NCBI GenBank assembly: GCA_013415865.1
Contig: CP058896.1
Span: 700,921-764,920 of the forward strand
DNA length: 64,000 nucleotides
Direction of reading: 5' to 3'
Origin: Methanomassiliicoccales archaeon
GTDB taxonomy: Archaea > Thermoplasmatota > Thermoplasmata > Methanomassiliicoccales > UBA472
The notes under the pieces were generated by a model. That model ran no database searches and was not told the origin of the DNA. It was given only the letters and a program-made list of their open reading frames with translations. Shown piece by piece: positions 1 to 64,000 of the stretch (the stretch's first letter is position 1; each line of letters begins with the position of its first letter). A program made the translations under genes and the position numbers.

Positions 1-1897
1 TATGTGGTAGGAAGAGCGATGATGTGAACTTGTCGAAGAACGTGTTGTTGGTGGTCAGCTCAAGATATGTCATCCTTGAATAGATATCGACCGCCTCCTT
101 CCTCTTGGCTGCCGATAAGAGAGTGAGCCTTGCGCCCGCAAGTGCAGCGTTCCCTAGGAATACGAACCGTTCCCGTGGTATGTCAGGGAGCAGTCCTATC
201 CCCACGGCCTTCTCCACATCGATGTAATTCCCAAAGCCACCTGCGATATAGACCTTCCTGACATCATCGAACCTCATGTCCATGCTCTCCACCAGCACAT
301 CACATGCTGCATAGAGCGCCGCCTTGGTCCGTATGATGTTCACGATATCATCGTCGGTTATCACGATGTCCCTGCCCTGGACGGTCTTGGCGCCCCACAC
401 CCCGCTCTTCGCCTTCATGGCCAGGCTTATTGCGGTCTCCTTTGTCTCCTGAGCGAACGCCACCACGAACTCCCTTCCATTATCATTGGCGCGGACCCTC
501 CTGATCCTGATGTCCTGTATCTTCCCCTTTTTATCAATCACCCCGCGGAAAAAGAGCTCATGGACCACGTCGATGAGACCGGAGCCGCATATTCCTCTTG
601 GCTTGTCCCCTCTGATGGTCTGGTATGTGACCTCGAGGTCCTTATCGATCGATACCTTCTCTATGGCACCTGTCATCGCCCTCATTCCAGACGCGACCTC
701 TCCTCCCTCGAAGGCAGGTCCGGCCGAACAAGAGCATGAGACCATCCAGTCCCTGTTCCCAAGAACGACCTCGCCATTGGTCCCGACATCGATGAGCAAT
801 GATACCTCGTCCGAAAGATGCATCCCGCTCGCCAGGACGTCCGCGATGATGTCCCCGCCGACATAGCTCGCCCTTCCCGGGACAATGTAGACAGGGGCCT
901 CGGGATGTATCTTGATGTCCAGCTCTCTTGCCCTGTAAACAGGTGGGAGGTTGGTCACGGACACGTAAGGCTGATACCTTATCTGTTTAGGATGCAGTCC
1001 CATCAGAAGATGTATCATGGTGGTGTTCCCAGCAATTGCCATTGCTGTCACCTCCTCCCTGCATACCTTCTTATTGTCAGGTCTGCACACCTCCGATAGG
1101 ACGACCACCTGTGAGATCAGATAATCTATGCTCTCGAGGATGAGCTGACGGAGCCTTTCGAGACCTCCATCCTCAGCATATGCGATCCGGGCCAGCACAT
1201 CCTCTCCGCACATCACCTGCTTGTTGTGGTCCGAGGCCTGGGCCAATATCTTGCCGGTCCTCATGTCGATCAACGCCAGGACCACCGTGGTCGTCCCGAT
1301 GTCCAATGCTATCCCGAAGTTTCTGCCCGAGGTGTCCCAGTTATTGATGTCCACCAGGGCAGGACGACAGTTGACCCTGTCGACGACGGCGGTGACCCTC
1401 CAACCGCTGTCCCGGACTATCTTCGGAAGGTCCCTTAGCATATCCAATGATATGTGAAGGTCTCCATCCTTGAGGCCAAGGGACGCGCTCAACCTCTCAA
1501 CGTCCCCGCGGTTGTCATCTAGCGAGGGCGGTGGTATCTCGATGTACTCTGCCGTGGTCATCGGTGAGATGTCCCTGACCTCTCCAGCAACGAAGCCCTC
1601 GAATATCTGAAGGTCCTCCACCCTAGAGCCCTCTGGAACAAAAATTGCCGAGTCCCCGACCACTTTTGCGGTGCACGCGAGCCTCCATCCCCTCTCCCAA
1701 TCCTCCTTCGAGATGGAATCTGACATCGGCCCTTGGACCGGCCCTTCGACCAGCACCTTGCATCGGCCGCATTCACCCTTTCCACCGCAGGCGCTGTTGA
1801 TCTCGACCCCTGCCAGGAAAGCGGCCTCTAGGACCGTTGTCGGTCCATCAAGGGTGATGTCGACGTTCTTGGGAAAGAACCTGACCTGAAAGCTCAT
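1..1897 (-). CDS. ASKHA-domain reductive activator of corrinoid proteins (RACo/AcsV-like), 3' end runs off the window
   Basis: Missing from the ORF track because there is no stop in the window. Manual translation from the ATG at 1897 gives MSFQVRFFPKNV...SACGGKGECGRCKV ([2Fe-2S] motif), internal DIGTT, DVGTNGE, GPAFEG, GICGSG and AGGFG, and C-terminal FTSSLFLPH. Confidence 0.9.
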   Translation of the reverse strand, partial: MSFQVRFFPKNVDITLDGPTTVLEAAFLAGVEINSACGGKGECGRCKVLVEGPVQGPMSDSISKEDWERGWRLACTAKVVGDSAIFVPEGSRVEDLQIFEGFVAGEVRDISPMTTAEYIEIPPPSLDDNRGDVERLSASLGLKDGDLHISLDMLRDLPKIVRDSGWRVTAVVDRVNCRPALVDINNWDTSGRNFGIALDIGTTTVVLALIDMRTGKILAQASDHNKQVMCGEDVLARIAYAEDGGLERLRQLILESIDYLISQVVVLSEVCRPDNKKVCREEVTAMAIAGNTTMIHLLMGLHPKQIRYQPYVSVTNLPPVYRARELDIKIHPEAPVYIVPGRASYVGGDIIADVLASGMHLSDEVSLLIDVGTNGEVVLGNRDWMVSCSCSAGPAFEGGEVASGMRAMTGAIEKVSIDKDLEVTYQTIRGDKPRGICGSGLIDVVHELFFRGVIDKKGKIQDIRIRRVRANDNGREFVVAFAQETKETAISLAMKAKSGVWGAKTVQGRDIVITDDDIVNIIRTKAALYAACDVLVESMDMRFDDVRKVYIAGGFGNYIDVEKAVGIGLLPDIPRERFVFLGNAALAGARLTLLSAAKRKEAVDIYSRMTYLELTTNNTFFDKFTSSLFLPH

Positions 1898-2097
1898 ACT
1901 GACCGAATCTGAGCCCAGGCTATTTATTGTTCGGGTATCGGACAGGGACCGGAGCTGTGATGTCGAAAGAGGCGTACCTCTATCATAATGGAAAGGATAA
2001 GGGCCTGAGAACAAATGGACATAGGTCTCGCACATCATCATAGGCAGGTGGTCGCAGGGAGCGGCACCCTACTGGGCATTTCCACTGGCCCCCACCA

Positions 2098-2670
2098 TCA
2101 TTTTTTCATGAACTTCCTGCCACAGGTGAAGGCCTTCATCAGCTCTTCGCCGATGTTGAAGTAAGAGGACGAGCCAGGGCTGTAGATGAGGGGCCTTATC
2201 TTCTCGATGACGGGGCTTCCATCTATGAGGCAGTCGTCCTCTACCTTGACATCGACGATCTCGCCGATGAACTGGGTATGGAGACCTAGCTCATGGATGC
2301 CCACGACCTTGCACTCCAGCACGACCGGGAACTCGCGGACGAAGGGCGCATTGACGCGCTCGGCCCTCTCAGGGGTAAGACCTGTGTCCTCGAACTTGTC
2401 CGTATCCCTCCCGCTTGCAATGCCAAGATAGTCCACCTCCTCCACATGCTCGTCCGATGGGATGGAAACAGTGAATGCCATCCCCTCCATCAGATTGGAA
2501 TATGTGTAGGTCGCCTTCCTGAGCGATATGGCGACACAGGGTGGGACCGAACAGCATATCCCTCCCCATGCAACCACCATTGCGTTCGGTCTCCCCTCGC
2601 GGTCATATGTCCCTACCACCATCACAGGTGTAGGGTAGAGCAACGTCCTAGCACCGATCGACCTCTTCAT
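2098..2670 (-). CDS. Flavin reductase family protein (flavoredoxin-like)
   Basis: YPTPVMVVGT, GRDTDKF, LECKV and HTQFIGEIV motifs. Start moved to MKRSIG. Confidence 0.85.
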   Translation of the reverse strand: MKRSIGARTLLYPTPVMVVGTYDREGRPNAMVVAWGGICCSVPPCVAISLRKATYTYSNLMEGMAFTVSIPSDEHVEEVDYLGIASGRDTDKFEDTGLTPERAERVNAPFVREFPVVLECKVVGIHELGLHTQFIGEIVDVKVEDDCLIDGSPVIEKIRPLIYSPGSSSYFNIGEELMKAFTCGRKFMKK

Positions 2671-2756
2671 GCCCTCACCATCTTGAACATCGAATTCGAG
2701 CTTATTATACGATCGCTGGGAAAATGTAATATCGGTCCCCATGCGCTCTCCTCCCG

Positions 2757-3707
2757 ATGAACGAGGGGCAAGACAAAGAGGTGCGTGTTCACGCCCATCT
2801 CCCTAACGAAGGGGGCGTGACAAGACCTTTGTTGTTCGCATTTGCAATGACCTGCAGCTTTGCGGTCTTTGAACTTATCGGGGGGTGGCTATCTGGTTCG
2901 CTGGCCTTGCTCTCGGATTCTGGGCACATGTTCACGGATGCCCTTGCCTTGGCATTGAGCTTAGGTGCCTCCTTGATCGCGACAAAGGAACCGACCGAAA
3001 AACAAACATTCGGTTTCTTCAGGGTCGAGATCGTTGTCGCCCTTCTTAACGGCATAGTGCTGGTGGTGATGTCGGGATTTATCCTTTATGAGGCCTACCT
3101 TAGGTATCAGGCACCGCATGATATCGAGGCCCCGTTGATGCTCATGGTAGCTTTGGTCGGGCTTGGGGCCAATGTCTTTGGGTTCTTTGTCCTGCGAGGG
3201 CATGCCCATGAAAACCTGAACGTCAGGGGGGCGTTCCTTCATGTCCTGGGTGACCTGTTATCTTCAATTGGAGTAATAGTCGCGGCGGTCCTGATATTCT
3301 TCTATGACCTTAAGGTTGCTGACCCCCTCATTTCTATCATGATCGCGGTGGTCATAATGTGGGGGGCCTTCGGCGTCATCAGGCAGTCCTTGGATGTCCT
3401 ATTGGAATTCGCTCCTTCCCACATCAGGGCAGAGGATGTGAGACAGGAGATGTTAAGATTGAAGGGGGTCAGGGAGGTCCATGATATCCATATGTGGACC
3501 CTTTCTTCGAACATCTACTCAATCAGCATCCATGTCGTCGTCGAGGACCAGCTTGTCAGTGCATGTTCATGCATAATCGAAGAGATAGAGGAGGTCCTCA
3601 AAAACAAGTTCAAGTTCTCACATGTCACGGTCCAGCTTGAGGCATCCGCGTGCAAGGTGGACAATTGTTACTTCAAGAAGAATAACAACAAGCATGCAGG
3701 GAAATGA
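2757..3707 (+). CDS. Cation diffusion facilitator (CzcD/ZitB-like Zn/Co/Cd exporter)
   Basis: SLALLSDSGHMFTD, LNVRGAFLHVLGD and VHDIHMW motifs; multiple TM segments. Confidence 0.9.
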   Translation: MNEGQDKEVRVHAHLPNEGGVTRPLLFAFAMTCSFAVFELIGGWLSGSLALLSDSGHMFTDALALALSLGASLIATKEPTEKQTFGFFRVEIVVALLNGIVLVVMSGFILYEAYLRYQAPHDIEAPLMLMVALVGLGANVFGFFVLRGHAHENLNVRGAFLHVLGDLLSSIGVIVAAVLIFFYDLKVADPLISIMIAVVIMWGAFGVIRQSLDVLLEFAPSHIRAEDVRQEMLRLKGVREVHDIHMWTLSSNIYSISIHVVVEDQLVSACSCIIEEIEEVLKNKFKFSHVTVQLEASACKVDNCYFKKNNNKHAGK

Positions 3708-3790
3708 TAAGAGAGGGGGCATGGACCAATGAATTTTCAGGACAGATGATGAGCGAATTGTCTGGTCATGCTCTTATCGACAAACAATGT

Positions 3791-5344
3791 TCAATGCCGG
3801 AATATCCTGACCCCGGTGAAGACCATCGCCATGCCGTGCTCATCGGCTGCCTGTATCACCTCGGCGTCCCGTATGGAGCCACCTGGCTGGATCACCGCTG
3901 TCACCCCTGCCTTGGCCGCCTCATCGATGCCGTCCCTGAAGGGGAAGAACGCGTCCGAGGCCATTACCGATCCCTTGGCCTCCTCCTTCGCCTTGTGCGC
4001 AGCTATCATCGACGAGTCCACCCGGGACATCTGACCTGCTCCTATGCCCACCACCCTCTCTCCCTTTGCCAGGATGATGGCGTTGGACCACACATGCTTA
4101 CACACCTTCCAGGCGAAGAGCATCGAGTGGACCTCTTCCTTTGTAGGGGCGCGCTTGGTCACGACCTTCAGCATCGACTCGTTCACTTCGACATGTCTGT
4201 TGGTCTGGACAAGGATGCCTCCCTTGACCTTCTTCATCTTGTGCTCAGGTCTTTCGTCGATGGTGATCGGGGCATTGGTCCTAAGGAGCCTAACGTTCTT
4301 CTTTTTCTTTAAGTGCTCGAGTGCATCATCGTCATAGTCCGGCGCGATGACGCAGTCCACGAAATGCGAGCCAATCTGCTCCGCTGTGGCCATGTCGACC
4401 TTCCTGTTGAGCCCGATGACGCAACCGAAGGCTGCCAAGGGGTCCACATTGTACGCCGTCACGAACGCATCTACGAGCCTGTCCGCCGATGCCACACCGC
4501 ATGGATTTGTATGCTTTATCACGACCGCGGTGGGTCGAGAGAACTCCCTTACGAGCTCCATCGCCGACTCGAGGTCCAATATGTTGTTGTAAGAGATCTC
4601 CTTTCCATGCAGCTTTTCCGCACGGGACACTGAGACCCCCTCCGAGAACGGGTCGATGTAGAAGGAGGCTGTCTGCTCTGGGTTCTCCCCATAGCGGAGG
4701 TCGAACGCCTTCTCCATCCCGATGTTCAGGGTCGAAGGGAATTCGTCCGAAGGGAATTTCCTCCCTAGGAAATTCGCGATGAGACAGTCATAGTTCGCCG
4801 TGGTACGGAAGGCCTCGAGCATCAATCGTTTCCTCGTCTCCAATGAAAGTGTACAACCGTTCAGTCTCATCTCATCATATACGGACCGATATCTGGATGG
4901 GTCGGTCACGACCGCCACGCTCTGATAGTTCTTCGCAGCCGCCCTGATCATCGACGGCCCCCCGATATCTATGTTCTCGATGATCTGCTCAATGTCATTC
5001 GGGTCCTTCAATACCGTCTCCTTGAAAGGATAAAGGTTGACGACGACCATGTCGATGGTCTTGATCTTCATCTTCTCTACCTGGGCCATATGGTCGACAG
5101 AGTCTCGCCGTGCAAGGATACCGCCGAATATCAGGGGGTGCAACGTCTTGACCCTGCCCTCTAACATCTCCGGGAAGCCTGTGACCTCGCTTATCCCGGT
5201 CGTCTCGATACCGTTCTTCCTCAAAAGCGTGGCAGTACCACCTGTCGATATGATCTCCACACCCAGGTCGCTCAGCCCCTTTGCAAAGTCCACAATGCCG
5301 TCCTTGTTGGACACGCTTATGACAGCACGTTCGATCCTTGACAA
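3791..5344 (-). CDS. purH: Bifunctional AICAR transformylase/IMP cyclohydrolase (folate-dependent)
   Basis: ISTGGT, GRVKTLHP, IDIGGPSMIRAAAKN, LRYGENP, KHTNPCG and ASDAFFPF; TTG start with GGAGG SD. Confidence 0.97.
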   Translation of the reverse strand: MSRIERAVISVSNKDGIVDFAKGLSDLGVEIISTGGTATLLRKNGIETTGISEVTGFPEMLEGRVKTLHPLIFGGILARRDSVDHMAQVEKMKIKTIDMVVVNLYPFKETVLKDPNDIEQIIENIDIGGPSMIRAAAKNYQSVAVVTDPSRYRSVYDEMRLNGCTLSLETRKRLMLEAFRTTANYDCLIANFLGRKFPSDEFPSTLNIGMEKAFDLRYGENPEQTASFYIDPFSEGVSVSRAEKLHGKEISYNNILDLESAMELVREFSRPTAVVIKHTNPCGVASADRLVDAFVTAYNVDPLAAFGCVIGLNRKVDMATAEQIGSHFVDCVIAPDYDDDALEHLKKKKNVRLLRTNAPITIDERPEHKMKKVKGGILVQTNRHVEVNESMLKVVTKRAPTKEEVHSMLFAWKVCKHVWSNAIILAKGERVVGIGAGQMSRVDSSMIAAHKAKEEAKGSVMASDAFFPFRDGIDEAAKAGVTAVIQPGGSIRDAEVIQAADEHGMAMVFTGVRIFRH

Positions 5345-5472
5345 ATGAAATCCTCCAGGTCAATAGGCACGCCACTCGGAGGTGTATGCCGGAGCTACAT
5401 GCCCTGATCGAAGATAAAGGTATCTTGAAGGCCTTATGGAGAATGTGGTCGGCCTTCCGTTGAATGACCACC

Positions 5473-6006
5473 TTACTTTTGCGGCCTATCGAAGAATATG
5501 TTCTTCCCGGTGGCCGACAGGGGGATTCCATGTATGACCTTAGACCTCATCAGGCCCAGCCTTTTTGCGCTCACCCCTGCCCGATACATTATCCTGTTAT
5601 CGACGTTCAGGTCCGATGCTGTCTTCACGGCCGATCCCAGGGCGATGCCCAGGTCCAACAATCTTATGGCACAGTTGGGACCTTCGAAGTCTCCCTTGAT
5701 GGAAGCTTCATTGAAAGATGCACAGTCCTTGAAACCGCATGCCCCGCAATCAAGCCCCACGCCCTTGTGGGGCAGGAGACCTATCAATACCATCGCTGAC
5801 GAGCCGAGGACGTTTTTACCATCCCTTTCAAACCCAGGGCTGTCCCTTTCCTTAGATATGGCCAACATATCGTTCCCGATCGCGACCCTCTCCTCGTCCG
5901 TCAGGACCTTGACCTCTATAAAATCCTGACCGACCCCCTTTGGGGCGGTCCTGGCAGACACTTCCATCAGGTCCGCGACAAAATTTACCGTATCCTTCAA
6001 GGTCAT
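5473..6006 (-). CDS. DUF2148-like ferredoxin-domain protein
   Basis: SARTAPKG, LDCGACGFKDC, DLGIALGSA and VDNRIMY motifs. Confidence 0.75.
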   Translation of the reverse strand: MTLKDTVNFVADLMEVSARTAPKGVGQDFIEVKVLTDEERVAIGNDMLAISKERDSPGFERDGKNVLGSSAMVLIGLLPHKGVGLDCGACGFKDCASFNEASIKGDFEGPNCAIRLLDLGIALGSAVKTASDLNVDNRIMYRAGVSAKRLGLMRSKVIHGIPLSATGKNIFFDRPQK

Positions 6007-6153
6007 GAGAAGGTGAAGGGCAATTCACCTAATAAACCAAACATCACAAAATCATATGCTTGATCTATTCTTGATCATCAGATGGAGAACGTTCTTGTCA
6101 ATTTGGACATTTATCGATGCATCCTCATTTTGATCACATAAGGAACGCGGTCT

Positions 6154-6804
6154 TCATGGGCTCAGTTTGGCCATCATCTTTTTTGCGGCAGAGGCCATTG
6201 CTTCCTTCTTTGTCCCCCCGGTGCCTGTCTCGGTTAGGTCCCCCACTGTGAGCCATGCTTGGAAATATTTTCCATCCTCTGCATCCTCTTCGAAGGTCAC
6301 ATAACGATATTGCACCCTCTGTTGGTCTGACCATTCCTTGACCATACTGATCCAGTCCTGCCTCTCCAATGCCTCGGCCGCCAGGTCCCCCTCGAACAGT
6401 ATCTTCGATATCACCCTCTCGGCGCCCTCGACCCCTCCATCTAGATAGACGGCACCGATTATCGCCTCGACCACGTCCGCAAGCATCTTCTGAGAGGTCC
6501 TCCCTTGCAACGAGTCGCCCACCATCACCAGTTCTTTAAGACCTAATCTTTCTGCCACCTTCCGAAGCGTCGTTCTGTCGGTGAGGACGCTCCTTTTCCT
6601 GGTCAACGTTGCCTCATCGTCCTTCAGGCCTTCCAAGAAGAGTTTCCTGGAGACGATGAACGAGAGCACAGAATCCCCCAAGAACTCGAGCCTCTCATTG
6701 TTCTCTGACCCGACCGACCTGTGCCTCAATGCCAACTCGAGAAGGGAAATGTTCGAGAACTTGTAACCCAGTAGCTCCTCGAGACGCATCATTTTGATTT
6801 CCAT
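6154..6804 (-). CDS. rnc: Ribonuclease III (bacterial type, with dsRBD)
   Basis: NERLEFLGDSVL signature, ADVVEAIIGAVYLD, and C-terminal dsRBD-like G-x-G-x-TKKEA. Confidence 0.9.
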   Translation of the reverse strand: MEIKMMRLEELLGYKFSNISLLELALRHRSVGSENNERLEFLGDSVLSFIVSRKLFLEGLKDDEATLTRKRSVLTDRTTLRKVAERLGLKELVMVGDSLQGRTSQKMLADVVEAIIGAVYLDGGVEGAERVISKILFEGDLAAEALERQDWISMVKEWSDQQRVQYRYVTFEEDAEDGKYFQAWLTVGDLTETGTGGTKKEAMASAAKKMMAKLSP

Positions 6805-6886
6805 CTTCCCTCCTCCCCCTCAGCAAGGCCCAACGCTGATAATAACCCTTTTTATGATGTACTGTGTTGGCGTGGTCGGTCGGGAC

Positions 6887-7663
6887 ATGTACATCATCAG
6901 CGAGCGTATCAATGGGCTTTTCACATCGGTCGGAAGGGCCATCGACAGGAGAGATGCCAAATGGATACAGGACCATGCGCTCCATCAGGTCGAATGCGGG
7001 GCACAGGCACTTGACATCAACGTCGGTCCAGGTAGAGAGGATGGCCCTGCCGCGATGGATTGGCTCATCAGGACGGTTCAGGATGTCACAGACGTCACAC
7101 TCTGCATCGACACGCCCGGTGTGAAGACCATGGCAGCTGGCCTCAAGGCTGCAAAGAACAAGACGATAATGAACTCGACCACCGCAGAGAAGAAGAAGAT
7201 GGATGCTTTGTTTCCGCTCTGCAGGGAATATGGTTCAGACCTGATATGTCTGACGATGGACGAGAAGGGCATCCCGAACGATTCCTCTTCGAGGGCGGAG
7301 CTTGCCATGCTCATGATAACCACGGCCATGGAACATGAGATAATGCCAGACCGATTATTGTTGGACCCTCTGGTGCTGCCGACCAAGGCGGCGCAGGACC
7401 AGGGGATCAAGGTGATCAAGGCGATCGAGATGTTCCAGGCATTGAACGACCCGCCGATAAGGACCGTGGTCGGGCTGAGCAACATATCGAACGGTTGCAA
7501 GGACCGCCAACTTGTCAACAGGACCTATCTCGCCATGCTGATGGGGGCTGGCCTCAGCGCCGCCATCCTAGATCCAGAGGACAAGGCGCTGATGGACACG
7601 ATAAAGACGGCCCGGGTTCTCCGGAACGAGATGCTCTATTGTGACGATTATTTGAGGGCGTGA
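6887..7663 (+). CDS. acsE: Methyltetrahydrofolate:corrinoid methyltransferase (AcsE-like, pterin-binding TIM barrel)
   Basis: MYIISERING, ALDINVG, LCIDT, LDPLVLP, VGLSNIS and NRTYLAM. Start reassigned to the ATG at 6887. Confidence 0.85.
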   Translation: MYIISERINGLFTSVGRAIDRRDAKWIQDHALHQVECGAQALDINVGPGREDGPAAMDWLIRTVQDVTDVTLCIDTPGVKTMAAGLKAAKNKTIMNSTTAEKKKMDALFPLCREYGSDLICLTMDEKGIPNDSSSRAELAMLMITTAMEHEIMPDRLLLDPLVLPTKAAQDQGIKVIKAIEMFQALNDPPIRTVVGLSNISNGCKDRQLVNRTYLAMLMGAGLSAAILDPEDKALMDTIKTARVLRNEMLYCDDYLRA

Positions 7664-7829
7664 TCTGGATCCTCTCTCAGGCTTCTTTTCGAAATGGGGT
7701 CTTTTAATGGGCCTTTTATTCTACCTCACAATCAGATATCAAGGTATGATATGCACACGCAATTCCGATCATGTCAGAGATCGATCTTCAATATGCCTTT
7801 ATCATCGTAACGATGCACAGTATCTTGGC

Positions 7830-8072
7830 TCAATTGTCGTCCCCCTTGATCATTCTAACGATCTCTTCTTTTTTTGGCACACGACCTGCTGAGACCGCCT
7901 CTCCATTGATGAACAAAGCGGGCGTGATCATTACGCCTTTGTCCATCATCGCTTGAAGGTCCTCTATCTTGACCACTTCCGCCTGGACCCCCATCTCCTT
8001 GACCGTTTCTGTCACCATCTGATAAAGTTTCCGACACTTTGCGCATCCTGTTCCATATATCTCGATCTTCAT
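7830..8072 (-). CDS. Small thioredoxin-like redox protein (ars-associated)
   Basis: GTGCAKC and GVMITPAL; lies downstream of the permease. Confidence 0.85.
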   Translation of the reverse strand: MKIEIYGTGCAKCRKLYQMVTETVKEMGVQAEVVKIEDLQAMMDKGVMITPALFINGEAVSAGRVPKKEEIVRMIKGDDN

Positions 8073-8133
8073 TCTTTCATCTCCCATTCTTTAATATTTA
8101 TGATGTTTTATATTATTTGATTTTGCAACCCTT

Positions 8134-9210
8134 TCACCCCGTAATATATCCAAAGGAGAGCCCGGCCAAGGTTGACATCAATATCACCAAGGCCCAGTAG
8201 ACAAGGGTCTTCTTCCATCCCATCACCTTTGAGAGGACAACTATGGAGGGGAGGCTGGTCGTGGGACCGGATAACAACAATACCAAAGCAGGTCCAGAGG
8301 CCATCGCCCCGCTTGTATAGCCCAAGGTCCCTCCGATTATTGGCACTTCCATCAAGGTCGGCATGTATAAAAGGGCCCCTATCACAGAGGCCAATAGATT
8401 CGACCAGATATTGTTATCCCCAAGATATGGTTTGAAGGTCTCGGGAGGTACAAAGTAAGAAAATACGCCGACGAAGAACGTACCGACCAGCAATATTGGG
8501 AATATCTTCTTGGTCAGGTCCCACGTCTCTGTCCCCCAATCGGTAACCTCCTCCCTGGTGAAATAATAGATCAGGAGAATGGCCACGCCCAGGGTCAGGA
8601 CATATATTATGGGCATCTTTATCATCCAGTCCAATGTTGAGGCGCCAAATACCAAGATGCCTATCAGAAAGATGAAGAAGATAGGTGTCGTCCATTTTGG
8701 TCTGCTGCTCTCATCCTTGAACTTTAGCATCGGCCTTTCATTGCTGGATCCCTCCGTTCCTTTTGTCTTGAACAAAAAGGACATCACCACGCCAACTACA
8801 ACTGACATGGCTATGGCAAAGATCGCCCTGGCCAGACCTAGATCGAGACCCAATATCTGCGCGGTATAGATCATCGCAAGGACATTGATGGCAGGACCGG
8901 CGAATAGGAAGGTTGTCGCAGGTCCGAGCCCGGCCCCTTTTTTATATATCCCTGCGAACAAAGGAAGAATGGTGCAGCTGCAGACTGCAAGTATCGTTCC
9001 CGATATGGAGGCCACAAAATAAGATTTATATTTTGCAACATTGGGCCCGAAGAACCTCAAGATCGCGTCCTTCTTCACCAACGCTGCGATCGCGCCTGCA
9101 ATGAAGAATGCTGGGACCAGACATGTCAGCACATGTTGGGCCAAATATTCGATCGAAGCATCCATACCGCTTTCCAACGGTCCTAACAGAAAATCCGTCG
9201 TATCACCCAC
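8134..9210 (-). CDS. ArsP/DUF318-type permease
   Basis: HVLTCLVPAFFIAG, AVCSCTILP and FLFAGPAIN; multiple TM segments. Confidence 0.85.
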   Translation of the reverse strand: MGDTTDFLLGPLESGMDASIEYLAQHVLTCLVPAFFIAGAIAALVKKDAILRFFGPNVAKYKSYFVASISGTILAVCSCTILPLFAGIYKKGAGLGPATTFLFAGPAINVLAMIYTAQILGLDLGLARAIFAIAMSVVVGVVMSFLFKTKGTEGSSNERPMLKFKDESSRPKWTTPIFFIFLIGILVFGASTLDWMIKMPIIYVLTLGVAILLIYYFTREEVTDWGTETWDLTKKIFPILLVGTFFVGVFSYFVPPETFKPYLGDNNIWSNLLASVIGALLYMPTLMEVPIIGGTLGYTSGAMASGPALVLLLSGPTTSLPSIVVLSKVMGWKKTLVYWALVILMSTLAGLSFGYITG

Positions 9211-9521
9211 CCCTGTTTGTCCGTCTTCCTTTTGGTCCGTCCCCAGACGAGAATCTCAATACCAAGCGACTTTGATCAAAATCCTGATAGGCCCCAAATG
9301 AATGGCCAAAAACGTCAGATGATAACTCGATTAGGTTCAGGTACCATTTAATCCTATAAATGGCCAATTGTAGTAGACCCAGTGACGCGGAGGTTTCAAA
9401 ATTATAACAACCTGATGGTTCTCTTTGCAGATATGTTGATGTTGCAGACCTGATGGATGAAATCGTGCACGTATTAGCCACCCCCGCCTTGTCGATATAT
9501 ACCTATTATTTTTCGGTTAAT

Positions 9522-9541
9522 ATTTCAATTATATTTGAAAT
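9522..9541. promoter_or_regulatory. Palindromic operator ATTTCAA-N6-TTGAAAT (putative ArsR-type site)
   Basis: Perfect 7-bp inverted arms in an AT-rich divergent promoter region; related copies at 9575, 9821, 11221 and 11625. Confidence 0.55.
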
Positions 9542-9866
9542 GTAAAAATTTAGGATGTTAAAATAGTTTTTCATTTTAAATTAGTTTGAAAATTCTCGTT
9601 AGGTTCGTGTCAAATAATCGACCAACTCAACAATTAAAATGTGTCAAGTCGCCCCCCCCCATGGAGGTCTTGTCGTGAAAATATAAATATAATATTATAA
9701 TAATATTAATTAGCCATATTATATTTACCCAGCGTAATCATCTGTTGATCAATGATGGCATGAAATATTCTCATGAGAATATCAAAAGGTCATGGATGGG
9801 CAACTCGCTAATAAGGATGTTTCAAATTATTTTAAATTGACGAATGGCATATAACGGGTAAAAGCG

Positions 9867-10217
9867 ATGGTGATCGTTGGTGATGATATGGTCGCAAAAG
9901 TGAGAGTGAACATGTTCCCATGCGAGAATAAGACCGAGATAGAGGTCGTTTCAAACTCCGATGGGGACTTTATAATAACTGTAGTAAGTTCCTGCGCGAA
10001 GGCCAAAAAGTTCATCGAAGGTCTGAACCCATTGTCATTGACGGACCTTTCGAATAAGTCCGAGAGCAAGATATTCAAAAAATTTATTGAGTCTGACATG
10101 AGCGCTAACTGTCTGGTCCTATCCGGTGTCTTGACCGCAGGCTGGGTCGAGGCGGGCATGATAGCGAGGTCCATGGCAAAAAAGGGAGTCCCTCTCTCGA
10201 TAGAGTTCATCGAATAA
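9867..10217 (+). CDS. Small Cys-containing hypothetical protein (DUF6951-like)
   Basis: Pattern KVRVNMFPC..TEI..SSC..SANCLV..A..VEAG resembles small anaerobe proteins; family tentative. Confidence 0.5.
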   Translation: MVIVGDDMVAKVRVNMFPCENKTEIEVVSNSDGDFIITVVSSCAKAKKFIEGLNPLSLTDLSNKSESKIFKKFIESDMSANCLVLSGVLTAGWVEAGMIARSMAKKGVPLSIEFIE

Positions 10218-10388
10218 GCGGTATTGAAGGTGGGATCGAATGGTGGTTGGTCACATTCCATTTCAAAATAAGGTGAGCACCGTGCATAAGGACGCAAATA
10301 TGATTATGAGCGGCGCATTTGAGATGATACAATACACCAGTGTTTTCCCTCGGTGAGGTGATGAATATTGAATGGTCATGAGGTTTTG

Positions 10389-10676
10389 ATGGATAAGAAG
10401 AACAAGGAAGAGGAGGAGGAACGTCCTTGTTGTCCATCATCTGCTGCAAGGATGATCAGAAAGGTCATGATTGGTGGAAAGGAGGTTGGGATCGCTCAAC
10501 TTGACCAGATCATTTCTAAGATCTCTAAGATGTCGTTGACCGATGAAAATGAGTTATCATCTGTGCTGATAAAAGAGGTCAAGATCTATAATTACGTACC
10601 TAGATCGAAAGAAAACGAATATCGTAAGGCAGTGATGGAGGAGTACAGGAAAAGGACCCATGGTCCCCAAAGATAA
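10389..10676 (+). CDS. Hypothetical protein with N-terminal CC pair (possible metalloid-binding)
   Basis: PCCPSS...GKEVGIAQLD...NYVP; lies within the ars island. Confidence 0.6.
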   Translation: MDKKNKEEEEERPCCPSSAARMIRKVMIGGKEVGIAQLDQIISKISKMSLTDENELSSVLIKEVKIYNYVPRSKENEYRKAVMEEYRKRTHGPQR

Positions 10677-10777
10677 GAACGCGCAGAGGAACGGGACATT
10701 CATAACTTATGAGAGCCCGTTTTTATTAGGAACCCAGCACATGAAATTCGGATGATGCCCCACATAATGGATAAGGA

Positions 10778-11152
10778 TCATTTTCCTAGCTCTTTGCGTC
10801 CTTTTTCTGTGATGAAGTAGATCCTCCAACGATGTCTTGGGGACGATTCGATAAGCCCTTCACCTTCCAGAATGTTCAGGTGGTATGACAATTTAGAATC
10901 CGACAGACCAGTGATGTCCTTAAGAACACAGGGGCACAGGTCTGTCCGCATCAGAGCGTGGAGTATCTGTAACCTTTTCGGATCTGACATGGCCTGGAAC
11001 AATTTTGCTTGATTTGAAAGATGTTCATTATCTGGTAATTTTTTTTTCAGCTCGCACAACCCCCCGATTTTCAAAAGACTTTCCTTCATTTCTTCAGGTA
11101 GATTGAGAGGGCTCTCGCAACATTGGATGTCTGTCTTTTTCTTATTTTTCAT
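10778..11152 (-). CDS. arsR: ArsR/SmtB family transcriptional repressor
   Basis: SDPKRLQIL, DLCPC and SKLSYHLNIL wHTH; divergent from acr3. Confidence 0.85.
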   Translation of the reverse strand: MKNKKKTDIQCCESPLNLPEEMKESLLKIGGLCELKKKLPDNEHLSNQAKLFQAMSDPKRLQILHALMRTDLCPCVLKDITGLSDSKLSYHLNILEGEGLIESSPRHRWRIYFITEKGRKELGK

Positions 11153-11624
11153 TGACTTTTCAACTCTCTGAAATTAAGATGTGATATCTCACCAAAGACT
11201 TATTGATTTCACCGTACCTTTTCAAGATTTGATGAATGGGTTCTTATCAGAAAGATTATTGGGATCGGTCGTTCAACGAGCTGTAGGTTTCATTAGAGTT
11301 CACACGACGTCAAGGGGGAACCACGGGTCCGGATGTGGTTGGAACCATGGTAAGAATCCTTTATTCGACGTTCGACGTTTGAACCTGCACATATCAACGC
11401 GAAATCTATTCTAGGCCCTCAGTGAAGGAAAGTAGAAGCTCAAATACGATCTGATGATTAAAGCACTTACATATGGAAGGATTGTATATTTTATTAACAG
11501 AGGCGCGTCGAATAATAATCTTTTACCAATGTCCTTAGGGATTGGGCATACGGCCCTTGACGTTCCTTTTTTTAAATCCGTAACGATGGTTAGGAACTTA
11601 TTAAATATCTGAAAAATGTTTCAA

Positions 11625-11640
11625 TTCAATATTAGTTGAA
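11625..11640. promoter_or_regulatory. TTCAA-N6-TTGAA palindrome upstream of acr3
   Basis: TTCAATATTAGTTGAA about 35 bp before the acr3 start, nested in a wider TTTCAAT...ATTGAAA inverted repeat. Confidence 0.55.
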
Positions 11641-11674
11641 ATATTGAAAGAACGATGTTGGGGGGCGTTATGGA

Positions 11675-12790
11675 TTGCTTGATGATGAGATCGGGGTGCA
11701 ATCGGTTCCAATTGTGAAAAAATTGTCATTCCTGAACAAATACCTCACGATCTGGATATTCTCCGCTATGGCATTGGGGGTCGGATTGGGCGTTGTCGTT
11801 CCAGAGCTTGCCGATGCTCTTGATCGGATGAGCGTCGGAACGACCTCTATACCCATAGCGATAGGGCTCATACTGATGATGTATCCTCCATTGGCCAAGG
11901 TCAAGTATGAAGAGCTTGGACAGATAACGAAGCAGCCTGAAGCAAAGAAGATGTTCGGGACGTCCTTGGCCCTCAATTACATCGTCGGTCCGCTTCTTAT
12001 GTTCTCTCTCGCCTGGATATTCCTTCCCGAACAACCTGAATACAGGATCGGCCTAATCCTCACCGGTGTCGCTAGATGCATCGCCATGGTGCTGGTATGG
12101 AACCAACTGGCTGAGGGGGACAGCGAATATGCGGCCATATTGGTGGCATTGAACTCTATATTCCAGATAATCTTGTACTCATTCTACGCCTACTTCCTCA
12201 TCGCTATCCTGTCCGATGTGGTGTCGCCCGGGTCTGGGGTGGCCGTGGATATTTCCATCGTATCGGTGGCGATCAGCGTCATCATCTATCTTGGCATACC
12301 TTTCTTTGCTGGAATATTGAGCAGATACTACATACGTCCTCGAAAGGGGGCGGATTGGTATGACAACGTTTTCATGAGCTCTGCTGGCAAGATGTCGCTG
12401 TTGGCACTCCTTTTCACCATAGTGGTCATGTTCTCGTTGAGGGCCGAGACCATCATCGACTCTCCGCTGGACGTCGTCCATATTGCCATCCCGTTGCTGT
12501 GTTATTTCGTCATCATGTTCCTGTTCTCTTTCTGGCTTTCGATGAGGTTCAACTATGATTACGCACATGCGGCGACACAGTCCTTCACGGCCGCAAGCAA
12601 TAATTTTGAGCTTGCCATAGCTGTGGCGGTGGGAGTCTTCGGAATAGGCTCGGCGGTCGCCTTCGCGACCGTGATCGGACCTCTCGTTGAAGTGCCTGTC
12701 CTGATATCGTTGGTTAACCTGGCCCTTTACTTCCGCCGTAAATATTATGATGAGCACGGAAGGATCAAAAGGCGCTCGACGGGGGCCTGA
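11675..12790 (+). CDS. acr3: Acr3 arsenite efflux transporter
   Basis: MMYPPLAKV, ARCIAMV, SNNFELAIAVA and GPLVEVPVL. Confidence 0.95.
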   Translation: MLDDEIGVQSVPIVKKLSFLNKYLTIWIFSAMALGVGLGVVVPELADALDRMSVGTTSIPIAIGLILMMYPPLAKVKYEELGQITKQPEAKKMFGTSLALNYIVGPLLMFSLAWIFLPEQPEYRIGLILTGVARCIAMVLVWNQLAEGDSEYAAILVALNSIFQIILYSFYAYFLIAILSDVVSPGSGVAVDISIVSVAISVIIYLGIPFFAGILSRYYIRPRKGADWYDNVFMSSAGKMSLLALLFTIVVMFSLRAETIIDSPLDVVHIAIPLLCYFVIMFLFSFWLSMRFNYDYAHAATQSFTAASNNFELAIAVAVGVFGIGSAVAFATVIGPLVEVPVLISLVNLALYFRRKYYDEHGRIKRRSTGA

Positions 12791-12793
12791 CGT

Positions 12794-13012
12794 ATGGACG
12801 AGAGGACCAGGGAGCTCGTTGCGATAGCGGCCTCGGTGGCAGGTCGTTGTCAACCATGCTTCAGGCATCATTTGGAGAGGTCTAGAGAGCTTGGCGTGAG
12901 CGATGAGGATATCAGGTCGACCATCGCCTTGGCCTCGCGGATAAGCGAGGTGGGCGATCAACGGATGGTCGAGTTTGTGGAGTCGTTGATGAAGGGGGGA
13001 ATGGAGGGGTAG
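12794..13012 (+). CDS. Carboxymuconolactone decarboxylase/AhpD-like protein
   Basis: RELVAIAASVAGRCQPCFRHH (CxxCxxxH). Confidence 0.85.
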   Translation: MDERTRELVAIAASVAGRCQPCFRHHLERSRELGVSDEDIRSTIALASRISEVGDQRMVEFVESLMKGGMEG

Positions 13013-13014
13013 AT

Positions 13015-13626
13015 ATGGTGATAGAAGAGATCGACCTTTATCGTTTGAGCGCGGATGTCCTGGAGAACTATCTCCCGACCGATAAGAGCCCGCCTGAGGG
13101 CTTTGGGTCCTGGGGGGATTTCGCGAAGGCATTGACAGATGGCAAGGCCAGAGCATCCGATTGTAAAAAGATCGACGGTAAGATGGCCTTTGCCATGGAT
13201 GCTGTCCTGAGCATAGATATCCATTTGCCTGAGAGCGACCCAATGCAAAGGAAGGTGCCAGAGGTCCTCTTCGAGTACAACTCGCCTGATGTGGGCTCGC
13301 CTGTGTTGCTCACCAGCAACTCGGTCATCACTCACCAGATCTTGAAGTTGGTCCTTGATACGGCCAAAGTGAAGGCCTTCGTGATTCCAGTTGACACTAA
13401 TGGTTACACGCTGGACAACGCAGTCATCACCGGTAACTTCACCCCCATGGGGGTGCTGAAGGCATTGACCGATAGCAACATTGCTGCCAAGACCGGGGCA
13501 AAGAGGGCAGTGCTCCCGGGTCTGGCGAAGGACCTGAAGAACAATATCGAGCGGGCCACAAGATGGAGCATGGAGGTAGGTCCGGTCAGCGCGTTCGAGC
13601 TTCCATTGTATCTTCTGACCAGATGA
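13015..13626 (+). CDS. Truncated AcsC/CdhE (CFeSP gamma)/HgcA-like corrinoid-binding protein with degenerate Fe-S domain
   Basis: PDVGSPVLLTSN, DTNGYTLDNAVITGNF, LPG and WSMEVGPVSAFELP match the AcsC C-terminal corrinoid-binding domain. The N-terminal YLP...FAKAL..GKA...C resembles the AcsC Fe-S domain. Confidence 0.75.
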   Translation: MVIEEIDLYRLSADVLENYLPTDKSPPEGFGSWGDFAKALTDGKARASDCKKIDGKMAFAMDAVLSIDIHLPESDPMQRKVPEVLFEYNSPDVGSPVLLTSNSVITHQILKLVLDTAKVKAFVIPVDTNGYTLDNAVITGNFTPMGVLKALTDSNIAAKTGAKRAVLPGLAKDLKNNIERATRWSMEVGPVSAFELPLYLLTR

Positions 13627-13671
13627 CCTGATGTAGATAATGGTCGATTTAGGACAAGATACGGGACATAC

Positions 13672-13950
13672 ATGGCAGGCATCTTGGTCAAAAGGTTCGA
13701 ATGGCCGGCCTCTTGGCTCAAAGGGGAGGTCAGGTTGCATTGCATCGCATGTGAAGCTGAGGTGGAGAGGATGGAAAAGGTGTGCCCCCGATGCAACGCC
13801 CCTCTGCGCAAGGAGTGTCCCATCTGCCACTACTGGGTGGAGATGGATGCCTCGACCTGCGTATCATGCAGATATCTGTTCCCCCTCCCTCTGAAGAGCA
13901 AGGCCACGGTCAGGATGTGGCACGGAGCAGATGCTTCGGGGGGTCCTTGA
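13672..13950 (+). CDS. Double zinc ribbon protein
   Basis: Four CxxC motifs (CIAC, CPRC, CPIC, CVSC). Confidence 0.7.
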   Translation: MAGILVKRFEWPASWLKGEVRLHCIACEAEVERMEKVCPRCNAPLRKECPICHYWVEMDASTCVSCRYLFPLPLKSKATVRMWHGADASGGP

Positions 13951-14065
13951 GCGGACGAACGATCCTGATTGGTCATCGATGAAAGAGCTAAAAATCAGGA
14001 TGAAATGTAATAAAGGCGTTTGAGGACCTCACGGCCCTCCCTATACCAAAATCAGCAGGAGCTGA

Positions 14066-14245
14066 TCAGTACCTGTCCTTCGGCTTGTGCTTCTGATAGC
14101 AGTCGCGGCAGTAGACAGGCCTTCCCTCGGTCGGCTTGAACGGTACCTGCGTCTGCTGTCCGCAGTCCGAGCAAGTAACATCGTGCATCTCGCGTGGCCC
14201 ATCGTTCCTGGGGCGGAAGCCGCCCTTACCTCTGTTTCCGTACAT
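14066..14245 (-). CDS. CxxC-x17-CxxC domain protein (59 aa)
   Basis: Below the ORF-track cutoff; translates as MYGNRGKGGFRPRNDGPREMHDVTCSDCGQQTQVPFKPTEGRPVYCRDCYQKHKPKDRY. Confidence 0.9.
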   Translation of the reverse strand: MYGNRGKGGFRPRNDGPREMHDVTCSDCGQQTQVPFKPTEGRPVYCRDCYQKHKPKDRY

Positions 14246-14411
14246 TACTAAACTACCTATGTTGTCTTATTTCCTGAACCCCTTGCGAAGAACAGGATAT
14301 CCGTGCTATGCCGCCCCTACTATTTAAAAGAATGTGCAAGATGTATGAAAATGGGCGCGGGCCCTTTCATCCTCGGACCGCTGGCCAAAATGAACGTCCT
14401 GTCCTTTCAAT

Positions 14412-15320
14412 TCAACGGGGAAGAAGGCCCGCATCCTTCACGATCTCAGGTATTATCTCCTCCCATGCGACGGCCATCAAGTGAACGCCGTGGACCCCTT
14501 CTATGCCCTTGAGATGCTCGATCTGCTCGAGACATAACCTTGCTCCCTCTGCCTTTTGGTCCGAGGCCTTTTTCATCCTGTCGATTACCTCGTCGGGCAC
14601 GATCATCCCTGGGACCTTGTTCTTCATGTACAGGGCCGCCTTGTGCGATCTGATCGGCATCACCCCTGCCAAGATATGGGCCATCTCATGGAGGCCCATC
14701 GACCTCACCTGCCTCATCCAGGACTCGAACCTTCCGACATCATAGACTGCCTGGGTCTGGATGAAATCGGCCCCTGCCGCGACCTTTTTGGCCAGCCTCC
14801 TCGCCCGGTATTCGAATGGGTCGGCGAAGGGATTCGCGGCCGCTCCAAGGAAGAGCTTTGGGGGCTCCTCGAGCTTATCCCCTCCCCATACCTCTGCCTC
14901 GTCCCTCATCCTGCGAAAGATCATAAGCTGTTGGACAGGGTCGACGTCGTAGACGTTCTTGGCCTCTTTCTGGTTCCCGAACGATTGGTGGTCACCGCTT
15001 ATGCAGAGCACGTTCCTTATACCAAGCGCGCTCGCCCCGAGGATGTCCGACTGCATGGCTATCCTGTTCCTGTCCCTGCAGGTCATCTGTATGATCGGTT
15101 CCAGGCCCTCCTGGAGGCAGACCACCCCTGAGGCGATGCTCGAGAGCCGGACGATCGCTGTCTGATTGTCCGTAAGATTGAAAGCATCGGCGCTTCCCTT
15201 CATGACCCTCGCGTGCCTTCTGATGACCTCGGCGCTAGCTGACTTTGGTGGACCTATCTCTGCCGTGACCGCGAACCTTCCTTTCGAAAGAACGGCCTCC
15301 AGGTTGCTGCCCGCCTTCAT
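14412..15320 (-). CDS. metF: Methylenetetrahydrofolate reductase
   Basis: TAEIGPPK, NLTDNQTA, CRDRNRIAMQSDILGA and GADFIQTQ. Confidence 0.93.
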   Translation of the reverse strand: MKAGSNLEAVLSKGRFAVTAEIGPPKSASAEVIRRHARVMKGSADAFNLTDNQTAIVRLSSIASGVVCLQEGLEPIIQMTCRDRNRIAMQSDILGASALGIRNVLCISGDHQSFGNQKEAKNVYDVDPVQQLMIFRRMRDEAEVWGGDKLEEPPKLFLGAAANPFADPFEYRARRLAKKVAAGADFIQTQAVYDVGRFESWMRQVRSMGLHEMAHILAGVMPIRSHKAALYMKNKVPGMIVPDEVIDRMKKASDQKAEGARLCLEQIEHLKGIEGVHGVHLMAVAWEEIIPEIVKDAGLLPR

Positions 15321-16021
15321 CTCGATGCCCCCTTTGCCCTTTTCTCCTCATCGGTCAGCACTGCCTCTTTCCTGACGACCTTCCTTGGACCGCCGCTCCT
15401 GCTGGGCCGCCAATCCCTCGGTGGTATGGGGACATCCATCAGATCTGGACGGCCGAGCCTCTCAAGGCTGTTATATATCTGGTCCCATGCGCAAGGAACG
15501 TCAGGGCCGATCTCGCATCTGCCGCCCTGTGAGCCGCCGCAAGGACCGTTCATCAACGACTTGGAGCACCTGGCCACCGGGCATATCCCCCCTGTCAGAT
15601 GCAGGACGCAGTCCCCACATCCCCCGCATTTTTCAAGATAGATCCCATGTTCCTCTGGGGCCCCCATGTTAGAGGTGTTCAGGCCGGGGACCACCCTGAT
15701 GTCCGGGTACATTTCCTGGACCACCTGGGCACCGACCCCGCAGGCCAGGGAGATGATGCAATCCTTCCCTATGATGGCCTGCTCCAGCTGTGCCACGAAC
15801 TCCTTCTCACATGCCCGTTCCAAGGTCTCCTCCGATATATCCCACCCTTTTGACCTGAGGTCAGAGTGCAACCTCAACGCCTCTGAGAGGACGCCGACCT
15901 CCTTCTCCCCTCCGGCAAGACATATGGCCACGCATGACCTGCAGCCGACGACCAAGATCTCCCTGTGCCCTTCTATGATATCGATGAGCTCCTTGAGCTT
16001 CTTCTGCTCCCCTATGATCAT
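15317..16021 (-). CDS. metV: MTHFR Fe-S/Zn subunit MetV
   Basis: GCRSCVAIC, ACGVG and CGGCGDC...GGICPVARCSKSLMNGPCGG..C; overlaps the metF start. Confidence 0.9.
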   Translation of the reverse strand: MIIGEQKKLKELIDIIEGHREILVVGCRSCVAICLAGGEKEVGVLSEALRLHSDLRSKGWDISEETLERACEKEFVAQLEQAIIGKDCIISLACGVGAQVVQEMYPDIRVVPGLNTSNMGAPEEHGIYLEKCGGCGDCVLHLTGGICPVARCSKSLMNGPCGGSQGGRCEIGPDVPCAWDQIYNSLERLGRPDLMDVPIPPRDWRPSRSGGPRKVVRKEAVLTDEEKRAKGASR

Positions 16022-16022
16022 A

Positions 16023-16433
16023 CTAGGCCCTCCCTTCGAATACCGGCCCCAGCCTCGAGACGCGGGATGCCATCTCCCTTGCGGCCTCGGCGAAACGCCA
16101 TCCCTGGTTCGAAGCGATGTTGAACATCTCCACCCTCTCACCATCTATCCCTAGCTGCGATAGCAGCTCCCTCGCCTGCTCGACCCTTTTCCTTGCCTCG
16201 ATGTTACCGAACTGGTAATTGCAGTTCCCCTCGAGACATCCGACGACCATCACGGCATCGGCCCCATCCCTAAAGGCCTTGATGATATGTTTTACATCAA
16301 CCCTTCCAGTGCAGGGAACGCGGACCGGTATCACGGATGATGGATATTCCTGACATGTGGCACCTGCCATGTCGGCCGCCGAATATCCACAGAATGAGCA
16401 TACTAGAGCTACGATCCTCAGATCAGATGCCCC
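16023..16433 (-). CDS. mvhD: MvhD-like [2Fe-2S] subunit (start ambiguous; possibly fused to the upstream HdrA-like gene)
   Basis: RIVALVCSFCGYSAADMAG, VPCTGRV and GCLEGNCNY. The conserved N-terminus extends upstream of the ATG at 16370 with no ATG/GTG/TTG start. Confidence 0.85.
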   Translation of the reverse strand, partial: GASDLRIVALVCSFCGYSAADMAGATCQEYPSSVIPVRVPCTGRVDVKHIIKAFRDGADAVMVVGCLEGNCNYQFGNIEARKRVEQARELLSQLGIDGERVEMFNIASNQGWRFAEAAREMASRVSRLGPVFEGRA

Positions 16434-18078
16434 CTATCGATGCTTTGATCTGCTCCTCTATCTGATCGTCCCTGAAGGAGCTCAACTGGATCGCCTTGCT
16501 CGGGCATGCGCTGGCGCAGATACCGCAGCCCTGGCATCTGGACTCTTCTATCATCGCCTTCCCCTCAGGACCGATCGAAGGCGCACCATAAGGGCATACC
16601 CTGGCACAGGTCAGGCAGCCAGAGCATTTTTCCTGCCACACCTCCGCCTTCTCCCCTTCATCGAGAATGTCGCCTGCCAGCAGCGCCGATGCCTTGGCGA
16701 CCGCCGACCTGGCCTCCAAGCTCGGCCCTATCCCAAGGCTTCTCTCTACCGCAGTTCCGCAGATGAAAACCCCTTCTTTCAAAGATGATGATGGTTTGAG
16801 CTTCGCATTCGGTCTTCTCAACCTCCCATTGTCATCCAACGGGAGCCCGAGCGCCCTGGCCGTCCCATGCATATCAGGCACCTTTGTGATGTTGTCGATG
16901 ACCACCATGTCATGATCGATCTCAAGGGTCCCGCCTAGGCCAACATCGCGGACCAGCATCTTGCCCTCTACTGTCATGTCAGGCATGGAGTCGGTCCTGA
17001 TGATGATCACGCCCAACTCCTGTGCACGGCGATAGCCGTGCTCGCACTGGCCCAGTGCGAAGACCTCGCGCGTGATTATGTAGACGACCGTCCTCGGCGC
17101 CATGCTTTTGAGATAAAGGGCATTGTGCACCGCCTCATGGGTGGACAACGGGTCGAACGCGCTCTCCCCGGCATCGTCCATGGCCAACATGACCACTGTT
17201 CCGTTTGGCCTGTTGCCCGAGCGGAGCATCTCCTCGAGCTGTCTCTGGTCTATGACATTCCCTTTTATCTTTGACCGAAGAGGGTTGTCCATGGGCACCT
17301 CATCCATCGCGACGATGACCGCCCCTGCGGTCAAGGCCACCTCGCCGAGAGGTGTTCCGACCCGAATTTGAAGGTCTCCAAGACCTCCCTCAGCGCTGAT
17401 GACCTCCGATGATGTCGATATCGCAAAGGACCTTCCCGCCTTCCTGCAGAACGCTTCGAACCCGTCCTCCTCGAGCGAGACCACCTCATCGTCATGTCCT
17501 TCGTCCCCGAGCCGCTCTGAGGGGCAGATGAGCGTCACCTCATGACCCAGGGCGACCGCCTCTCTGGACGCGACCTTGGCGCTGTTACCATTACCTATGA
17601 TCAATATCGAGCTGTTGACCTTCTTATTTCTGCTGGAGGGTGTTGGTTGCAGCATCATGCACCTTCTCAAGGAACCTCGGAGCATCATCTTGGCCTTGGC
17701 CGTTGCTTCGGGCACACCATGGACCAATGCGGAATGCTCCTTGATGTTGCACACCTCGACCAGCGACCGGTCCAGACCTGCCTCTGTCGCCAACCGTTTG
17801 AACCGTCCGATAGAGATCTTATAAGAGCAACCTGCGACGATGAACCGGTCGACCTCGCCGGAGAGGAGGGAGAGGCGCATCCTGTCCTTATCCTCCCCTT
17901 CACAACAATTTTCGAGCACCTCGGCCGACCTGACATGCTGGAACATCAGCATGTCCTCCTTTAATGCTTCCAGATCGATCCTCCTGGCCACATCTCCCTT
18001 GCATCCACAGAGGAACACCGCCACCCCCTTCGGCGGGGACAATGGCGCGTGGGGCCCGTCTGGAGATGGTGGTATCAT
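16423..18078 (-). CDS. HdrA/QmoB-like Fe-S flavoprotein homolog, degenerate FAD site
   Basis: HdrA N-domain (VFLCGC, IVAGCS, NIKEH), weak IIGNGNSA dinucleotide motif, GVFICGT, and C-terminal 2x[4Fe-4S]. Confidence 0.8.
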   Translation of the reverse strand: MIPPSPDGPHAPLSPPKGVAVFLCGCKGDVARRIDLEALKEDMLMFQHVRSAEVLENCCEGEDKDRMRLSLLSGEVDRFIVAGCSYKISIGRFKRLATEAGLDRSLVEVCNIKEHSALVHGVPEATAKAKMMLRGSLRRCMMLQPTPSSRNKKVNSSILIIGNGNSAKVASREAVALGHEVTLICPSERLGDEGHDDEVVSLEEDGFEAFCRKAGRSFAISTSSEVISAEGGLGDLQIRVGTPLGEVALTAGAVIVAMDEVPMDNPLRSKIKGNVIDQRQLEEMLRSGNRPNGTVVMLAMDDAGESAFDPLSTHEAVHNALYLKSMAPRTVVYIITREVFALGQCEHGYRRAQELGVIIIRTDSMPDMTVEGKMLVRDVGLGGTLEIDHDMVVIDNITKVPDMHGTARALGLPLDDNGRLRRPNAKLKPSSSLKEGVFICGTAVERSLGIGPSLEARSAVAKASALLAGDILDEGEKAEVWQEKCSGCLTCARVCPYGAPSIGPEGKAMIEESRCQGCGICASACPSKAIQLSSFRDDQIEEQIKASIGGI

Positions 18079-19307
18079 TTCCTCCCCTCCAGGTATTTCT
18101 TCACCTTTGCGGCGGCGACGGCCCCTTCCATCGAGCTTTCCTCGATGTCCTTAGGGCCAGCGCATGTGCCGGCGAACACCACTCCCTTCTCCTCGAGCGT
18201 CCTCGCCTGCCTGCCCTCTGAGAAAAAGAAACCATGGGGATTGAGCTTTGCGCCGATGGTCTCAGCGATCTCCTCGTTATGCGGCGAAGGTCTCATCCCG
18301 ACGGACAGTACCACTAGGTCAAAGGCCTCCTCCACCACACCAAGATCGCCGGGAAGGGCATATCTCATTACGGGGCGACCGTCATCTCCAGTGAACACCT
18401 CGGAGGGCCTCGACCTTATTGCCCTGACGCCCTTCTCGAGAGAGGCCCATTCGAGAAGGTCGTCCCCCCTCTCCAAGGGTCGCCAGTCCATGAAGGTGAA
18501 GGTGATCTCGGTGGCCGGCGACATGGCCTTTATGAGCTTAGCTATCTTCATCGAATATTTGCAGCAGACCTTGGAACATAGATGCGCACCGAACCTGGCA
18601 TCCCGGGAACCGACACATTGGATGAAACAAATTTTCCCGGGCCTGCCTGAAGCTATCCTCCTGCCAAGCTCGTCCATTTTTCCGATGCCTCTTTCAACCT
18701 CCAGGGAGGTCACTACGCCATCGACCACGCCATAGCCTAGCCTCCTGTCGGCGGACGGGTCGAACGGTACCGAGCCTATGGCCACTATGATCGCGTCCGC
18801 CTCGACCTCCAATGTCTCCTCCTCTCCCTCAAGGTCTATTGCCCCCTGAGGACAGGCCACTGAGCATTCCTCACACCCGTTCCTTGTATGAGCGCACCTT
18901 TCCTGGTCGATGCAGAAGAAAATGCCCTCCCTTGCACTGTACATTGTGATCGCTGAGCCTTTGCATGCTTCCATGCATCTTCCACACCTGGTGCATATCT
19001 CATCATCGACCAGCTTGGACCGGGACAATGTCGCTCTATACCTACCGGACCTTCTTTCCAACATCTCGAGCTTTGAGTCCTTGATGGTGATGATTTCATC
19101 CGACCCTGCCACGATCGCGACCTTGTCCGTCGCCAGGCAGACGTCACATCTGACACATTGTCTGACGCCCTTGCAGGCCAGTTCATTCGCGGTCCCTCCG
19201 ATGCATGGCGATCTTTCGACCAGGATGGGGCTGAATCCGAACCTAGCAAGAGCAAGCGCGGCAGAGATGCCTGTCGTCCCACCGCCCAATATCAGGACGT
19301 GGGCCAA
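18075..19307 (-). CDS. HdrA/QmoA-like FAD/Fe-S protein
   Basis: ILGGGTTGISAA, inserted ferredoxin domain, IQCVGSRD...CSKVCC and GPKDI; TTG start after GGAGGGG. Confidence 0.85.
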   Translation of the reverse strand: MAHVLILGGGTTGISAALALARFGFSPILVERSPCIGGTANELACKGVRQCVRCDVCLATDKVAIVAGSDEIITIKDSKLEMLERRSGRYRATLSRSKLVDDEICTRCGRCMEACKGSAITMYSAREGIFFCIDQERCAHTRNGCEECSVACPQGAIDLEGEEETLEVEADAIIVAIGSVPFDPSADRRLGYGVVDGVVTSLEVERGIGKMDELGRRIASGRPGKICFIQCVGSRDARFGAHLCSKVCCKYSMKIAKLIKAMSPATEITFTFMDWRPLERGDDLLEWASLEKGVRAIRSRPSEVFTGDDGRPVMRYALPGDLGVVEEAFDLVVLSVGMRPSPHNEEIAETIGAKLNPHGFFFSEGRQARTLEEKGVVFAGTCAGPKDIEESSMEGAVAAAKVKKYLEGRK

Positions 19308-19473
19308 GCTAATCCCCTCCTGTCCCAAGATATTGTCCGCATCTACCTTCTCTCAATCGCTTACCAACCATTCGGACCCTGGACCGCATATAAAATATTT
19401 ATGAGGGCCGGGGAAGATGGCCTTCGGTCGTCAAAGATAGGATTATCTACATCCGCATGGTTCAGAACGTTAT

Positions 19474-20313
19474 ATGCGACGGTGCTCGATCACGGTCGAT
19501 GTCGACAGGGATGTGAACCAGGCGGTCGCTGGCAAGGTATGTGCGATATCTATGGAAAAAGATGGCAGCACCGAGCCGAGGTTCAGCTCTTCTGCCAAAG
19601 GACTTGAGGTGATCGTGGATGTCCTCAACGGTCTGGATGTCCAAGGTACTTTCTTTTTTGAGGCCAGGACGGCAATTGAAATATCTAAGGTCATTGACCT
19701 GCCCTCCTTGATGAGGGGGCATGAGGTCGCTTGCCATGGATATGACCATGAGGATCTTACTGGGCAAAAGACAGGGTCTCCATTGGGACCTGGAGAATTG
19801 GACGACATCCTTGAGAGGTCGATCTCAGTGGTCCGAGAGCTTTTCGGGGTGTCCCGCATGGGTTTCAGGGCACCGTACCTCTCTTGTGATGACCTCGTCG
19901 AGAAAGAGCTTGTGAAAAAGGATTTCATCTATGATTCTTCAAAGGTGACCTCCTTGAGCAACGGCGTCATCGGACCGTTCATCACTGAGAACGGCATCGT
20001 AGAGGTGCCAGTTGCCTCTGGGACGGACGCGGATGGAAAGAAGATCGTAGGGTATCTATGGCCGATGCATGAGGGAAAAAGGAAGGTGGGGGACTATATC
20101 CATCTGATGGGGCAGTTCGAGGATGGCCTCTTGGTCTTCGCGACGCATAGCTGGCATATGGTCGAGAACTTCTGTTCGGGTCTGCTCTGCGCCACAGATT
20201 CAAGGGCGCAGAGGGACAACCTTCATGAGCTCATCTCCAAAGGCATGGACATGGGCCTTGAGTTCGTCAGGGTCGATGACCACCTGTTTGAGCATGGACC
20301 GAGGGCCTTATGA
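19474..20313 (+). CDS. Polysaccharide deacetylase (NodB-like) family protein
   Basis: ITVDVD, GTFF, HEVACHGYDH, GFRAPY and YDSS. Confidence 0.85.
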   Translation: MRRCSITVDVDRDVNQAVAGKVCAISMEKDGSTEPRFSSSAKGLEVIVDVLNGLDVQGTFFFEARTAIEISKVIDLPSLMRGHEVACHGYDHEDLTGQKTGSPLGPGELDDILERSISVVRELFGVSRMGFRAPYLSCDDLVEKELVKKDFIYDSSKVTSLSNGVIGPFITENGIVEVPVASGTDADGKKIVGYLWPMHEGKRKVGDYIHLMGQFEDGLLVFATHSWHMVENFCSGLLCATDSRAQRDNLHELISKGMDMGLEFVRVDDHLFEHGPRAL

Positions 20314-20939
20314 AGAGCGCACGGCAAGGAGAGATGTGCTATCTCCCTTCCTTGGAAAGGGCATGGGACATGCTGGCGGACCTGGACCTTAGAGTGGCGG
20401 CCGAAAGGGCCGGCGGACGGGCCGAAGGGTCCATGATATTGATAAGGATGCTCAATGGCGAGGCGTCCATCGAACCAGGAAGGAGAAGGATCGAATGTAA
20501 TGTTCCAGGCTCTGGGTTCCTCCTCGAAATAGTGGTCCTGCATTACGTGAAAGGATGCCTGGACAACGCCCCATCGAAAGGGAAGGAATGGCTGCTCTTC
20601 AGACAATTGCCGGGCGGGGAGGTGTTCCAGCCCGCGTTCCAAAAGAGGGTCGTCCAAGGGATCGCCAAGAGGTTCTCTTCCCGGCCCGATGAACTTTTGA
20701 GGGCCGGTCTCTCCCTAGGTGGAAGAAAGGAAGATCTCGGCGATGCGACGGTGGTGCTTCCTTTCTTTCCTAGGCTCGAGGTCAGGGTCACGGTGTGGGA
20801 GGGTGACGATGAGGTGCCTGGCAGTGCGACGCTCCTCTTCTCTCCAGAGACGCCGTCCTTGCTCCCGACCGAGGACCTGACCGAGGTGGGAGAGGTCGTT
20901 CTTTCCGCCCTTTTAAAGGCCGTCAATAAAGGCCGGTGA
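20310..20939 (+). CDS. DUF3786-like protein
   Basis: VVLHY, W..FRQLPGG..F, FPRL and WEGDDE....ATLLF....LPTEDL. Confidence 0.75.
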   Translation: MKSARQGEMCYLPSLERAWDMLADLDLRVAAERAGGRAEGSMILIRMLNGEASIEPGRRRIECNVPGSGFLLEIVVLHYVKGCLDNAPSKGKEWLLFRQLPGGEVFQPAFQKRVVQGIAKRFSSRPDELLRAGLSLGGRKEDLGDATVVLPFFPRLEVRVTVWEGDDEVPGSATLLFSPETPSLLPTEDLTEVGEVVLSALLKAVNKGR

Positions 20940-22596
20940 TCTTCCCGTTCTCGTCGATGTCCATCTTCAATGCCGCCGGCTCCGAGGGCAGACCGGGGAT
21001 CAGCATGATCTGCCCGCATATCGGCACGACGAACCCCGCACCGGCGGAGACACGGACCTCTCTCACCTTCAAAGTCCATCCGCGGGGGGCGCCCTTCAAT
21101 TTTGGATTGTCGGTTATCGACAGCTGGGTCTTCGCCATGCAGATCGGAAGGTTACCATAACCAGACTGTTCTATCAGCTTCAGGTTCCTCTCGGCCTCGC
21201 CCTCGAAGATGACGTCCGCCGCACCATAGATCTCGGTGGCGATGGTCTTTATCTTCTCCCTTAGAGGACGGTCCGAGGAGTACAGCAATCTGAACTCGCA
21301 GGGCTCGTTCTCAAGGACGTCGAGGACCGCCTCAGCGAGCTCCCTCCCTCCCTTTCCACCTTCTGCAAAGACCCTGGACACGGCGCATCTCACGCCCTTG
21401 TCCTTGCAATGCCTCCTCACGAGGTCTATCTCTTCCTGGGTATCTGTATCAAAGAAGTTGATCGCCACAACGACCGGTACGCCGAACTTGCGTATGTTCT
21501 CGATGTGCTTGTCGAGGTTCTCGAAGCCCTTCCTGAGAGTGAGGCAATCACCTTTGCATATCTGGTCCAGCGTGGCGCCTCCGTGCATCTTGAGGGCCCT
21601 GATGGAGCACACGATCACCGCGCAATCGGGCCTCAGGCCGTTGCTCCTGCACACGATGTTGAAGAACTTCTCTGCACCAAGGTCGGCTGCGAACCCCGCC
21701 TCTGTCACCACTATGTCAGCGAGCTTCAGGGCATACTTGGTCGCGATGATGGAATTATTACCGTGGGCGATGTTGGCGAACGGGAACCCATGGATGAAGA
21801 AGGGATCACCCTCCAATGTCTGGACCAGGTTGGGGCTCAGCGCATCCTTAAGCAACATGGCCATCGCCCCCACGCAGCCCAACTGCGATGCGGTGACGGG
21901 CTTCCCCTGGTAGGTGTAGGCTACGATTATCTTGCCAAGCCTCTCCTTGAGGTCGGACATTGAGGTCGACAGTGCCAATACCGCACTTATCTCGGAGGCG
22001 GCCGTCACGATGAACGACGATTCGTGCGGCGTTCCGCCCTCGGTCCGGCCGCCGAGACCTACAACAATGTTCCTCAGCTCGCGACAGTTCATGTCCATGG
22101 CCTTGCTCAGGACGATCCTTGTCGGGTCTATACCGAGCGAATTGTCCCTGGATACGTGGTTCTCAAGGACCGCGGAAAGGAGGTTGTGCGCTGCTGCGAC
22201 GGCGTGTATGTCGCCAGTGAAATGCAGGTCTATGTCCCACATGGGATAGACCTGAGAATAGCCACCACCGGTCGCCCCTCCCTTGATGCCGAAGATGGGG
22301 CCCAGTGACGGTTCTCTCAACGCCCCCATGACCTTCTTGTCCATTCTGCCGAGGGCCTGCACCAGCCCTATGGTGGTGACGGTCTTTCCCTCCCCTGCGG
22401 GAGTGGGGGTGATCGCCGTCGTCAGGACCAATTTACCGTTCGGCCTTTGGTCGAACCGCTTCAGAACGTTCAATGGGACCTTTGCAATGTATCTTCCATA
22501 AGGTATGATCTCTGATTCTTGGATGCCCAACTTCTCAGCTATGTCACCGATGGGCCATGCTTTCGCATCCTGGGCTATCTCGATGTTCGACCTCAT
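20923..22596 (-). CDS. fhs: Formate--tetrahydrofolate ligase
   Basis: TPTPAGEGKT, LREPSLGP, GGATGGG, PFANIAHG, EAGFAADLGAEKF and CMAKTQ. Confidence 0.97.
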   Translation of the reverse strand: MRSNIEIAQDAKAWPIGDIAEKLGIQESEIIPYGRYIAKVPLNVLKRFDQRPNGKLVLTTAITPTPAGEGKTVTTIGLVQALGRMDKKVMGALREPSLGPIFGIKGGATGGGYSQVYPMWDIDLHFTGDIHAVAAAHNLLSAVLENHVSRDNSLGIDPTRIVLSKAMDMNCRELRNIVVGLGGRTEGGTPHESSFIVTAASEISAVLALSTSMSDLKERLGKIIVAYTYQGKPVTASQLGCVGAMAMLLKDALSPNLVQTLEGDPFFIHGFPFANIAHGNNSIIATKYALKLADIVVTEAGFAADLGAEKFFNIVCRSNGLRPDCAVIVCSIRALKMHGGATLDQICKGDCLTLRKGFENLDKHIENIRKFGVPVVVAINFFDTDTQEEIDLVRRHCKDKGVRCAVSRVFAEGGKGGRELAEAVLDVLENEPCEFRLLYSSDRPLREKIKTIATEIYGAADVIFEGEAERNLKLIEQSGYGNLPICMAKTQLSITDNPKLKGAPRGWTLKVREVRVSAGAGFVVPICGQIMLIPGLPSEPAALKMDIDENGKITGLY

Positions 22597-22730
22597 CGTC
22601 CTGCCACTCCCTGTTCTCGCATATTGAACCTTTTATTAAATACTCATCATGTCCTGGCGAGGTTCTCCATTGTAAACGCCTTGACCAAGATTAATAATAG
22701 CCCATCATCATTTTCGCGCGGAGATATGCG

Positions 22731-23618
22731 ATGACGGCTCGTTTGATAGATGGTAACGTTGTTGCGGAGGCCATAAGGTGCGATCTAAGGGAGAAGGTCT
22801 CTAAGCTGGCCTCAAAAGGGGTCCGTCCCGGTCTCGCCGTCATCATAGTCGGGGAGGACCCTGCCTCCCAGACATATGTAAGGATGAAAGAGAAGGAATG
22901 CTCCGATCTGGGCATCCTTTCAAGGACCATAAGGTTACCGACGGACACAAGGGAGGAGGAATTGTTGTCCATCATCGATGACCTGAACATCGACGATGAG
23001 GTCCATGCAATGCTCGTCCAGATGCCCCTACCAAAGCAGATAGACCCGCAGAAGGTCATCATGAGGATCGCCCCGGAGAAGGATGCGGACGGGTTTCATC
23101 CAGTGAACGTAGGGAAGATGCTCATCGGCGACAGGTCAGGTTTTCTGCCATGCACCCCGCATGGGATCCAGGTCATGATGGAGCGCTCGGGGGTAATGAC
23201 CGAGGGGAGGCACGTGGTAATCTGTGGGAGGAGCAACATAGTCGGAAAGCCCATGGCCGCCCTACTCATGCAGAAGGGCAAGGGAGCGGATGCCACCGTG
23301 ACCGTCTGTCACTCTAGGACCAGGGACCTGGCCCATCACACAAGACAGGCAGACATCCTGATCGTGGCCATGGGGGTCCCTGGATTCATTAAACAGGACA
23401 TGGTCAAGGAAGGGGCGGTGGTCATTGATGTCGGCATGAACCGTGTCGAGGACCCGACATCAAAAAAAGGGTATAGGCTGGTAGGGGACGTGGACTTTGA
23501 AGAGGTGAGCAAGAAGGCCTCTGCGATAACTCCTGTGCCCGGGGGTGTTGGCCTGATGACAAGGGTGCTGCTCATGGAGAACACGATAAAGGCCGCCGAG
23601 AACAGTCTTGCCAAATAA
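22731..23618 (+). CDS. folD: Methylene-THF dehydrogenase/cyclohydrolase
   Basis: YVRMK, KDADGFHP, PCTP, GRSNIVGKP and ITPVPGGVG. Confidence 0.97.
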   Translation: MTARLIDGNVVAEAIRCDLREKVSKLASKGVRPGLAVIIVGEDPASQTYVRMKEKECSDLGILSRTIRLPTDTREEELLSIIDDLNIDDEVHAMLVQMPLPKQIDPQKVIMRIAPEKDADGFHPVNVGKMLIGDRSGFLPCTPHGIQVMMERSGVMTEGRHVVICGRSNIVGKPMAALLMQKGKGADATVTVCHSRTRDLAHHTRQADILIVAMGVPGFIKQDMVKEGAVVIDVGMNRVEDPTSKKGYRLVGDVDFEEVSKKASAITPVPGGVGLMTRVLLMENTIKAAENSLAK

Positions 23619-23789
23619 TGAGATAAAGAGAGATGGGGCCAGCCTATCATCATGCTTCATCCACCAGCTCATCTCCTTGGGGAATATGTCCTTTGGACGG
23701 TACATGTCGTCAGTGAGATGAATTGGACCGAAAGCGATGATGTAGAGGCTGAAAAGTTTAAAATCGAATATCCTGTTGAGGTCTTCGTC

Positions 23790-24446
23790 ATGTTGAAGGA
23801 ATGTAACGAGCATGGGTATTTCCGCGGGGAGAGCTGCCCGGTCTGCGGAGAAAGTGGCAAGTTCCTGATGAACGACCAGGAGCTCGAGCAGATAGGGAGG
23901 ACGATGGCAGGGGTCCTCAGGCACTTCCCTGAGAAGTTCGGACTGGAGATGGACGACCAGGGCTTCGTCGACCTCAGGCAGTTCGTTAATGCGCTGAAGA
24001 ACCAGAGCAGAAGGAACCATTGGATAAGGCCGCATCATATAATAGCGATCATAGAGACCGACCCTAAGGGCAGATATCAGGTGAGCAACAACCTCATAAG
24101 GGCGACCTATGGACATTCCATAGAGCTGGACCTTAAGCTCCCGACGGGCAATGTCCCCGACAAGCTCTACTATCCTACGACCGAGGAGGAGGCCGATATC
24201 GTGTTGGAGACCGGCCTCAAGCCTTCGGACAGGAAAATGGTGCATCTCTCAAAGACCTACGCGGACGCTATGAACGCGGGAAGGGTACGTACAGAGAAGC
24301 CTGTGATCCTGGAGATCGATGCCAAAGCGGCCATTGCCAGCGGGCTGGTCATAGGTCAGGCCGGAAGGACGGTATTCCTGGCACCAGAGATACCGGCGGA
24401 GTTCCTCAAGAAGGCAGAGCCTGTAGAGGAAGAGGTCATCCAATAA
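23790..24446 (+). CDS. kptA: RNA 2'-phosphotransferase Tpt1/KptA
   Basis: LRHFP, KGRY, IRATYGHS and VHLS, with an N-terminal CxxH..CPVC; start reassigned to MLKEC. Confidence 0.9.
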   Translation: MLKECNEHGYFRGESCPVCGESGKFLMNDQELEQIGRTMAGVLRHFPEKFGLEMDDQGFVDLRQFVNALKNQSRRNHWIRPHHIIAIIETDPKGRYQVSNNLIRATYGHSIELDLKLPTGNVPDKLYYPTTEEEADIVLETGLKPSDRKMVHLSKTYADAMNAGRVRTEKPVILEIDAKAAIASGLVIGQAGRTVFLAPEIPAEFLKKAEPVEEEVIQ

Positions 24447-24767
24447 TTGACTGCCCCATCATCATCTCGACAATCATGGCCCATTAGTCCTAAATGGGAG
24501 TTCTTTCCATCGCTTTCATGATATTCATATTTTAAGCCAAACCAAGTCCCTTCCAGACCAGGTGTTGAGGTCCTCGCCCCATACTGAACCATCGACCCTG
24601 AGTGGCCTCACCAATGAACGGACGGGCCGCCAGCATATCACTTGACATTTTATGATAGGCTCTGCCCGTGGATATGGACCTTACGATGAAATGAAATGTA
24701 TGAGCAAATTACAAGGATAAGGAAATTACAGGGCCCGGACCAACAAAAGGGTCAGATCATTTCCAGA

Positions 24768-25025
24768 TCACGCGATGGGTGCGACGATCTCGAGCACCTG
24801 GAAAACGATGGTCAGCGAGAAAACGACGAGCAAAGGAACGATCGCTGCGTCAAGTATCGCCAAGACCTTTCTTGACCTCTTCGAGGATGCGGTTATCAGC
24901 TCCCTGGATGAAAGAAGCATGATGAGAAGTATTGCTATGAGCGCCCCTCCCACGCCTATGCCGATCGCCGTGGTAAGTGATACCGCTGAGGAGGCAGAGG
25001 TCGTGGTCGTCGAAATTATGCTCAT
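24768..25025 (-). CDS. Small two-TM membrane protein with Thr/Ser-rich N-terminus
   Basis: MSIISTTTTS... followed by two hydrophobic helices; TATA-like TATAAATATA upstream. Confidence 0.65.
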   Translation of the reverse strand: MSIISTTTTSASSAVSLTTAIGIGVGGALIAILLIMLLSSRELITASSKRSRKVLAILDAAIVPLLVVFSLTIVFQVLEIVAPIA

Positions 25026-25209
25026 TGCCAGATCCATTCTTTCACTTAGAGTGTTAGAAAACCCCTCTTTATATTTATATTTTTTTATGATAATGCTCAT
25101 CTTTGATAATATCCCAAATCCATTTTTCCTGATGAGGGGCCTATACATCTCCTTACTTTCGTTCGGCCCTTCCAAAGGGTGATTAACTGATGAAAGGTAT
25201 CGAGGTGCA

Positions 25210-26058
25210 ATGTTCGTCAGGGCGGACAAGCTTCTCGGCCCGAGGACATACCCGACCATTGGATATCATGTGATCGATTTCGAATGGGAGGGCTATGAGC
25301 CGTTGCTCTTCTGGTATGTTGAGAGGGAGGGCCACATCGAGAGGGCGGACCTTAAAGAGATAGAATGGAAGGTATCGTCCAACAAGCGGTGCATCGGGAG
25401 GTCCGATGAAAAAGGATATCACCGATGCCCGGATTCCATGCCGGTCTCCAGATTCGCTCAATGCCCACGTTGCTCCGCTGCCTGGATCGGTCACCAGGAA
25501 TGCATATTCGAGCCCATGTGCGCGGGCGAGAGGTGTGGGTCCACGATATGTGGAAAGGAGCATACGGTCTACATGGCCTTTTTTGGTGAGAGCGCCAAGG
25601 TCGGTATGACCACGAGCTCGAGGCTGGAGGAAAGGGGGATCGAGCAAGGTGCTGATGCCATCGTTCCACTTGTCATGTCCCCGAACCGGATGGAGGGAAG
25701 AAGGGCCGAGAAAGAGATATCAATGCAGCTCGATGTCACGCAGCAGATATCAAGGAAGAAGGCCGTCAGCCTCCTGGCAAGGCCAGTGATGTGGGACAAG
25801 CTCGAACAGACATATGAACGGTTTCTCAAGATATTATCAAGAAAAATGGATGTCCTGGGAGAAAGGCTGATACGTTTGGACGGTTACCCTCTCAAAGGAT
25901 TGCAAGGGCGGAAGGTGGACCTGGTCCCGACAGAAGGGGCTCATAAGGGGAAGGTCCTTGGGTTAAAAGGCAAGTTCCTTGTCTATCTGGACGAAGAAGG
26001 TAGGACATGTGCCATGGAGGCTTCTGACCTTCCCGGGAGGCACATCTCAGCAAAATAG
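25210..26058 (+). CDS. DUF2797-like protein
   Basis: Cys-rich N-half, H.VYMA, KVGMT, RGIEQGA and GLKGKF. Confidence 0.7.
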   Translation: MFVRADKLLGPRTYPTIGYHVIDFEWEGYEPLLFWYVEREGHIERADLKEIEWKVSSNKRCIGRSDEKGYHRCPDSMPVSRFAQCPRCSAAWIGHQECIFEPMCAGERCGSTICGKEHTVYMAFFGESAKVGMTTSSRLEERGIEQGADAIVPLVMSPNRMEGRRAEKEISMQLDVTQQISRKKAVSLLARPVMWDKLEQTYERFLKILSRKMDVLGERLIRLDGYPLKGLQGRKVDLVPTEGAHKGKVLGLKGKFLVYLDEEGRTCAMEASDLPGRHISAK

Positions 26059-26107
26059 ATTTATCGATGGAGAGCATGATGAGGCACCTTCACCTGTTGG
26101 TATTGAG

Positions 26108-27055
26108 ATGACAGTGAGACTCACACCTGATGAGGTCCGGCAGAAGTATGGTAAACTTTTCTGCAAGGGAATATATGCATTGGTCGATGAAAAGAACGGG
26201 GTCGCTCAGATTATCGAGGAATGTTCAGCAAAGGGGCCCGTCGAGTGGGACGCCGTGAACCGAAAAAGGGCCAAGGGCGTCATCACTGATGTCAGGGTCG
26301 AGGGGACTACTCTCATAATGGACGCGGTCATTGGAGAAAGGGAGGTCAGCTTCGGACCAGCGTCGAAGGACGTCGGCGGTCAAGGGCTCAGGGCGTTGAA
26401 GGTCGAGGGGGACCTGGTCAAGACGACCTGGGTCGGACTTGCGGGTGCGAGCGTTGGCATCGGCGCATGCATGCCACAGGGGCCAGGGACGATAATGGCC
26501 GAATACCCCGATGACGTGAGGATCGGGGGGGCGCATAGGATCGAGGTCACCGTGACCATGCCCAAGATGGTCAGGGTGATAATAGCTGTCGATGATACAG
26601 ACACCAGGGAGAAAGGTGCCTCTTGGTCCATGCTGCTGAGGATAGCGAGAGAATGCGAGATCGGCCATATGCTCGAGCACAAGATCATCCAGCTGAACCC
26701 CGAAGTGCCTGAGAAGACCACCAACTGCGTCTCGGTCGCCGTTTCTTTCGCCGTGGAGGTCAAGGACGTCGAGAGGCTTATCTCCTATTTCATTGAGAGG
26801 ATACGAGAGGCCACATTCTCGAAGGAGACCACCATGGTCGTTTTCCAGGGACTGAAGGTCCCTAAAGAGGTCGAAGAATATGGTCTTCGTGCGAAAAAAG
26901 AGATATTGACCAGGGAGATGGCGATGGAAGTGGCCGAAAGGAACGGGCTTAACGTGATAGAGGTGACCGGACGACGTGGGATAATCGGGGCAGTCGCCGG
27001 CATAGGGTGCTTTGATATGGGCATCAGGGCGGCAGGGCTTCCAGAGGATTTCTGA
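26108..27055 (+). CDS. Methanogenesis marker protein 11-like (TiaS-like DDTD domain)
   Basis: GPVEWD..NR, GLAGA, IAVDDTD..EKGASW and QLNP.VP.KTTNCVS. Confidence 0.75.
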   Translation: MTVRLTPDEVRQKYGKLFCKGIYALVDEKNGVAQIIEECSAKGPVEWDAVNRKRAKGVITDVRVEGTTLIMDAVIGEREVSFGPASKDVGGQGLRALKVEGDLVKTTWVGLAGASVGIGACMPQGPGTIMAEYPDDVRIGGAHRIEVTVTMPKMVRVIIAVDDTDTREKGASWSMLLRIARECEIGHMLEHKIIQLNPEVPEKTTNCVSVAVSFAVEVKDVERLISYFIERIREATFSKETTMVVFQGLKVPKEVEEYGLRAKKEILTREMAMEVAERNGLNVIEVTGRRGIIGAVAGIGCFDMGIRAAGLPEDF

Positions 27056-27108
27056 AGGGCCATCGGAAATAAAATAATCTTACAGATCATCGGCACTCAG
27101 GAGCTTAG

Positions 27109-27891
27109 ATGAAGAACGAGATCTCGAAAGTGATCGCGAACACGGCGTACCAGACCTATGAGAGGAAGCTCTTCAAGGAGGTCACCGATGGGCCGATCCC
27201 GCATCACGTCGCCATCATCATGGATGGTAACAGACGCTTTGCAAGGGAGTTCGGCCTCTCCGCGAACGAAGGGCATGTCAAGGGCAAGGAAAAGCTGGAG
27301 GAGGTCATGGAATGGTGCCTTGAGCTCGGGATCAAGATCCTCACGGTCTATGCTTTCAGCACAGAGAACCTGAAGAGGGAGGCCCAGGAGGTCGAGTACC
27401 TCATGGACCTTTTCGCTGAGAACTTCAGGAAGTTGGCGAAAGATGAGAGGATCCATAAACATAGGATCAAGCTCACTGTGATAGGACAGATCGAACTTCT
27501 TCCTGATAAGGTCCAGGAATCTATCAGGGAGGCTTTGGACGCCACGAAGGACTATGACTCCTATTACTATAACATCGCAATAGCCTATGGCAGCAGACAA
27601 GAGATAATCCAGGCGATAAAGAGGGTGGCGGAGAAGGTCAAATCCGGAGAACTGGATATCGACCAGATAGATGAGAAGCTTGTGTCCAGCCATATGTATA
27701 CTGGCACCTTGCCCGACCCGGACCTGATATTGAGGACCTCAGGAGAAGAGAGGGTATCGAACTTCCTGCTATGGCAGCTCGCATATTCCGAGCTCTACTT
27801 CACTGATGTCTATTGGCCTGGTTTCCGTCGTGTCGATTTTCTAAGGGCCATAAGGTCCTTCCAGCAGAGAAAAAGACGTTTCGGTAAGTGA
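27109..27891 (+). CDS. uppS: cis-prenyltransferase (undecaprenyl diphosphate synthase)
   Basis: HVAIIMDGNRR, YAFSTEN and RTSGEERVSNFLLWQ. Confidence 0.95.
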   Translation: MKNEISKVIANTAYQTYERKLFKEVTDGPIPHHVAIIMDGNRRFAREFGLSANEGHVKGKEKLEEVMEWCLELGIKILTVYAFSTENLKREAQEVEYLMDLFAENFRKLAKDERIHKHRIKLTVIGQIELLPDKVQESIREALDATKDYDSYYYNIAIAYGSRQEIIQAIKRVAEKVKSGELDIDQIDEKLVSSHMYTGTLPDPDLILRTSGEERVSNFLLWQLAYSELYFTDVYWPGFRRVDFLRAIRSFQQRKRRFGK

Positions 27892-28336
27892 TGGACTGGT
27901 GATGTCATATCCCCCACCCCCCCTAGTGCTCCCGATGGACGGGACCGGAGATAGACCGTCGACCAGAGAGCTTAATGCAAGAGGTCCGAAATGTCCGGTG
28001 GCACTCAATCTATTATATATTATAATAATACATTAATAAAATTAGCCTGCTGATCGCAGAGATGCATAAAATGGACCTATCCTACATGTCCTCACGAGGA
28101 GACATTGTGTCTCCAAGCGTATGATCGGGCCTCGGAGCGTGGCCTCACCGTCATATCATACCATGCCAGTCCTATAGGACGAGGTCCTTGAACGCATCCC
28201 GATCAATATTCCGTAGCGGTCCCCATCCAGATGGGTAAATGCATGTCCCTGGTCATAAACGCAGGTCAAAGGTCCGATCGCCCAAACCTTTCTTATAACC
28301 CTAGCACTTTTTCCGCAATGTCCGAGGAAGGAACAA

Positions 28337-30058
28337 ATGGCCAAAATGGACCTGATACTTCTGCATGCTCCGAGCGTATATGATTTCAGGAAGGAGTTCC
28401 TCTTTTATGGTCCGGTCAGCGACCTGGTCCCTTCAACCCCTGTGTTCGAGATGTATCCTTTCGGGTTCATGACCATGGCCACGGCCCTGCACTCTGAGGG
28501 GTACCGCGTCAGGATCATCAATCTTGCAAGCATGATGCTCAATGACCCTAAGCTCGATGTCGAGAAGTTCATATCCAGACTGGATGCGGATGTCTTCGGC
28601 ATCGATCTTCATTGGTTGCCCCATGCGCATGGTTCACTTGAGATAGCGAGGATCGTCCGGGATAAACATCCTGGTTCCAAGATCCTTTTCGGAGGTTATT
28701 CTTCCACGTATTATCATCAAGAGCTCATCAATTATGACCAGGTCGACATGGTCCTTCGCGGCGACTCCACCGAGGTCCCTGTCTGCGAGCTTTTCCACGC
28801 CTTGGAAAAGGGGAATGACCTATCAAAGGTGCAGAACCTCACCTGGAAGGAGGGTGGGAAGGTCCGTTCCAATCCGATCACCTATGTCCCAAAGGACCTG
28901 GACCACCTTGATGTGGATTACGGATGGATCGTGAGGTCCGTCATCCGACATCGGGACCTGGAAGGTGCCAAACCCTTCAAGGACTGGGACAGGTATCCGC
29001 TCACGGTCGCCTTCACGGTCAGGGGTTGCACCGTGCAATGTGCCGTGTGCGGGGGGTCCTGCGGCGCAATGAAAGGATTTTTAGGGAGGTCCAGGCCAGC
29101 TTTCCGTTCTCCAGAGAAGGTCGCCGAGGACATCTACAACATACAGAACTACCTAAGGGCGCCGACGTTCGTCGTCGGGGACCTGAGACAGGGAGGGAAG
29201 CACTACGCTGACAGATTCTTTTCAAGGGCTAAGGAGCTGGGCATAGATAATCAGGTCATACTCGAGCTCTTCACCCCAGCACCTCTGGAGTTCTTCAAGC
29301 AGGCGAAGGAGAACCTCTCATCATATTCAATAGAATTCTCACCAGACTCGCATGATGAGACCGTCAGAAGGGCATTGGGCCGAAACTTTGACACCGCCTC
29401 CATGGAAAAGACGGTATATAATGCGCTCGATCAGGATGCAAGGCGCTTCGATATCTTCTTCATGATAGGGCTTCCCCAGCAGACGCGCATCTCCGCATTG
29501 GACAGCGCGAGATACGCCAAGAGGCTCTACGATGTGGTCTCGAACGACACAAGGCTTTTCGTATATACCTCACCTCTCGCGCCTTTCCTAGATCCGGGCA
29601 GCATCGCCTTTGAGAATGCCGACAAGCTCGGATATATCTCTCTGGCAAGGACCCTCGAGGAGCATAGAAGGCGACTTCTCAGCCCAAGCTGGAAATATGT
29701 GCTATCATATGAGACCAGATGGATGATTAGGGACGACATAGCAGAGGTGTCATATGATGCGGCGGACATCCTGAACGAGGTGCGCCATGAATGCGGGCTC
29801 ATCGACGCAAGGGAGCTGGAAGACAGGAAATGCAGGACCGCTGCCGCAAGGGAGATGATGCGACGCATCGACGAGGTCGTTGCCATTGAAGATGAGAGGA
29901 TGAAGAAAGAGGCCTTGATGTCCCTTAAGAAGAGCTCAGAGGAGCTTATGAATTCCACGATATGTCAGAAGGGCGACCTGGAGTGGAATGCTGGCAGCGT
30001 CATCAAGAGCGCCCCGCGCGCGGTCCTTGGGATGATCAGAGGAAGGAAAAGGAGGTAG
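28337..30058 (+). CDS. B12-binding radical SAM protein (TIGR04190/Ta0216-like)
   Basis: LLHAPSVYDFR, FEMYP.GF, IDLHWLPH B12 domain, and CTVQCAVC radical SAM motif. Confidence 0.85.
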   Translation: MAKMDLILLHAPSVYDFRKEFLFYGPVSDLVPSTPVFEMYPFGFMTMATALHSEGYRVRIINLASMMLNDPKLDVEKFISRLDADVFGIDLHWLPHAHGSLEIARIVRDKHPGSKILFGGYSSTYYHQELINYDQVDMVLRGDSTEVPVCELFHALEKGNDLSKVQNLTWKEGGKVRSNPITYVPKDLDHLDVDYGWIVRSVIRHRDLEGAKPFKDWDRYPLTVAFTVRGCTVQCAVCGGSCGAMKGFLGRSRPAFRSPEKVAEDIYNIQNYLRAPTFVVGDLRQGGKHYADRFFSRAKELGIDNQVILELFTPAPLEFFKQAKENLSSYSIEFSPDSHDETVRRALGRNFDTASMEKTVYNALDQDARRFDIFFMIGLPQQTRISALDSARYAKRLYDVVSNDTRLFVYTSPLAPFLDPGSIAFENADKLGYISLARTLEEHRRRLLSPSWKYVLSYETRWMIRDDIAEVSYDAADILNEVRHECGLIDARELEDRKCRTAAAREMMRRIDEVVAIEDERMKKEALMSLKKSSEELMNSTICQKGDLEWNAGSVIKSAPRAVLGMIRGRKRR

Positions 30059-30060
30059 TG

Positions 30061-31170
30061 TCAGGGCAATATCGGCTTGCACCTGATCAACTTGTTTATC
30101 CGCCTCTGCCCTAGAGAGCGCATTGCCATCTCTAACCTCCAGGTGCTGCCGAAGCAGGTGTTGGCCAACATCTTCGTCCTGACCGCCGTCCTCAAAGGCC
30201 CATAGATCTGCTTCCTGCACAATGATTCATAGTCCTCAAGAGGTGCCCCGTTCTTGATGTGCATCGCCGCGACCCTTCCGGCGAAACGCCCGCACAGCAT
30301 CGCTATCGGTATCCCACCGCCGTTGACGGCCATGACCTGACCCGCGGCATCCCCCACCAGCATGATGTTCCCGTTGACCGCCCTCCTTATCGGGCCTGAC
30401 ATTGGGACGAACTTGCCCATGACCGGCATTTCGGACCGAAGGCCCTTCTGTTCAAGGAACCTATCGAAGTACTCACCGACGGTCATCTTGGCAAATCTCT
30501 TCGCTACGCCCAGGCCGACGTTCGCTGAGCCCTTCTTTGGTATTATCCATGCATATCCGCCCGGGGCTACCGACCCGAAGTACATCTCCGGCATTGGATC
30601 AAAATCCCCATTGACCTGGACCGTGACGGCCGGACATAGGTCGGTCGACCTGCCGAGCCCTGCGTCCTTGGCCACCTTGGACAATGGGCCATCGGCCCCC
30701 ACCACGACTTTGGCCTTGATCTCCATCCCATCGGCAAGTGCCACACCGTCCCTCAGGCCATTGTATTTGACCCCGGTTATTAGTTTGGCACCTGCCTTGA
30801 CGGCCCTCTTGGCCAGATACTGGTCGAACCTTCCTCTATCGGTGGTATACCCAGCGAATGGGACCTCCCAGCTCCTCATCTTTGGAGAATATAGGCGTAT
30901 ATAGGCCGTTTCCAGCAAGCGGAGGTCGCCAGGTATCTCAAAGAGAGGTGCTATGTCCAATGCATCAGGGAATATCTGAGAGATCTCCTCCACATGGGGC
31001 ATGAACTCGCCACACCTCACAGGCTCACCGACGACCGGTCTCTTCTCGATCAGCAGTACCTCGGCACCGTTAAGGGCGGCATGCTCCGCGGTCGTGCTGC
31101 CTGCCGGCCCGGCACCGACGACCAGGACATCGACCTCGACCTTTTCGACCATGCGATCACTCTGTGTCAT
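30061..31170 (-). CDS. Geranylgeranyl reductase family flavoprotein
   Basis: VVGAGPAG, PVRCGE, GADG, PGGYAWIIPK and GDAAG...NGGGI. Confidence 0.9.
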   Translation of the reverse strand: MTQSDRMVEKVEVDVLVVGAGPAGSTTAEHAALNGAEVLLIEKRPVVGEPVRCGEFMPHVEEISQIFPDALDIAPLFEIPGDLRLLETAYIRLYSPKMRSWEVPFAGYTTDRGRFDQYLAKRAVKAGAKLITGVKYNGLRDGVALADGMEIKAKVVVGADGPLSKVAKDAGLGRSTDLCPAVTVQVNGDFDPMPEMYFGSVAPGGYAWIIPKKGSANVGLGVAKRFAKMTVGEYFDRFLEQKGLRSEMPVMGKFVPMSGPIRRAVNGNIMLVGDAAGQVMAVNGGGIPIAMLCGRFAGRVAAMHIKNGAPLEDYESLCRKQIYGPLRTAVRTKMLANTCFGSTWRLEMAMRSLGQRRINKLIRCKPILP

Positions 31171-31209
31171 CCGATATGATTATATGAAGCTGACCTGGAA
31201 CATTTCGCA

Positions 31210-32178
31210 TCAGATGTTCCTTTCCTCAAGTGAGTCTGCGAGCATCTCCATGGACCTTGTGTAGCTCGACGCCGTGCCCATTTCGATCACCGCATCCTTC
31301 GCCTTGGACGTATAATCGGCGACCATCATCCTCGCCCTCGCCACCGCGTCGGTCATCGACACGAGGGCCATAGCCCTCTCGAGATCGTCCTTTGTCTTTC
31401 CCTTCTTCAGGAAAAGGGCCTTTAGGTCCTTACCGACCTTCTCATCGGCCATGGCATATAGGAGGACAAGGTTCGGTTTGCCGTCCATGAAGTCCACCCC
31501 CCTCGGCTTACCGAGCGTGGCCTGGTTGCCCACCACGTCCAATATGTCATCGCGTATCTGGAACGCTATCCCGATGTTCAGACCATACCTTCCCATCAAT
31601 GCCATGCGTTCACTGTCCGCGCCCGCGAGATAGGCACCTATCATGGCGCTCGCCTCCATGAACTTAGCGGTCTTTCCCTCTATGATCTTAAGGTAGTCCT
31701 TTAGCGAGGTCTCAGCATCTTGCTCGTGGATTATCTGCAACATCTCGCTCTCGGCGATGGATGTGCAGGCATCGGCTATCATATCGACGATCTTCTCGTC
31801 GAAGGTGCCGCCGAGCTTGAATGACTTGACAAAAAGGAAGTCGCCGGCGATCAGGGCCCTTTGGGTGCCGAAGCGCTTGTATGCGGCCTCCCGGCCCCTA
31901 CGGAACTCACCTGCATCATTGATGTCGTCGTGGATGAGGGTCGCGGCATGTATCATCTCAAAGGCCGATGCTATCTTGATCACCTTTGCGGGGTCCTTAC
32001 CTCCGTTGGCCTTGAACGAGAGCAGGGCTATCGCCGGACGGATCCTTTTACCTCCGGAACCGATGACATAAAGCGATATCTCAGTGAGGAGGCTCTGCTC
32101 GGAGAATACACGGTCGCGCATCTCCTGCTCGACCATGTCCAGCTCTTCTCTTATTGTAGAGTCCCACGTCAGGACCAT
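31210..32178 (-). CDS. trans-polyprenyl diphosphate synthase (probably C25 or longer)
   Basis: GGKRIRP, FARM HAATLIHDDIND...RRG, KTA and SARM QIRDDILD. Confidence 0.9.
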   Translation of the reverse strand: MVLTWDSTIREELDMVEQEMRDRVFSEQSLLTEISLYVIGSGGKRIRPAIALLSFKANGGKDPAKVIKIASAFEMIHAATLIHDDINDAGEFRRGREAAYKRFGTQRALIAGDFLFVKSFKLGGTFDEKIVDMIADACTSIAESEMLQIIHEQDAETSLKDYLKIIEGKTAKFMEASAMIGAYLAGADSERMALMGRYGLNIGIAFQIRDDILDVVGNQATLGKPRGVDFMDGKPNLVLLYAMADEKVGKDLKALFLKKGKTKDDLERAMALVSMTDAVARARMMVADYTSKAKDAVIEMGTASSYTRSMEMLADSLEERNI

Positions 32179-32260
32179 TGCCGCTCGATATGGTGAATGC
32201 GTACTTAACGGTTATTCCAAAATATGTTCTCGTCCTGATGCATTGCTTGTAAGGCCAGTA

Positions 32261-32281
32261 ATGAAAATGAAAAGGAAAAAT
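32261..32281 (-). terminator. Putative oligo-T terminator after fpoN
   Basis: Minus strand reads TTTTTCCTTTTCATTTTCAT about 30 nt after the fpoN stop. Confidence 0.4.
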
Positions 32282-32307
32282 TAAGGTCTGTTAAGAGGTT
32301 TGGGCGC

Positions 32308-33765
32308 TCACGACAGGAACGCAAAGAAGCTCGATGCCGCGTTCTGGCAGGCCTCGAAGAACGGACCTGGGAAGATGCCCATGACCACCACCGCGGTCAC
32401 GCAGATGAGGACGGCGGCCACCATTGTGCTCGGCAGCTTCAGCTTTTCCTGGTTCTCCCCCTTCTCCACCAACATGTACTTTATTATCCGCACATAGTAG
32501 AAAAGAGATATCGCGCTGTTGATGATCGCGGCCACGGTCAGCCATAACAGCCAATCGTTACCTGAGGTGACCGCATCGATGGGCGCGGAGAACAGGAAGA
32601 ACTTTGAGGCGAATCCGGCCAGAGGTGGTATGCCCGCTAGCGACAGGAGGAAGATGGTCATGGAGATGGCCATCAACGGTGACCTCTTTGCGAGCCCCTT
32701 ATAATCGTTGATGCTCTCACCGACCGCCACCACACCGAGCGTGGCGACTATCATGAAGGCCCCGCCCTTCATGAAGGCGTGCGTCACGATCTGGAACAAT
32801 CCGCCGGCGAGCGCGTAGTCAGTCGCCACAGGGATCGCCATCAATATGTAGCCCGCCTGGGCGATCGAAGAATAGGCCAACATGCGTTTTATATTGGTCT
32901 GGTTGAGGGCGGCGAGGTTACCTACCGTCATCGTTGCCACGGCCATGATCGCCATCAGCAGCTCCCAGTCCGCCTTTATGGCTATGATGCCGATAAGGAA
33001 GAACTTGAACATGGCGACGAAGCCCATCTTCTTGCTGCCAGCTGCAAGCATCGCGGTGATCGTGGTCGGAGCTCCTTCGTAGACGTCAGGGGCCCACATA
33101 TGGAACGGTACCATCGAGATCTTGAAACCGAACCCGACCACCGTCATGATCATCGCGACCCACATGATCTCGATGTTCTCGGTACCTTGGGTGATGAGGT
33201 AGTAGTTGATGCCGTCGAACCTCGTGGTGCCCGCGTACCCATAGACCAAGGAGATACCGAACAGCGCGAAACCGCTTGACATCGCGCCGATGATGAAGTA
33301 CTTGGTCGCCGCCTCAGCGCTCTTCACGTCCTTCTTGCGGAAGGACACGAGCGCATATGATGAGAGGCTTGTAAGCTCGATCCCGATGAAGAGCGCGAAC
33401 AGGTCGGTGGCACAGGCGACGAACAACATGCCCACGGTCGCCAGGAGGATCAACGAGTAATACTCTGGCTTGTGCCTGTCACCGTCAACGTAGGTTATCG
33501 AGGCCAGGATGACATAGAAGGCCACGGCCAGGAACACGTACATGAAGATGACCGCGAAGTCCTCTAACAGCACGAACCCTTGGAACCCGACAGGCAACGA
33601 ATATCCGTCCGTGATGGACCATATGCTGAACCCTGCCAGCGCTATACCTACAAGGGAGAAAGCCCCCAGGACCTTCGACGATCTGGTGACCATGCCCAAC
33701 GCAGGAAGGGCGATGGCGAACATTGCCAGCACGATCTCTGGCGTTATTGCGGTATAATCTACCAT
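32308..33765 (-). CDS. fpoN: Fpo-like complex subunit N
   Basis: EAATKYF, GFKISMVPFHMWAPDVYEGAP and SLAGIPPLAGF. Confidence 0.93.
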   Translation of the reverse strand: MVDYTAITPEIVLAMFAIALPALGMVTRSSKVLGAFSLVGIALAGFSIWSITDGYSLPVGFQGFVLLEDFAVIFMYVFLAVAFYVILASITYVDGDRHKPEYYSLILLATVGMLFVACATDLFALFIGIELTSLSSYALVSFRKKDVKSAEAATKYFIIGAMSSGFALFGISLVYGYAGTTRFDGINYYLITQGTENIEIMWVAMIMTVVGFGFKISMVPFHMWAPDVYEGAPTTITAMLAAGSKKMGFVAMFKFFLIGIIAIKADWELLMAIMAVATMTVGNLAALNQTNIKRMLAYSSIAQAGYILMAIPVATDYALAGGLFQIVTHAFMKGGAFMIVATLGVVAVGESINDYKGLAKRSPLMAISMTIFLLSLAGIPPLAGFASKFFLFSAPIDAVTSGNDWLLWLTVAAIINSAISLFYYVRIIKYMLVEKGENQEKLKLPSTMVAAVLICVTAVVVMGIFPGPFFEACQNAASSFFAFLS

Positions 33766-33766
33766 C

Positions 33767-35317
33767 TCAGAAACCTCCCATGAGGACCTTGGTCACGGCC
33801 GGCGTGATGTAGTCCAATATCAGTGCGGGCCATATCCCGAACAGCACTATGAAGAACACCAGCACCGCCAGCGGCGCAGCCTCGTACCAGGAGACGTCAT
33901 GCAGATGCTCCAGGTCGATGTCCTTCGTGAGCGGACCGAAGAGGACGCGCTGCATGGCCCAGATATAATAGGCCGCGGTGAGCGCGACCGACATTATCGG
34001 GACCAGGAGAAGCCAGTCGAAGGCCTCGAACGTCGATACGAATATCGCGAACTCCGCGATGAAACCGACCAGGCCTGGCAGCCCGAGGGATGCCATGAAG
34101 CCGATCATCATGAACGTCGCCGCGACGGGTATCTTGGCGGCAAGACCTCCCAACCTTGGTATCATCCTTGTGCCGGTCTTATGCTGGACGACACCGCACA
34201 TCATGAAGAGGACGGCCGTGATAAGGCCATGAGCGAACATCATGAAGACGCCGGCGGCAAGACCTATCTCGGTGAAGGTCGAGAAGGCGAGCATGACCCC
34301 GCCCATATGGCTGATGGAGGAGTAAGCGACCATCTTCTTGATGTCCTTCTGGGCGATGCACATTATGGCCCCGTAGATCATTGACAGGACACCTAGCACT
34401 ATCATGACGACCTGCATATCGCTGAAGCCTTCGACAAGGCCTCCATAAGCGCCAGCGTCCAGGTCCCAGGCGCCATGCAGACTGGGCAATGATATCCTGA
34501 TGATACCATAGGACCCCATCTTCAGCAAGAGGCCTGCCAGCAGCACCGACCCTGCGGTCGGGGCCTCGACGTGCGCGTCGGGGAGCCAAGTATGCACAGG
34601 GACCATGGGCATCTTCGTTATGAAACCGATGAGCAGCGCCGCGAAGATCGATGTCTGCAGGGCGATGCTGAAATCACCCGAGACGGTGGCGATCGCCTGC
34701 ATGTCGAACGTCCTATAGCCAAGGGCATTCGATGCCTCGAAGTAAAGGGCGAAGATACCGATGAGCATCACAAGGGATGCGACGTGCGTATAGATGAAGA
34801 ACTTCAGGGACGCGTAGTCACGACGGGGCCCTCCCCATATCGCGATCAGGAAATACATCGGGATCAGCACGACCTCCCAGAACACATAGAACAGGAAGTA
34901 GTCGAGCGCCATGAACACCCCGAGCACGCCGACCTCGAGCACGAGCATGAGGCCCATGTACTGGCTGGTCCTGGTCTCGACATCCCAGGAGAACAATATA
35001 GCCAGGAAGCAGAGCAGGGCGGTCAGCCAGACCATCGGGACCGATATGCCATCGACGCCGAGGATATAGTTTATCCCGGCCGCTTTTATCCACTCATAGC
35101 TCTCACCATACTGGTACTCTCCAAAGATTTCCTTACCGAGGGCAAAGAACTCCAGCATGAGGAGCGAGGCCAGCACCAGAGTGGCAGCTGAGGCCCCCAA
35201 TGCGATCATCTTCGATATCTTGGCCCTTGGTCCGACCATGAAGGCTGCCAACGCCCCGATGAGGGGCAGGACCAACAATAGGGACAGTATAGGTACATTT
35301 TCCAACATCATGATCAC
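33767..35317 (-). CDS. fpoM: Fpo-like complex subunit M
   Basis: FYVFWE, HTWLPDAHVEAPT and LLKMGSYG. Confidence 0.93.
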   Translation of the reverse strand: MIMMLENVPILSLLLVLPLIGALAAFMVGPRAKISKMIALGASAATLVLASLLMLEFFALGKEIFGEYQYGESYEWIKAAGINYILGVDGISVPMVWLTALLCFLAILFSWDVETRTSQYMGLMLVLEVGVLGVFMALDYFLFYVFWEVVLIPMYFLIAIWGGPRRDYASLKFFIYTHVASLVMLIGIFALYFEASNALGYRTFDMQAIATVSGDFSIALQTSIFAALLIGFITKMPMVPVHTWLPDAHVEAPTAGSVLLAGLLLKMGSYGIIRISLPSLHGAWDLDAGAYGGLVEGFSDMQVVMIVLGVLSMIYGAIMCIAQKDIKKMVAYSSISHMGGVMLAFSTFTEIGLAAGVFMMFAHGLITAVLFMMCGVVQHKTGTRMIPRLGGLAAKIPVAATFMMIGFMASLGLPGLVGFIAEFAIFVSTFEAFDWLLLVPIMSVALTAAYYIWAMQRVLFGPLTKDIDLEHLHDVSWYEAAPLAVLVFFIVLFGIWPALILDYITPAVTKVLMGGF

Positions 35318-35318
35318 C

Positions 35319-37409
35319 TCAAGGACTAAGGTCCACCCCCATCACTGACAGTAGAAGATACATAAGCAGCATCAGGACCACCGCACCGCCCACCGCTATC
35401 CCGGCATAGGTCTGCACGAACCCGGTCTGGACCTTGCGCAGCCCCCTCCCGGCCTTCAGGCTGACCCTTCCGATGCCGTTGACGATGCCGTCGATTATGT
35501 TCCTGTCGAACCAGTCGAGCAGCAGCGAGAACCCGTACACGACCTTGAGACCGAACTGGTCGTATCCCTTGGTGAATCCGTAGCGGGCCAACAGCATGTT
35601 GTAGAGCGGTCGTATCGCGGGCCTGTTGACGATGGCCGCCACATCGATCCTCTTCTTGTAGAAGGCCATATATGCAAGGAATATCCCACCGGCCGCTATC
35701 AGTATGGACACATAGGTCAGGACGCTCGTGAACACCTTCTCCAGTATCTCGACGGAGGTCTCATGTATCGGCTCCTCGAAGAAGACTGTTCCATAGAACG
35801 ACTCGCCGAAGAAGAACAGCGCCGCCATTCCTGAGAACAGAGCCAGGACCGCGAGCAACATCAAAGGAACCGTCATCACCTTCGGGGTGTGCTCCTTGAA
35901 CCTGCCCGCCTTGGCGTGACCGTGCTCCTTGCCATCATGTCCCTCATGATGCTCTCCGTGGGCCGTGGCGTGCTTCGTCGCAGACCCCTCGGGACCAGTG
36001 AAGGTCAGGAACCACATGCGGAACATGTAGAATGCGGTCATGAAGGCCGTGGCGACCCCCATGACCCAGAGCAAAGCGAATATCCAGTTCGTTGAACCAG
36101 CCTCAAAGACCGTCGCCAATACCTCATCCTTGCTCCAGAAGCCGCTCAATGGAGGGATACCGGCGATCGATAGCGCGCCGATTAGCATCACCAGGGAGGT
36201 TATCGGCATGTACTTGCGCAGTCCGCCCATCTTCGCCATCTCTTCGGTGTGGACATAGTGGATGACCGCACCCGCGCTGAGGAAGAGAAGGGCCTTGAAG
36301 AAGGCGTGGTTCATCAGATGGAACATTCCGGCGGAGTAGCCCAGGATGCCTTCCTCGGTGTGTCCTTCTGCAAGGAGATAGCCCCCTGTGCCCAAAGCCA
36401 GGAACATATAACCTAGCTGGCTGATCGTAGAGTAGGCCAGGACACGCTTGATGTTCGGCGAGTTCAAGGCCATCGTCGCAGCGATGAACGCAGTGACCCC
36501 TCCTATGACCGCTATGAATATCAGAACATCTGGTACGTTGAGATGGGCGTTCTCCACCAGCAGCGGGAACATCCTCGCCACCAGGTAGACGCCCGCCTTG
36601 ACCATCGTCGCTGCATGGATGAGCGCGGAGACGGTTGTCGGGCCTTCCATCGCATCAGGGAGCCAGTCGTGCAACGGGAACTGTGCGCTCTTACCTATCG
36701 CACCGCCGAACACGAAGAACACGCCCCACATGAGCCAGGTCTGGTCCACGGCAGCTATGGCCGCTGGGTCGAATATCTCGCTGAACGAGAGGCTCTTGAA
36801 CGACCAGAATAGTATTATCAGGCCGATCATGAACATCACGTCACCGACACGGGTGACGAGGAAGGCCTTCTTTGCCGCAGACGCTGCGGAAGGCTTCTCG
36901 AACCAGAACCCGATGAGCAGGTATGAACAAAGACCTACGAGCTCCCAGAATATGAACAGCTCAAGGAAGTTGTTGGCAAGGACCAGCCCGAGCATGACGC
37001 CGACGAACAGCGATATCTCGGTGAAGTATCTCCTGCGCCTCTCTCCCTCCTCATGCATGTATCCGACCGAATAGATCACCACGAGGGTCGCAACGAACGA
37101 AACCACTATGAGCATCAGTGCGGTCAGGGCGTCGATATAGATGCCCAGCTCGAATGAGTAGCCGCTGCCCAGCTCTACCCACTTGAACGACTCCTCAAAG
37201 TAGGCGCCTTCCGCATGTTGCGGCAGGTTGCCGGTCAATGCCCCGAAGGCAACCATGAGAGAAAAGACCATCGCCGACCCGACGAGCGCGATCGCGACGA
37301 CCCCGCCCTTGTCCTTCATCTTCTTCCCAAGGAATCCGACGATCAGGAACGATATCAGCGGTAAGAGCGGTATGACCCACGCTAGCTTGAAGATAGGCTC
37401 AAAGTCCAT
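35319..37409 (-). CDS. fpoL: Fpo-like complex subunit L
   Basis: FWELVGLCSYLLIGFW, KSAQFPLHDWLPDAMEGPT and HAFFKALLFL. Confidence 0.95.
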   Translation of the reverse strand: MDFEPIFKLAWVIPLLPLISFLIVGFLGKKMKDKGGVVAIALVGSAMVFSLMVAFGALTGNLPQHAEGAYFEESFKWVELGSGYSFELGIYIDALTALMLIVVSFVATLVVIYSVGYMHEEGERRRRYFTEISLFVGVMLGLVLANNFLELFIFWELVGLCSYLLIGFWFEKPSAASAAKKAFLVTRVGDVMFMIGLIILFWSFKSLSFSEIFDPAAIAAVDQTWLMWGVFFVFGGAIGKSAQFPLHDWLPDAMEGPTTVSALIHAATMVKAGVYLVARMFPLLVENAHLNVPDVLIFIAVIGGVTAFIAATMALNSPNIKRVLAYSTISQLGYMFLALGTGGYLLAEGHTEEGILGYSAGMFHLMNHAFFKALLFLSAGAVIHYVHTEEMAKMGGLRKYMPITSLVMLIGALSIAGIPPLSGFWSKDEVLATVFEAGSTNWIFALLWVMGVATAFMTAFYMFRMWFLTFTGPEGSATKHATAHGEHHEGHDGKEHGHAKAGRFKEHTPKVMTVPLMLLAVLALFSGMAALFFFGESFYGTVFFEEPIHETSVEILEKVFTSVLTYVSILIAAGGIFLAYMAFYKKRIDVAAIVNRPAIRPLYNMLLARYGFTKGYDQFGLKVVYGFSLLLDWFDRNIIDGIVNGIGRVSLKAGRGLRKVQTGFVQTYAGIAVGGAVVLMLLMYLLLSVMGVDLSP

Positions 37410-37410
37410 T

Positions 37411-37728
37411 TTACCACCTCAGTATTGAGAGGTCGTCGACCTCGACGGTGTCCCTAAGTTTGTTCAGGTTCAACAATATCGCAAGACCTATCGCGACCTC
37501 TGCGGCGGCCAGACCTATCGAGAACAAGGCCATGACCTGTCCGGTCGCATCGTTGTTGTAAACTGAGAAGGCGACCAGGTTGATGTTGGCCGCATTCAGC
37601 ATCATCTCTATGGACATCAGGATGATGATCGCGTTCTTCTTGATGAGCACGCCCGCCACCCCGATGAGGAACAGGGCCGTGGACAGCATCAGGAACCAGC
37701 TGATCGGTATTGAGGTCGTGTCCATCAC
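37411..37728 (-). CDS. fpoK: Fpo-like complex subunit K
   Basis: SIEMMLNAANIN and AAAEVAIGLA. Confidence 0.93.
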   Translation of the reverse strand: MMDTTSIPISWFLMLSTALFLIGVAGVLIKKNAIIILMSIEMMLNAANINLVAFSVYNNDATGQVMALFSIGLAAAEVAIGLAILLNLNKLRDTVEVDDLSILRW

Positions 37729-38003
37729 TCATCCTCCTCCTGTGCGATGAAGACCCCGCCCATCATGGCAGAGAACAGTATGAGGGCGAGCACCATTACC
37801 ACCACCCCCCACTGCGTGAACAGCAGGTTGCCGATGGACTCGGTCATGTTGGAGAGTATCGGATATGTGCCGATCTCGCCGAGACCGGCCCATTCGTATA
37901 TCGTATATAATATCGTCACCGCCAATAGGCCGACGACGACCAGCTTTGCGATGGTGGAGCCTAACGGGCCTGTTTGGAATCTGGTCTTACTCACAGGCAC
38001 CAC
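37725..38003 (-). CDS. fpoJ2: Fpo-like subunit J, C-terminal half
   Basis: IGNLLFTQW...LFSAMMGGVFIA; sits between J1 and K. Confidence 0.8.
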   Translation of the reverse strand: MVPVSKTRFQTGPLGSTIAKLVVVGLLAVTILYTIYEWAGLGEIGTYPILSNMTESIGNLLFTQWGVVVMVLALILFSAMMGGVFIAQEEDE

Positions 38004-38259
38004 CTCCCATGAGCCTGCGCTTCGTGAGCATAACCCCGAACAGGATCAGGACGTTGATCGCGCCCACGTAGACAAGGATCTGTATGAGCGAGATGAACTC
38101 TGAGTTCAGGAACAGATATGTAATCGCCACGCCGACAAAGGTAAAGGCCAGGAACACCGCGCTCCGGACTATCTCCTTCGTTACGAGCACTGAGATCGCA
38201 GCGCCGACCGTAAGGCCGGCGAACACCATGAACGTAATAGGGGCCAGGTCAAAAGCCAT
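37987..38259 (-). CDS. fpoJ1: Fpo-like subunit J, N-terminal half
   Basis: QILVYVGAINVLILFGVML. Confidence 0.88.
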   Translation of the reverse strand: MAFDLAPITFMVFAGLTVGAAISVLVTKEIVRSAVFLAFTFVGVAITYLFLNSEFISLIQILVYVGAINVLILFGVMLTKRRLMGGGACE

Positions 38260-38260
38260 C

Positions 38261-39022
38261 TCACATCGCCTCCTTCATCGAAAGGCAGCTCTTCGGGCAC
38301 ACTTCGACGCACTGCTCGCAAGAGACGCACTTGTTGTTGTCAAAGACCGGTCTCTTCACCGGCTTGTTGGTCTTCGGGTTCACCTCGCCGGTGTCGGCCA
38401 TAGTTATCGCTCCGACCGGACAGGTCTTGGCGCAACGCTGGCAGCTGATGCACTTCTTCGGGTCCAACTCGACGGTGTCCTTGATGGCCATGTCGCCCTT
38501 GTCATGAGATTCGGTCTTCCCGGCCTTGAGCTCTGACGGGGTGATCATCGGCGAATGGACCTCATATCCGGGCTTGTGCTCATACTGAAGCTTGAAAGGG
38601 TCGAACATGAGGTCAGACCTGGTGTATGCCGCAAGCTCGAACTCTGGCGTGACCATCATCGCATTGGTGGGGCAGACCTCTGCACAATAGCCGCACATCA
38701 TGCATCGCGCGACATATACCTGGGGCCTGTTCACCTTTCCCAAGGTGGGATGGTCAATAGGCACCATCTGGATGCACTGGTTCGGACAGATCTTCACGCA
38801 CTTCTTGCATTCAATGCATTTCTCGAGCCGGATGCCCGGGCGTCCACGGAAACAGTCGGGCATGATGAGCTTTTCCCACGGGTACAATATCGTGTTCGGA
38901 CGGTTGATCGTCGTCCTGACAAGGGTCCTGAACACCGCGACCATCGGGTCCCCGATATACAGCCGGGGCTTGAGCTCCTTCCTGCTCCTGTAAGTTGTAC
39001 GCTTCTTGACTTCCTCGGCCAT
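38261..39022 (-). CDS. fpoI: Fpo-like subunit I with four ferredoxin motifs
   Basis: YPWEK, FRGRP and four CxxCxxCxxxCP motifs. Confidence 0.9.
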   Translation of the reverse strand: MAEEVKKRTTYRSRKELKPRLYIGDPMVAVFRTLVRTTINRPNTILYPWEKLIMPDCFRGRPGIRLEKCIECKKCVKICPNQCIQMVPIDHPTLGKVNRPQVYVARCMMCGYCAEVCPTNAMMVTPEFELAAYTRSDLMFDPFKLQYEHKPGYEVHSPMITPSELKAGKTESHDKGDMAIKDTVELDPKKCISCQRCAKTCPVGAITMADTGEVNPKTNKPVKRPVFDNNKCVSCEQCVEVCPKSCLSMKEAM

Positions 39023-39023
39023 C

Positions 39024-40145
39024 TTACCAACCTCCAACCGAGTAGACTTTGATCAGCACGACGACCACCAGGTTGATGACCGCCAAGGGAAGGAGACGCC
39101 TCCACCCGATCTTGAGGATCTGGTCGGTCCTGATACGGACCATAGCGGCCCTCACCCATACCATCATGAAGAACAGGAAGAAGGTCTTCAAGAGAAGCCA
39201 GACCGCACCTGGAATAGGCTCAGGTCCCAGCCAACCGCCGAGGAACAATATGGCGAACAGCGCACAGACGATATACGCCCTGATGTAGTCACATAGCATG
39301 ATGAGGCCCCAGCGGAAACCTCCATATTCCGTCTGCCACCCCTCGACGAGCTCGGCCTCCGCCTCGGGAAGATCGAACGGGACCCTCTCGACCTCTGCGA
39401 TACCGGCCACGAAGAATGTGAGCGCGCCGATGGCCAATGGGACCAGCAAGATTATGTTATCGTTCTGCCAGTTGACTATCTCTACAAAGTTCAAAGACCC
39501 GGTCATGACGACGAGCGACACCACGACCAACAACATCGGCACCTCGTATGCGATGAGCTGGGCGGCGGCACGCATGCCTCCTATGACGGTGTATTTGTTG
39601 TTGGACGCCCACCCGCCTATAAGTATGGCGAACGGGGCCAAGGAGAACACCGCAAGTCCCAGCAATAATGCCAACGGTACGTTGACGGCATAGAACTCAT
39701 CGTCCCATGGGACGAGCCCCATCAACATCGCCGACGTGGCGATGATGAGGACGACCGCCCATGTGTACACCTTTTGGTCGGCATCGCGGGGTATGATGAT
39801 CTCCTTAAGTAGGGTCTTGATCCCGTCCGCGAAGTTCTGGAACAGACCTAATACGCCCACCTGGGTACCACGCCTGTCCATGAAACGCCCGAGAAGCTTT
39901 CTTTCCATCCATATGACCGTGAGGCCTGCGAACAGGAACACGAAGACGAAATATATGACGGCCACGAGCAGGTAGGATACAAATGTGACGAACTGGGGGT
40001 CGACCAAGAACTGCTTGATCGGATAGAAGAAGCTGCCTTCATCGATGCCGATGAATCCCAGGACCCTCCCTACTGCCCAGAGCAACCAAGATACCAAGCT
40101 GAACATGAACGTGTAAATGGTGGAGAAATCAAGGTCGATGTTCAT
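39024..40145 (-). CDS. fpoH: Fpo-like complex subunit H
   Basis: ERKLLG, ADGIK, AAQLIAYE and PFDLPEAEAELVEG. Confidence 0.94.
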   Translation of the reverse strand: MNIDLDFSTIYTFMFSLVSWLLWAVGRVLGFIGIDEGSFFYPIKQFLVDPQFVTFVSYLLVAVIYFVFVFLFAGLTVIWMERKLLGRFMDRRGTQVGVLGLFQNFADGIKTLLKEIIIPRDADQKVYTWAVVLIIATSAMLMGLVPWDDEFYAVNVPLALLLGLAVFSLAPFAILIGGWASNNKYTVIGGMRAAAQLIAYEVPMLLVVVSLVVMTGSLNFVEIVNWQNDNIILLVPLAIGALTFFVAGIAEVERVPFDLPEAEAELVEGWQTEYGGFRWGLIMLCDYIRAYIVCALFAILFLGGWLGPEPIPGAVWLLLKTFFLFFMMVWVRAAMVRIRTDQILKIGWRRLLPLAVINLVVVVLIKVYSVGGW

Positions 40146-40151
40146 TTTTGA

Positions 40152-41237
40152 TCACCTGTCCGTCTCTCCAAGGCACATGTCGATCGAACCCATGATCGCG
40201 GGGACATCAGCGACCTTCTCTCCAATGAGCATGACAGGGGCAGCAGAGACTGATACGAATATCGGACTGCGCACCTTCAGCCTGTAAGGCTGGTTCGTCC
40301 CATCGCCGACGACATACATCAGGCCCTCGCCGCGCGGGTCCTCGACGTGCGCGAAGGCTGTCTTCTTCGGCGCATTCCTGGGCGCCTTGACACGCACCGG
40401 GCCAGGCCTCATCTTTTTGAACGCCTGACGGATGATGTTGCAGGACTCCTGCATCTCCCTCATCCTGACGCGATAGCGCGCATATGAGTCCCCTTCCTGC
40501 TCAACGCATACCTCGAAATCGACCTCATCATATTTCTCATAGGGGTCGTCCCTCCTGATGTCGAAATCGACGCCCGAGCCGCGCATGTTCGGGCCCGTGA
40601 CACCTAGGTTCATGGCGTCCGCCTTTGAAAGGTATCCGGTATTCTCCATCCTCATGCGGTAGGATACCGTCTTGTCACATAGCGCCTCATATTCTGTCTT
40701 TAACCTCTTCTCGAATAGGTTCAGCACCCTCAATGTGTCCCTCTCGAAGTTCTCTGGCAGGTCGTTCCTGACCCCTCCGATGCGCGGATAATTGTATGTC
40801 ATCCTCGCCCCGGTGAGGTTCATCAGCTGGTCAAGGAACAGCTCCCTCTCCCTCATGCAATATAAGAAAATGGTGTATGAGCCTAGGTCAGTGCCCACTG
40901 CGGCCAACCACATAAGGTGAGAGGCGATGCGCTGCATCTCGCAGACAATGACCCTGATCCATTGGGCCCTTTCTGGCACCTCTACATCCATGAGCTCTTC
41001 GATGGTCCTGCAATAAAGGTGGCTCCAGGTCATCGATGACCCATAGCATAGACGGTCGGCCATCGGGATGATCTGCTGGAAGTCCCTTGCCTCGACCATC
41101 TTCTCCCAGCCGCGGTGCAGGTAGCCTATGACCGGCTGGGCCTCAGTGATCTTCTCACCATCCACCTTGACCCTGAGGTTCCACAGCCCATGCGTCATCG
41201 GGTGCTGAGGACCCATGTTCATCCACATCTCGGTCAT
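40152..41237 (-). CDS. fpoD: Fpo-like complex subunit D
   Basis: NMGPQHPMTHG, GYLHRG and C-terminal GETDR; no NiFe CxxC ligands. Confidence 0.94.
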   Translation of the reverse strand: MTEMWMNMGPQHPMTHGLWNLRVKVDGEKITEAQPVIGYLHRGWEKMVEARDFQQIIPMADRLCYGSSMTWSHLYCRTIEELMDVEVPERAQWIRVIVCEMQRIASHLMWLAAVGTDLGSYTIFLYCMRERELFLDQLMNLTGARMTYNYPRIGGVRNDLPENFERDTLRVLNLFEKRLKTEYEALCDKTVSYRMRMENTGYLSKADAMNLGVTGPNMRGSGVDFDIRRDDPYEKYDEVDFEVCVEQEGDSYARYRVRMREMQESCNIIRQAFKKMRPGPVRVKAPRNAPKKTAFAHVEDPRGEGLMYVVGDGTNQPYRLKVRSPIFVSVSAAPVMLIGEKVADVPAIMGSIDMCLGETDR

Positions 41238-41704
41238 GATACCCTCCTCCCTGGGTTGAAGTCCTTCCTGAGCGGGAAGAACTGGAAGTCGTCGGCCATC
41301 AAAAGCCTCTCCAGCTTCGGGTGCCCGACAAAGATGATCCCGAACATATCGTAGGTCTCCCTCTCATGCCAATTGGCCCCTCCCCATAGAGGGGTGATGG
41401 AGTCCACCTCAGGCTTATCCTTGGAGATGTTGTCGACCACGATCTCAGCGACCACCTTGTTCTGATAAGATGAAATGTGATGTACCACCTGGAAGTGGGT
41501 CTTCATGTCCACCCCGCAGGAGCAGCTAACATGCTCGAAGCCCAGCTCGTTCTTCAGCTTCTTGCAGAGGTCCAATAGAATATCTTTGCTTATCGTGAGG
41601 AAGATGCGCCTGGGGGCGACCTCTATGCTCGTGATGCCCTGTGGGAAGGCGCTGTTTATCGCCTCCGCGATCTGTTCCTCGTTCATCCTGGAAGTCTCGG
41701 TCAT
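41234..41704 (-). CDS. fpoC: Fpo-like complex subunit C
   Basis: ANWHERETYDMFGIIFVGHP and PLRKDF. Confidence 0.94.
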   Translation of the reverse strand: MTETSRMNEEQIAEAINSAFPQGITSIEVAPRRIFLTISKDILLDLCKKLKNELGFEHVSCSCGVDMKTHFQVVHHISSYQNKVVAEIVVDNISKDKPEVDSITPLWGGANWHERETYDMFGIIFVGHPKLERLLMADDFQFFPLRKDFNPGRRVS

Positions 41705-41713
41705 CTTCTCACC

Positions 41714-42274
41714 TCAGTCCAGGAACGTTCCCTTCTGCTCCGCTGTTATCTTGCGGTTGAGCATCAGGAATGCGTCTATCATCGCCTCCGGGCGGGGCGG
41801 ACAGCCCGGGATATAAATGTCGACCGGTATGAAGGTGTCCAGGCCCTGCACGACATTGTATGCGTCATACCAGGGTCCTCCAGAGACCGCGCACTCTCCC
41901 ATGGCCACGACCCACTTGGGTTCAGGCATTTGCTCGTAGAGCCTCCTCAACGAAGGACGTAGCTTTTGGGATATCCAGCCATTGGCGAGCAGCACATCGC
42001 ATTGCCTTGGGGAGGACCTATAGATAAGTCCCAGCCTTTCGGCGTCCCATCTGCAGGCGGAGGCGGCGGCCATCTCAAGGGCGCAGCAGGCGATACCGAA
42101 GTGCAGAGGATAGATGGCGTTCCTCTGCCCCCATGCCCATATCGGGGCGGTGATCCCGTCCACCACTTTCTTCACTCCGGAGGCCCTCAGCGTCTCGGTG
42201 ACAAAGTTCTTGGACCATATCTGGAATTCCTTTGCGGTCATCGCGATCGCATGCGGTGCGAGGCTTAGATCCAT
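41714..42274 (-). CDS. fpoB: Fpo-like complex subunit B
   Basis: ACCALEM, SPRQCD and PGCPPRPE. Confidence 0.94.
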   Translation of the reverse strand: MDLSLAPHAIAMTAKEFQIWSKNFVTETLRASGVKKVVDGITAPIWAWGQRNAIYPLHFGIACCALEMAAASACRWDAERLGLIYRSSPRQCDVLLANGWISQKLRPSLRRLYEQMPEPKWVVAMGECAVSGGPWYDAYNVVQGLDTFIPVDIYIPGCPPRPEAMIDAFLMLNRKITAEQKGTFLD

Positions 42275-42648
42275 AGTATCTTCTCCTTTTTGATCGCGTA
42301 GTACACCCCTAGGAGCATGATGCCGGTGAAGAAGGCAGCAAAGACCAGGGGCAGGTTGTTCAACAGATTGTCAGGATCGATCCCGAACGAGTCAAAGGCC
42401 AAAGCCCAGATCAATAAAAATACAGTCACGATGTCGAACACCACGAAAATGATTGCGTAGATATAGAATTGGACATGGAACTGGATCTGTGCTTGTCCGA
42501 TAGGCGTTTCGCCGCACTCATAGGTGCTGTCCCGTAACGTGGTGTACTTCGTGGGTCGGAAGAACCGAGACACGTAGAACGCCAACACCGGGAACAGCAA
42601 CGAGACGAGCGCGAAGAGTGCAACCGGATAATAATCGTCTACGAGCAT
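42265..42648 (-). CDS. fpoA: Fpo-like complex subunit A
   Basis: YECGE and FYIYAIIFVVFD. Confidence 0.93.
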   Translation of the reverse strand: MLVDDYYPVALFALVSLLFPVLAFYVSRFFRPTKYTTLRDSTYECGETPIGQAQIQFHVQFYIYAIIFVVFDIVTVFLLIWALAFDSFGIDPDNLLNNLPLVFAAFFTGIMLLGVYYAIKKEKILWI

Positions 42649-42835
42649 TGCATCCCGAATAATGTAACCTTATATAAATTGAACGCAGAAAAGACCATCG
42701 GAACTGCCATTAATTATCGTTTATTCTTGGAATGATGGCTCTCAAAATGAGGATATTGAATTCTACTATCTGAATAAAAATATGTCGGGCGTGATCTAAA
42801 AGCATTATGAACCCCTGCCTCCCTTATTATCAATA

Positions 42836-43360
42836 ATGGAAACAAAGGGCGTGTCGGACAAGATAGCGATCTTGGTCGAGGACGATTATGAGGACCTCGA
42901 GCTCTGGTACCCATATTATCGGTTGAAAGAGGCATGTTATGTTCCGATCATCGTTGGTCCAGGAACCAAGAAGGTCTACAAGAGCAAACATGGCTATGAG
43001 GCGGTGGTGGACCTTGACGTCGACAAGGCAAAGTTCAATGACTTCGTCGCTGTGGTGATCCCTGGAGGATTCGCCCCGGACAGGATCAGAAGACATCCTC
43101 ACATGAACGAGTTCGTCAGAAGGATGTTTGACTCGGGAAAGTTGGTCGCCGCGATATGCCATGGGCCATCGGTCCTGGTCTCGGCGAATATCCTCAAGGG
43201 AAGGAAGGCAACTTGCTTCCATTCGATCAAGGATGATATCATCAATGCTGGTGCCAGATTCATCGATGATGAGGTGGTCGTTGACAGGAACCTTGTGACG
43301 TCCCGAAGGCCGGAGGACCTTCCGTCCTTCATGAAGGCGATCCTATCGCTCCTGGAGTGA
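42836..43360 (+). CDS. pfpI: PfpI/DJ-1 family protein
   Basis: EDLEL, IPGG, AICHGP and TSRRPEDL. Confidence 0.9.
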
Positions 43361-43440
43361 ACGGGACATGCAGTGGTTATATATCGTGTTGGGCATATGG
43401 CGGTCCACGGAATGTCCACATCGCTAGGGGAGATATCAAG

Positions 43441-44244
43441 ATGAAGATAGGATTCTTAGGGGCCGGCAACATGGCAGAGGCCCTCATGAAGGGGCTTATG
43501 GCAGCGAAGCTCGCCGATCCAGAAGAGCTAATAGCGAGCGAGATCTGGGGACCAAGGAGAGAGTTCATCCATAAGACCTATGGAATTAAGGTGACAGATA
43601 GCAACCCTGAGGTCGTGCGTTCCGCGGACGTTGTCATATTGGCCGTGAAACCACAGCAGGTGCCAGATGTCATGAGGGACGTCAAGGCCGACATGGACGG
43701 CAGACACCTTCTTATATCGATCGCGGCGGGAGTGAAGATCTCCACCATCGAAGGCATGTTGGACCCGGCGGTGAGGGTGGTGAGGGTCATGCCGAACCAG
43801 GCCTGCCTGGTCGGGGCCTCCGCCTCCGCCTTTTCGAAGGGGAGGTCGGCCACGAAGGAGGACATGGCCCTGGTACAGAGGATCTTGGATTCAGTGGGCA
43901 TAGCATATCCTGTCGAGGAAAAGCTCCTCGACGCGGTCACCGGCCTGAGCGGGTCGGGCCCCGCCTACGTCTACATGATGATCGAGGCGATGGCGGACGG
44001 GGGGGTCCTTTCAGGCCTGCCGAGGGATGTGGCGGTCATGTTGGCCGCGCAGACCCTTCTCGGTTCGGCGAAGACGGTCCTCGAGACGAAGAAACATCCA
44101 GGGGAGCTGAAGGACATGGTCGCATCTCCCGCTGGTACGACGATAGAGGGCATCAGGGTGTTGGAGGAGGGGGGCTTCCGTGGCCTTATCATCGATGCCA
44201 TAGAGGCCGGCGCCAAAAGGTCTGCTGAGCTAGGGTCCAAGTGA
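43441..44244 (+). CDS. proC: Pyrroline-5-carboxylate reductase
   Basis: GAGNMA, AVKPQ, RVMPN, SGSGPAY and SPAGTT. Confidence 0.95.
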
Positions 44245-44247
44245 TGA

Positions 44248-44724
44248 CTATTTTCTCTTGCCCTTGTAGGTCTTGAGCTGGCCCCCGCATATCGGACAAT
44301 CAGGGAGGTCGTCCTGATAGACCTTGCCGCATCCAGAACATCGATGTTTCCATTTTATCACCTTCTTGATCCCTCCGGCCCCGATCGGACGATAAGGCAC
44401 CGCAAGGACCTCTGAGACATTCTGTATCGAATAATCATCTGTCCATATCTCTCCCCCGATCTCAAGCGCCAGGGCGATGAGCTCTCGGTCAGTAGGAGAA
44501 AGTCTGGACATATCACCTGTCGTCCTTGCCGCCTCCTCTACAGGCACCATCGATGAAAAAGAGGGAGATGCCACCTTCAGCTTGTGCTCTAGGAATGCTG
44601 CCCTCCTGTCACCGTACTTATCAAGCTCCTCAAGCACCGCATAGGTGGTATATGCCTCGATCCCTGTTGGGATGTCCTCCATCGAGAAGAGGGCAGAGGT
44701 GTCCAGAACGACCTTTCTTTTCAT
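44248..44724 (-). CDS. nob1: Nob1-like PIN/Zn-ribbon endonuclease
   Basis: VLDTSA, LSPTD, TDDYSIQN and CSGC..CPICG. Confidence 0.9.
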   Translation of the reverse strand: MKRKVVLDTSALFSMEDIPTGIEAYTTYAVLEELDKYGDRRAAFLEHKLKVASPSFSSMVPVEEAARTTGDMSRLSPTDRELIALALEIGGEIWTDDYSIQNVSEVLAVPYRPIGAGGIKKVIKWKHRCSGCGKVYQDDLPDCPICGGQLKTYKGKRK

Positions 44725-44789
44725 ACCAGATTCTCGTCATTAACTGCGCTCATGTTAAATACAACTTTTCCTGTCGCCATTCGGATAAG

Positions 44790-45050
44790 ATGAACATCGT
44801 TGTCGACCCTGAGGTCGTTGAGTTCGTCAAAAGGTCCAGTGAGGACCAGCGTCTTTCGACATCGTGCTCGGGACCCATCATCATCCCGATATCCATCAAG
44901 CCACCGAAGGAGAGCGACCTGAGGATAAAGTGCGGCGACCGCACATTGTTCATATCCCGTGTGCAGGCCAGATATATCAATAGGATAACTAGCTCGATGA
45001 TCTACGACCCCGAGGAGGGGCTCAGCTGTTCGATGTATCCAGAGCTCTGA
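44790..45050 (+). CDS. Small conserved hypothetical protein
   Basis: MNIVVDPEV...TSCSGP...KPPKESD..I; fills the gap between nob1 and thiI. Confidence 0.6.
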   Translation: MNIVVDPEVVEFVKRSSEDQRLSTSCSGPIIIPISIKPPKESDLRIKCGDRTLFISRVQARYINRITSSMIYDPEEGLSCSMYPEL

Positions 45051-45675
45051 TGTCCTTCATGTTGTTGACGGCATAGGAGATCATCTCCTCGATGTCCACC
45101 TTCGCCTCCTCAGATATGACATTCTCCTCAGATGCCATGGTCACCACGTGGTCGGGCAGGACCGTACAGGCCTTCCCTTCTATCCCTGAGATCGAGACCT
45201 CGTAGGTGCCGATCCTCTTAGCTATCGCCTCAATCTCAAGCTTGTCAAGACCTATCAAAGGCCTTAGCACAGGGAAGCCAAGACCGGCCTGTTCAGACCT
45301 GATGTTCTGAAGGGTCTGAGATGCCACCTGGCCGAGCGATTCTCCCGTGACTATCGCAACCGCACCGTACCTCAGTGCCACCGCCTTGGCCACCTTCAGC
45401 ATCAATCTCTTGCAAAGGACGCACTGATAGGACCTGGTGCACATGCGGGAATTGATCTCCTGGTTCCTTCCATGCGGGGCGAAATAGAAATCCACTTTTC
45501 CACCGGAGGAACTGCCGACGATCTTGGCCAACCTTGCAGCCTTTATGACGCTCCCCTCAGACGAGTAAGGCCTGTTGTCCATATGAAGGGCCATGACCTC
45601 AACGCCCTGGCGCGCCATCATGTATGCCGCGACCGGCGAATCGATGCCGCCGGACAATAGCGCAACTACCTTCAT
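45022..45675 (-). CDS. thiI: ThiI-like tRNA sulfurtransferase, PP-loop domain only (no THUMP)
   Basis: LLSGGIDSPVA, CVLCKR, TGESLGQVASQTL and RPLIGLDK; 217 aa. Confidence 0.85.
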   Translation of the reverse strand: MKVVALLSGGIDSPVAAYMMARQGVEVMALHMDNRPYSSEGSVIKAARLAKIVGSSSGGKVDFYFAPHGRNQEINSRMCTRSYQCVLCKRLMLKVAKAVALRYGAVAIVTGESLGQVASQTLQNIRSEQAGLGFPVLRPLIGLDKLEIEAIAKRIGTYEVSISGIEGKACTVLPDHVVTMASEENVISEEAKVDIEEMISYAVNNMKDIRALDTSNS

Positions 45676-45676
45676 C

Positions 45677-45850
45677 TCAGTTGTTCATCCTGGGGATTTC
45701 CATTCCATTGGGGAACAGACCGATCCCTTCCTCTTCATCTTCCGCCTCGGTGATCATGCTGAAGAGCACTCCAACGATCTCCTTCATCTGCCTGATCTCC
45801 TCGCGGAGCTCCCGGATCTCCTTGACAAGATCCTCATGGTCTTTGTCCAT
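45677..45850 (-). CDS. Small coiled-coil acidic hypothetical protein
   Basis: ORF closely packed between csl4 and thiI. Confidence 0.55.
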   Translation of the reverse strand: MDKDHEDLVKEIRELREEIRQMKEIVGVLFSMITEAEDEEEGIGLFPNGMEIPRMNN

Positions 45851-45897
45851 TCTACGCCCCCTTTTCAACCGTCATCGACAGAAAAATGTTTCATCGG

Positions 45898-46458
45898 TCA
45901 GAACTCCACCGAGGCATAATCATCGGCGAGCTTCCTATAGTCCGACCTCTCGCAATTGTTGCAGTATAGGCCCTTCTCCGTTCTGAGCAGGGGATGCCTG
46001 CACTTCCTGCAAAGGGCCTTGATGACGCCAAGATGGGGCCCGGCCGTTGTGAGCTGGATCGATGGCCTTGTCTGTAGGACCTTTGCTCTTATTATGTCGC
46101 TCGGCCTCATCTCTTTTGTGGCATCCTGGACATAGTCCTGCGACATCTTTGATACATGGATCGTGCCGTTGGTGTCCCCGGTGATCTCTCGCTTTTTCCC
46201 TTCCACGGCGACAACGTCGCATATCGCCATGGATGCTCGGACGTCCGTGACGACGCAGAAGACGTGGTCCCCTTGCTTCAGATTGGTCATTGGGTTCTTT
46301 GCCTTGACCGTTGCCGTCCTTTCCTCGTTGTCGAGCTCAAGCTCTCCATATAGGGCGGCATAGATCTTACCGTCCTCTTCGTACGTCCCCTCTGATGGGA
46401 TATATTCTTCTACCTCGGCGACCTCCTCGCCGGGAATCACCCTCCTCTTCTCTTTCAT
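45898..46458 (-). CDS. csl4: Exosome RNA-binding subunit Csl4
   Basis: VIPGE..., S1 domain, and LGVIKALCRKC...CNNC Zn ribbon. Confidence 0.92.
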   Translation of the reverse strand: MKEKRRVIPGEEVAEVEEYIPSEGTYEEDGKIYAALYGELELDNEERTATVKAKNPMTNLKQGDHVFCVVTDVRASMAICDVVAVEGKKREITGDTNGTIHVSKMSQDYVQDATKEMRPSDIIRAKVLQTRPSIQLTTAGPHLGVIKALCRKCRHPLLRTEKGLYCNNCERSDYRKLADDYASVEF

Positions 46459-47087
46459 AATGGCTCACCGCATCTGCGGAAACATAGGAACGAAACGTCA
46501 AAGCTCTTCCTTGATTTCCTGTGGAACGCGAATGTATGAGGGATGTCAAATTTAAACCTTTTCTGGAACTCTATCACGAACCCTCTCTCGCTGGCATATT
46601 GCGCCAGGAAACCGATGGTCTCGCTCATATGCAATGAATAGACCACGTCGGCGACGGCCATGGCCTTGTCGAGGAACGGCCTGTCCGCATTGCGGTTCTG
46701 AGAGCCGAAAGGTGGGTTCTGCAATACTGTATCCACCCTGCCCTGGAAGCATCCCACATCCCCCTTCATCAGTTCGATCTCCACCCCGGCGGCCAGGGCG
46801 TTGTCCCTCGCGATGGCGAGTGCCCCTTCGTCCAATTCGACACCGATGACCCTGGTCGCCCCCATAAGGGCGGCGCCGACCGACAAGACCCCGGTACCGC
46901 ATCCGAGGTCCAGGACCGTTCTGCCTTCGATATCGCCTCTGGCATATGCGGTGAAGACCATCTCGGCGGCTATAGTGGCCGATGTGGGGTATTGCTCGAG
47001 GTCCGCCCTGGGACGCACGAAGGGCCTCACCTTTTGCAATTCCATTTCCAGCTCTTTCTTTTTCATATCGATGGCGACCTGTCTCAA
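46455..47087 (-). CDS. METTL5-family N6-adenine RNA methyltransferase
   Basis: LEQYPT, DLGCGTG and NPPFG. Confidence 0.9.
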   Translation of the reverse strand: MRQVAIDMKKKELEMELQKVRPFVRPRADLEQYPTSATIAAEMVFTAYARGDIEGRTVLDLGCGTGVLSVGAALMGATRVIGVELDEGALAIARDNALAAGVEIELMKGDVGCFQGRVDTVLQNPPFGSQNRNADRPFLDKAMAVADVVYSLHMSETIGFLAQYASERGFVIEFQKRFKFDIPHTFAFHRKSRKSFDVSFLCFRRCGEPL

Positions 47088-47090
47088 AGC

Positions 47091-47726
47091 TCATTGGTTC
47101 AGGCCCAGGTTCAGGAAGTCCGCGCTCGTAAGGATCCCCACGATGGCGCCCTTCCTCGAAATTAGGATGGCCTCCTCCCTTTGAAGGTGGAGAGATGCCA
47201 CATCGATCGGTGTGTCCTCGCTGAGGATCGGGAACGGCTCTCCCATCATCTCCTCGACCCTTGTCCGCATGACCTCTTCATAGGTCTTTGTCCTGTTTTT
47301 GGTGGCCTCTATGGTATAATCCCTGAGCCTGTCATCGGTGAGGGCCCCTACGACCTTCTCTCCGACCATGACCGGCAGTTGCGTGAAGCGGCCCTTCATC
47401 ATTTTCTCCGTCGCCTCACCGATGGTCTGGTCAGGAGAGACGCTGACCACACCCTTTGTAGCAAGGTCCCCGACCGTGAGCTGACCGCCCGACCTCACGC
47501 CCTCTGTCTTCCTCTTCCTTATCACGTCCTCGAATGCGTAAAGGATCTTCCTCACATTGCTATATGATGGGTCGATGCTCCCTCTCTCTATCTTTGCGAT
47601 GAGGGATTGGCTCACCCCCGCGAGGCTTGCCAGTTCCCTTTGGGAAAGGTTGAGCCTTTTCCTCATCTGCCTTATCTTGTCCAGGTCCGGGAGCTGAGGC
47701 ACAAAGGTCATTCTGTTGGACGACAT
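47091..47726 (-). CDS. XRE-HTH plus CBS-pair transcriptional regulator
   Basis: LSQRELA..AGVSQSLIAKIERG HTH followed by two CBS domains. Confidence 0.9.
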   Translation of the reverse strand: MSSNRMTFVPQLPDLDKIRQMRKRLNLSQRELASLAGVSQSLIAKIERGSIDPSYSNVRKILYAFEDVIRKRKTEGVRSGGQLTVGDLATKGVVSVSPDQTIGEATEKMMKGRFTQLPVMVGEKVVGALTDDRLRDYTIEATKNRTKTYEEVMRTRVEEMMGEPFPILSEDTPIDVASLHLQREEAILISRKGAIVGILTSADFLNLGLNQ

Positions 47727-48192
47727 GGGGCAACGCCTGTTGCGGCTGTTATGGGCCGTGAATGACTTAAGTCTATTGACCCAGTTCTCTTGATGAGGTC
47801 CCCATAGGAATCGCCCCCGGTAGTTCGTTGATGTATGGACATGATTAGATAAATGACCTAAAAAATCGAGAATGTCATCGAAAATCACAACATTTTAACG
47901 AATTTAGTATTCAATTTCAAATATTATATGCGAAATGTTCATCTAATGATTTCCTGCCTTTCTGTGAAATGAAAATGCTAAAATAATACCGTTTATGTAA
48001 TGCGCCCTGCGCGGACATCGCTCGATGGGCTCGGATGAAGGCCTGTGGGGAAGCGTGCATCTCCACATAAGGGCCTCTTCGAGGCTGTCAGGGCTGTACG
48101 CGGCCAAGGCCTTCATGATTTGGCGTAAGCTCTGGTGCCCTCTACACCTTAGCGACGCCCAAAGGTTGAGGGCAAGGAAAAGCTGTGGAGCG

Positions 48193-49479
48193 ATGGATAT
48201 CTCTAACAAGGGACCGATAGGGCGTTTGACATCGAAAGATACGAAGCAGACCGATGACAGAGGTTTTTCAGATCAAAGTTTGAACGGGCTTCGAGATTAT
48301 CCCCTAGGCTCAGTGCGATATGTGGCCACCAGACCGCCCGGGCTTAGCTATCAGATGGGCGGATGCGGTATCGCTGCATTGATCTCCCTGGATGGAAGGC
48401 CCGTCGCGGGAGACAAGATACGCTCCATGCTCACCATCATGGAGGAGAGAGAGAACGGGCTTGGGGCCGGTTATGCCTGCTATGGTCTGTTCCCGAAGAA
48501 CAGGGAGGACTATTGTATGCAGTTCTTCTTCGACGATGAGGATGCCAAAGCGAAGGTTGAATCTCTCCTCGGTGAGCACATGTCCATAATGAGGGACGAG
48601 AAGGTCTTCACCAGGAAGGTCAAGACACTGAGACCTCCCTATCCTATTGTCTGGCGATACTTCTGCCAGCCCAGGAGGTCTAAGGAGGCCGTGGGCGGAA
48701 TGGACCCTGGGGAGGAGGACCATGTCGTGAACCTCGTCATGCATATCAATGATCAGGTCGACGGTGCCATGTGCATCTCGAGCGGAAAGGACATGGCGGT
48801 GTTCAAGGGGAACGGGTACTCCTATGAGATAGCGGAATTCTATGACCTCCCTAGGTATAGTGGTACCCTATGGACATCCCATTCCAGGTTCCCAACTAAC
48901 TCGCCAGCATGGTGGGCTGGCGCCCATCCTCTGTCTTTGATAGATTGGAGCGTCTGCCATAACGGTGAGATCACATCTTATGGCGTGAACAGGAAAATGG
49001 TCGAGATGGCGGGATATAGATGCACGGTTATGACCGACACCGAGGTCGTTGTCTACATGTGGGACCTTTTGGTGAGGAGACATAAGCTCCCAATATCGGC
49101 CGCGGCCTTCGCCATGGCCCCGTGGACCTATAAGGAGATAGAGCTAATGGACCCAGAGAGCAGAAGGTTGGCGATGTGGCTCAGGTTCACGTACAGGGAG
49201 GCGTTCCTGAACGGCCCGTTCAGCATACTCGTCGCCAGAGGTCAACCGGTCCCCACGCTGATCGCTCTAGCGGACAGAAAGAAATTGCGTCCCTTGCTCG
49301 TCGGGCAGTCTGAAGATAATAGACTTGCTTATTGCGCCAGCGAGGAGTGCGCCATAAGGATGGTCGATGAGACCGCCAGAACATGGCAGACCAACGCTGG
49401 GAGCCCATTTGTGGCCCAGGTCGGCAAAGGCATTCTGAGGGACGGCAGCGAGCATCCTTTCAAGGTGGTGAGGGAATGA
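48193..49479 (+). CDS. Glutamate synthase glutamine amidotransferase domain (GltB1-like)
   Basis: GGCGIA, HSRFPTN, HNGEI, TDTE and NGPF; start uncertain. Confidence 0.85.
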   Translation: MDISNKGPIGRLTSKDTKQTDDRGFSDQSLNGLRDYPLGSVRYVATRPPGLSYQMGGCGIAALISLDGRPVAGDKIRSMLTIMEERENGLGAGYACYGLFPKNREDYCMQFFFDDEDAKAKVESLLGEHMSIMRDEKVFTRKVKTLRPPYPIVWRYFCQPRRSKEAVGGMDPGEEDHVVNLVMHINDQVDGAMCISSGKDMAVFKGNGYSYEIAEFYDLPRYSGTLWTSHSRFPTNSPAWWAGAHPLSLIDWSVCHNGEITSYGVNRKMVEMAGYRCTVMTDTEVVVYMWDLLVRRHKLPISAAAFAMAPWTYKEIELMDPESRRLAMWLRFTYREAFLNGPFSILVARGQPVPTLIALADRKKLRPLLVGQSEDNRLAYCASEECAIRMVDETARTWQTNAGSPFVAQVGKGILRDGSEHPFKVVRE

Positions 49480-51008
49480 GCCAGACCGGACCAAAGAAGA
49501 TAGATATAAAAATGCCAGAAAGGTTCGTACCGGTCATAAACTACAACACCTGCCGCGTCTGTAAAAGATGTGTCAATGAATGCTCATATCAGGCTTTGGA
49601 CTTTAAGGACGGAAAGGTGGTGCCGGCCGGTGGGTGCGTCGCATGTGGAAGATGCATCTCTGTCTGCCCAGCCAGTTCCATGGAGATAAGGACCGTGCCC
49701 AGCCAGTTCCCGCCTCATGGCAATTGGACCGAGAGGATCAGGCGAGGCATCTATGCTCAGGCAGGGAGCGGAGGGGTGCTACTCTCTTCCTGCGGGACCG
49801 ATGGGGATCATCCTGTCATTTTCGATGACCTTCTCTTGGACGCGGCCCAGGTCACCAACCCCTCTATCGACCCATTGAGGGAGCCGGTGGAGACGGTAAC
49901 GCTGCTCGGAGGGAGACCTGGCAAGGTCGATGTCTCAGAGAACGGGGTGATGCGCCTTGAGGGCGGTGAAAAGCCCATCGTTGTGATGGACATGCCTTTG
50001 ATGATCGGGCATATTTCACTAGGTTCGGTCTCATATAACACTCAGAAGTCATTCTTTATGGCGGCAAAGGAGCTCAATATCATAGCTGGAAGCGGGGAGG
50101 GCGGTCTGCATCCAGACTTCTATCAATATGCCGACCACATCTGCACCGAGATCGCCTCTGGAAGGTTCGGTATCAATCCTGAATATCTGAAGAAGGCCGC
50201 CGCGGTGGAGATCAAGATAGGGCAGGGGGCGAAGCCGGGTCATGGCGGTCACCTTCCTGGCGAGAAGGTGACACCGCTCATATCTCAGACAAGGATGATA
50301 CCCCTGGGCACGGATGCACTGTCGCCTTACCCTCACCACGACATCTACAGCATCGAGGACCTGGCACAATTGATATCGGTGACGAAGGAGGCGGTGGAGT
50401 ACAATAAGCCAGTGGGTGTTAAGATCGCTGCCGTCCATAACGTCGCCGCCATCGCGTCAGGGGTCGTTAGGGCAGGTGCGGATTTCATCACTATAGACGG
50501 TTTCAAGGGAGGGACCGGCTCATCGATGAGGGTCATCAGGGACCATGCAGGTCTGCCCATCGAGGTGGCCGTGGCGGTCGTCGATAAAAGGCTCACGGAC
50601 GAAGGGCTCAGGAACAGGGTCACCGTGTGCGCTGGAGGGGGTGTCCGCTGCAGCGCCGACATGATCAAGGTCCTCGCCCTCGGAGCGGACGTGGCCATGG
50701 TCTCGACCGCCCCGATGGTCGCTCTGGGATGCAGGGTATGCCAACAGTGCCACCGAGGTCTCTGCTCCTGGGGCATAGCGACCCAGAGGGAGGACCTTAT
50801 GCAGCGCCTTGACCCTGAGGTAGGGGCACAGAGGGTCGTTCGACTGTTCAGTGCCTGGAACGAGGAGCTGAAAGAGGTCATGGGTGCCATGGGGATCGAT
50901 TCCGTAGAAAGCCTGGTCGGTAACCGTGACAGGCTGAGATACCAAGGGCCGAACCCTAAGATAGCGGAGATCATGGGCGTCAAACATATCGGTGAGGGGT
51001 GGGGCTGA
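49476..51008 (+). CDS. Glutamate synthase FMN domain with ferredoxin (GltB2-like)
   Basis: 2x[4Fe-4S], EIKIGQGAKPG.GG.LPG.KV, HHDIYSIEDL and CRVCQQC..G.C. Confidence 0.92.
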   Translation: MSQTGPKKIDIKMPERFVPVINYNTCRVCKRCVNECSYQALDFKDGKVVPAGGCVACGRCISVCPASSMEIRTVPSQFPPHGNWTERIRRGIYAQAGSGGVLLSSCGTDGDHPVIFDDLLLDAAQVTNPSIDPLREPVETVTLLGGRPGKVDVSENGVMRLEGGEKPIVVMDMPLMIGHISLGSVSYNTQKSFFMAAKELNIIAGSGEGGLHPDFYQYADHICTEIASGRFGINPEYLKKAAAVEIKIGQGAKPGHGGHLPGEKVTPLISQTRMIPLGTDALSPYPHHDIYSIEDLAQLISVTKEAVEYNKPVGVKIAAVHNVAAIASGVVRAGADFITIDGFKGGTGSSMRVIRDHAGLPIEVAVAVVDKRLTDEGLRNRVTVCAGGGVRCSADMIKVLALGADVAMVSTAPMVALGCRVCQQCHRGLCSWGIATQREDLMQRLDPEVGAQRVVRLFSAWNEELKEVMGAMGIDSVESLVGNRDRLRYQGPNPKIAEIMGVKHIGEGWG

Positions 51009-51811
51009 TGGGGCTGAGGAGGAGACCTTTGTCCGATCTCATAACATCCTGCAACGGCGTGTCGATCATAAATGCCAACAGGAACGGGAGACCAGTGCAC
51101 TTCAGGGAGCTCAATGCAGCCATCAGGGAGGCGATGGAGCTTGGGTCAAAGCGCATTGTGATAGAGAATGTCACAGGGCAGAGGTACATCGCCGCCACAG
51201 CCTCAAAGAAGGACCTTTATATTGAGGTCCACGGGACCCCTGGTAATGATCTTGGGGCGTTCCTGGACGGACCGACCATCGAGGTCTTCGGCAATGCCCA
51301 GGACATGATGGGTAATACCATGAACTCCGGGAAGATCATCGTGCATGGTAATGCCTGGGATGTGACCGGCCTATCCGCAAGAGGAGGGAAGATGTTCATC
51401 CAGGGAAGCTCAGGCTACCGCGTCGGCATACATATGAAGGAGTATGGTGAGACGAGGCCATATCTTGTCATCGGCGGGACCGCCAAGGACCACCTTGGCG
51501 AGTACATGGCCGGCGGTACCATACTGGTCCTGGGGATCGGTTCCGGTGCTGGGTCGCCGGTGGGCCTCAACATTGCCTCTGGCATTCATGGAGGTCGCAT
51601 CTTCGTGAGGGGAAAGGTCTCCGAGGAACAGCTCGGGGCCGGCGCGATGATCGCTGAGATCAAGGATGAGGAAAGGAAGGAGGTCGAGGACCTTGTCAAA
51701 GAGTTCAGGACCTACTTCAAGGTGGAGGTCGGGGATCTGGAAGAGATGACAATGATAGTCCCCGCATCGTCAAGACCGTTTTCCGGTAAATACGACAAGA
51801 CGAACATCTGA
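51008..51811 (+). CDS. Glutamate synthase GXGXG domain (GltB3-like)
   Basis: GQRYI, GTPGNDLGAF and GEYMAGG. Confidence 0.88.
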   Translation: MGLRRRPLSDLITSCNGVSIINANRNGRPVHFRELNAAIREAMELGSKRIVIENVTGQRYIAATASKKDLYIEVHGTPGNDLGAFLDGPTIEVFGNAQDMMGNTMNSGKIIVHGNAWDVTGLSARGGKMFIQGSSGYRVGIHMKEYGETRPYLVIGGTAKDHLGEYMAGGTILVLGIGSGAGSPVGLNIASGIHGGRIFVRGKVSEEQLGAGAMIAEIKDEERKEVEDLVKEFRTYFKVEVGDLEEMTMIVPASSRPFSGKYDKTNI

Positions 51812-51813
51812 GG

Positions 51814-52257
51814 TCAGAAGGACGCCTGTCCCTGGACGGATTCGAGGACTATTCGTAGCTCCACATCGCACAGCCCCATAGGTACGAGATGTTGGAAGAC
51901 CGTCTCCTCAAGGGCCCTGTTGTCCACCGCATTGACCCTTATCAGCACCCTCCTGGGACCGCTTACCTGGAGGAGCTCCTTGACACCCGTCACCTGCTTC
52001 ATCTTCCTAAGGTCCTCGACCCCTTTGCCCTCTTTGAGCTTCGCCAACACTATGGCGTCAGCCTTAATGCCCATCCGCTCGTTGTTGACCACTGCAAAAT
52101 ATCCTAGTATGACCTTGTCATCCTCAAGACGCCTTATCCTGTCACGTACAGTCGAGGGGGAGCGGCGAAGCTTCTTCGCTATATCATTATAGGTCATCTT
52201 CCCATCGGCCGCCAGCAACCGTAGGATCCTTTTGTTCATCGGATCGACGTTGACCAT
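51814..52257 (-). CDS. Lrp/AsnC family regulator
   Basis: ILRLL..DG..TY..IA...SPSTVRDRIRRLE. Confidence 0.9.
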   Translation of the reverse strand: MVNVDPMNKRILRLLAADGKMTYNDIAKKLRRSPSTVRDRIRRLEDDKVILGYFAVVNNERMGIKADAIVLAKLKEGKGVEDLRKMKQVTGVKELLQVSGPRRVLIRVNAVDNRALEETVFQHLVPMGLCDVELRIVLESVQGQASF

Positions 52258-52384
52258 TGTGGCCTCCCCTATCTTTACTCCGCCAAGAGCGCATTTCGAA
52301 ATATTAACGGAAAATCTATAATAAATTGACGTTTTTAGCGACGTGATCGCTGTTCATTCTATACTGGCAATTAACGTAACGCCG

Positions 52385-53470
52385 TTATTTCCTGAAGTGG
52401 TCCGGCCTTTCAGGGTCCGGCCGTATCGCCGAGTCCAAGTATGAGCGTACCGTCGCGCCGATAGATATTGACGCGTCCTTGAGCGCCCTCTCCATCACCG
52501 TTTTTATCTCCACCGGAGGGGCCATTACCCTGGCATTGAGTATGACCGAAAAGCGGCCCTCAGCATATCGGCCTCCCTTTATGCCATCCACCTGGACCGA
52601 GTCTGCGACCAAGCTCATCTTCAATGATGCCGAAGGAGATGTCATCACCAGTTTGACATGACCGGTCCTGTCCCCCCCGAATGTCTCCCCCACCTTTTGC
52701 ATTATCCTCATGGAAAGGTCATATAGGTCAAGCCGGCCGGCCTCGAGCTCTGCTGTGCCCGAATACCATCCCATCGACGCCTTCTCAGTGGCAAAGAGCC
52801 TGTTGTCCACGCCCAGTGCGGCCTTCGATGAGGTCTCATTTGATAATACGACCTCGGCCAGCTCTCGGATGCCTGTACCCATCCTCGCACTGGCGGACAA
52901 TATCTTCGCTCCCGGAACCTCCTTACCGATCTTTTCCGCGGCAAGGGCAAGGGTGTCACTGTCGACCATGTCTGTCTTTGTCAGGACCACGACCTCGGCC
53001 TCATGCACCTGGTGCGAAGGGATGATCCTGCCCCCTCCGAGCCCGAACGTCTGGGCCCGGGCAAGGACATCAAAGGCCCGGGAGCTGTCCACCACTATGA
53101 ACAGGGGGGCGACCTCGAACTCCTCAGGATACATCTCCCTGAGGGGCACGACCACCGAGGAGAGGATGTTGGTCGAGGTCCCGATGGGCTCTGCGATGAT
53201 GATGTCGGGCCTCTCCATATTGACCAGGCTTCTCGCGCTCTTGATGAAATCATCGAAGTGGGAGCAGAAGCATCCCCCGAGGACCTCCCTGACATCGACG
53301 CCTGCATTCTTCATGTAGGCCGTATCGACAAGAGCGTTCCCTTGGTCATTAGTGATCACAGCGACGCTCTTACCATGCTTCGATCTGAGCTCTCTTGCCA
53401 ATGCTGCGGCCAAGGTCGTCTTTCCAGCACCGAGGTATCCGCCCAATATGAGGAAGCGTGTTCTTTGCAT
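52385..53470 (-). CDS. CobW/COG0523-like G3E GTPase
   Basis: GGYLGAGKTT, TNDQG, GGCFCS, EPIG and TKTD. Confidence 0.85.
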   Translation of the reverse strand: MQRTRFLILGGYLGAGKTTLAAALARELRSKHGKSVAVITNDQGNALVDTAYMKNAGVDVREVLGGCFCSHFDDFIKSARSLVNMERPDIIIAEPIGTSTNILSSVVVPLREMYPEEFEVAPLFIVVDSSRAFDVLARAQTFGLGGGRIIPSHQVHEAEVVVLTKTDMVDSDTLALAAEKIGKEVPGAKILSASARMGTGIRELAEVVLSNETSSKAALGVDNRLFATEKASMGWYSGTAELEAGRLDLYDLSMRIMQKVGETFGGDRTGHVKLVMTSPSASLKMSLVADSVQVDGIKGGRYAEGRFSVILNARVMAPPVEIKTVMERALKDASISIGATVRSYLDSAIRPDPERPDHFRK

Positions 53471-53528
53471 CAGAGCACTCCGGACAGAGCGTAAACCCCG
53501 TTAATAGATAAAAATGATCGCCTGCTCC

Positions 53529-54146
53529 CTACCGGACCTCGATGAATCTCTTGGTGAGCGCGCAATGGTCGCAAGGGATCTCGACAGAACATGTCGAACC
53601 TCCGGGTATACCTCTGAAGGCACAAATGATGGCCATGTCCAGGAGCCTGAAGGGAGGTTTCCTTCCATTGGACATCAACAAGGCCATCTCCGTCTCAGAC
53701 AAAGAGGTGGAGCAGCAACCTCCCTGGACACCGTAGGAGACGCATCTCCTGGCCTCATGCGGTGTGCACACATCGCATCTGACCCCTACCTTGTGCAATG
53801 GACCGAAAAGGTTCGCGAGCGGGTCCACCAGGAAAATGGCGTTGTCCTTGCCCAGAGATATGAAGACTGTGTCCGGATAGGTCGGCTCTATGAGCTCCAT
53901 CCTGGTCCCCCGCACCTTCTGCTCCTCTTTGACCAACCAGAAATCCTTCAGGTGGTTATTCAGCTGATAGACCAGCTGGTGATATCCGACCCGGAGATGG
54001 TCTGCCAGCTGCTGCTTCGTGATGGGACCGCTCCTCGTCATGACATAAAGTGCTTTCAGGATGTCCTTCCGCATCGCGTGGTTGACGATCGAGGTATAGG
54101 TCTCAGGGTCGATGTATTGGATCTCTATACGGCAATTGCTAGGCAC
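53529..54146 (-). CDS. Winged-HTH regulator with Cys-rich C-terminal domain
   Basis: RKDILKAL..ITKQQLA..YQL HTH; C-terminal CDVC..C..CC..C..C..CDHC. Confidence 0.7.
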   Translation of the reverse strand: MPSNCRIEIQYIDPETYTSIVNHAMRKDILKALYVMTRSGPITKQQLADHLRVGYHQLVYQLNNHLKDFWLVKEEQKVRGTRMELIEPTYPDTVFISLGKDNAIFLVDPLANLFGPLHKVGVRCDVCTPHEARRCVSYGVQGGCCSTSLSETEMALLMSNGRKPPFRLLDMAIICAFRGIPGGSTCSVEIPCDHCALTKRFIEVR

Positions 54147-54213
54147 TGACCTATAACACTTTTAAATCAAATATTTAATTTTCGCTCAGATCGGTAAGAC
54201 CGGGAATACATGT

Positions 54214-55287
54214 TTAGCCGGACATCCGGTGGGTCGGATTTGGCCTGGACGGTGAAAAACAATCATCATTGAAGCCCTCCATAGCTATGCCCATCTGTTG
54301 CATGCTCCTCTGCACTGCCCACCTCATCACTTCCCGTAGCTTCTCTGGTGAGGAGACGATGCGGGCGTTGACCGTCATGACCACGTCCCCCTCTGCATAG
54401 CGAGAGCCTTTTACAACATCGACCGTGATGTTGTTCAGGACAGTGCTCATCTTCACAACGTTCCTAGGGGATTCTATCAGCACCTTGGCGTGGGCTATGT
54501 CCTCAGTGCTGTATTTCTCCACGACCCCGTGCATGATCCTGGTCGCAAGATCATATGAGTCCACCTTCTCGGTCGCTGAGAATCGGTACGTGCCATTGTA
54601 CCATCCAAGTTCCGCCTCTGCCTGTGCATATACATCATAATCGATGTCGACCGGGGACTTGTTGCTCACCCTGTCCGAAAGTATGACCGATATCACCTTG
54701 TCCAGCCCTTTCCCCGTGATGGCAGAGTATGTGATGATCTCGGCCTTTGGGTTTATCTCATTTATGACATACTTGAGCTCTTCCAGCTCTTCGGCCGTTA
54801 TCTTGTCCACCTTGGAAAGGACGACATGCTCGGCCTCCATTATCTGGTGCCTGCGCAGGTAATCCCCTATCCTCTGGACGTCGAATCCCTTGGACATCAC
54901 GCGTTCTGAGTCCACCATTATGATCAATGGGGCGACCGTGAACTCTCTAGGGTATAGCACTTTCAACGGTGCCACCACTGTTGCCAACAGGTCCGTGCAT
55001 GAGCCGACCGGCTCGGCCAATATGACCTCAGGACCATGCTTCCCGACAAGGTTCCTGGCTGAGACCATGAAATCAGGGAACCTGCAGCAGAAGCATCCTC
55101 TGAGCACCTCGGCGGTCTCGATGCCCATCGCGCTGCTGTATCTTGTATCGACCAAAGCCTCTCCCTGGTCGTTCGTGATTATGGCGACGTTGCTGCCTTT
55201 TTCCACCAGCGCCTTCGCGATCTTGTTTATGATGGTGGTCTTTCCTGCTCCCAAAAATCCTCCGATGATCGCGATCCTGGTGGCCAT
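54214..55287 (-). CDS. CobW/COG0523-like G3E GTPase (paralog 2)
   Basis: GGFLGAGKTT, GCFCC, EPVGSCTD and SKVD. Confidence 0.88.
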   Translation of the reverse strand: MATRIAIIGGFLGAGKTTIINKIAKALVEKGSNVAIITNDQGEALVDTRYSSAMGIETAEVLRGCFCCRFPDFMVSARNLVGKHGPEVILAEPVGSCTDLLATVVAPLKVLYPREFTVAPLIIMVDSERVMSKGFDVQRIGDYLRRHQIMEAEHVVLSKVDKITAEELEELKYVINEINPKAEIITYSAITGKGLDKVISVILSDRVSNKSPVDIDYDVYAQAEAELGWYNGTYRFSATEKVDSYDLATRIMHGVVEKYSTEDIAHAKVLIESPRNVVKMSTVLNNITVDVVKGSRYAEGDVVMTVNARIVSSPEKLREVMRWAVQRSMQQMGIAMEGFNDDCFSPSRPNPTHRMSG

Positions 55288-55376
55288 CTTATAACACCGT
55301 TACCTGGCTGAAACCGATTGTTAGGATAAATGTTTTACCCATGGCTCAAATATTATAATTGCGAAAGTAGAGATGA

Positions 55377-55434
55377 TCAGAGGGCCTGAGCATGTCAGAT
55401 GTCGGGGGACCTCATCTGACATGGCAGACCCTGA
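55377..55434. repeat. Inverted repeat/hairpin CATGTCAGATG-N11-CATCTGACATG
   Basis: Perfect 11-bp arms at 55391-55401 and 55413-55423, with an imperfect outer extension. Confidence 0.7.
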
Positions 55435-55809
55435 CAGGACCATGACCACCTTTCATCTGTACTTGCATCTGTCCCGCTTCAAAGACCCATCGGTCCAACA
55501 CAATGCCTTTTTCATCGGATCAATACGTAAATATGCCCCTTGATTTTGAGATGGGTTGCGTTCAGAGAAGCGTCGGGCTTCTTGGTTTTCTCTCGAGACC
55601 GTCATCATACCTTCATGATCACATCATCGGCCTGCTAGGCTTTCCAACAGCATGGTTGGAGGGGGGTTGAGCGGGGGTCTCATGAATTGACGGGAGCCAT
55701 ATTATCGGGCGTTGGGCGTTCCCGATGACTTCCTACAAGCTCATGGACCATATCGGACCCTTATGTCATCGTAGATAGTTTGAATAGGAAGGTGGTGGAG
55801 TTGTTCATC

Positions 55810-56337
55810 ATGGTCGAGCGGGCGCACTATGAGATACTTGGTAGGATCGGTGAGCTTGAGGTCAGAAGATATCCTGAGCTTGTGACCGCCAAGGTCTTCG
55901 GGATGAGCGAGAATGTTGCCTTCTCCCTTCTGTTCGATTACATCTCTGGCAACAACAGATCGAGGGCAAAGGTCGAGATGGTCTCACCGGTCCATTCGGA
56001 GGTGACGGGCATGAGGGTGCCCATGACGGCGCCGGTGGTCGACGAGGATGGGGGTATGGCCTTCATCCTTCAGGCCGGCATAACTATAGAGAGCGCACCT
56101 CGACCGCTAGATGAAAGGGTCAAGCTTCTCAAGGTCCCCTCACGGACCTTGGCCGTATTAAGGTTCAAGGGCGTCGCAGACCAAAGGAGGGTGGACGAGA
56201 TGACCGGAAAGATGTTGGGGGACCTTGCAAAGGCCAACATTGTGATCAAAGGGCGCCCCATCCTTATGCGCTATGACCCTCCTTTCAAACCTGGTTTTCT
56301 CAGGAGGAACGAGGTCGCGGTCGAGATCGGATGGTGA
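55810..56337 (+). CDS. SOUL heme-binding family protein
   Basis: EVRRYP, AF.LLFDYISG.N, MTAPV and YDPP...RRNEV. Confidence 0.85.
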   Translation: MVERAHYEILGRIGELEVRRYPELVTAKVFGMSENVAFSLLFDYISGNNRSRAKVEMVSPVHSEVTGMRVPMTAPVVDEDGGMAFILQAGITIESAPRPLDERVKLLKVPSRTLAVLRFKGVADQRRVDEMTGKMLGDLAKANIVIKGRPILMRYDPPFKPGFLRRNEVAVEIGW

Positions 56338-56344
56338 TTTGCCT

Positions 56345-56890
56345 TCACTCGAAACCTATCTCTTTGAACCTTGAGATGGCCCACTCAGCACCTTTTCTGA
56401 CAAGCTGGCTTTCGTCGTTTAGTAGCGTTTTGAGAAGGGCCAAGGAATCGTTCCTGCCTACGCCCACCCTCTCGGCGAACCTTCCCAATGCCCACGCTGC
56501 CATGGCCCTTACCTCGGCGGTCTCGTCCTTCAAAAGGAATGTCAGATAATATGGTGTGCATAGCTCACAGACCTCGAACCCTGCCATCTCTCCCAATGCC
56601 CAGGCGGCGTTCTCCCGCACCTCGGGGTCCTTGTCCCTCAACAGCTCATGCAAGATAGGTATTGAAGACCCGTCCCCGACCTTCTTGAGCGCGTGCTTCC
56701 CTAAGATGAGAAGGGCCTCTTTCTTGATCTCCTGGTCCTCGCTCATCAAAAGGTCGTTCAACGGCCCGATGGAGGAGATGTCCATGCGCCCGTCCTTGAC
56801 CACCGATGAGAGCGCGGCCAGGGCCCTCAAGATCGTCTCCCTGTCCCCTGACCTGAGGTCTTGGTTGATCGTTCCGATTTCCGGGTCCAT
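56345..56890 (-). CDS. HEAT-repeat protein
   Basis: Repeated LL.D....VR..AAWALG. Confidence 0.85.
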   Translation of the reverse strand: MDPEIGTINQDLRSGDRETILRALAALSSVVKDGRMDISSIGPLNDLLMSEDQEIKKEALLILGKHALKKVGDGSSIPILHELLRDKDPEVRENAAWALGEMAGFEVCELCTPYYLTFLLKDETAEVRAMAAWALGRFAERVGVGRNDSLALLKTLLNDESQLVRKGAEWAISRFKEIGFE

Positions 56891-56943
56891 GGTCTGATCC
56901 TCTTGAGGTAAATCCCCTCCAGGAGATTAAGTTATGCAGTGGA

Positions 56944-57645
56944 TCATGGGGACTTTGTCACGAGCATGGCAGGCAGTGCGTTCCTAAGAAGGCGGTACTC
57001 TGCTTTCCTCAGGTGCTCGGCGAGGGTAGACCTTGATAGGCCGACCTTGGCCGCCAGCTCATCGGCAGTGATTCTGGCGGGTTGGTCGAAATACCCCTCA
57101 TCGTATGCTAGCCTGAGGAGGTCCAACTGCCTCTTTGTTATGTCCTGATGAAGGGAGCTCGCCGGTATGAGGGAGCCGTTGCAGAGGTCGTTTATCTCCT
57201 TCTCTCTGATGGACAATAGCTCTATCTTGATCCCCTTTTCCTTCGCCGCCCTCACCAATCTCTCTATGTCTGATTTTTTCAGAGCATATACTGTGAAATG
57301 TTCCCATCCCCTCTCCAGCACAACAGGCTGGAGATACCAGCAGTCAGAGCGTGTGATGATCTCGTTGATGCTCTCTTTCTTGGGCGTGTTCAGTTCATAC
57401 ATTATCTCTAACCGGGCCCCCTGTCTGGCCTTCTTGATGTTCTTGGAACAGAACCCCAGTTCCCTTTCAAAATCCTCTATGTCCTCCACATCCTTCGATT
57501 CGACCAGCATGACACAGCTGACCTCGTTGCACCAATAGTTGATACGGCAATCGGGGTGCTGTGCGGTGAATATATGGAAAGAGGAACCTTCATCGACCTT
57601 GATCCTTGCCTCGATGTTCGACGTCATACCAATCACACAGCGCAT
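56944..57645 (-). CDS. Bat-like HTH-10 transcriptional regulator
   Basis: T.RQ...L..AY..GYFD.P.......LA..G.S.ST..EHLRKAE. Confidence 0.85.
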   Translation of the reverse strand: MRCVIGMTSNIEARIKVDEGSSFHIFTAQHPDCRINYWCNEVSCVMLVESKDVEDIEDFERELGFCSKNIKKARQGARLEIMYELNTPKKESINEIITRSDCWYLQPVVLERGWEHFTVYALKKSDIERLVRAAKEKGIKIELLSIREKEINDLCNGSLIPASSLHQDITKRQLDLLRLAYDEGYFDQPARITADELAAKVGLSRSTLAEHLRKAEYRLLRNALPAMLVTKSP

Positions 57646-57663
57646 TAGCGTTCAAAATATATA

Positions 57664-57684
57664 TTACCGCCCTAAGGCGGGTAA
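57664..57684. promoter_or_regulatory. Near-palindrome TTACCGCCCTAAGGCGGGTAA upstream of the HTH-10 gene
   Basis: Imperfect inverted repeat 19 bp upstream of the start codon. Confidence 0.4.
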
Positions 57685-58033
57685 AACACAAAGCTCCAAG
57701 ATGTGATAGTGTTAATTGAGACAGATGATACCTTATGTGGCGGGGAACGCACACTATCGACCTATCAGGACCTCGGAGCTGCGATCATACCTTCGTCAGG
57801 AGGGCCTTGGCTATTCAGATGTGGTAGGAACACACCAAAGCAATAATCCACCGGACCGGGTGATGAGGGGTCCCTTGAAGAAAAGAGAGGTGATGCCGTC
57901 GATCGAATGAGCGATGCCAGGTCATCAATTGGCGAAATATTTTTTTTATTTTTTATCTTAATTTATTAATTATATACTATAAAATTAACCGCTCATAAGG
58001 CTTGGCCTGAAAGACCGCGGGGCGAACATAAGG

Positions 58034-58585
58034 TCAGAGGATGTCCCTTTCGAGCTCCCTTCTCATCTTGCCGACATCTAGGATCTGCGATCTCTTGAGA
58101 AGCGCCATCCCCGCCCAGTCCCCAAGGATCTCTACGACGATGATGAGGTCCGGGTCATGAAGATCGACCTTCCCGGAATTGATCGGCGCGGTCAATCTTT
58201 CTATCAGGTCGGCAGAGTGTTCTCCAACGTGCCTCTTATGAAGATGGAGCATCCACCTGTCGTTCTTTCCAATCAGCTTGCCCCATTCCGCGGTCACCTT
58301 GGCCATCTCATCGATATATGCAGGCACCCAGGTCGTGATGGGGACCCAATGGTGTGTATGGATGAACTTCTCTGGATAATCCTTGCACATCGACCTCAGA
58401 TCGAAGACCACCTTACGAGGGTCCTCGTTGACTCGCACCTCGAAAAGCCCCTCGAAATCGGTCTCCTCGATGCTGACCAGATGTGCCCCGACCTCCTCTA
58501 TGTTCCTCCTTACCTCCTGTTCTGCATGCCCCTTTGCATAGTGGTCGTACGATACCAACATGTTTCCTGACGCCATCCGGCTCAC
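58034..58585 (-). CDS. Stand-alone THUMP-domain protein
   Basis: W...L.KR and GKVDLHDPDLIIVVEILG. Confidence 0.75.
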   Translation of the reverse strand: MSRMASGNMLVSYDHYAKGHAEQEVRRNIEEVGAHLVSIEETDFEGLFEVRVNEDPRKVVFDLRSMCKDYPEKFIHTHHWVPITTWVPAYIDEMAKVTAEWGKLIGKNDRWMLHLHKRHVGEHSADLIERLTAPINSGKVDLHDPDLIIVVEILGDWAGMALLKRSQILDVGKMRRELERDIL

Positions 58586-58659
58586 CTAATTGATATTACT
58601 CCCCCGAGGGTTCTTCATGATTGCGGAAGCGAGCGCCCGAACTTAGCTGAGGGGATTTG

Positions 58660-60123
58660 TCACAATATGCCCACCAGGACGAACATATAGACCGTTAGGA
58701 CTATCAGGAGCATGACCGGGAGACCGACCGCGAGACCAGACCTTGCCAGGTCGGCCCTTGAGAATGTCCCTGTGGAGAACGCGAGCGTCACTGGCGGAGT
58801 GCCGACCGGAGTCACCAGGGAGATCGATGCGACCATACCTACGACCAAGGCCAGATAGGTAGGTTCGATGTCCAGGGACCTGGAGGTCGATATAGCGATC
58901 GGCACAAGGATCGCGGCCGTCGCGGTGTTCGACAGAATGCTCGTCAAAAGGAACGTTATGAGGGCGAAGATCAACATGGTGATGAGCAATGGACTTCCTC
59001 CCGAAAATGATGAGACCGCATCGCCCATCCATTGGGCGGTACCTGTCTTTTCCAATGCCTCGCCGAGCGCAAGACCGGCCCCGATGATGAGGAAAACATC
59101 CCATGCGATGTTCTTCGCATCTTCCCAACGCACAGCCCCTATGAGGAACATGACCACCGCTGACATCAGCGCGATTATGCCAGAGTTCATGAGGCCGCCA
59201 GGTATGCCCAGGACATCAGCGATGTCCTCTCCGAACATCCATGCCAGTATAGTGAACGAGAAAACCACCAGGATGGCCTTTTCCATATGTCCGACGGGGC
59301 CGAGCTTCTCCCTCATCCTATCGACCTCAGCGATGTCCAGCCTTTTCTTCGGCGGACGAAGGACCTTTGGCAGCAGGAGTAACGCCAAGAGCAAGGACAT
59401 CAACGCGACGGGCACGCCTATGACCGCCCAATCTATGAATGTCCAGCTGATCTCCTTTGCCAAAAGCCCAGAGGTTATTGCGTTCGTCGGAGAGCCCACT
59501 ATCGTCGACAGACTGCCGAATGCGGTCGCCATGCTCACCGATATCAAAAGGAACCCAGCGACCTTCCTGCTATCGTTCCCTGCCTGAGATGCCACCGATG
59601 TCACGACCGGGATGAGGAGGGCGACGGTCGCCGTATTAGATATCCACATGGAAAGGATGGCAGCGGTGGCCATGAGGGCTACGGTCGTTCTCTTGAGGTC
59701 CCCTCCTGCTGCATGGACCAGGTAATAGGCGAGGCGCTTGTCCATCCCGTTGCGTCGGAAGGTCTCGGCGATGATCAATCCGCCGACCAACAGGTACACC
59801 ACGGGGTCGGCGAACGGCGAAAGCGCTTCCTTTGGGGAGAAGATCCCAAAACCGACCAGAAGCACCGGCACGAGAAGGGCTGTCACTGCCAAAGGGACCA
59901 TCCCGAAGGTCCATAACGTCGAAACGCAAACGAGGATGGCAAGGGAGTACCTCATCTCATCATTGAGACCGAGAGGCGCCAGCGATATCGCTGTGAGCAA
60001 CAGGAACGGTATGATGATCGATATCAACATCAACCTTCTCGGCGGTATGCTGTTAAGAAATGAGATGAAGTGACGGACCGGCAGCTTCAGGTCCTCGGCG
60101 GACGGATGGTACACAGGGGCCAT
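58660..60123 (-). CDS. SLC13/DASS family sodium:dicarboxylate/sulfate symporter
   Basis: SMWISNTAT, GSPTNA, SNTATA and PVGTPP; start uncertain. Confidence 0.9.
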   Translation of the reverse strand: MAPVYHPSAEDLKLPVRHFISFLNSIPPRRLMLISIIIPFLLLTAISLAPLGLNDEMRYSLAILVCVSTLWTFGMVPLAVTALLVPVLLVGFGIFSPKEALSPFADPVVYLLVGGLIIAETFRRNGMDKRLAYYLVHAAGGDLKRTTVALMATAAILSMWISNTATVALLIPVVTSVASQAGNDSRKVAGFLLISVSMATAFGSLSTIVGSPTNAITSGLLAKEISWTFIDWAVIGVPVALMSLLLALLLLPKVLRPPKKRLDIAEVDRMREKLGPVGHMEKAILVVFSFTILAWMFGEDIADVLGIPGGLMNSGIIALMSAVVMFLIGAVRWEDAKNIAWDVFLIIGAGLALGEALEKTGTAQWMGDAVSSFSGGSPLLITMLIFALITFLLTSILSNTATAAILVPIAISTSRSLDIEPTYLALVVGMVASISLVTPVGTPPVTLAFSTGTFSRADLARSGLAVGLPVMLLIVLTVYMFVLVGIL

Positions 60124-60301
60124 CTGCGGGGGATTTGCACCTGTCGGTAGATAGAGGTTTTCCTTATGGCGACATATCCGACGAGGTCCCTTACCACCAT
60201 AGGACCGTAGGTCGGGCCGCTGATATCGCAAGAGATGGTCTCAATGGTGACTTGGAAAGGGTTTTTAAGGCCACCGGCCCTCACCACCCAGGAGTGGTCC
60301 G

Positions 60302-61273
60302 ATGGGCGAAGGTCCGAAGAGGGTATTGGTCACTGGCGCCACTGGTCAGATCGGTTCAGAGCTTGTCCCAGAACTTAGGAAAAGATATGGAGGCCAGAAT
60401 GTCATAGCCGCAGGTCACCGCAGGAGGCCGAGCGAGGAGATGCTGAGGTCAGGCCCCTACATCGAGCTTGACCTGACGGACCGGGCCGCGGTGATGGAGG
60501 CGGTGAAGGGCCACGACATCGAGGTCGTATATCACCTTGCTGCGATCCTTTCAGGTATTGGGGAGAAGGACCCCATGTACGCCTGGAATGTGAACATGAG
60601 CTCCCTCGTCAACATGTTGGAGGCGTGCAGGACCTGCAGGTGCGAGAAGATGTTCTGGCCTTCCTCGATCGCGGTCTTTGGGCCGAGCTCCCCGCGCCTG
60701 AACACGCCACAGGACGCTGTCCTCCTTCCGACGTCCATGTATGGGGTCACAAAGGTATCGGGGGAGCTCCTCTGCAACTATTATCACTCGAAGTTCGGTC
60801 TGGATGTCCGTTCGGTAAGATTCCCCGGGATCATAAGCTCAGAGACCCTTCCAGGTGGGGGCACCACAGACTACGCTGTTGAGATATTCCATCATGCCAT
60901 CAGGAATGGGAGGTACAAATGCTTCGTGAGGAAGGACACCGTTCTTCCCATGCTTTACATGCCAGATTGCATCAAGTGCACATTAGGGATAATGGAAGCC
61001 CCTGCAGAAAAGGTCCGCAGACATGACGGCTACAACGTCACTGGAATGAGCTTCTCGGTCGAGGAGCTTGTGGAAGAGATAAGAAAACACATACCTGATC
61101 TCGAGGTGACCTATGAGCCGGACCATCGTCAGACCATAGCGGACAGCTGGCCGATGTCGCTGGACGATTCGGCCGCGAGAAGGGACTGGGGATGGTCCCC
61201 TGATTATGACCTTTCTCGGATGACAAGGGACATGATAGAGAGATTGACCTTTGGATTGAGGAGAAAGGGTTAA
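60302..61273 (+). CDS. tdh: L-threonine 3-dehydrogenase (SDR type)
   Basis: TGATGQIG, HLAAILS, PSSIAVFG, YGVTK, GGGTTDYA and IADSWP; adjacent to kbl. Confidence 0.9.
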   Translation: MGEGPKRVLVTGATGQIGSELVPELRKRYGGQNVIAAGHRRRPSEEMLRSGPYIELDLTDRAAVMEAVKGHDIEVVYHLAAILSGIGEKDPMYAWNVNMSSLVNMLEACRTCRCEKMFWPSSIAVFGPSSPRLNTPQDAVLLPTSMYGVTKVSGELLCNYYHSKFGLDVRSVRFPGIISSETLPGGGTTDYAVEIFHHAIRNGRYKCFVRKDTVLPMLYMPDCIKCTLGIMEAPAEKVRRHDGYNVTGMSFSVEELVEEIRKHIPDLEVTYEPDHRQTIADSWPMSLDDSAARRDWGWSPDYDLSRMTRDMIERLTFGLRRKG

Positions 61274-61311
61274 GACGGCCCTTCCGCCATCATTCTCATG
61301 GCCGTGATGAG

Positions 61312-62505
61312 ATGAGGGACCCCACATCATTCTTGAGGCAGGAGTACGAAGAGCTCGTGAGGAACGACCTGGACTGGAAACTGCGCGAGCTGCAAGGACC
61401 TAGCACGCCCTGGTGCATGGTGGATGGCAAAAGGATGCTGATGTTCTGCTCTAACAACTACCTCTCGTTGAGCAACCACCCAAGGGTAAAGGAGGCGGCG
61501 ATAGAGGCCATAAGGACCCATGGGGCCGGCTCGGGGTCCGTGCGACCTATCGCAGGGACCATGGACCTCCATCTGGAGCTCGAGAGGAGGCTGGCGAAGT
61601 TCAAGGGGGCGGAGGCCTCGTTGGTGTATCAGACTGGGTTCGCGGCGAACGCAGGCCTCATACCTCAGCTGGTGGGAAAGGGGGACCTTATAATAAGCGA
61701 CGAGCTGAACCATGGCAGCATAATCGATGGGGTCAGACTGTCATCGGCCGAGAGGGCGATCTTCAAGCATGCTGACGTTGCTGACCTGAAGATGAAGTTA
61801 GAAGAAGCAGAGAAAAAGAGCGCTCCACCAAGGCGCATCCTTATCATAACCGATGGGGTCTTCTCGATGGACGGGGACATCGCCCCTTTGCCAGAGATCG
61901 CAAGGGCAGCGAGAGAGCATGGGGCGATGCTCTATGTTGACGATGCGCATGGGGAGGGCGTGCTCGGAGAGGGCGGACGCGGCATAGTCTCCCATTTTAA
62001 AATGCCCCGGGACCTGGTCCATGTTGAGATGGGGACGTTCTCCAAGGCCTTCGGGGTCGTAGGAGGTCATATCTCAGGGTCAAGGGACCTCATCAACTTC
62101 GCCTTGAACAGGTCGAGGACCTGGCTACTGAGCGGTTCGCATCCTCCCGCAGTGGTGGCCGCATGCATCGCCGCCATCGATGTGCTGGAGAAAGAGCCAG
62201 AACATGTCATGAGGCTCTGGGAGAACACCCGATATTTCAAGAATGCCATGACCTCTTTGGGCTTCGACATCGGAAAGAGCGAGACACCGATCACACCGAT
62301 AATGGTCGGCGAGAGCTCGCTGGCCAAAAGGATGAGCGAAGGCCTGATGCGGGAAGGGGTCTTCGCATTGCCTATAATATTCCCTATGGTCGCCAGGGAC
62401 AAGGCGAGGATAAGGACCATCATGAACGCTGCGCTGGAGCGGAAGGATGTTGATTTTGCCATCGCGGCATTTGAAAAGGTAGGAAGGGAGCTCAAGATCC
62501 TCTGA
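61312..62505 (+). CDS. kbl: Glycine C-acetyltransferase (2-amino-3-ketobutyrate CoA ligase)
   Basis: CSNNYL, DELNHGSIIDG, DGVFSMDG, DDAHG and TFSKA. Confidence 0.88.
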   Translation: MRDPTSFLRQEYEELVRNDLDWKLRELQGPSTPWCMVDGKRMLMFCSNNYLSLSNHPRVKEAAIEAIRTHGAGSGSVRPIAGTMDLHLELERRLAKFKGAEASLVYQTGFAANAGLIPQLVGKGDLIISDELNHGSIIDGVRLSSAERAIFKHADVADLKMKLEEAEKKSAPPRRILIITDGVFSMDGDIAPLPEIARAAREHGAMLYVDDAHGEGVLGEGGRGIVSHFKMPRDLVHVEMGTFSKAFGVVGGHISGSRDLINFALNRSRTWLLSGSHPPAVVAACIAAIDVLEKEPEHVMRLWENTRYFKNAMTSLGFDIGKSETPITPIMVGESSLAKRMSEGLMREGVFALPIIFPMVARDKARIRTIMNAALERKDVDFAIAAFEKVGRELKIL

Positions 62506-62728
62506 TCTCGTGACCTTATTTAGGGTGGGGGAATATCGTTAAAATTTTTATAGAATAAATTAATATATATTTATTGAATAAATTAAAATAATTTATTATA
62601 GCATTATTCTTTACAATTGACAATAACAACGATAGATAAATCAATTAACACCTAAAAATAGTTAGATTATTAATACCTGTTAAGGAAATGGAATTTGGGG
62701 TTTTTCACCCCTAAAGGAGGAGAAAGAT

Positions 62729-62971
62729 ATGGTTGAAGTGACCACGACCTTCGATGTTCCGGACGAGATAATCCCGGAATTGAAGAAGAAGTATGCATCG
62801 GAGAAGGACAACGACCTGCGCGTTACGAGGGCCAACCCTTCGAACCCGCCATACTATGCGTTCGGCGACCCCCGGGCAAAGCCTGAGCCTTTCAAGTTCG
62901 AGGGCAAGGAATATTGGGTCTACAAGGTCTCAAAGGGCCGGAAGATGAACTGGGTCTACGATCACGAATGA
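62729..62971 (+). CDS. Small hypothetical protein (80 aa)
   Basis: Strong AAGGAGG SD, AT-rich promoter and downstream hairpin terminator. Confidence 0.7.
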   Translation: MVEVTTTFDVPDEIIPELKKKYASEKDNDLRVTRANPSNPPYYAFGDPRAKPEPFKFEGKEYWVYKVSKGRKMNWVYDHE

Positions 62972-62986
62972 GCGTGTCCTTCGAAA

Positions 62987-63014
62987 AGGGGCCTGTCGCC
63001 CCTGATATTTTTTT
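62987..63014 (+). terminator. Hairpin plus T-tract terminator
   Basis: AGGGGC-ctgtc-GCCCCT followed by GATATTTTTTT. Confidence 0.6.
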
Positions 63015-63098
63015 ATCATGATCGGTAGCGACCTTTTAACCTCTCTCCGATCGATTTAAAATAATCTGTGCTCAAATGATTAGAAAGAGGTAGGGCAG

Positions 63099-63818
63099 AT
63101 GAACACTGAGGAAATGAGGCCGAGCAAGAAAGGGAAGGTCGTCATCAGTAAGAACGGCCCATATCTGGTCTCAGGAGGACTGCCTCTCTCCAAGCAGATC
63201 ATCTTGGTCGGTCGTGACAATGAGCCAGAGTCTTGGATGGAAGGCGATAGGTACCCTGCCCAAGAGGAATATTCGCTCTGCAGGTGCGGAGGCTCAAAGG
63301 AGAAGCCTTTCTGCGATGGTTCCCATATAAAGAAAAGGTTCTATGGTAAGGAGACGGCATCCGCGTTGCCGTATCTTGATGTTGCGATAAGAGTGACGGG
63401 CGAAGACCTGGTCCTGACGGACGCGGAGGATCTGTGTGCAGGAGCCCGGTTCTGTCATAAAGGCCGGGGCACATGGGAGATCGTTGAGAGCTCCGAGGAT
63501 GATGAGGAAAAAGGGATCGCGATCGATTCTGCGATGAAATGCCCTTCAGGCCGGCTGGTGATATGGGATAAAAGGAGCAATGAGCCGCTAGAGCCTGATT
63601 ACGAACCCTCTATCGGGATCATCGAGGACCCGCAGGAGGAGGTGAGCGGACCCATCTGGGTCCGAGGAAGGGTCAGGATATTCTCAGAGGAGGGGCGCCG
63701 TTACGAGGTGAGGAACAGGGTGACCCTTTGCAGATGTGGTGCATCCAGGAACAAGCCCTTCTGCGATGGTGGGCACAGAAGGATACGGTTCAATGACGGG
63801 GACAGGTCTTTGGGATGA
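63099..63818 (+). CDS. CDGSH iron-sulfur domain protein (two CDGSH domains)
   Basis: LCRCGGS..KPFCDGSH and LCRCGAS.NKPFCDGGH flank a central divergent ferredoxin-like segment. Confidence 0.9.
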   Translation: MNTEEMRPSKKGKVVISKNGPYLVSGGLPLSKQIILVGRDNEPESWMEGDRYPAQEEYSLCRCGGSKEKPFCDGSHIKKRFYGKETASALPYLDVAIRVTGEDLVLTDAEDLCAGARFCHKGRGTWEIVESSEDDEEKGIAIDSAMKCPSGRLVIWDKRSNEPLEPDYEPSIGIIEDPQEEVSGPIWVRGRVRIFSEEGRRYEVRNRVTLCRCGASRNKPFCDGGHRRIRFNDGDRSLG

Positions 63819-64000
63819 CCGTCGGTCGCTAGATGGACTGGCAGATTGAGCTTTTTTGACCTTCAGGTCCTCTTTGGATATATTTGGCCTATCGGGCCCA
63901 GCTACCAATGCTATAATAAATGCAGACGCCACGAATTATGTGAGGGTCGATCTCGGTTGCCTCATATCTTTCACGCAAGAAGGTGTGGCCGTCAGATATA

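Follow-up and report, generated by a model that had tools for sequence, protein, structure and literature searches.

A bacterial-type folate and acetyl-CoA-synthase gene block in a methanol-using Methanomassiliicoccales archaeon, with a probable role in biosynthetic methyl supply

The window analyzed here is a 64,000-nucleotide stretch (positions 700,921 to 764,920) of the single contig, C1, of a Methanomassiliicoccales assembly (GCA_013415865.1, here G000). It carries most of a bacterial-type folate and acetyl-CoA-synthase block that spans 30.6 kb and extends left beyond the window, where five further genes lie (G000:C1:693967-700708). The features below are given in contig coordinates where marked C1 and otherwise in window positions.

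C1 693967-696153, + strand: acsB, 728 aa, stand-alone without a CODH part (NF040764, 969 bits, over cut-off)
C1 696175-697131, + strand: acsD (NF003376, over cut-off)
C1 697133-698455, + strand: acsC (NF003195, over cut-off)
C1 698938-699684, - strand: cooC/acsF-like ATPase, assigned from P-loop family and position
C1 699686-700708, - strand: mesB, MesB-type core methionine synthase, 340 aa
1..1897, - strand: acsV/RACo, ATP-dependent corrinoid reactivase, with 58 bases beyond the left edge
3791..5344, - strand: purH, 10-formyl-H4F-dependent AICAR transformylase/IMP cyclohydrolase (NF002049 and TIGR00355, over cut-off)
6887..7663, + strand: acsE, methyl-H4F:CoFeSP methyltransferase (NF005719, 287 bits, cut-off 259)
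7830..13950: arsenic/metal cassette (thioredoxin, ArsP-type permease, DUF6951, arsR, acr3, CMD protein, mini-AcsC, zinc-ribbon protein)
13015..13626, + strand: mini-AcsC, 203 aa (PF03599)
14412..15320, - strand: metF, methylene-H4F reductase catalytic subunit (PF02219)
15317..16021, - strand: metV, Fe-S/Zn subunit (PF12225)
16023..16421, - strand: mvhD-like [2Fe-2S] subunit (NF045873)
16423..18078, - strand: hdrA2, second half of a split double-module HdrA
18075..19328, - strand: hdrA1, first half of the split HdrA
19474..20313, + strand: polysaccharide-deacetylase-family protein (PF01522)
20310..20939, + strand: DUF3786 protein (PF12654)
20923..22596, - strand: fhs, formate-H4F ligase (NF010030, 821 bits, cut-off 652)
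22731..23618, + strand: folD, methylene-H4F dehydrogenase/cyclohydrolase (PF02882 and PF00763)
32308..42648, - strand: Fpo-like operon with FpoB, C, D, H, I, K, L, M and N-like matches

A preliminary description had grouped fhs, folD, metVF, acsE, RACo, a mini-AcsC, DUF3786 and purH as one set within 24 kb of an Fpo-containing contig. All of these genes are in place at their positions and the Fpo-like operon is there; the extent given was too short, the leftward genes acsB-acsD-acsC, cooC and mesB lying beyond it, and hdrA1, hdrA2 and mvhD (16023-19328) had been missed. The Fpo-like operon is catabolic context outside the one-carbon cluster. AcsV carries PF14574 (E 1e-95), PF17651, PF17650 and Fer2 domains and scores 591 bits against NF040756, below its cut-off of 800, and the NF005719 match in AcsE begins at the annotated start methionine (6887).

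Mini-AcsC does not belong to the folate set. It lies in the arsenic cassette, a stretch with a GC content of 0.47 versus 0.57 that is an insertion outside the one-carbon module. A mini-AcsC match occurs in 33 of 101 genomes; the gene follows acr3 in all 14 loci fetched from these, and it appears in none of the cluster regions fetched from 19 relatives. In alignment, the protein joins an AcsC N-terminal Fe-S-like stub, its cysteines mostly lost, to an AcsC/HgcA-like corrinoid domain that is 28% identical to the AcsC C-terminal domain. It is neither a true AcsC, given its missing middle domain and mostly lost N-terminal [4Fe-4S] cysteines, nor an HgcA, as the cap-helix cysteine and membrane domain are absent and NF040863 gives 31 bits against a cut-off of 275.

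The assembly is one contig, 99.77% complete with 0.77% contamination, and its sole N run is a 100-N gap at the contig end, making a chimeric origin of the cluster unlikely. The host is a methanol-using methanogen: profile searches of the genome find mcrA, mtaB, mtrAH, MvhADG-HdrABC and an Fpo-like complex, and its closest named proteins and records, judged by nearest matches, are from Methanomassiliicoccales. Every absence reported here means not found with the query used. In G000, Mch, Mtd, Mer and Fwd/Fmd each give 0 matches, with controls matched, as anticipated by the preliminary description for a methanogen of this order without the H4MPT methyl branch. The genome check that it proposed finds ACS and mtrAH and does not find CODH, the only prismane-family match being Hcp, or Fdh (PF00384 without match). 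Searches of G000 also find no formate channel (FNT), methylamine methyltransferase, MetH domain or classical MetE, and a motif search finds no PurN or PurT, so that one formyl-transfer step has no gene assigned. Also encoded are Acs, an ActP-like symporter, GlyA, Gcv, SerA, ThyX, FolP, FolC, a PurP-like ligase, NrdD and a tdh/kbl-like pair. MtrAH lies near mcr, and MtrH also matches the folate-using MtgA family, below cut-off. Two hdrBC pairs lie outside the block, and an NfnAB pair (best PDB matches 4YLF/4YRY and 5JCA) shares one run with a second MvhAG (G000:151497-157398).

The synteny comparison across the order, also suggested earlier, used the 19 relatives' fetched regions. The order acsB-acsD-acsC/cooC/mesB/acsV...purH/acsE...metF-metV-mvhD-hdrA-hdrA...fhs/folD is contiguous in seven of them, so the clustering is not due to chance; in most others, contig ends interrupt it or it is divided between two blocks. 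The cluster includes purH in 17/19 regions, the polysaccharide-deacetylase gene in 15/19 and the DUF3786 gene in 11/19, and metVF adjoins mvhD and hdrA in 16/19. The block is inherited, of acetogen type, and common to most free-living relatives of the host.

Among 101 genomes of the order, each at least 90% complete, matches were found for AcsB in 70, MesB in 66, AcsE in 57, MetF in 56, CooS in 51 and MtrA in 39. An AcsB orthologue (at least 53% identity) occurs in 64 of the 101, and all 64 encode MesB; the six genomes of genus g23 have only a 34-35% identical AcsB, none has MesB, and acsCD is also missing in the two g23 loci fetched. Genera g22 (5/5 genomes) and g17 (1/1) keep AcsB and MesB, with no AcsE, MetF, CooS or MtrA found in these six genomes; all four loci fetched from them show acsB-acsD-acsC-cooC-mesB with intact A-cluster motifs. 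Conversely, genus g12 (2/2) has lost acsB and keeps acsD, acsC, mesB, acsV, AcsE, MetF and MtrA. The 64/64 co-occurrence and these reciprocal losses indicate that the predicted CoFeSP-to-MesB transfer is the constant core, and that its two methyl inputs can stand in for each other.

The stand-alone AcsB of G000 retains intact A-cluster cysteine motifs at 505-527 and 592-598. Because 22 of the 70 AcsB genomes lack a CooS match, CODH appears dispensable for the ACS-CoFeSP-MesB module. In 19 of the 70, judged by frame length, CooS is fused to AcsB. Seven of nine fusions checked keep all ligand motifs, and two (G014 and G009) have lost them in frame; all four AcsB forms of about 1000 aa that were checked retain a weak CooS remnant, and the G000 protein shows a clean loss of the CooS part. 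The AcsB tree needs only two changes and a single CODH-loss clade is not rejected (AU p 0.295), which falls short of proving that CODH was lost repeatedly and independently.

MesB homologues carry the name methionine synthase II. The protein is a single MetE barrel of about 340 aa without the folate-binding half, and the top Foldseek matches of its predicted fold are MetE (E 2e-9, TM about 0.6). The zinc ligands H211, C213, D232 and C308 are invariant in 12/12 sequences, with the spacing of the D. mccartyi core-MetE. MesB is predicted to have methylcobalamin:homocysteine methyltransferase activity, and it seems to be the only candidate for a methionine synthase in G000, because neither a MetH domain nor a classical MetE was found there.

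MetVF ends a co-oriented run, hdrA-hdrA-mvhD-metV-metF. The metV cysteines are invariant across 46 aligned sequences, and the N-terminal cysteine pair of MvhD is included only with a CTG start at 16421. HdrA1 keeps the FAD motif, the [4Fe-4S] cysteines and the residues equivalent to Glu356 and Lys409 of 5ODC, the lysine in 11/14 sequences and the other motifs in 14/14; Lys409 is the FAD N5 partner (PMC6405883). HdrA2 matches the genome's 1013-aa HdrA colinearly over residues 455-1010 of that protein and retains its ferredoxin domains, with the flavin-side Cys/Lys motifs lost in 11/11 sequences. In the relatives' regions, no other enzymes of the block are as poorly conserved as the HdrA parts (median 34-44% versus about 70% for MetVF), and hdrA is missing beside metF in G021 and L107. 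No hdrB or hdrC lies within the cluster.

Codon bias, a proxy for expression only, was scored as a percentile against a ribosomal/elongation-factor reference. Sixteen catabolic genes fall at the 90th-100th percentile and 16 cluster genes at the 10th-89th (median 67), without overlap (p 8e-7); compared with nine further biosynthetic genes (median 76, p 0.12), the cluster genes show no difference. The cluster thus groups with biosynthetic, not catabolic, genes. Values are fairly high for fhs, acsC and mesB (86th-89th percentile), lower for metV (44), folD (41), hdrA1 (28), mtrA (29), mtrH (16), nfnA/B (16) and the second mvhG/A (6/20), and at the catabolic level for the acetate-activating Acs (96th).

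We consider it probable that the block serves as a biosynthetic methyl and one-carbon hub for methionine and nucleotides, with energy from H2-dependent methanol reduction and carbon from acetate. AcsCD (CoFeSP) would pass its methyl group to the MesB-type synthase, yielding methionine. Two routes could load it: the CODH-less ACS would split acetyl-CoA, releasing CO, or AcsE would draw on methyl-tetrahydrofolate. MetVF, working with MvhD and the split HdrA, would most likely take electrons from the H2/ferredoxin pool to convert methylene-H4F reductively into methyl-H4F; sequence does not reveal which way ACS and MetVF run, and for MetVF the reductive direction seems somewhat the likelier. Methylene-H4F may come from serine or glycine through the encoded GlyA, Gcv and SerA and would also serve ThyX, and FolD and Fhs would supply formyl-H4F and formate for purines through PurH in the cluster and the PurP-like ligase elsewhere. 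AcsV would reactivate the corrinoid protein and CooC would mature metal centers. Of the options raised in the preliminary description, the evidence favors the second, the feeding of ACS/CoFeSP and anabolism with methyl groups. Several points sit against the hub: for methionine alone, upkeep of the multi-subunit HdrA-MvhD-MetVF module and of MtrAH seems expensive, flavin-site residues persist in HdrA1, and fhs, acsC and mesB have fairly high codon bias. Transfer from CoFeSP to MesB has been predicted for Methanomassiliicoccales and is still a prediction (PMC7857596). Under H2, M. luminyensis shows a methanol:CH4 ratio of 0.98, and acetate provides about 84% of its carbon (PMC5688252); the species is stated to hold the whole C1-H4F pathway (PMC6147122).

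ACS could instead work synthetically, an unlikely alternative in which methanol or folate methyl groups on CoFeSP combine with CO from the surroundings to give acetyl-CoA and spare acetate, with MesB as a side tap; relatives with an intact CooS-AcsB fusion would make the CO from CO2. ACS chemistry is reversible, MtrAH and AcsE could bring methanol methyl to CoFeSP in G000, and the intact single-chain CODH/ACS of relatives offers a methyl-plus-CO2 route on paper. However, G000 has no detected CODH for making CO, Acs codon bias is at the catabolic level and M. luminyensis biomass comes mostly from acetate. In addition, the six g22/g17 genomes retain ACS though AcsE, MetF and MtrA were not found in them, and therefore their only known methyl input is acetyl-CoA.

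More doubtful still is a drain in which H4F-bound one-carbon units, derived from serine, glycine, formate or the acetate methyl group, are reduced and then passed by MtrAH to methyl-CoM, either as a small co-metabolic source of methane or as a redox valve. The position of mtrAH near mcr, the MtgA-family match of MtrH, and the Gcv, GlyA and tdh/kbl-like genes fit such a drain, and methylene-H4F reduction by H2 is downhill (-41 kJ). Against it, MtrA is found in fewer genomes than MetF (39 and 56 of 101), mtrAH codon bias is low, and entry of formate or acetate costs 1-2 ATP, above what methyl reduction is thought to return.

The least probable reading is H2-independent disproportionation, which the preliminary description had raised and which fails here as a main role. 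Three methanol would yield one formate and two methane: methyl groups would reach H4F through MtrAH or MtaC/AcsE and be oxidized by MetVF, FolD and Fhs, with ATP made at Fhs. MetVF would send its electrons by way of MvhD and HdrA directly to the CoM-CoB heterodisulfide; those of FolD-derived NADPH would go to NfnAB and the second Mvh hydrogenase. This would amount to folate-based methylotrophic methanogenesis in free-living Methanomassiliicoccales with MtrAH, HdrA-MvhD-MetVF and NfnAB-Mvh. The scheme is gene-complete on paper in G000, each step having a candidate gene (mtrAH, hdrA-mvhD-metVF, two hdrBC pairs, NfnAB). The step from methyl-H4F to heterodisulfide comes to -12 kJ with -200 mV (PMC8760232) and -140 mV; a more negative heterodisulfide potential, of about -280 mV, would turn it uphill. 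The overall reaction comes to -203 kJ (PMC6147122), and NfnAB beside the second MvhAG closes the NAD(P)H-ferredoxin gap pointed out in that paper. Opposing this, the links needed (mtrA, mtrH, nfnA/B, second mvhG/A, hdrA1, metV and folD) are among the lowest in codon bias, neither FNT nor Fdh was found in G000, and the cluster lacks hdrBC. The HdrA parts are poorly conserved and sometimes missing beside metF, and cluster genes are kept without an MtrA match in G012, G018, G023 and G027. M. luminyensis physiology points the same way, with its 1:1 conversion of methanol to methane under H2 and a reported lack of growth on TMA without H2 (PMC5688252). Methanol disproportionation to formate was already proposed by Speth and Orphan in 2018 (PMC6147122), and no demonstration was found in the literature. 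Aceticlastic growth is excluded in G000, as without CODH the carbonyl group is not oxidizable.

The biosynthetic hub would explain why an acetate-using methanogen retains acetyl-CoA synthase, and it predicts CO release. The presence of "Wood-Ljungdahl genes" in such genomes should not be read as carbon fixation or as aceticlastic growth. With the reciprocal losses, nature provides an experiment against which the published CoFeSP-to-MesB prediction can be tested; the relatives' single-chain CODH/ACS is a handy enzyme. Should disproportionation prove real, a methanogen order common worldwide could no longer be labeled "obligately H2-dependent".

As the preliminary description suspected, parts of this system were already reported (PMC6147122; PMC7857596; PMC6085437): the parts, the hub-type MesB/CoFeSP idea and the disproportionation idea are all in print. 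Compared with the acetogen-type Wood-Ljungdahl set, G000 has Fhs, FolD, MetVF, AcsE, CoFeSP and ACS, and CODH and Fdh were not found. Single-chain CooS-AcsB appears in one published row, OGS41472.1, "fused with ACDS beta subunit" (PMC6344411 Supplementary Table 1); it also occurs among the G000 relatives and in further archaea (172 matches, best 120 of 172 listed), whereas G000 has the AcsB part only. No published account of stepwise CooS-AcsB decay across the order was found in the literature.

Like the type IV HdrCBA-MvhD-MetVF of Moorella thermoacetica, G000 has an hdrA-mvhD-metV-metF run with HdrA flavin-site residues kept (PMC8760232), and a listing of the MetVF-MvhD-Hdr type, "Met", includes M. 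intestinalis (PMC6085437). Unlike type IV, the G000 run lacks hdrBC, its HdrA is split with a degenerate second module, and it has no clear NADH-binding NfnB/GltD-type domain (HdrA2 gives a weak NfnB-like match only, 22% identity, E 1e-4). Complex formation and electron bifurcation as in type IV are putative.

The "Lake Pavin" MALP/Methanomassiliicoccus resembles G000 in being methanol-only, no methylamine methyltransferases having been found, with mtrAH, a complete H4F branch and Fpo and without Fdh; in the sections of PMC6147122 and PMC10804542 compared, its genes are not presented as one conserved cluster. The same disproportionation and aceticlastic hypotheses are in print for MALP, which is said to lack ferredoxin:NADP reductase (PMC6147122), whereas G000 has NfnAB and, without CODH, loses the aceticlastic option.

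The closest parallel to the biosynthetic core is Dehalococcoides mccartyi, which has an acetate-to-methionine route and shares with G000 an ACS without CODH, CoFeSP, a MesB His-Cys-Asp-Cys zinc site and Acs for activating acetate (PMC7005905); Methanomassiliicoccales are stated to have MesB only (PMC7857596). G000 differs in keeping AcsE and MetVF, missing from D. mccartyi, and CBDB1 His122 corresponds by spacing to Gln118 of its MesB. The Dehalococcoides layout is matched fully by the six relatives in g22 and g17.

The gene cluster at the left of the window is real and conserved, and it was correctly spotted in the preliminary description. All genes named there are present, namely RACo/AcsV (at the left edge), purH, acsE, the gene for a 203-amino-acid AcsC-like protein, metF, metV, DUF3786, fhs and folD, as is the Fpo-like operon (window 32308-42648). 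The grouping stands and the proposed extent does not: the block measures 30.6 kb, because acs genes, a cooC-like ATPase gene and an orphan gene extend it leftward on the contig (C1) of the host genome (G000).

G000:C1:693967-700708 (left of the window): acsB, acsD, acsC, cooC-like ATPase gene, gene for a 340-amino-acid orphan
Window 19328 to 14412: hdrA1-hdrA2-mvhD-metV-metF, one co-oriented run with metVF at its end

HdrA1 and HdrA2 run colinear with the main HdrA of the genome, a protein of 1013 amino acids. In HdrA2 (window 16423-18078), GxGxxA/S, which we take to be an NADP-binding-fold pattern, replaces GxGxxG in all 11 sequences compared. The first cysteine pair of MvhD is encoded only with a CTG start at window 16421, and the proteins of relatives have about 134 residues. 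A chimeric contig is rejected as unlikely, given an assembly of 1.82 Mb in a single contig (completeness 99.77%, contamination 0.77%) and the cluster order also seen in relatives. Between purH and acsE lie an RNase III-like gene just under cut-off (window 6154-6804; 4 of 19 relatives' regions) and a DUF2148 gene (window 5473-6006; 1 of 19). Genes for BirA, a carboxyltransferase, an OadA-like protein and a biotin carrier (G000:C1:688019-692371) adjoin the acs block in several relatives.

The AcsC-like protein (mini-AcsC, window 13015-13626) does not belong to the folate cluster, where the preliminary description had placed it. It is part of an arsenic/metal cassette of lower GC (window 7830-13950) and is absent from the cluster regions of all 19 relatives. 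The order acr3-[CMD]-mini-AcsC-zinc-ribbon is conserved (window 11675-13950; loci L188-L201); mini-AcsC occurs in 33 of 101 genomes of the order and lies downstream of acr3 in all 14 loci fetched from these, which rules it out as methyl carrier for the folate branch. An MtaA-like gene follows the cassette in three loci (L190, L195, L199). A protein with a corrinoid domain encoded among arsenic genes may be relevant to the demethylation of dimethylarsenic by Methanomassiliicoccus; the available text of PMC10579292 names no such gene.

The 340-residue orphan has no Pfam or NCBIfam match, and a PDB sequence search was uninformative (3RPD at E 0.28). Its homologues carry the name methionine synthase II, the best structural matches of its model (pLDDT 88) are MetE, and all 12 sequences compared share His211, Cys213, Asp232 and Cys308, spaced like the zinc-binding residues of core-MetE from D. 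mccartyi (for core-MetE, see the available text of PMC7005905). Homologue names, predicted fold and residue conservation thus identify the orphan as a MesB-type synthase, the sole methionine-synthase candidate found in the host genome, where the MetH homocysteine domain and classical MetE gave no match while controls matched.

Seven of 19 relatives carry the complete acsB-to-folD order on one stretch; most of the others have it interrupted by contig ends or split into two blocks. The hdrA1-hdrA2-mvhD unit adjoins metVF in 16 of the 19, two regions being incomplete and one genome (G021) having metF alone. A search with hdrA1 across the order also matches the main HdrA and contributes to none of the counts. 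A scan of 8 of 64 database parts, with 80 loci kept, found folD-fhs-hdrA-hdrA-mvhD-metV-metF-purH in seven records titled only Thermoplasmata or euryarchaeote (L096-L098, L100-L102, L105), and hdrA-mvhD-metV-metF was common among its bacterial records. Kept in relatives and, in part, in further records, the block is thus old and inherited rather than special to this genome.

Gene losses were surveyed in a single panel of 101 genomes from the order, the host included and each with a completeness of 90% or more. AcsB was found in 70, MesB in 66, AcsE in 57, MetF in 56, CooS in 51 and MtrA in 39. MesB is present in all 64 genomes with orthologous AcsB. Six genomes of genera g22 and g17 keep AcsB and MesB, and AcsE, MetF, CooS and MtrA were not found in them; the four loci fetched read acsB-acsD-acsC-cooC-mesB with intact A-cluster motifs. 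Conversely, two genomes of g12 have lost acsB and keep acsD, acsC, mesB and acsV, with AcsE, MetF and MtrA present. Six genomes of g23 lack MesB and have AcsB at only 34-35%, the two fetched loci being without acsCD. Two loci (L205 and L208, from G062 and G058) have a divergent AcsB beside acsV and cooC, and the fetched stretch contains neither acsCD nor mesB. Because kin are not independent, these patterns represent a few events, not 101 tests. From these distributions, CoFeSP (AcsCD) and MesB appear to be the constant core, with ACS and the folate branch as alternative loading routes, both kept by the host.

By frame length, the AcsB of the 70 genomes is CooS-fused in 19, carries an extension of about 300 residues in 12 and stands alone in 25 (host included); 6 genomes have a divergent form and 8 a fragmented one.

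L054:10028-14101, L060, L056, L081, L083, L061, L079, L072, L069: single-chain CooS-AcsB of relatives, about 1357 amino acids

Seven of the nine fusions checked have all B- and C-cluster motifs; G014 lacks four and G009 nearly all, both in frame. The extensions are weak CooS remnants in 4 of 4 checked, the ACS cysteines are retained in 17 of 17, and 22 of the 70 genomes have no CooS match whatever. An earlier quick tree of 37 rows hinted at three groups. In the AcsB tree two changes suffice and a single CODH-loss clade is not rejected (AU p = 0.295), so several independent losses do not follow from it; the only hint of repeated loss is the mixed states within genera g1 and g6. Among the matches listed, other archaea have the fusion too, and forms of about 1895 residues bear PF14528 and PF14890, presumably homing endonuclease/intein domains. 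The CooS-AcsB fusion appears in a supplement row of PMC6344411.

The host is a methanol-specialist methanogen of Methanomassiliicoccales type, the order name coming from the nearest named proteins and records rather than a marker tree. It has mcrA, mtaB, several MtaA-type proteins, MvhADG-HdrABC, HdrD-like proteins and mtrAH. Mch, Mtd, the Mer-type luciferase fold, molybdopterin oxidoreductases (Fdh, Fwd), the FNT formate channel and PFL gave no match in this genome, with controls matching each time; PFL is thus rejected as formate source. Methylamine use is likewise rejected, with no match for MttB or MtmB, the two families searched, and no pyrrolysine tRNA listed by ARAGORN. The only prismane-family protein is Hcp, so it was rejected as CODH, and a profile built from relatives' CooS found nothing else among the open frames. 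As the preliminary description supposed, the host is a methanogen; it has ACS and mtrAH, and neither CODH nor Fdh was found. Aceticlastic methanogenesis and CO2 fixation are rejected because no CODH and no Fdh were found. Biosynthetic and acetate genes include Acs, an ActP-like symporter, GlyA, the glycine cleavage system, SerA, ThyX, FolP, FolC, a PurP-like ligase and NrdD.

G000:C1:151497-157969 (L037): Fe-S/MvhD-like fusion, NfnA, NfnB, MvhG, MvhA, likely maturation protease; low codon bias
G000:C1:212681-214373 (L036): mtrA-mtrH pair; MtrH has a further, sub-threshold match to MtgA, a folate-using family
G000:C1:196077-197364 (L035): hgcA and hgcB, over NCBIfam cut-offs, beside the mcr operon
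G000:C1:1285322-1288907: a second hdrBC pair alongside mvhD and another Fe-S gene
G000:C1:375852-376880 and 389411-390541: two additional pieces of HdrA, one of them an MvhD fusion
G000:C1:223961-228975: Ehr/Ech-like membrane complex, large subunit closest to NuoD/FpoD
Window 60302-62505: dehydrogenase and Kbl-family acyltransferase pair
G000:C1:67690-70635: lipA with pyruvate dehydrogenase E1 genes

The NfnAB pair shares one run with the second MvhAG, a candidate NADP-reducing or bifurcating hydrogenase. From hgcAB, the host is predicted to be a mercury methylator. The Kbl pair, which may serve threonine breakdown, and the lipA/pyruvate dehydrogenase genes would be further sources of glycine and acetyl-CoA.

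The cluster is probably an anabolic methyl and C1 hub in a CODH-less state; its genes, ligands and distributions are observed, and the directions, partners and fluxes given here are inferred. Acetate would be activated by Acs, and ACS would cleave a minor part of the acetyl-CoA into methyl-CoFeSP plus CO; the CO would be released from the cell. MesB would methylate homocysteine from methyl-CoFeSP, and AcsE would connect CoFeSP with methyl-H4F, most likely formed by MetVF-MvhD-HdrA from methylene-H4F that serine or glycine supplies (-41 kJ for its reduction with H2). FolD and Fhs would supply purine synthesis. Of the two roles offered in the preliminary description, delivery of methyl groups to ACS and anabolism is favoured by the constancy of CoFeSP and MesB and by the codon bias of the cluster.

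Codon bias, a proxy for flux rather than a measurement, was referenced to 24 ribosomal-operon and elongation-factor genes and expressed as percentiles over 1546 genes. Catabolic genes (n = 16) lie at the 90th-100th percentile, cluster genes (n = 16) at the 10th-89th (median 67; p = 8e-7 versus catabolic) and other biosynthetic genes (n = 9) at a median of 76. Acetyl-CoA synthesis that scavenges CO is an unlikely alternative role. Overflow of C1 units to methane via MtrAH, a pair that the host does encode, is improbable. The other role first offered, catabolic, H2-independent, folate-based disproportionation of methanol, is the least probable; it is retained because all its genes are present and HdrA-MvhD and NfnAB address the electron-carrier gap listed by Speth and Orphan, but codon bias weighs against it (mtrAH, nfnAB and the second mvhAG, links that it needs, lie at the 6th-29th percentile), as do a missing formate exit, the occurrence of the cluster without MtrA, HdrA parts that are poorly conserved (34-44% versus about 70% for MetVF) and the physiology of M. 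luminyensis (growth data in PMC5688252, available text).

In the mostly non-subscription literature searched, no paper was found that describes the conserved 30-kb gene order, the reciprocal losses or how the fusion decays; relevant entries may lie in the supplementary tables to PMC10804542, PMC7857596 and PMC6085437. The components of the cluster and both functional ideas, anabolic and disproportionating, are already in print, and the preliminary description rightly suspected that parts had been reported in the order (PMC6147122, PMC7857596, PMC6085437). In the available text of these and related papers, PMC6147122 describes a complete C1-H4F pathway in the 'Lake Pavin' genome MALP, M. luminyensis and M. 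intestinalis, together with mtrAH, proposes the reaction 3 methanol -> formate + 2 methane, and credits oxidative use of the H4F pathway for purines to Lang 2015. The H4F methyl branch within the order is covered by PMC10804542, MTHFR types by PMC8760232, and MTHFR with folD in floodplain MAGs by PMC11264602, which also places an H4F branch with acsA-E in MCR-less sister lineages. M. intestinalis carries MetFV-MvhD-Hdr (PMC6085437), and the order is described as having MesB only, with CoFeSP as its predicted donor (PMC7857596).

Follow-up and report, generated by a model that had tools for sequence, protein, structure and literature searches.

A split HdrA pair encoded with MvhD and MetVF in Methanomassiliicoccales: a possible route from methyl-tetrahydrofolate to heterodisulfide

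What does a methanogen do with a methylene-tetrahydrofolate (methylene-H4F) reductase encoded together with two HdrA-like proteins and an MvhD adaptor, in an operon without hdrBC? Ever since the description of the Moorella enzyme, the electron partners of Hdr-type methylene-H4F reductases have escaped identification, and in a 2026 paper their third carrier is still listed as unknown; the present operon encodes the enzyme that decides whether Methanomassiliicoccales can oxidise methyl groups at all. In the window, by which we mean the whole 64,000-nucleotide stretch of DNA analysed, five genes follow one another on the minus strand: hdrA1 (18075..19307; 410 aa, a flavin-bearing HdrA core with a TrxR-like domain and an inserted ferredoxin), hdrA2 (16423..18078; 551 aa, the arm-carrying HdrA), mvhD (16023..16421; 132 aa, a [2Fe-2S] adaptor), metV (15317..16021; 234 aa with 14 Cys, the Fe-S/Zn subunit of methylene-H4F reductase; PF12225) and metF (14412..15320; 302 aa, the methylene-H4F reductase flavoprotein; PF02219), the last being present as a single copy in the genome. 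Coordinates, strand and junctions (neighbouring genes overlap by 4 nt, ATGA, at two of them and are 1 nt apart at the other two) confirm the tightly packed operon and the gene order that a sequence-only reading had described. The same reading had found hdrBC missing from the operon, and homologs of hdrB, hdrC and hdrD occur in 0/92 Methanomassiliicoccales loci, some of which are one genome counted twice.

hdrA1 begins with TTG, preceded by a GGAGGGG site, and its product is identical to the database protein P0001, while mvhD begins with CTG at a position where its orthologs mostly have ATG, because of which the ORF finder called it 17 codons late. The missing ATG had suggested a frameshift fusion of hdrA2 and mvhD; this was ruled out by the orthologs, which mostly have ATG there and separate genes, the hdrA2 stop codon, the 1-nt gap and a distinct mvhD being found here and in 39 aligned relatives. 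Promoter and terminator scans did no better than chance.

The two HdrA proteins are complementary. HdrA1 keeps GxGxxG, the residues K46, E205 and K254 (equivalents of K187/E356/K409), the TrxR-cluster ligands Cys231/244/248/249 and the inserted 2x[4Fe-4S] domain, and both its N-terminal and its C-terminal domains are absent; the best fold match of its model (pLDDT 94) is 8rwn_A, the 428-residue rigid HdrA core (TM 0.81/0.78). HdrA2 has an N-terminal Fe-S domain (Cys24/26/59/84) and a C-terminal 2x[4Fe-4S] domain around a degenerate TrxR-like domain, in which GxGxxA replaces GxGxxG, the CVGSR..CC cluster is lacking, the K409 position is occupied by His and the inserted ferredoxin is missing; its model (pLDDT 90) reaches a TM of 0.75 against full HdrA chains. 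The HdrA2 flavin site is degenerate in all 41 aligned rows, the lone flagged match falling upstream of the coding part. The features originally ascribed to the two proteins, an intact FAD motif and cysteine cluster without the N-terminal domain in the first, and an N-domain and C-terminal ferredoxin with a degenerate FAD motif and no CVGSR..CC in the second, are thus borne out. Most plausibly the two proteins make up an asymmetric HdrA dimer, in which HdrA1 is the flavin core and HdrA2 the flavin-degenerate carrier of a mobile arm, and this is supported by the match between domain complementarity and the division of solved HdrA into rigid core and mobile arm. In solved HdrA complexes the arm of one HdrA, consisting of its N- and C-terminal domains and MvhD, serves the flavin of its partner, a mechanism set out in the legend of Extended Data Fig. 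5 of PMC12350162; by comparison with these structures, HdrA2 would give the arm and HdrA1 the flavin, rebuilding one of the homodimer's two working units. The view that these proteins form one complex is supported by the existence of a natural single-chain HdrA1-HdrA2-MvhD fusion of 822 aa and by the joint absence of the three genes from 5/5 metVF loci of family f7, where MetVF occurs without the Hdr block. Co-folding of HdrA2, MvhD and MetV gave a median score of 0.46 against 0.35 in a control with HdrA2 replaced, a difference too slight to count for or against the complex. A search for a solved MetV structure came up empty.

Beside the flavin, HdrA1 carries the four-cysteine motif C45-K-G-x3-C51-x2-C54-x2-C57 (19137..19175, minus strand), in a loop that in canonical HdrA contains just two cysteines, C194 and C197. 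The motif is present in 37/37 synteny-picked orthologs covering that region and in 105 of the 120 homologs listed, and its conservation suggests that the cysteines probably bind an additional [4Fe-4S] cluster close to the flavin. By this motif a distinct HdrA clade can be recognised, common to the archaeon and bacteria, whose members often adjoin metVF or hdrD; HdrA2 is fused to MvhD in many of the bacterial members, and one member is fused with HdrA2 and MvhD together. Longer fused forms, when sought, amounted to 14 proteins, one of them with the four-cysteine loop. In bacteria the clade also adjoins Wood-Ljungdahl genes, its nearest named members being Desulfobacterota. Neither the motif nor the neighbouring genes (fhs, folD, DUF3786, deacetylase-like) had been noticed in the first reading. 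An Atlas search returned generic FAD/Fe-S cluster names only. No description of the loop or of the operon's split architecture was found in the literature passages searched, although supplements of PMC9012536 (S8, S10), PMC10553843 (S10) and PMC6085437 may show such pairs; the gene co-occurrence listing of PMC6085437 includes a putative Met complex in M. intestinalis.

The genes of the operon are all intact, selection on them is purifying, and throughout Methanomassiliicoccales they keep their synteny with fhs/folD; metV occurs in 52/58 genomes outside family f7 and 5/91 inside it. It is scarcely credible that the hdrA-like genes are decaying leftovers beside a MetVF that works alone, and this pseudogene alternative can be regarded as largely refuted already. 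What speaks for it is the divergence of HdrA2 (mean column identity 28%), a series of losses within the order, leading to the five f7 loci at which nothing of the block is left, and split hdrA ORFs in some relatives. Against it, dN/dS is below 0.45 for both genes in 12/12 pairs of relatives (hdrA1 0.09-0.23, hdrA2 0.12-0.44), so that the two HdrA genes, complementary as first proposed, are also conserved; the ligands of the HdrA2 C-terminal ferredoxin and Cys8/37/62/67 of MvhD are invariant in 67/67 rows; and most of the relatives with split hdrA ORFs are also split in fhs, folD, metV or metF, which indicates assembly indels.

Not all parts of the complex are equally conserved. The four cysteines, E356 (40/40) and the TrxR cluster (41/41) are invariant among orthologs, whereas K409 is kept in 31/41, the inserted ferredoxin is lost in 9/38 informative genomes and the N-domain in 4/39 relatives. 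In the metagenomes, 45 of 54 motif genes have Arg for K409 and 12 lack the inserted ferredoxin, and the partner has no N-domain in 24/35. The genome studied here has retained all canonical bifurcation residues along with the two low-potential modules, but the branch that the inserted ferredoxin, the N-domain and K409 make up in canonical HdrA has been lost repeatedly, including in all three f6 genomes aligned, which suggests that ferredoxin-linked bifurcation is not the core function of the family. This bears on a scheme in which the electrons of two CH3-H4F are split at the HdrA1 flavin between CoM-S-S-CoB and ferredoxin, with FolD exerting the pull, and in which the reduced carrier feeds an Fpo-like complex and permits H2-independent methyl disproportionation to formate and methane. 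We consider it improbable for this operon, although the canonical residues and modules are complete in this genome, an Fpo-like operon lies in the 64-kb window, and PMC6147122 proposed such a disproportionation and named the ferredoxin link as missing. Its cost of +46 kJ per two methyls (+23 kJ per methyl) also speaks for it, being equal to that of the NAD+-linked CH3-H4F oxidation which Acetobacterium runs when the dehydrogenase pulls. It is nevertheless endergonic at standard conditions, and besides the loss of the branch in many orthologs, it is opposed by the statement that described members of the order are obligately H2-dependent (PMC10804542) and by the fact that no bifurcation was detected for the Sporomusa complex. 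The fuller proposal, that HdrA1 founds a new HdrA clade with an extra fixed loop cluster and that a single-flavin complex bifurcates CH3-H4F electrons to CoM-S-S-CoB and ferredoxin in Methanomassiliicoccales, is likewise a long shot.

Divergent from the operon lies a conserved member of the cluster, a gene of the NodB/polysaccharide-deacetylase fold (19474..20313, plus strand; PF01522), found in 51/52 motif loci and remaining next to metVF in the 5/5 f7 loci without hdrA1-hdrA2-mvhD; it is followed by a DUF3786 gene (20310..20939, plus strand; 39/52), the formate-tetrahydrofolate ligase gene fhs (20923..22596, minus strand; 46/52) and folD for methylene-H4F dehydrogenase/cyclohydrolase (22731..23618, plus strand; 41/52). 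Further away, acsE (6794..7663, plus strand; NF005719 above cut-off), whose true start is probably about 20 codons downstream of the called one, encodes the CH3-H4F:corrinoid Fe-S protein methyltransferase, through which what MetF makes or consumes is connected with acetyl-CoA synthase. It is inside the fetched stretch in 34/92 loci and adjoins metF in 5/5 f7 loci. Away from the operon, the genome has two hdrBC pairs, four HdrD-like genes and two mvhAG sets, as well as mcrA, mtrA, mtrH, acsBCDE and glyA. Searches of it for CooS, molybdopterin enzymes and PFL gave nothing, and the host cell is taken to be without formate dehydrogenase, pyruvate formate-lyase and CO dehydrogenase; a prismane-family match of 434 aa was rejected as CooS, a CooS query matching nothing in the genome. 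Some relatives have a CooS-AcsB fusion (2/5 regions checked), acsB is present in all five f7 genomes with metV and in 27/91 f7 genomes, and AcsB tracks metV better than MtrA does. MtrA was rejected as obligate methyl source, occurring in 40/149 genomes against 57 with metV and being missing in many metV-bearing genomes (g13 0/4, g5 1/6). A second hdrB paralog was rejected as dedicated partner, since with the single query used it occurs in 37/149 genomes and in none of the metV-bearing groups g2 (0/10) and g13 (0/4). An ORF of 351 aa in the ACS cluster (L006:11690-12742), suspected of being a core methionine synthase, has no match in NCBIfam, Pfam or PDB.

In the reading we favour, if tentatively, and whose direction and partners we infer, HdrA1-HdrA2-MvhD-MetVF carries electrons from CH3-H4F oxidation to CoM-S-S-CoB via HdrBC or HdrD in trans. 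Electrons would pass from CH3-H4F to MetF and MetV, on to the C-terminal clusters of HdrA2 and MvhD, and to the FAD of HdrA1, from which they may continue through the TrxR cluster to an HdrBC or HdrD encoded elsewhere and finally to CoM-S-S-CoB. That the acceptor must act in trans follows from the lack of hdrB, hdrC and hdrD near the operon at the 92 loci. The MvhD arm appears to be the free port for MetV, as mvhD, metV and metF stand in the same order in Moorella and Sporomusa, which have HdrBC, and as metVF and an HdrD-like gene are both present at the metagenome loci L137, L140 and L147. The four-cysteine loop might place a fixed cluster near the usual docking place of the N-domain's shuttle cluster, which would explain why the N-domain can be dispensed with. 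The likely purpose would be to convert methyl groups, which MtrAH would draw from methyl-CoM or ACS and AcsE from acetyl-CoA, to methylene- and formyl-H4F and then, through FolD and Fhs, to formate and ATP. Oxidation of CH3-H4F by heterodisulfide yields -11.6 kJ/mol when calculated from potentials of -200 and -140 mV, the former a value given in PMC8760232. The reaction is exergonic alone, and the suggestion that CH3-H4F oxidation needs confurcation with ferredoxin or heterodisulfide is therefore not supported in the form given; splitting the electrons to both acceptors is bifurcation, at the cost given above. An oxidative use of the pathway, supplying purine synthesis, is a proposal cited in PMC6147122.

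The heterodisulfide reading is weakened by several observations: occurrence of the second hdrB paralog and of the operon do not go together, the query for it having no match in g2 and g13; a plain wire would not need the canonical residues and low-potential modules kept here; MetVF stands without the Hdr block in five f7 genomes; and MtrA was not found in many metV genomes. Two further points count against it, namely that MetVF of Sporomusa did not co-purify with Hdr subunits and that, in the in vitro work reported in PMC8760232, stand-alone MetVF accepts electrons from reduced ferredoxin, which is the reductive direction. The same complex may indeed be run reductively, with reduced ferredoxin, alone or confurcated with CoM-SH/CoB-SH, turning methylene-H4F made from formate or serine into the CH3-H4F that AcsE, the corrinoid protein and the synthesis of acetyl-CoA or methionine would use. 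We regard this as unlikely but worth serious attention: it would be strongly exergonic, with -57.9 kJ with ferredoxin alone and -46.3 kJ per two methylenes by confurcation, no other mode with two branches would run spontaneously with MetVF placed on the arm, type II MetVF works with reduced ferredoxin in vitro, fhs, folD and glyA are present, and acsE next to metF, acsB in all five f7 genomes with metV and the CooS-AcsB fusion point the same way. However, a methyl-reducing methanogen would hardly be short of methyl groups, CO for acetyl-CoA synthesis could not come from a CooS, which the genome lacks, nine genomes have lost the ferredoxin port and kept the rest, and a stand-alone MetVF would suffice, leaving the Hdr block unexplained.

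The absence of hdrBC could also be accounted for if MetVF took the place of HdrBC at the high-potential port formed by the TrxR cluster and an MvhAG hydrogenase docked on MvhD, two H2 then being bifurcated to methylene-H4F and ferredoxin (-24.7 kJ at 1 bar) or, in reverse, CH3-H4F and reduced ferredoxin yielding H2 at low H2 pressure (-21 kJ at 10 Pa H2). The two mvhAG sets of the genome would be available for this, but mvhAG occurs in 0/92 operon neighbourhoods, the often-lost ferredoxin branch would be required, and Moorella, Sporomusa and several metagenome loci have MetVF together with HdrBC or HdrD, the expected occupants of the port, so that we think this arrangement quite unlikely. It is the form in which the confurcation idea of the sequence-only reading works.

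With one intact flavin site, no NADH insert and a host whose disulfide substrate is known, this variant is simpler to test than other Hdr-type reductases, and the natural loss series (full; no inserted ferredoxin; no N-domain; no Hdr block) offers ready controls for the parts that bifurcation needs. If present, a fixed additional cluster next to the flavin would mean that an unstudied clade of the HdrA family gates its electrons in a new way. Should the bifurcating reading be true, the missing ferredoxin link would be supplied, allowing methanol to be converted to methane and formate in methanogens regarded as obligately H2-dependent.

Among known systems, the sHdrA of Hyphomicrobium denitrificans is not known to bifurcate, and we know of no MetVF link for it. 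This minimal TrxR-core HdrA (6TJR; 349 aa) has the size of the short HdrA1 forms, but belongs to a sulfur oxidation context and shows 21% identity in the fold alignment. The QmoAB(C) complex of sulfate reducers, as described in PMC3333476, likewise pairs two HdrA-like subunits, of which the second carries an MvhD-like domain, but it has two FAD, one in each soluble subunit, AprAB as partner and usually the membrane subunit QmoC, none of which is found here. The earlier designation of our pair as a QmoAB-like module is accordingly not upheld: no aprA (model TIGR02061) was matched in the genome, which is 99.8% complete, mvhD stands as a gene of its own and only one flavin site looks intact; the resemblance is of architecture, in a comparison whose PDB matches and tree included no identifiable Qmo chain. 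Closer are the tandem complementary pairs HdrA5/6 and 12/13 of ANME, described in PMC9012536 along with MetFV-HdrA-MvhD clusters of Ca. Syntrophoarchaeum: as here, one copy of HdrA5/6 has Cys197 and no N-domain, and the other the N-domain and no Cys197. The passages on these pairs make no mention of the four-cysteine loop, and by their account the FAD-binding residues are apparently kept in all HdrA groups, whereas they are lost in our HdrA2. HdrABC-MvhAGD, Fdh-Hdr and Elp-Hdr (5ODC, 7BKB, 8RVU, 8RWN; PMC12350162) share the fold, the equivalent residues and an arm acting on the other protomer's flavin. They are symmetric homodimers with two flavins that take electrons from H2, formate or F420H2, and the aligned solved chains have two loop cysteines rather than four, with K409, the N-domain and the inserted ferredoxin all present.

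The closest known system is the Moorella/Sporomusa Hdr-type reductase, so the sequence-only reading was right to name the Moorella HdrCBA-MvhD-MetVF complex as the relevant one, and we consider the present operon a variant, without HdrBC in the operon, of this type IV methylene-H4F reductase, known from Sporomusa ovata and Moorella thermoacetica in the passages of PMC9430772 and PMC8760232 that treat it. In both, mvhD-metV-metF comes immediately after HdrA, and the Sporomusa HdrA (942 aa), as those passages present it, consists of two TrxR-like domains, of which the first alone bears the E/K signature, and a ferredoxin domain at the C-terminus, which is the layout of HdrA1 plus HdrA2 in one chain; here the signature is E205/K254 in HdrA1, and HdrA2 is without the Lys. 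The differences are that HdrA is split into two genes here and hdrBC lies outside the operon, that neither the 410- nor the 551-aa protein has the NADH-oxidising GltD insert of Moorella, and that HdrA1 has the inserted ferredoxin while the second TrxR domain is without cluster ligands. The host, finally, differs from those of type IV in being a methanogen with a real CoM-S-S-CoB.

The five-gene hdrA-hdrA-mvhD-metV-metF operon described in the sequence-only reading was recovered with all genes intact on the minus strand: hdrA1 (19307-18075, 410 aa), hdrA2 (18078-16423, 551 aa), mvhD (16421-16023, 132 aa), metV (16021-15317) and metF (15320-14412). Two of the junctions are 4-nt overlaps and the other two 1-nt gaps. 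The start codon of mvhD is CTG (window 16421-16419), where most orthologs have ATG, and this may lower its translation relative to the neighbouring genes. On the upstream side come genes for a deacetylase-fold and a DUF3786 protein, then fhs and folD. About 7 kb downstream is acsE (window 6794-7663), with acsBCD and acsV just beyond or spanning the start of the window. Named homologs are labelled Methanomassiliicoccales, which marks the host as a methanogen of that type. Its genome (99.8% complete) contains mcrA, mtrA, mtrH, glyA and an Fpo-like (complex I-like) operon (window 32308-42648, minus strand); CooS, molybdopterin oxidoreductase, PFL and aprA were not found in it.

The host ACS module comprises acsB, acsD, acsC, a CooC-like ATPase gene, acsV and acsE (host stretch L006:5968-14962 together with window 6794-7663), and CO dehydrogenase was not found with it. 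CooS and AcsB are joined in a single ORF of ~1370 aa in two relatives (G002, G018), and no CooS was seen within the fetched stretch in three others (G010, G041, G059). A 351-aa ORF inside the ACS cluster (L006:11690-12742, minus strand) has no NCBIfam, Pfam or PDB match and presumably resembles corrinoid-fed core methionine synthases. A 203-aa stand-alone fragment (window 13015-13626, plus strand) resembles both the C-terminal region of AcsC and HgcA-type corrinoid proteins. The host genome encodes another AcsC/HgcA-like protein at G000:C1:196077-197054, and the small ORF behind it has a ferredoxin-type cysteine motif. A low-GC stretch (window 7830-12790; 43-44% at 8001-12000 against ~55%) is inserted between acsE and the met operon; it encodes an SO_0444-like permease, an ArsR-like regulator and Acr3, and is probably an acquired metal/arsenite resistance island.

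Residue equivalences were counted by hand from an alignment with M. thermolithotrophicus HdrA (5ODC). Compared with this reference, HdrA1 retains GxGxxG, the four TrxR-cluster cysteines, C194/C197 and the inserted ferredoxin, with K46, E205 and K254 as equivalents of K187, E356 and K409; E356 and K409 form a signature for recognising bifurcating flavins (PMC9430772). In HdrA2 the N-domain has its cysteines and the C-terminal ferredoxin is present, but the flavin motif reads GxGxxA, the K409 position is His, and both the cluster ligands and C197 are missing. The complementary halves claimed earlier, HdrA1 with the flavin site and cluster and HdrA2 with the N-domain, C-terminal ferredoxin and a degenerate flavin motif, are thereby upheld. 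Both predicted structures are of high confidence (pLDDT 94 for HdrA1, 90 for HdrA2). The top fold match of HdrA1 is the rigid 428-residue core of HdrA solved by cryo-EM (TM 0.81/0.78), and for HdrA2 the matches are to complete HdrA chains (TM up to 0.75). Taken together, the retained features and fold matches indicate that flavin, TrxR cluster, inserted ferredoxin and arm are each present once in the pair. HdrA1 and HdrA2 would form a heterodimer, as has likewise been inferred for ANME tandem HdrA pairs (PMC9012536). Homologs of HdrA1, HdrA2 and MvhD occur in a single chain in the database protein P0123 (822 aa), and the host mvhDGA-linked HdrA (1013 aa) is built in the same two-part order and retains both of its CVGSR motifs.

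A feature overlooked by the sequence-only reading is the loop after the Rossmann motif of HdrA1, C45-K-G-x3-C51-x2-C54-x2-C57, whereas the canonical HdrA loop has two cysteines. In 41 synteny-picked sequences (the host genome and 40 regions from the best stand-alone hits among 60 relatives), the motif is intact in all 37 that cover it, the other four being truncated or split. The back-translated pattern matched 52 loci in GTDB, 48 labelled within Methanomassiliicoccales and four only as Methanobacteriota or Thermoplasmata archaeon, each accompanied by further members of the cluster to the extent that its contig allows. A looser pattern, searched in 401 genomes of the phylum, was found in families f1 (7/7), f3 (1/1), f5 (2/2) and f6 (6/6) of the order, in 0/48 of family f7, and three times outside Methanomassiliicoccales. 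Proteins of 410 aa carry a related motif, C-K-A-T-x2-C-x2-C-x2-C, and those with a name are from Desulfobacterota. In a metagenome survey of the best 80 of 615 loci, 54 of the 80 carry the four-cysteine motif, four of them of the archaeal type, and metV lies within 5 kb of 22 of these 54 genes, many contigs being short. The partner gene of HdrA1 again lacks the TrxR cluster there and is often fused to MvhD. Often hdrBC comes next, or else an HdrD-like gene interrupted by a stop codon that may encode selenocysteine; one locus is part of an ACS/CODH operon, and another is flanked by fhs and folD.

In an HdrA-core tree of 105 rows (every second archaeal row and all other rows of alignment A2, together with motif-free HdrA cores taken from the loci), built by a quick method with SH-aLRT only, a midpoint root and no Qmo, a split with support 100 sets the 43 motif-bearing rows apart from the remaining 62, and the 28 archaeal rows form a single clade. 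Judging from their invariance and spacing, the four cysteines most likely bind a [4Fe-4S] cluster. Because C197 is normally a ligand of the partner's N-domain cluster (PMC9012536), the predicted new cluster would lie near the place where that cluster docks. No account of the loop was found in the literature searched, whose coverage excludes key reviews and supplements.

Other Hdr arrangements were also observed. A second split HdrA of the host genome consists of a 342-aa flavin core and a 377-aa arm-only protein with N-domain, C-terminal ferredoxin and MvhD and no TrxR domain, 13 kb apart (L002:7853-8881, G000:C1:375855-376880; L003:6412-7545, G000:C1:389414-390544). A cluster of mvhD, hdrD-like, hdrC and hdrB genes without hdrA (L005:5323-8908, G000:C1:1285325-1288907), whose hdrB has matches in 37 of 149 genomes, is a possible in-trans partner of either split HdrA. 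A second mvhGA set is preceded by genes for a 403-aa ferredoxin/MvhD-like protein and for an NfnA/NfnB-like pair (L004:7498-13399, G000:C1:151497-157395), possibly an NADP-linked hydrogenase complex able to re-oxidise FolD-derived NADPH. In the metagenomes, two HdrA2-MvhD fusions (L149:9660-12620, L166:2586-5018) are extended by a molybdopterin-dinucleotide-binding domain, the former also by a glycine-cleavage H (lipoyl) domain, and at L168 the pair stands next to genes for the E2/E3 components of a 2-oxoacid dehydrogenase. In some bacteria a lipoyl disulfide may serve as partner.

Gene metV occurs in 57 of 149 Methanomassiliicoccales genomes, 52 of the 58 outside f7 and 5 of the 91 within it; family size, small genomes and a statement in PMC6147122, that other members are without metF, suggest that f7 is a host-associated family. 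The module erodes stepwise. In raw counts, in which kin are not independent, the inserted ferredoxin is lost in 9 of 38 informative genomes and the HdrA2 N-domain in 4 of 39, all four among those nine; 10 of 41 sequences have Arg, Ala or Gly in place of K409, and five f7 genomes with metVF cleanly lack hdrA1-hdrA2-mvhD and retain the deacetylase gene and acsE. Among the 54 motif genes from the best 80 of 615 metagenome loci, K409 is Arg in 45 and the inserted ferredoxin is missing in 12, and 24 of 35 partners have no N-domain detectable with a profile built mostly from archaeal rows; several partner ORFs visibly start at the Rossmann motif. The flavin, E356, TrxR cluster, four-cysteine loop, C-terminal ferredoxin and MvhD form a constant core. 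Alongside these losses, hdrA1 and hdrA2 are under purifying selection in 12/12 pairs of relatives (the host genome being in no pair), and decay of the hdrA-like genes into pseudogenes, which had been considered earlier, is very improbable; we regard the operon as real and functional.

The NodB/deacetylase-fold gene (window 19474-20313, plus strand) belongs to 51 of 52 motif loci and stays next to metVF in 5/5 f7 loci without the Hdr block, tracking metVF more tightly than hdrA does. Its product is a candidate folate-C1 hydrolase or deformylase; across 38 rows, 48 positions are conserved to 95% or more, including D9, D11, H88, H92, R132, H225 and H228.

The reading that we put first, tentatively, is that the MetVF-HdrA complex is a two-electron path from CH3-H4F to heterodisulfide. 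MetV would most likely dock on the arm, because the mvhD-metV-metF order also occurs where HdrBC or HdrD is available to occupy the other port; CH3-H4F oxidation would therefore need only a two-electron path to heterodisulfide, reached through HdrBC or HdrD encoded elsewhere, and the host genome has two hdrBC pairs and four HdrD-like genes. A cell without FDH, PFL and CODH, in need of methylene and formyl units, fits CH3-H4F oxidation, and the dispensable ferredoxin branch fits heterodisulfide as acceptor. However, an acceptor gene lies near the operon in 0/92 loci, the spare hdrB does not track the operon, the full bifurcation kit is retained in the host genome, and stand-alone MetVF acts reductively in vitro (PMC8760232). 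The same complex working in the reductive direction comes next and is, on balance, unlikely.

The potential of CoM-S-S-CoB used in the energy calculation was -140 mV. With literature values for methylene/methyl-H4F (-200 mV), H2 (-414 mV) and ferredoxin (-500 mV), oxidation of CH3-H4F was computed at -11.6 kJ with heterodisulfide and +57.9 kJ with ferredoxin as acceptor. Electron transfer from 2 H2 to methylene-H4F plus ferredoxin yields -24.7 kJ, and the reverse -21 kJ at 10 Pa H2. An arrangement with MetVF in HdrBC's place and a hydrogenase on the arm is decidedly improbable. Ranked after it is oxidative bifurcation, in which two methyls split to heterodisulfide and ferredoxin would cost +46.3 kJ (+27 with ferredoxin at -400 mV); in its favour, +23 kJ per methyl equals the NAD+-linked oxidation in Acetobacterium that is pulled by the next enzyme, and PMC6147122 identified the link to ferredoxin as what was missing from the methanol disproportionation it proposed.

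MetFV-HdrA-MvhD clusters are already known from Ca. Syntrophoarchaeum (PMC9012536) and Seep-SRB1g, and a putative Met complex has been reported in M. intestinalis (PMC6085437); passages from PMC11264602, PMC2702500, PMC5736913, PMC7824343, PMC10804542 and PMC5109826 give no description of the operon. The QmoAB-like module proposed earlier holds for the complementary halves and fails for three Qmo features, there being no aprA partner, a separate mvhD instead of an HdrA-MvhD fusion, and one intact flavin site, as read from sequence, instead of two FAD. The operon would work like type IV MTHFR but without the hdrBC and the NADH insert of that system. A single chain of Sporomusa HdrA shows the same two-TrxR layout (PMC9430772), and HdrA1/HdrA2 follow the complementarity rule of ANME tandem HdrA but differ from its two-flavin state. 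Against these systems the operon in itself is modest news, and the new, testable part is the four-cysteine HdrA clade with its series of losses.
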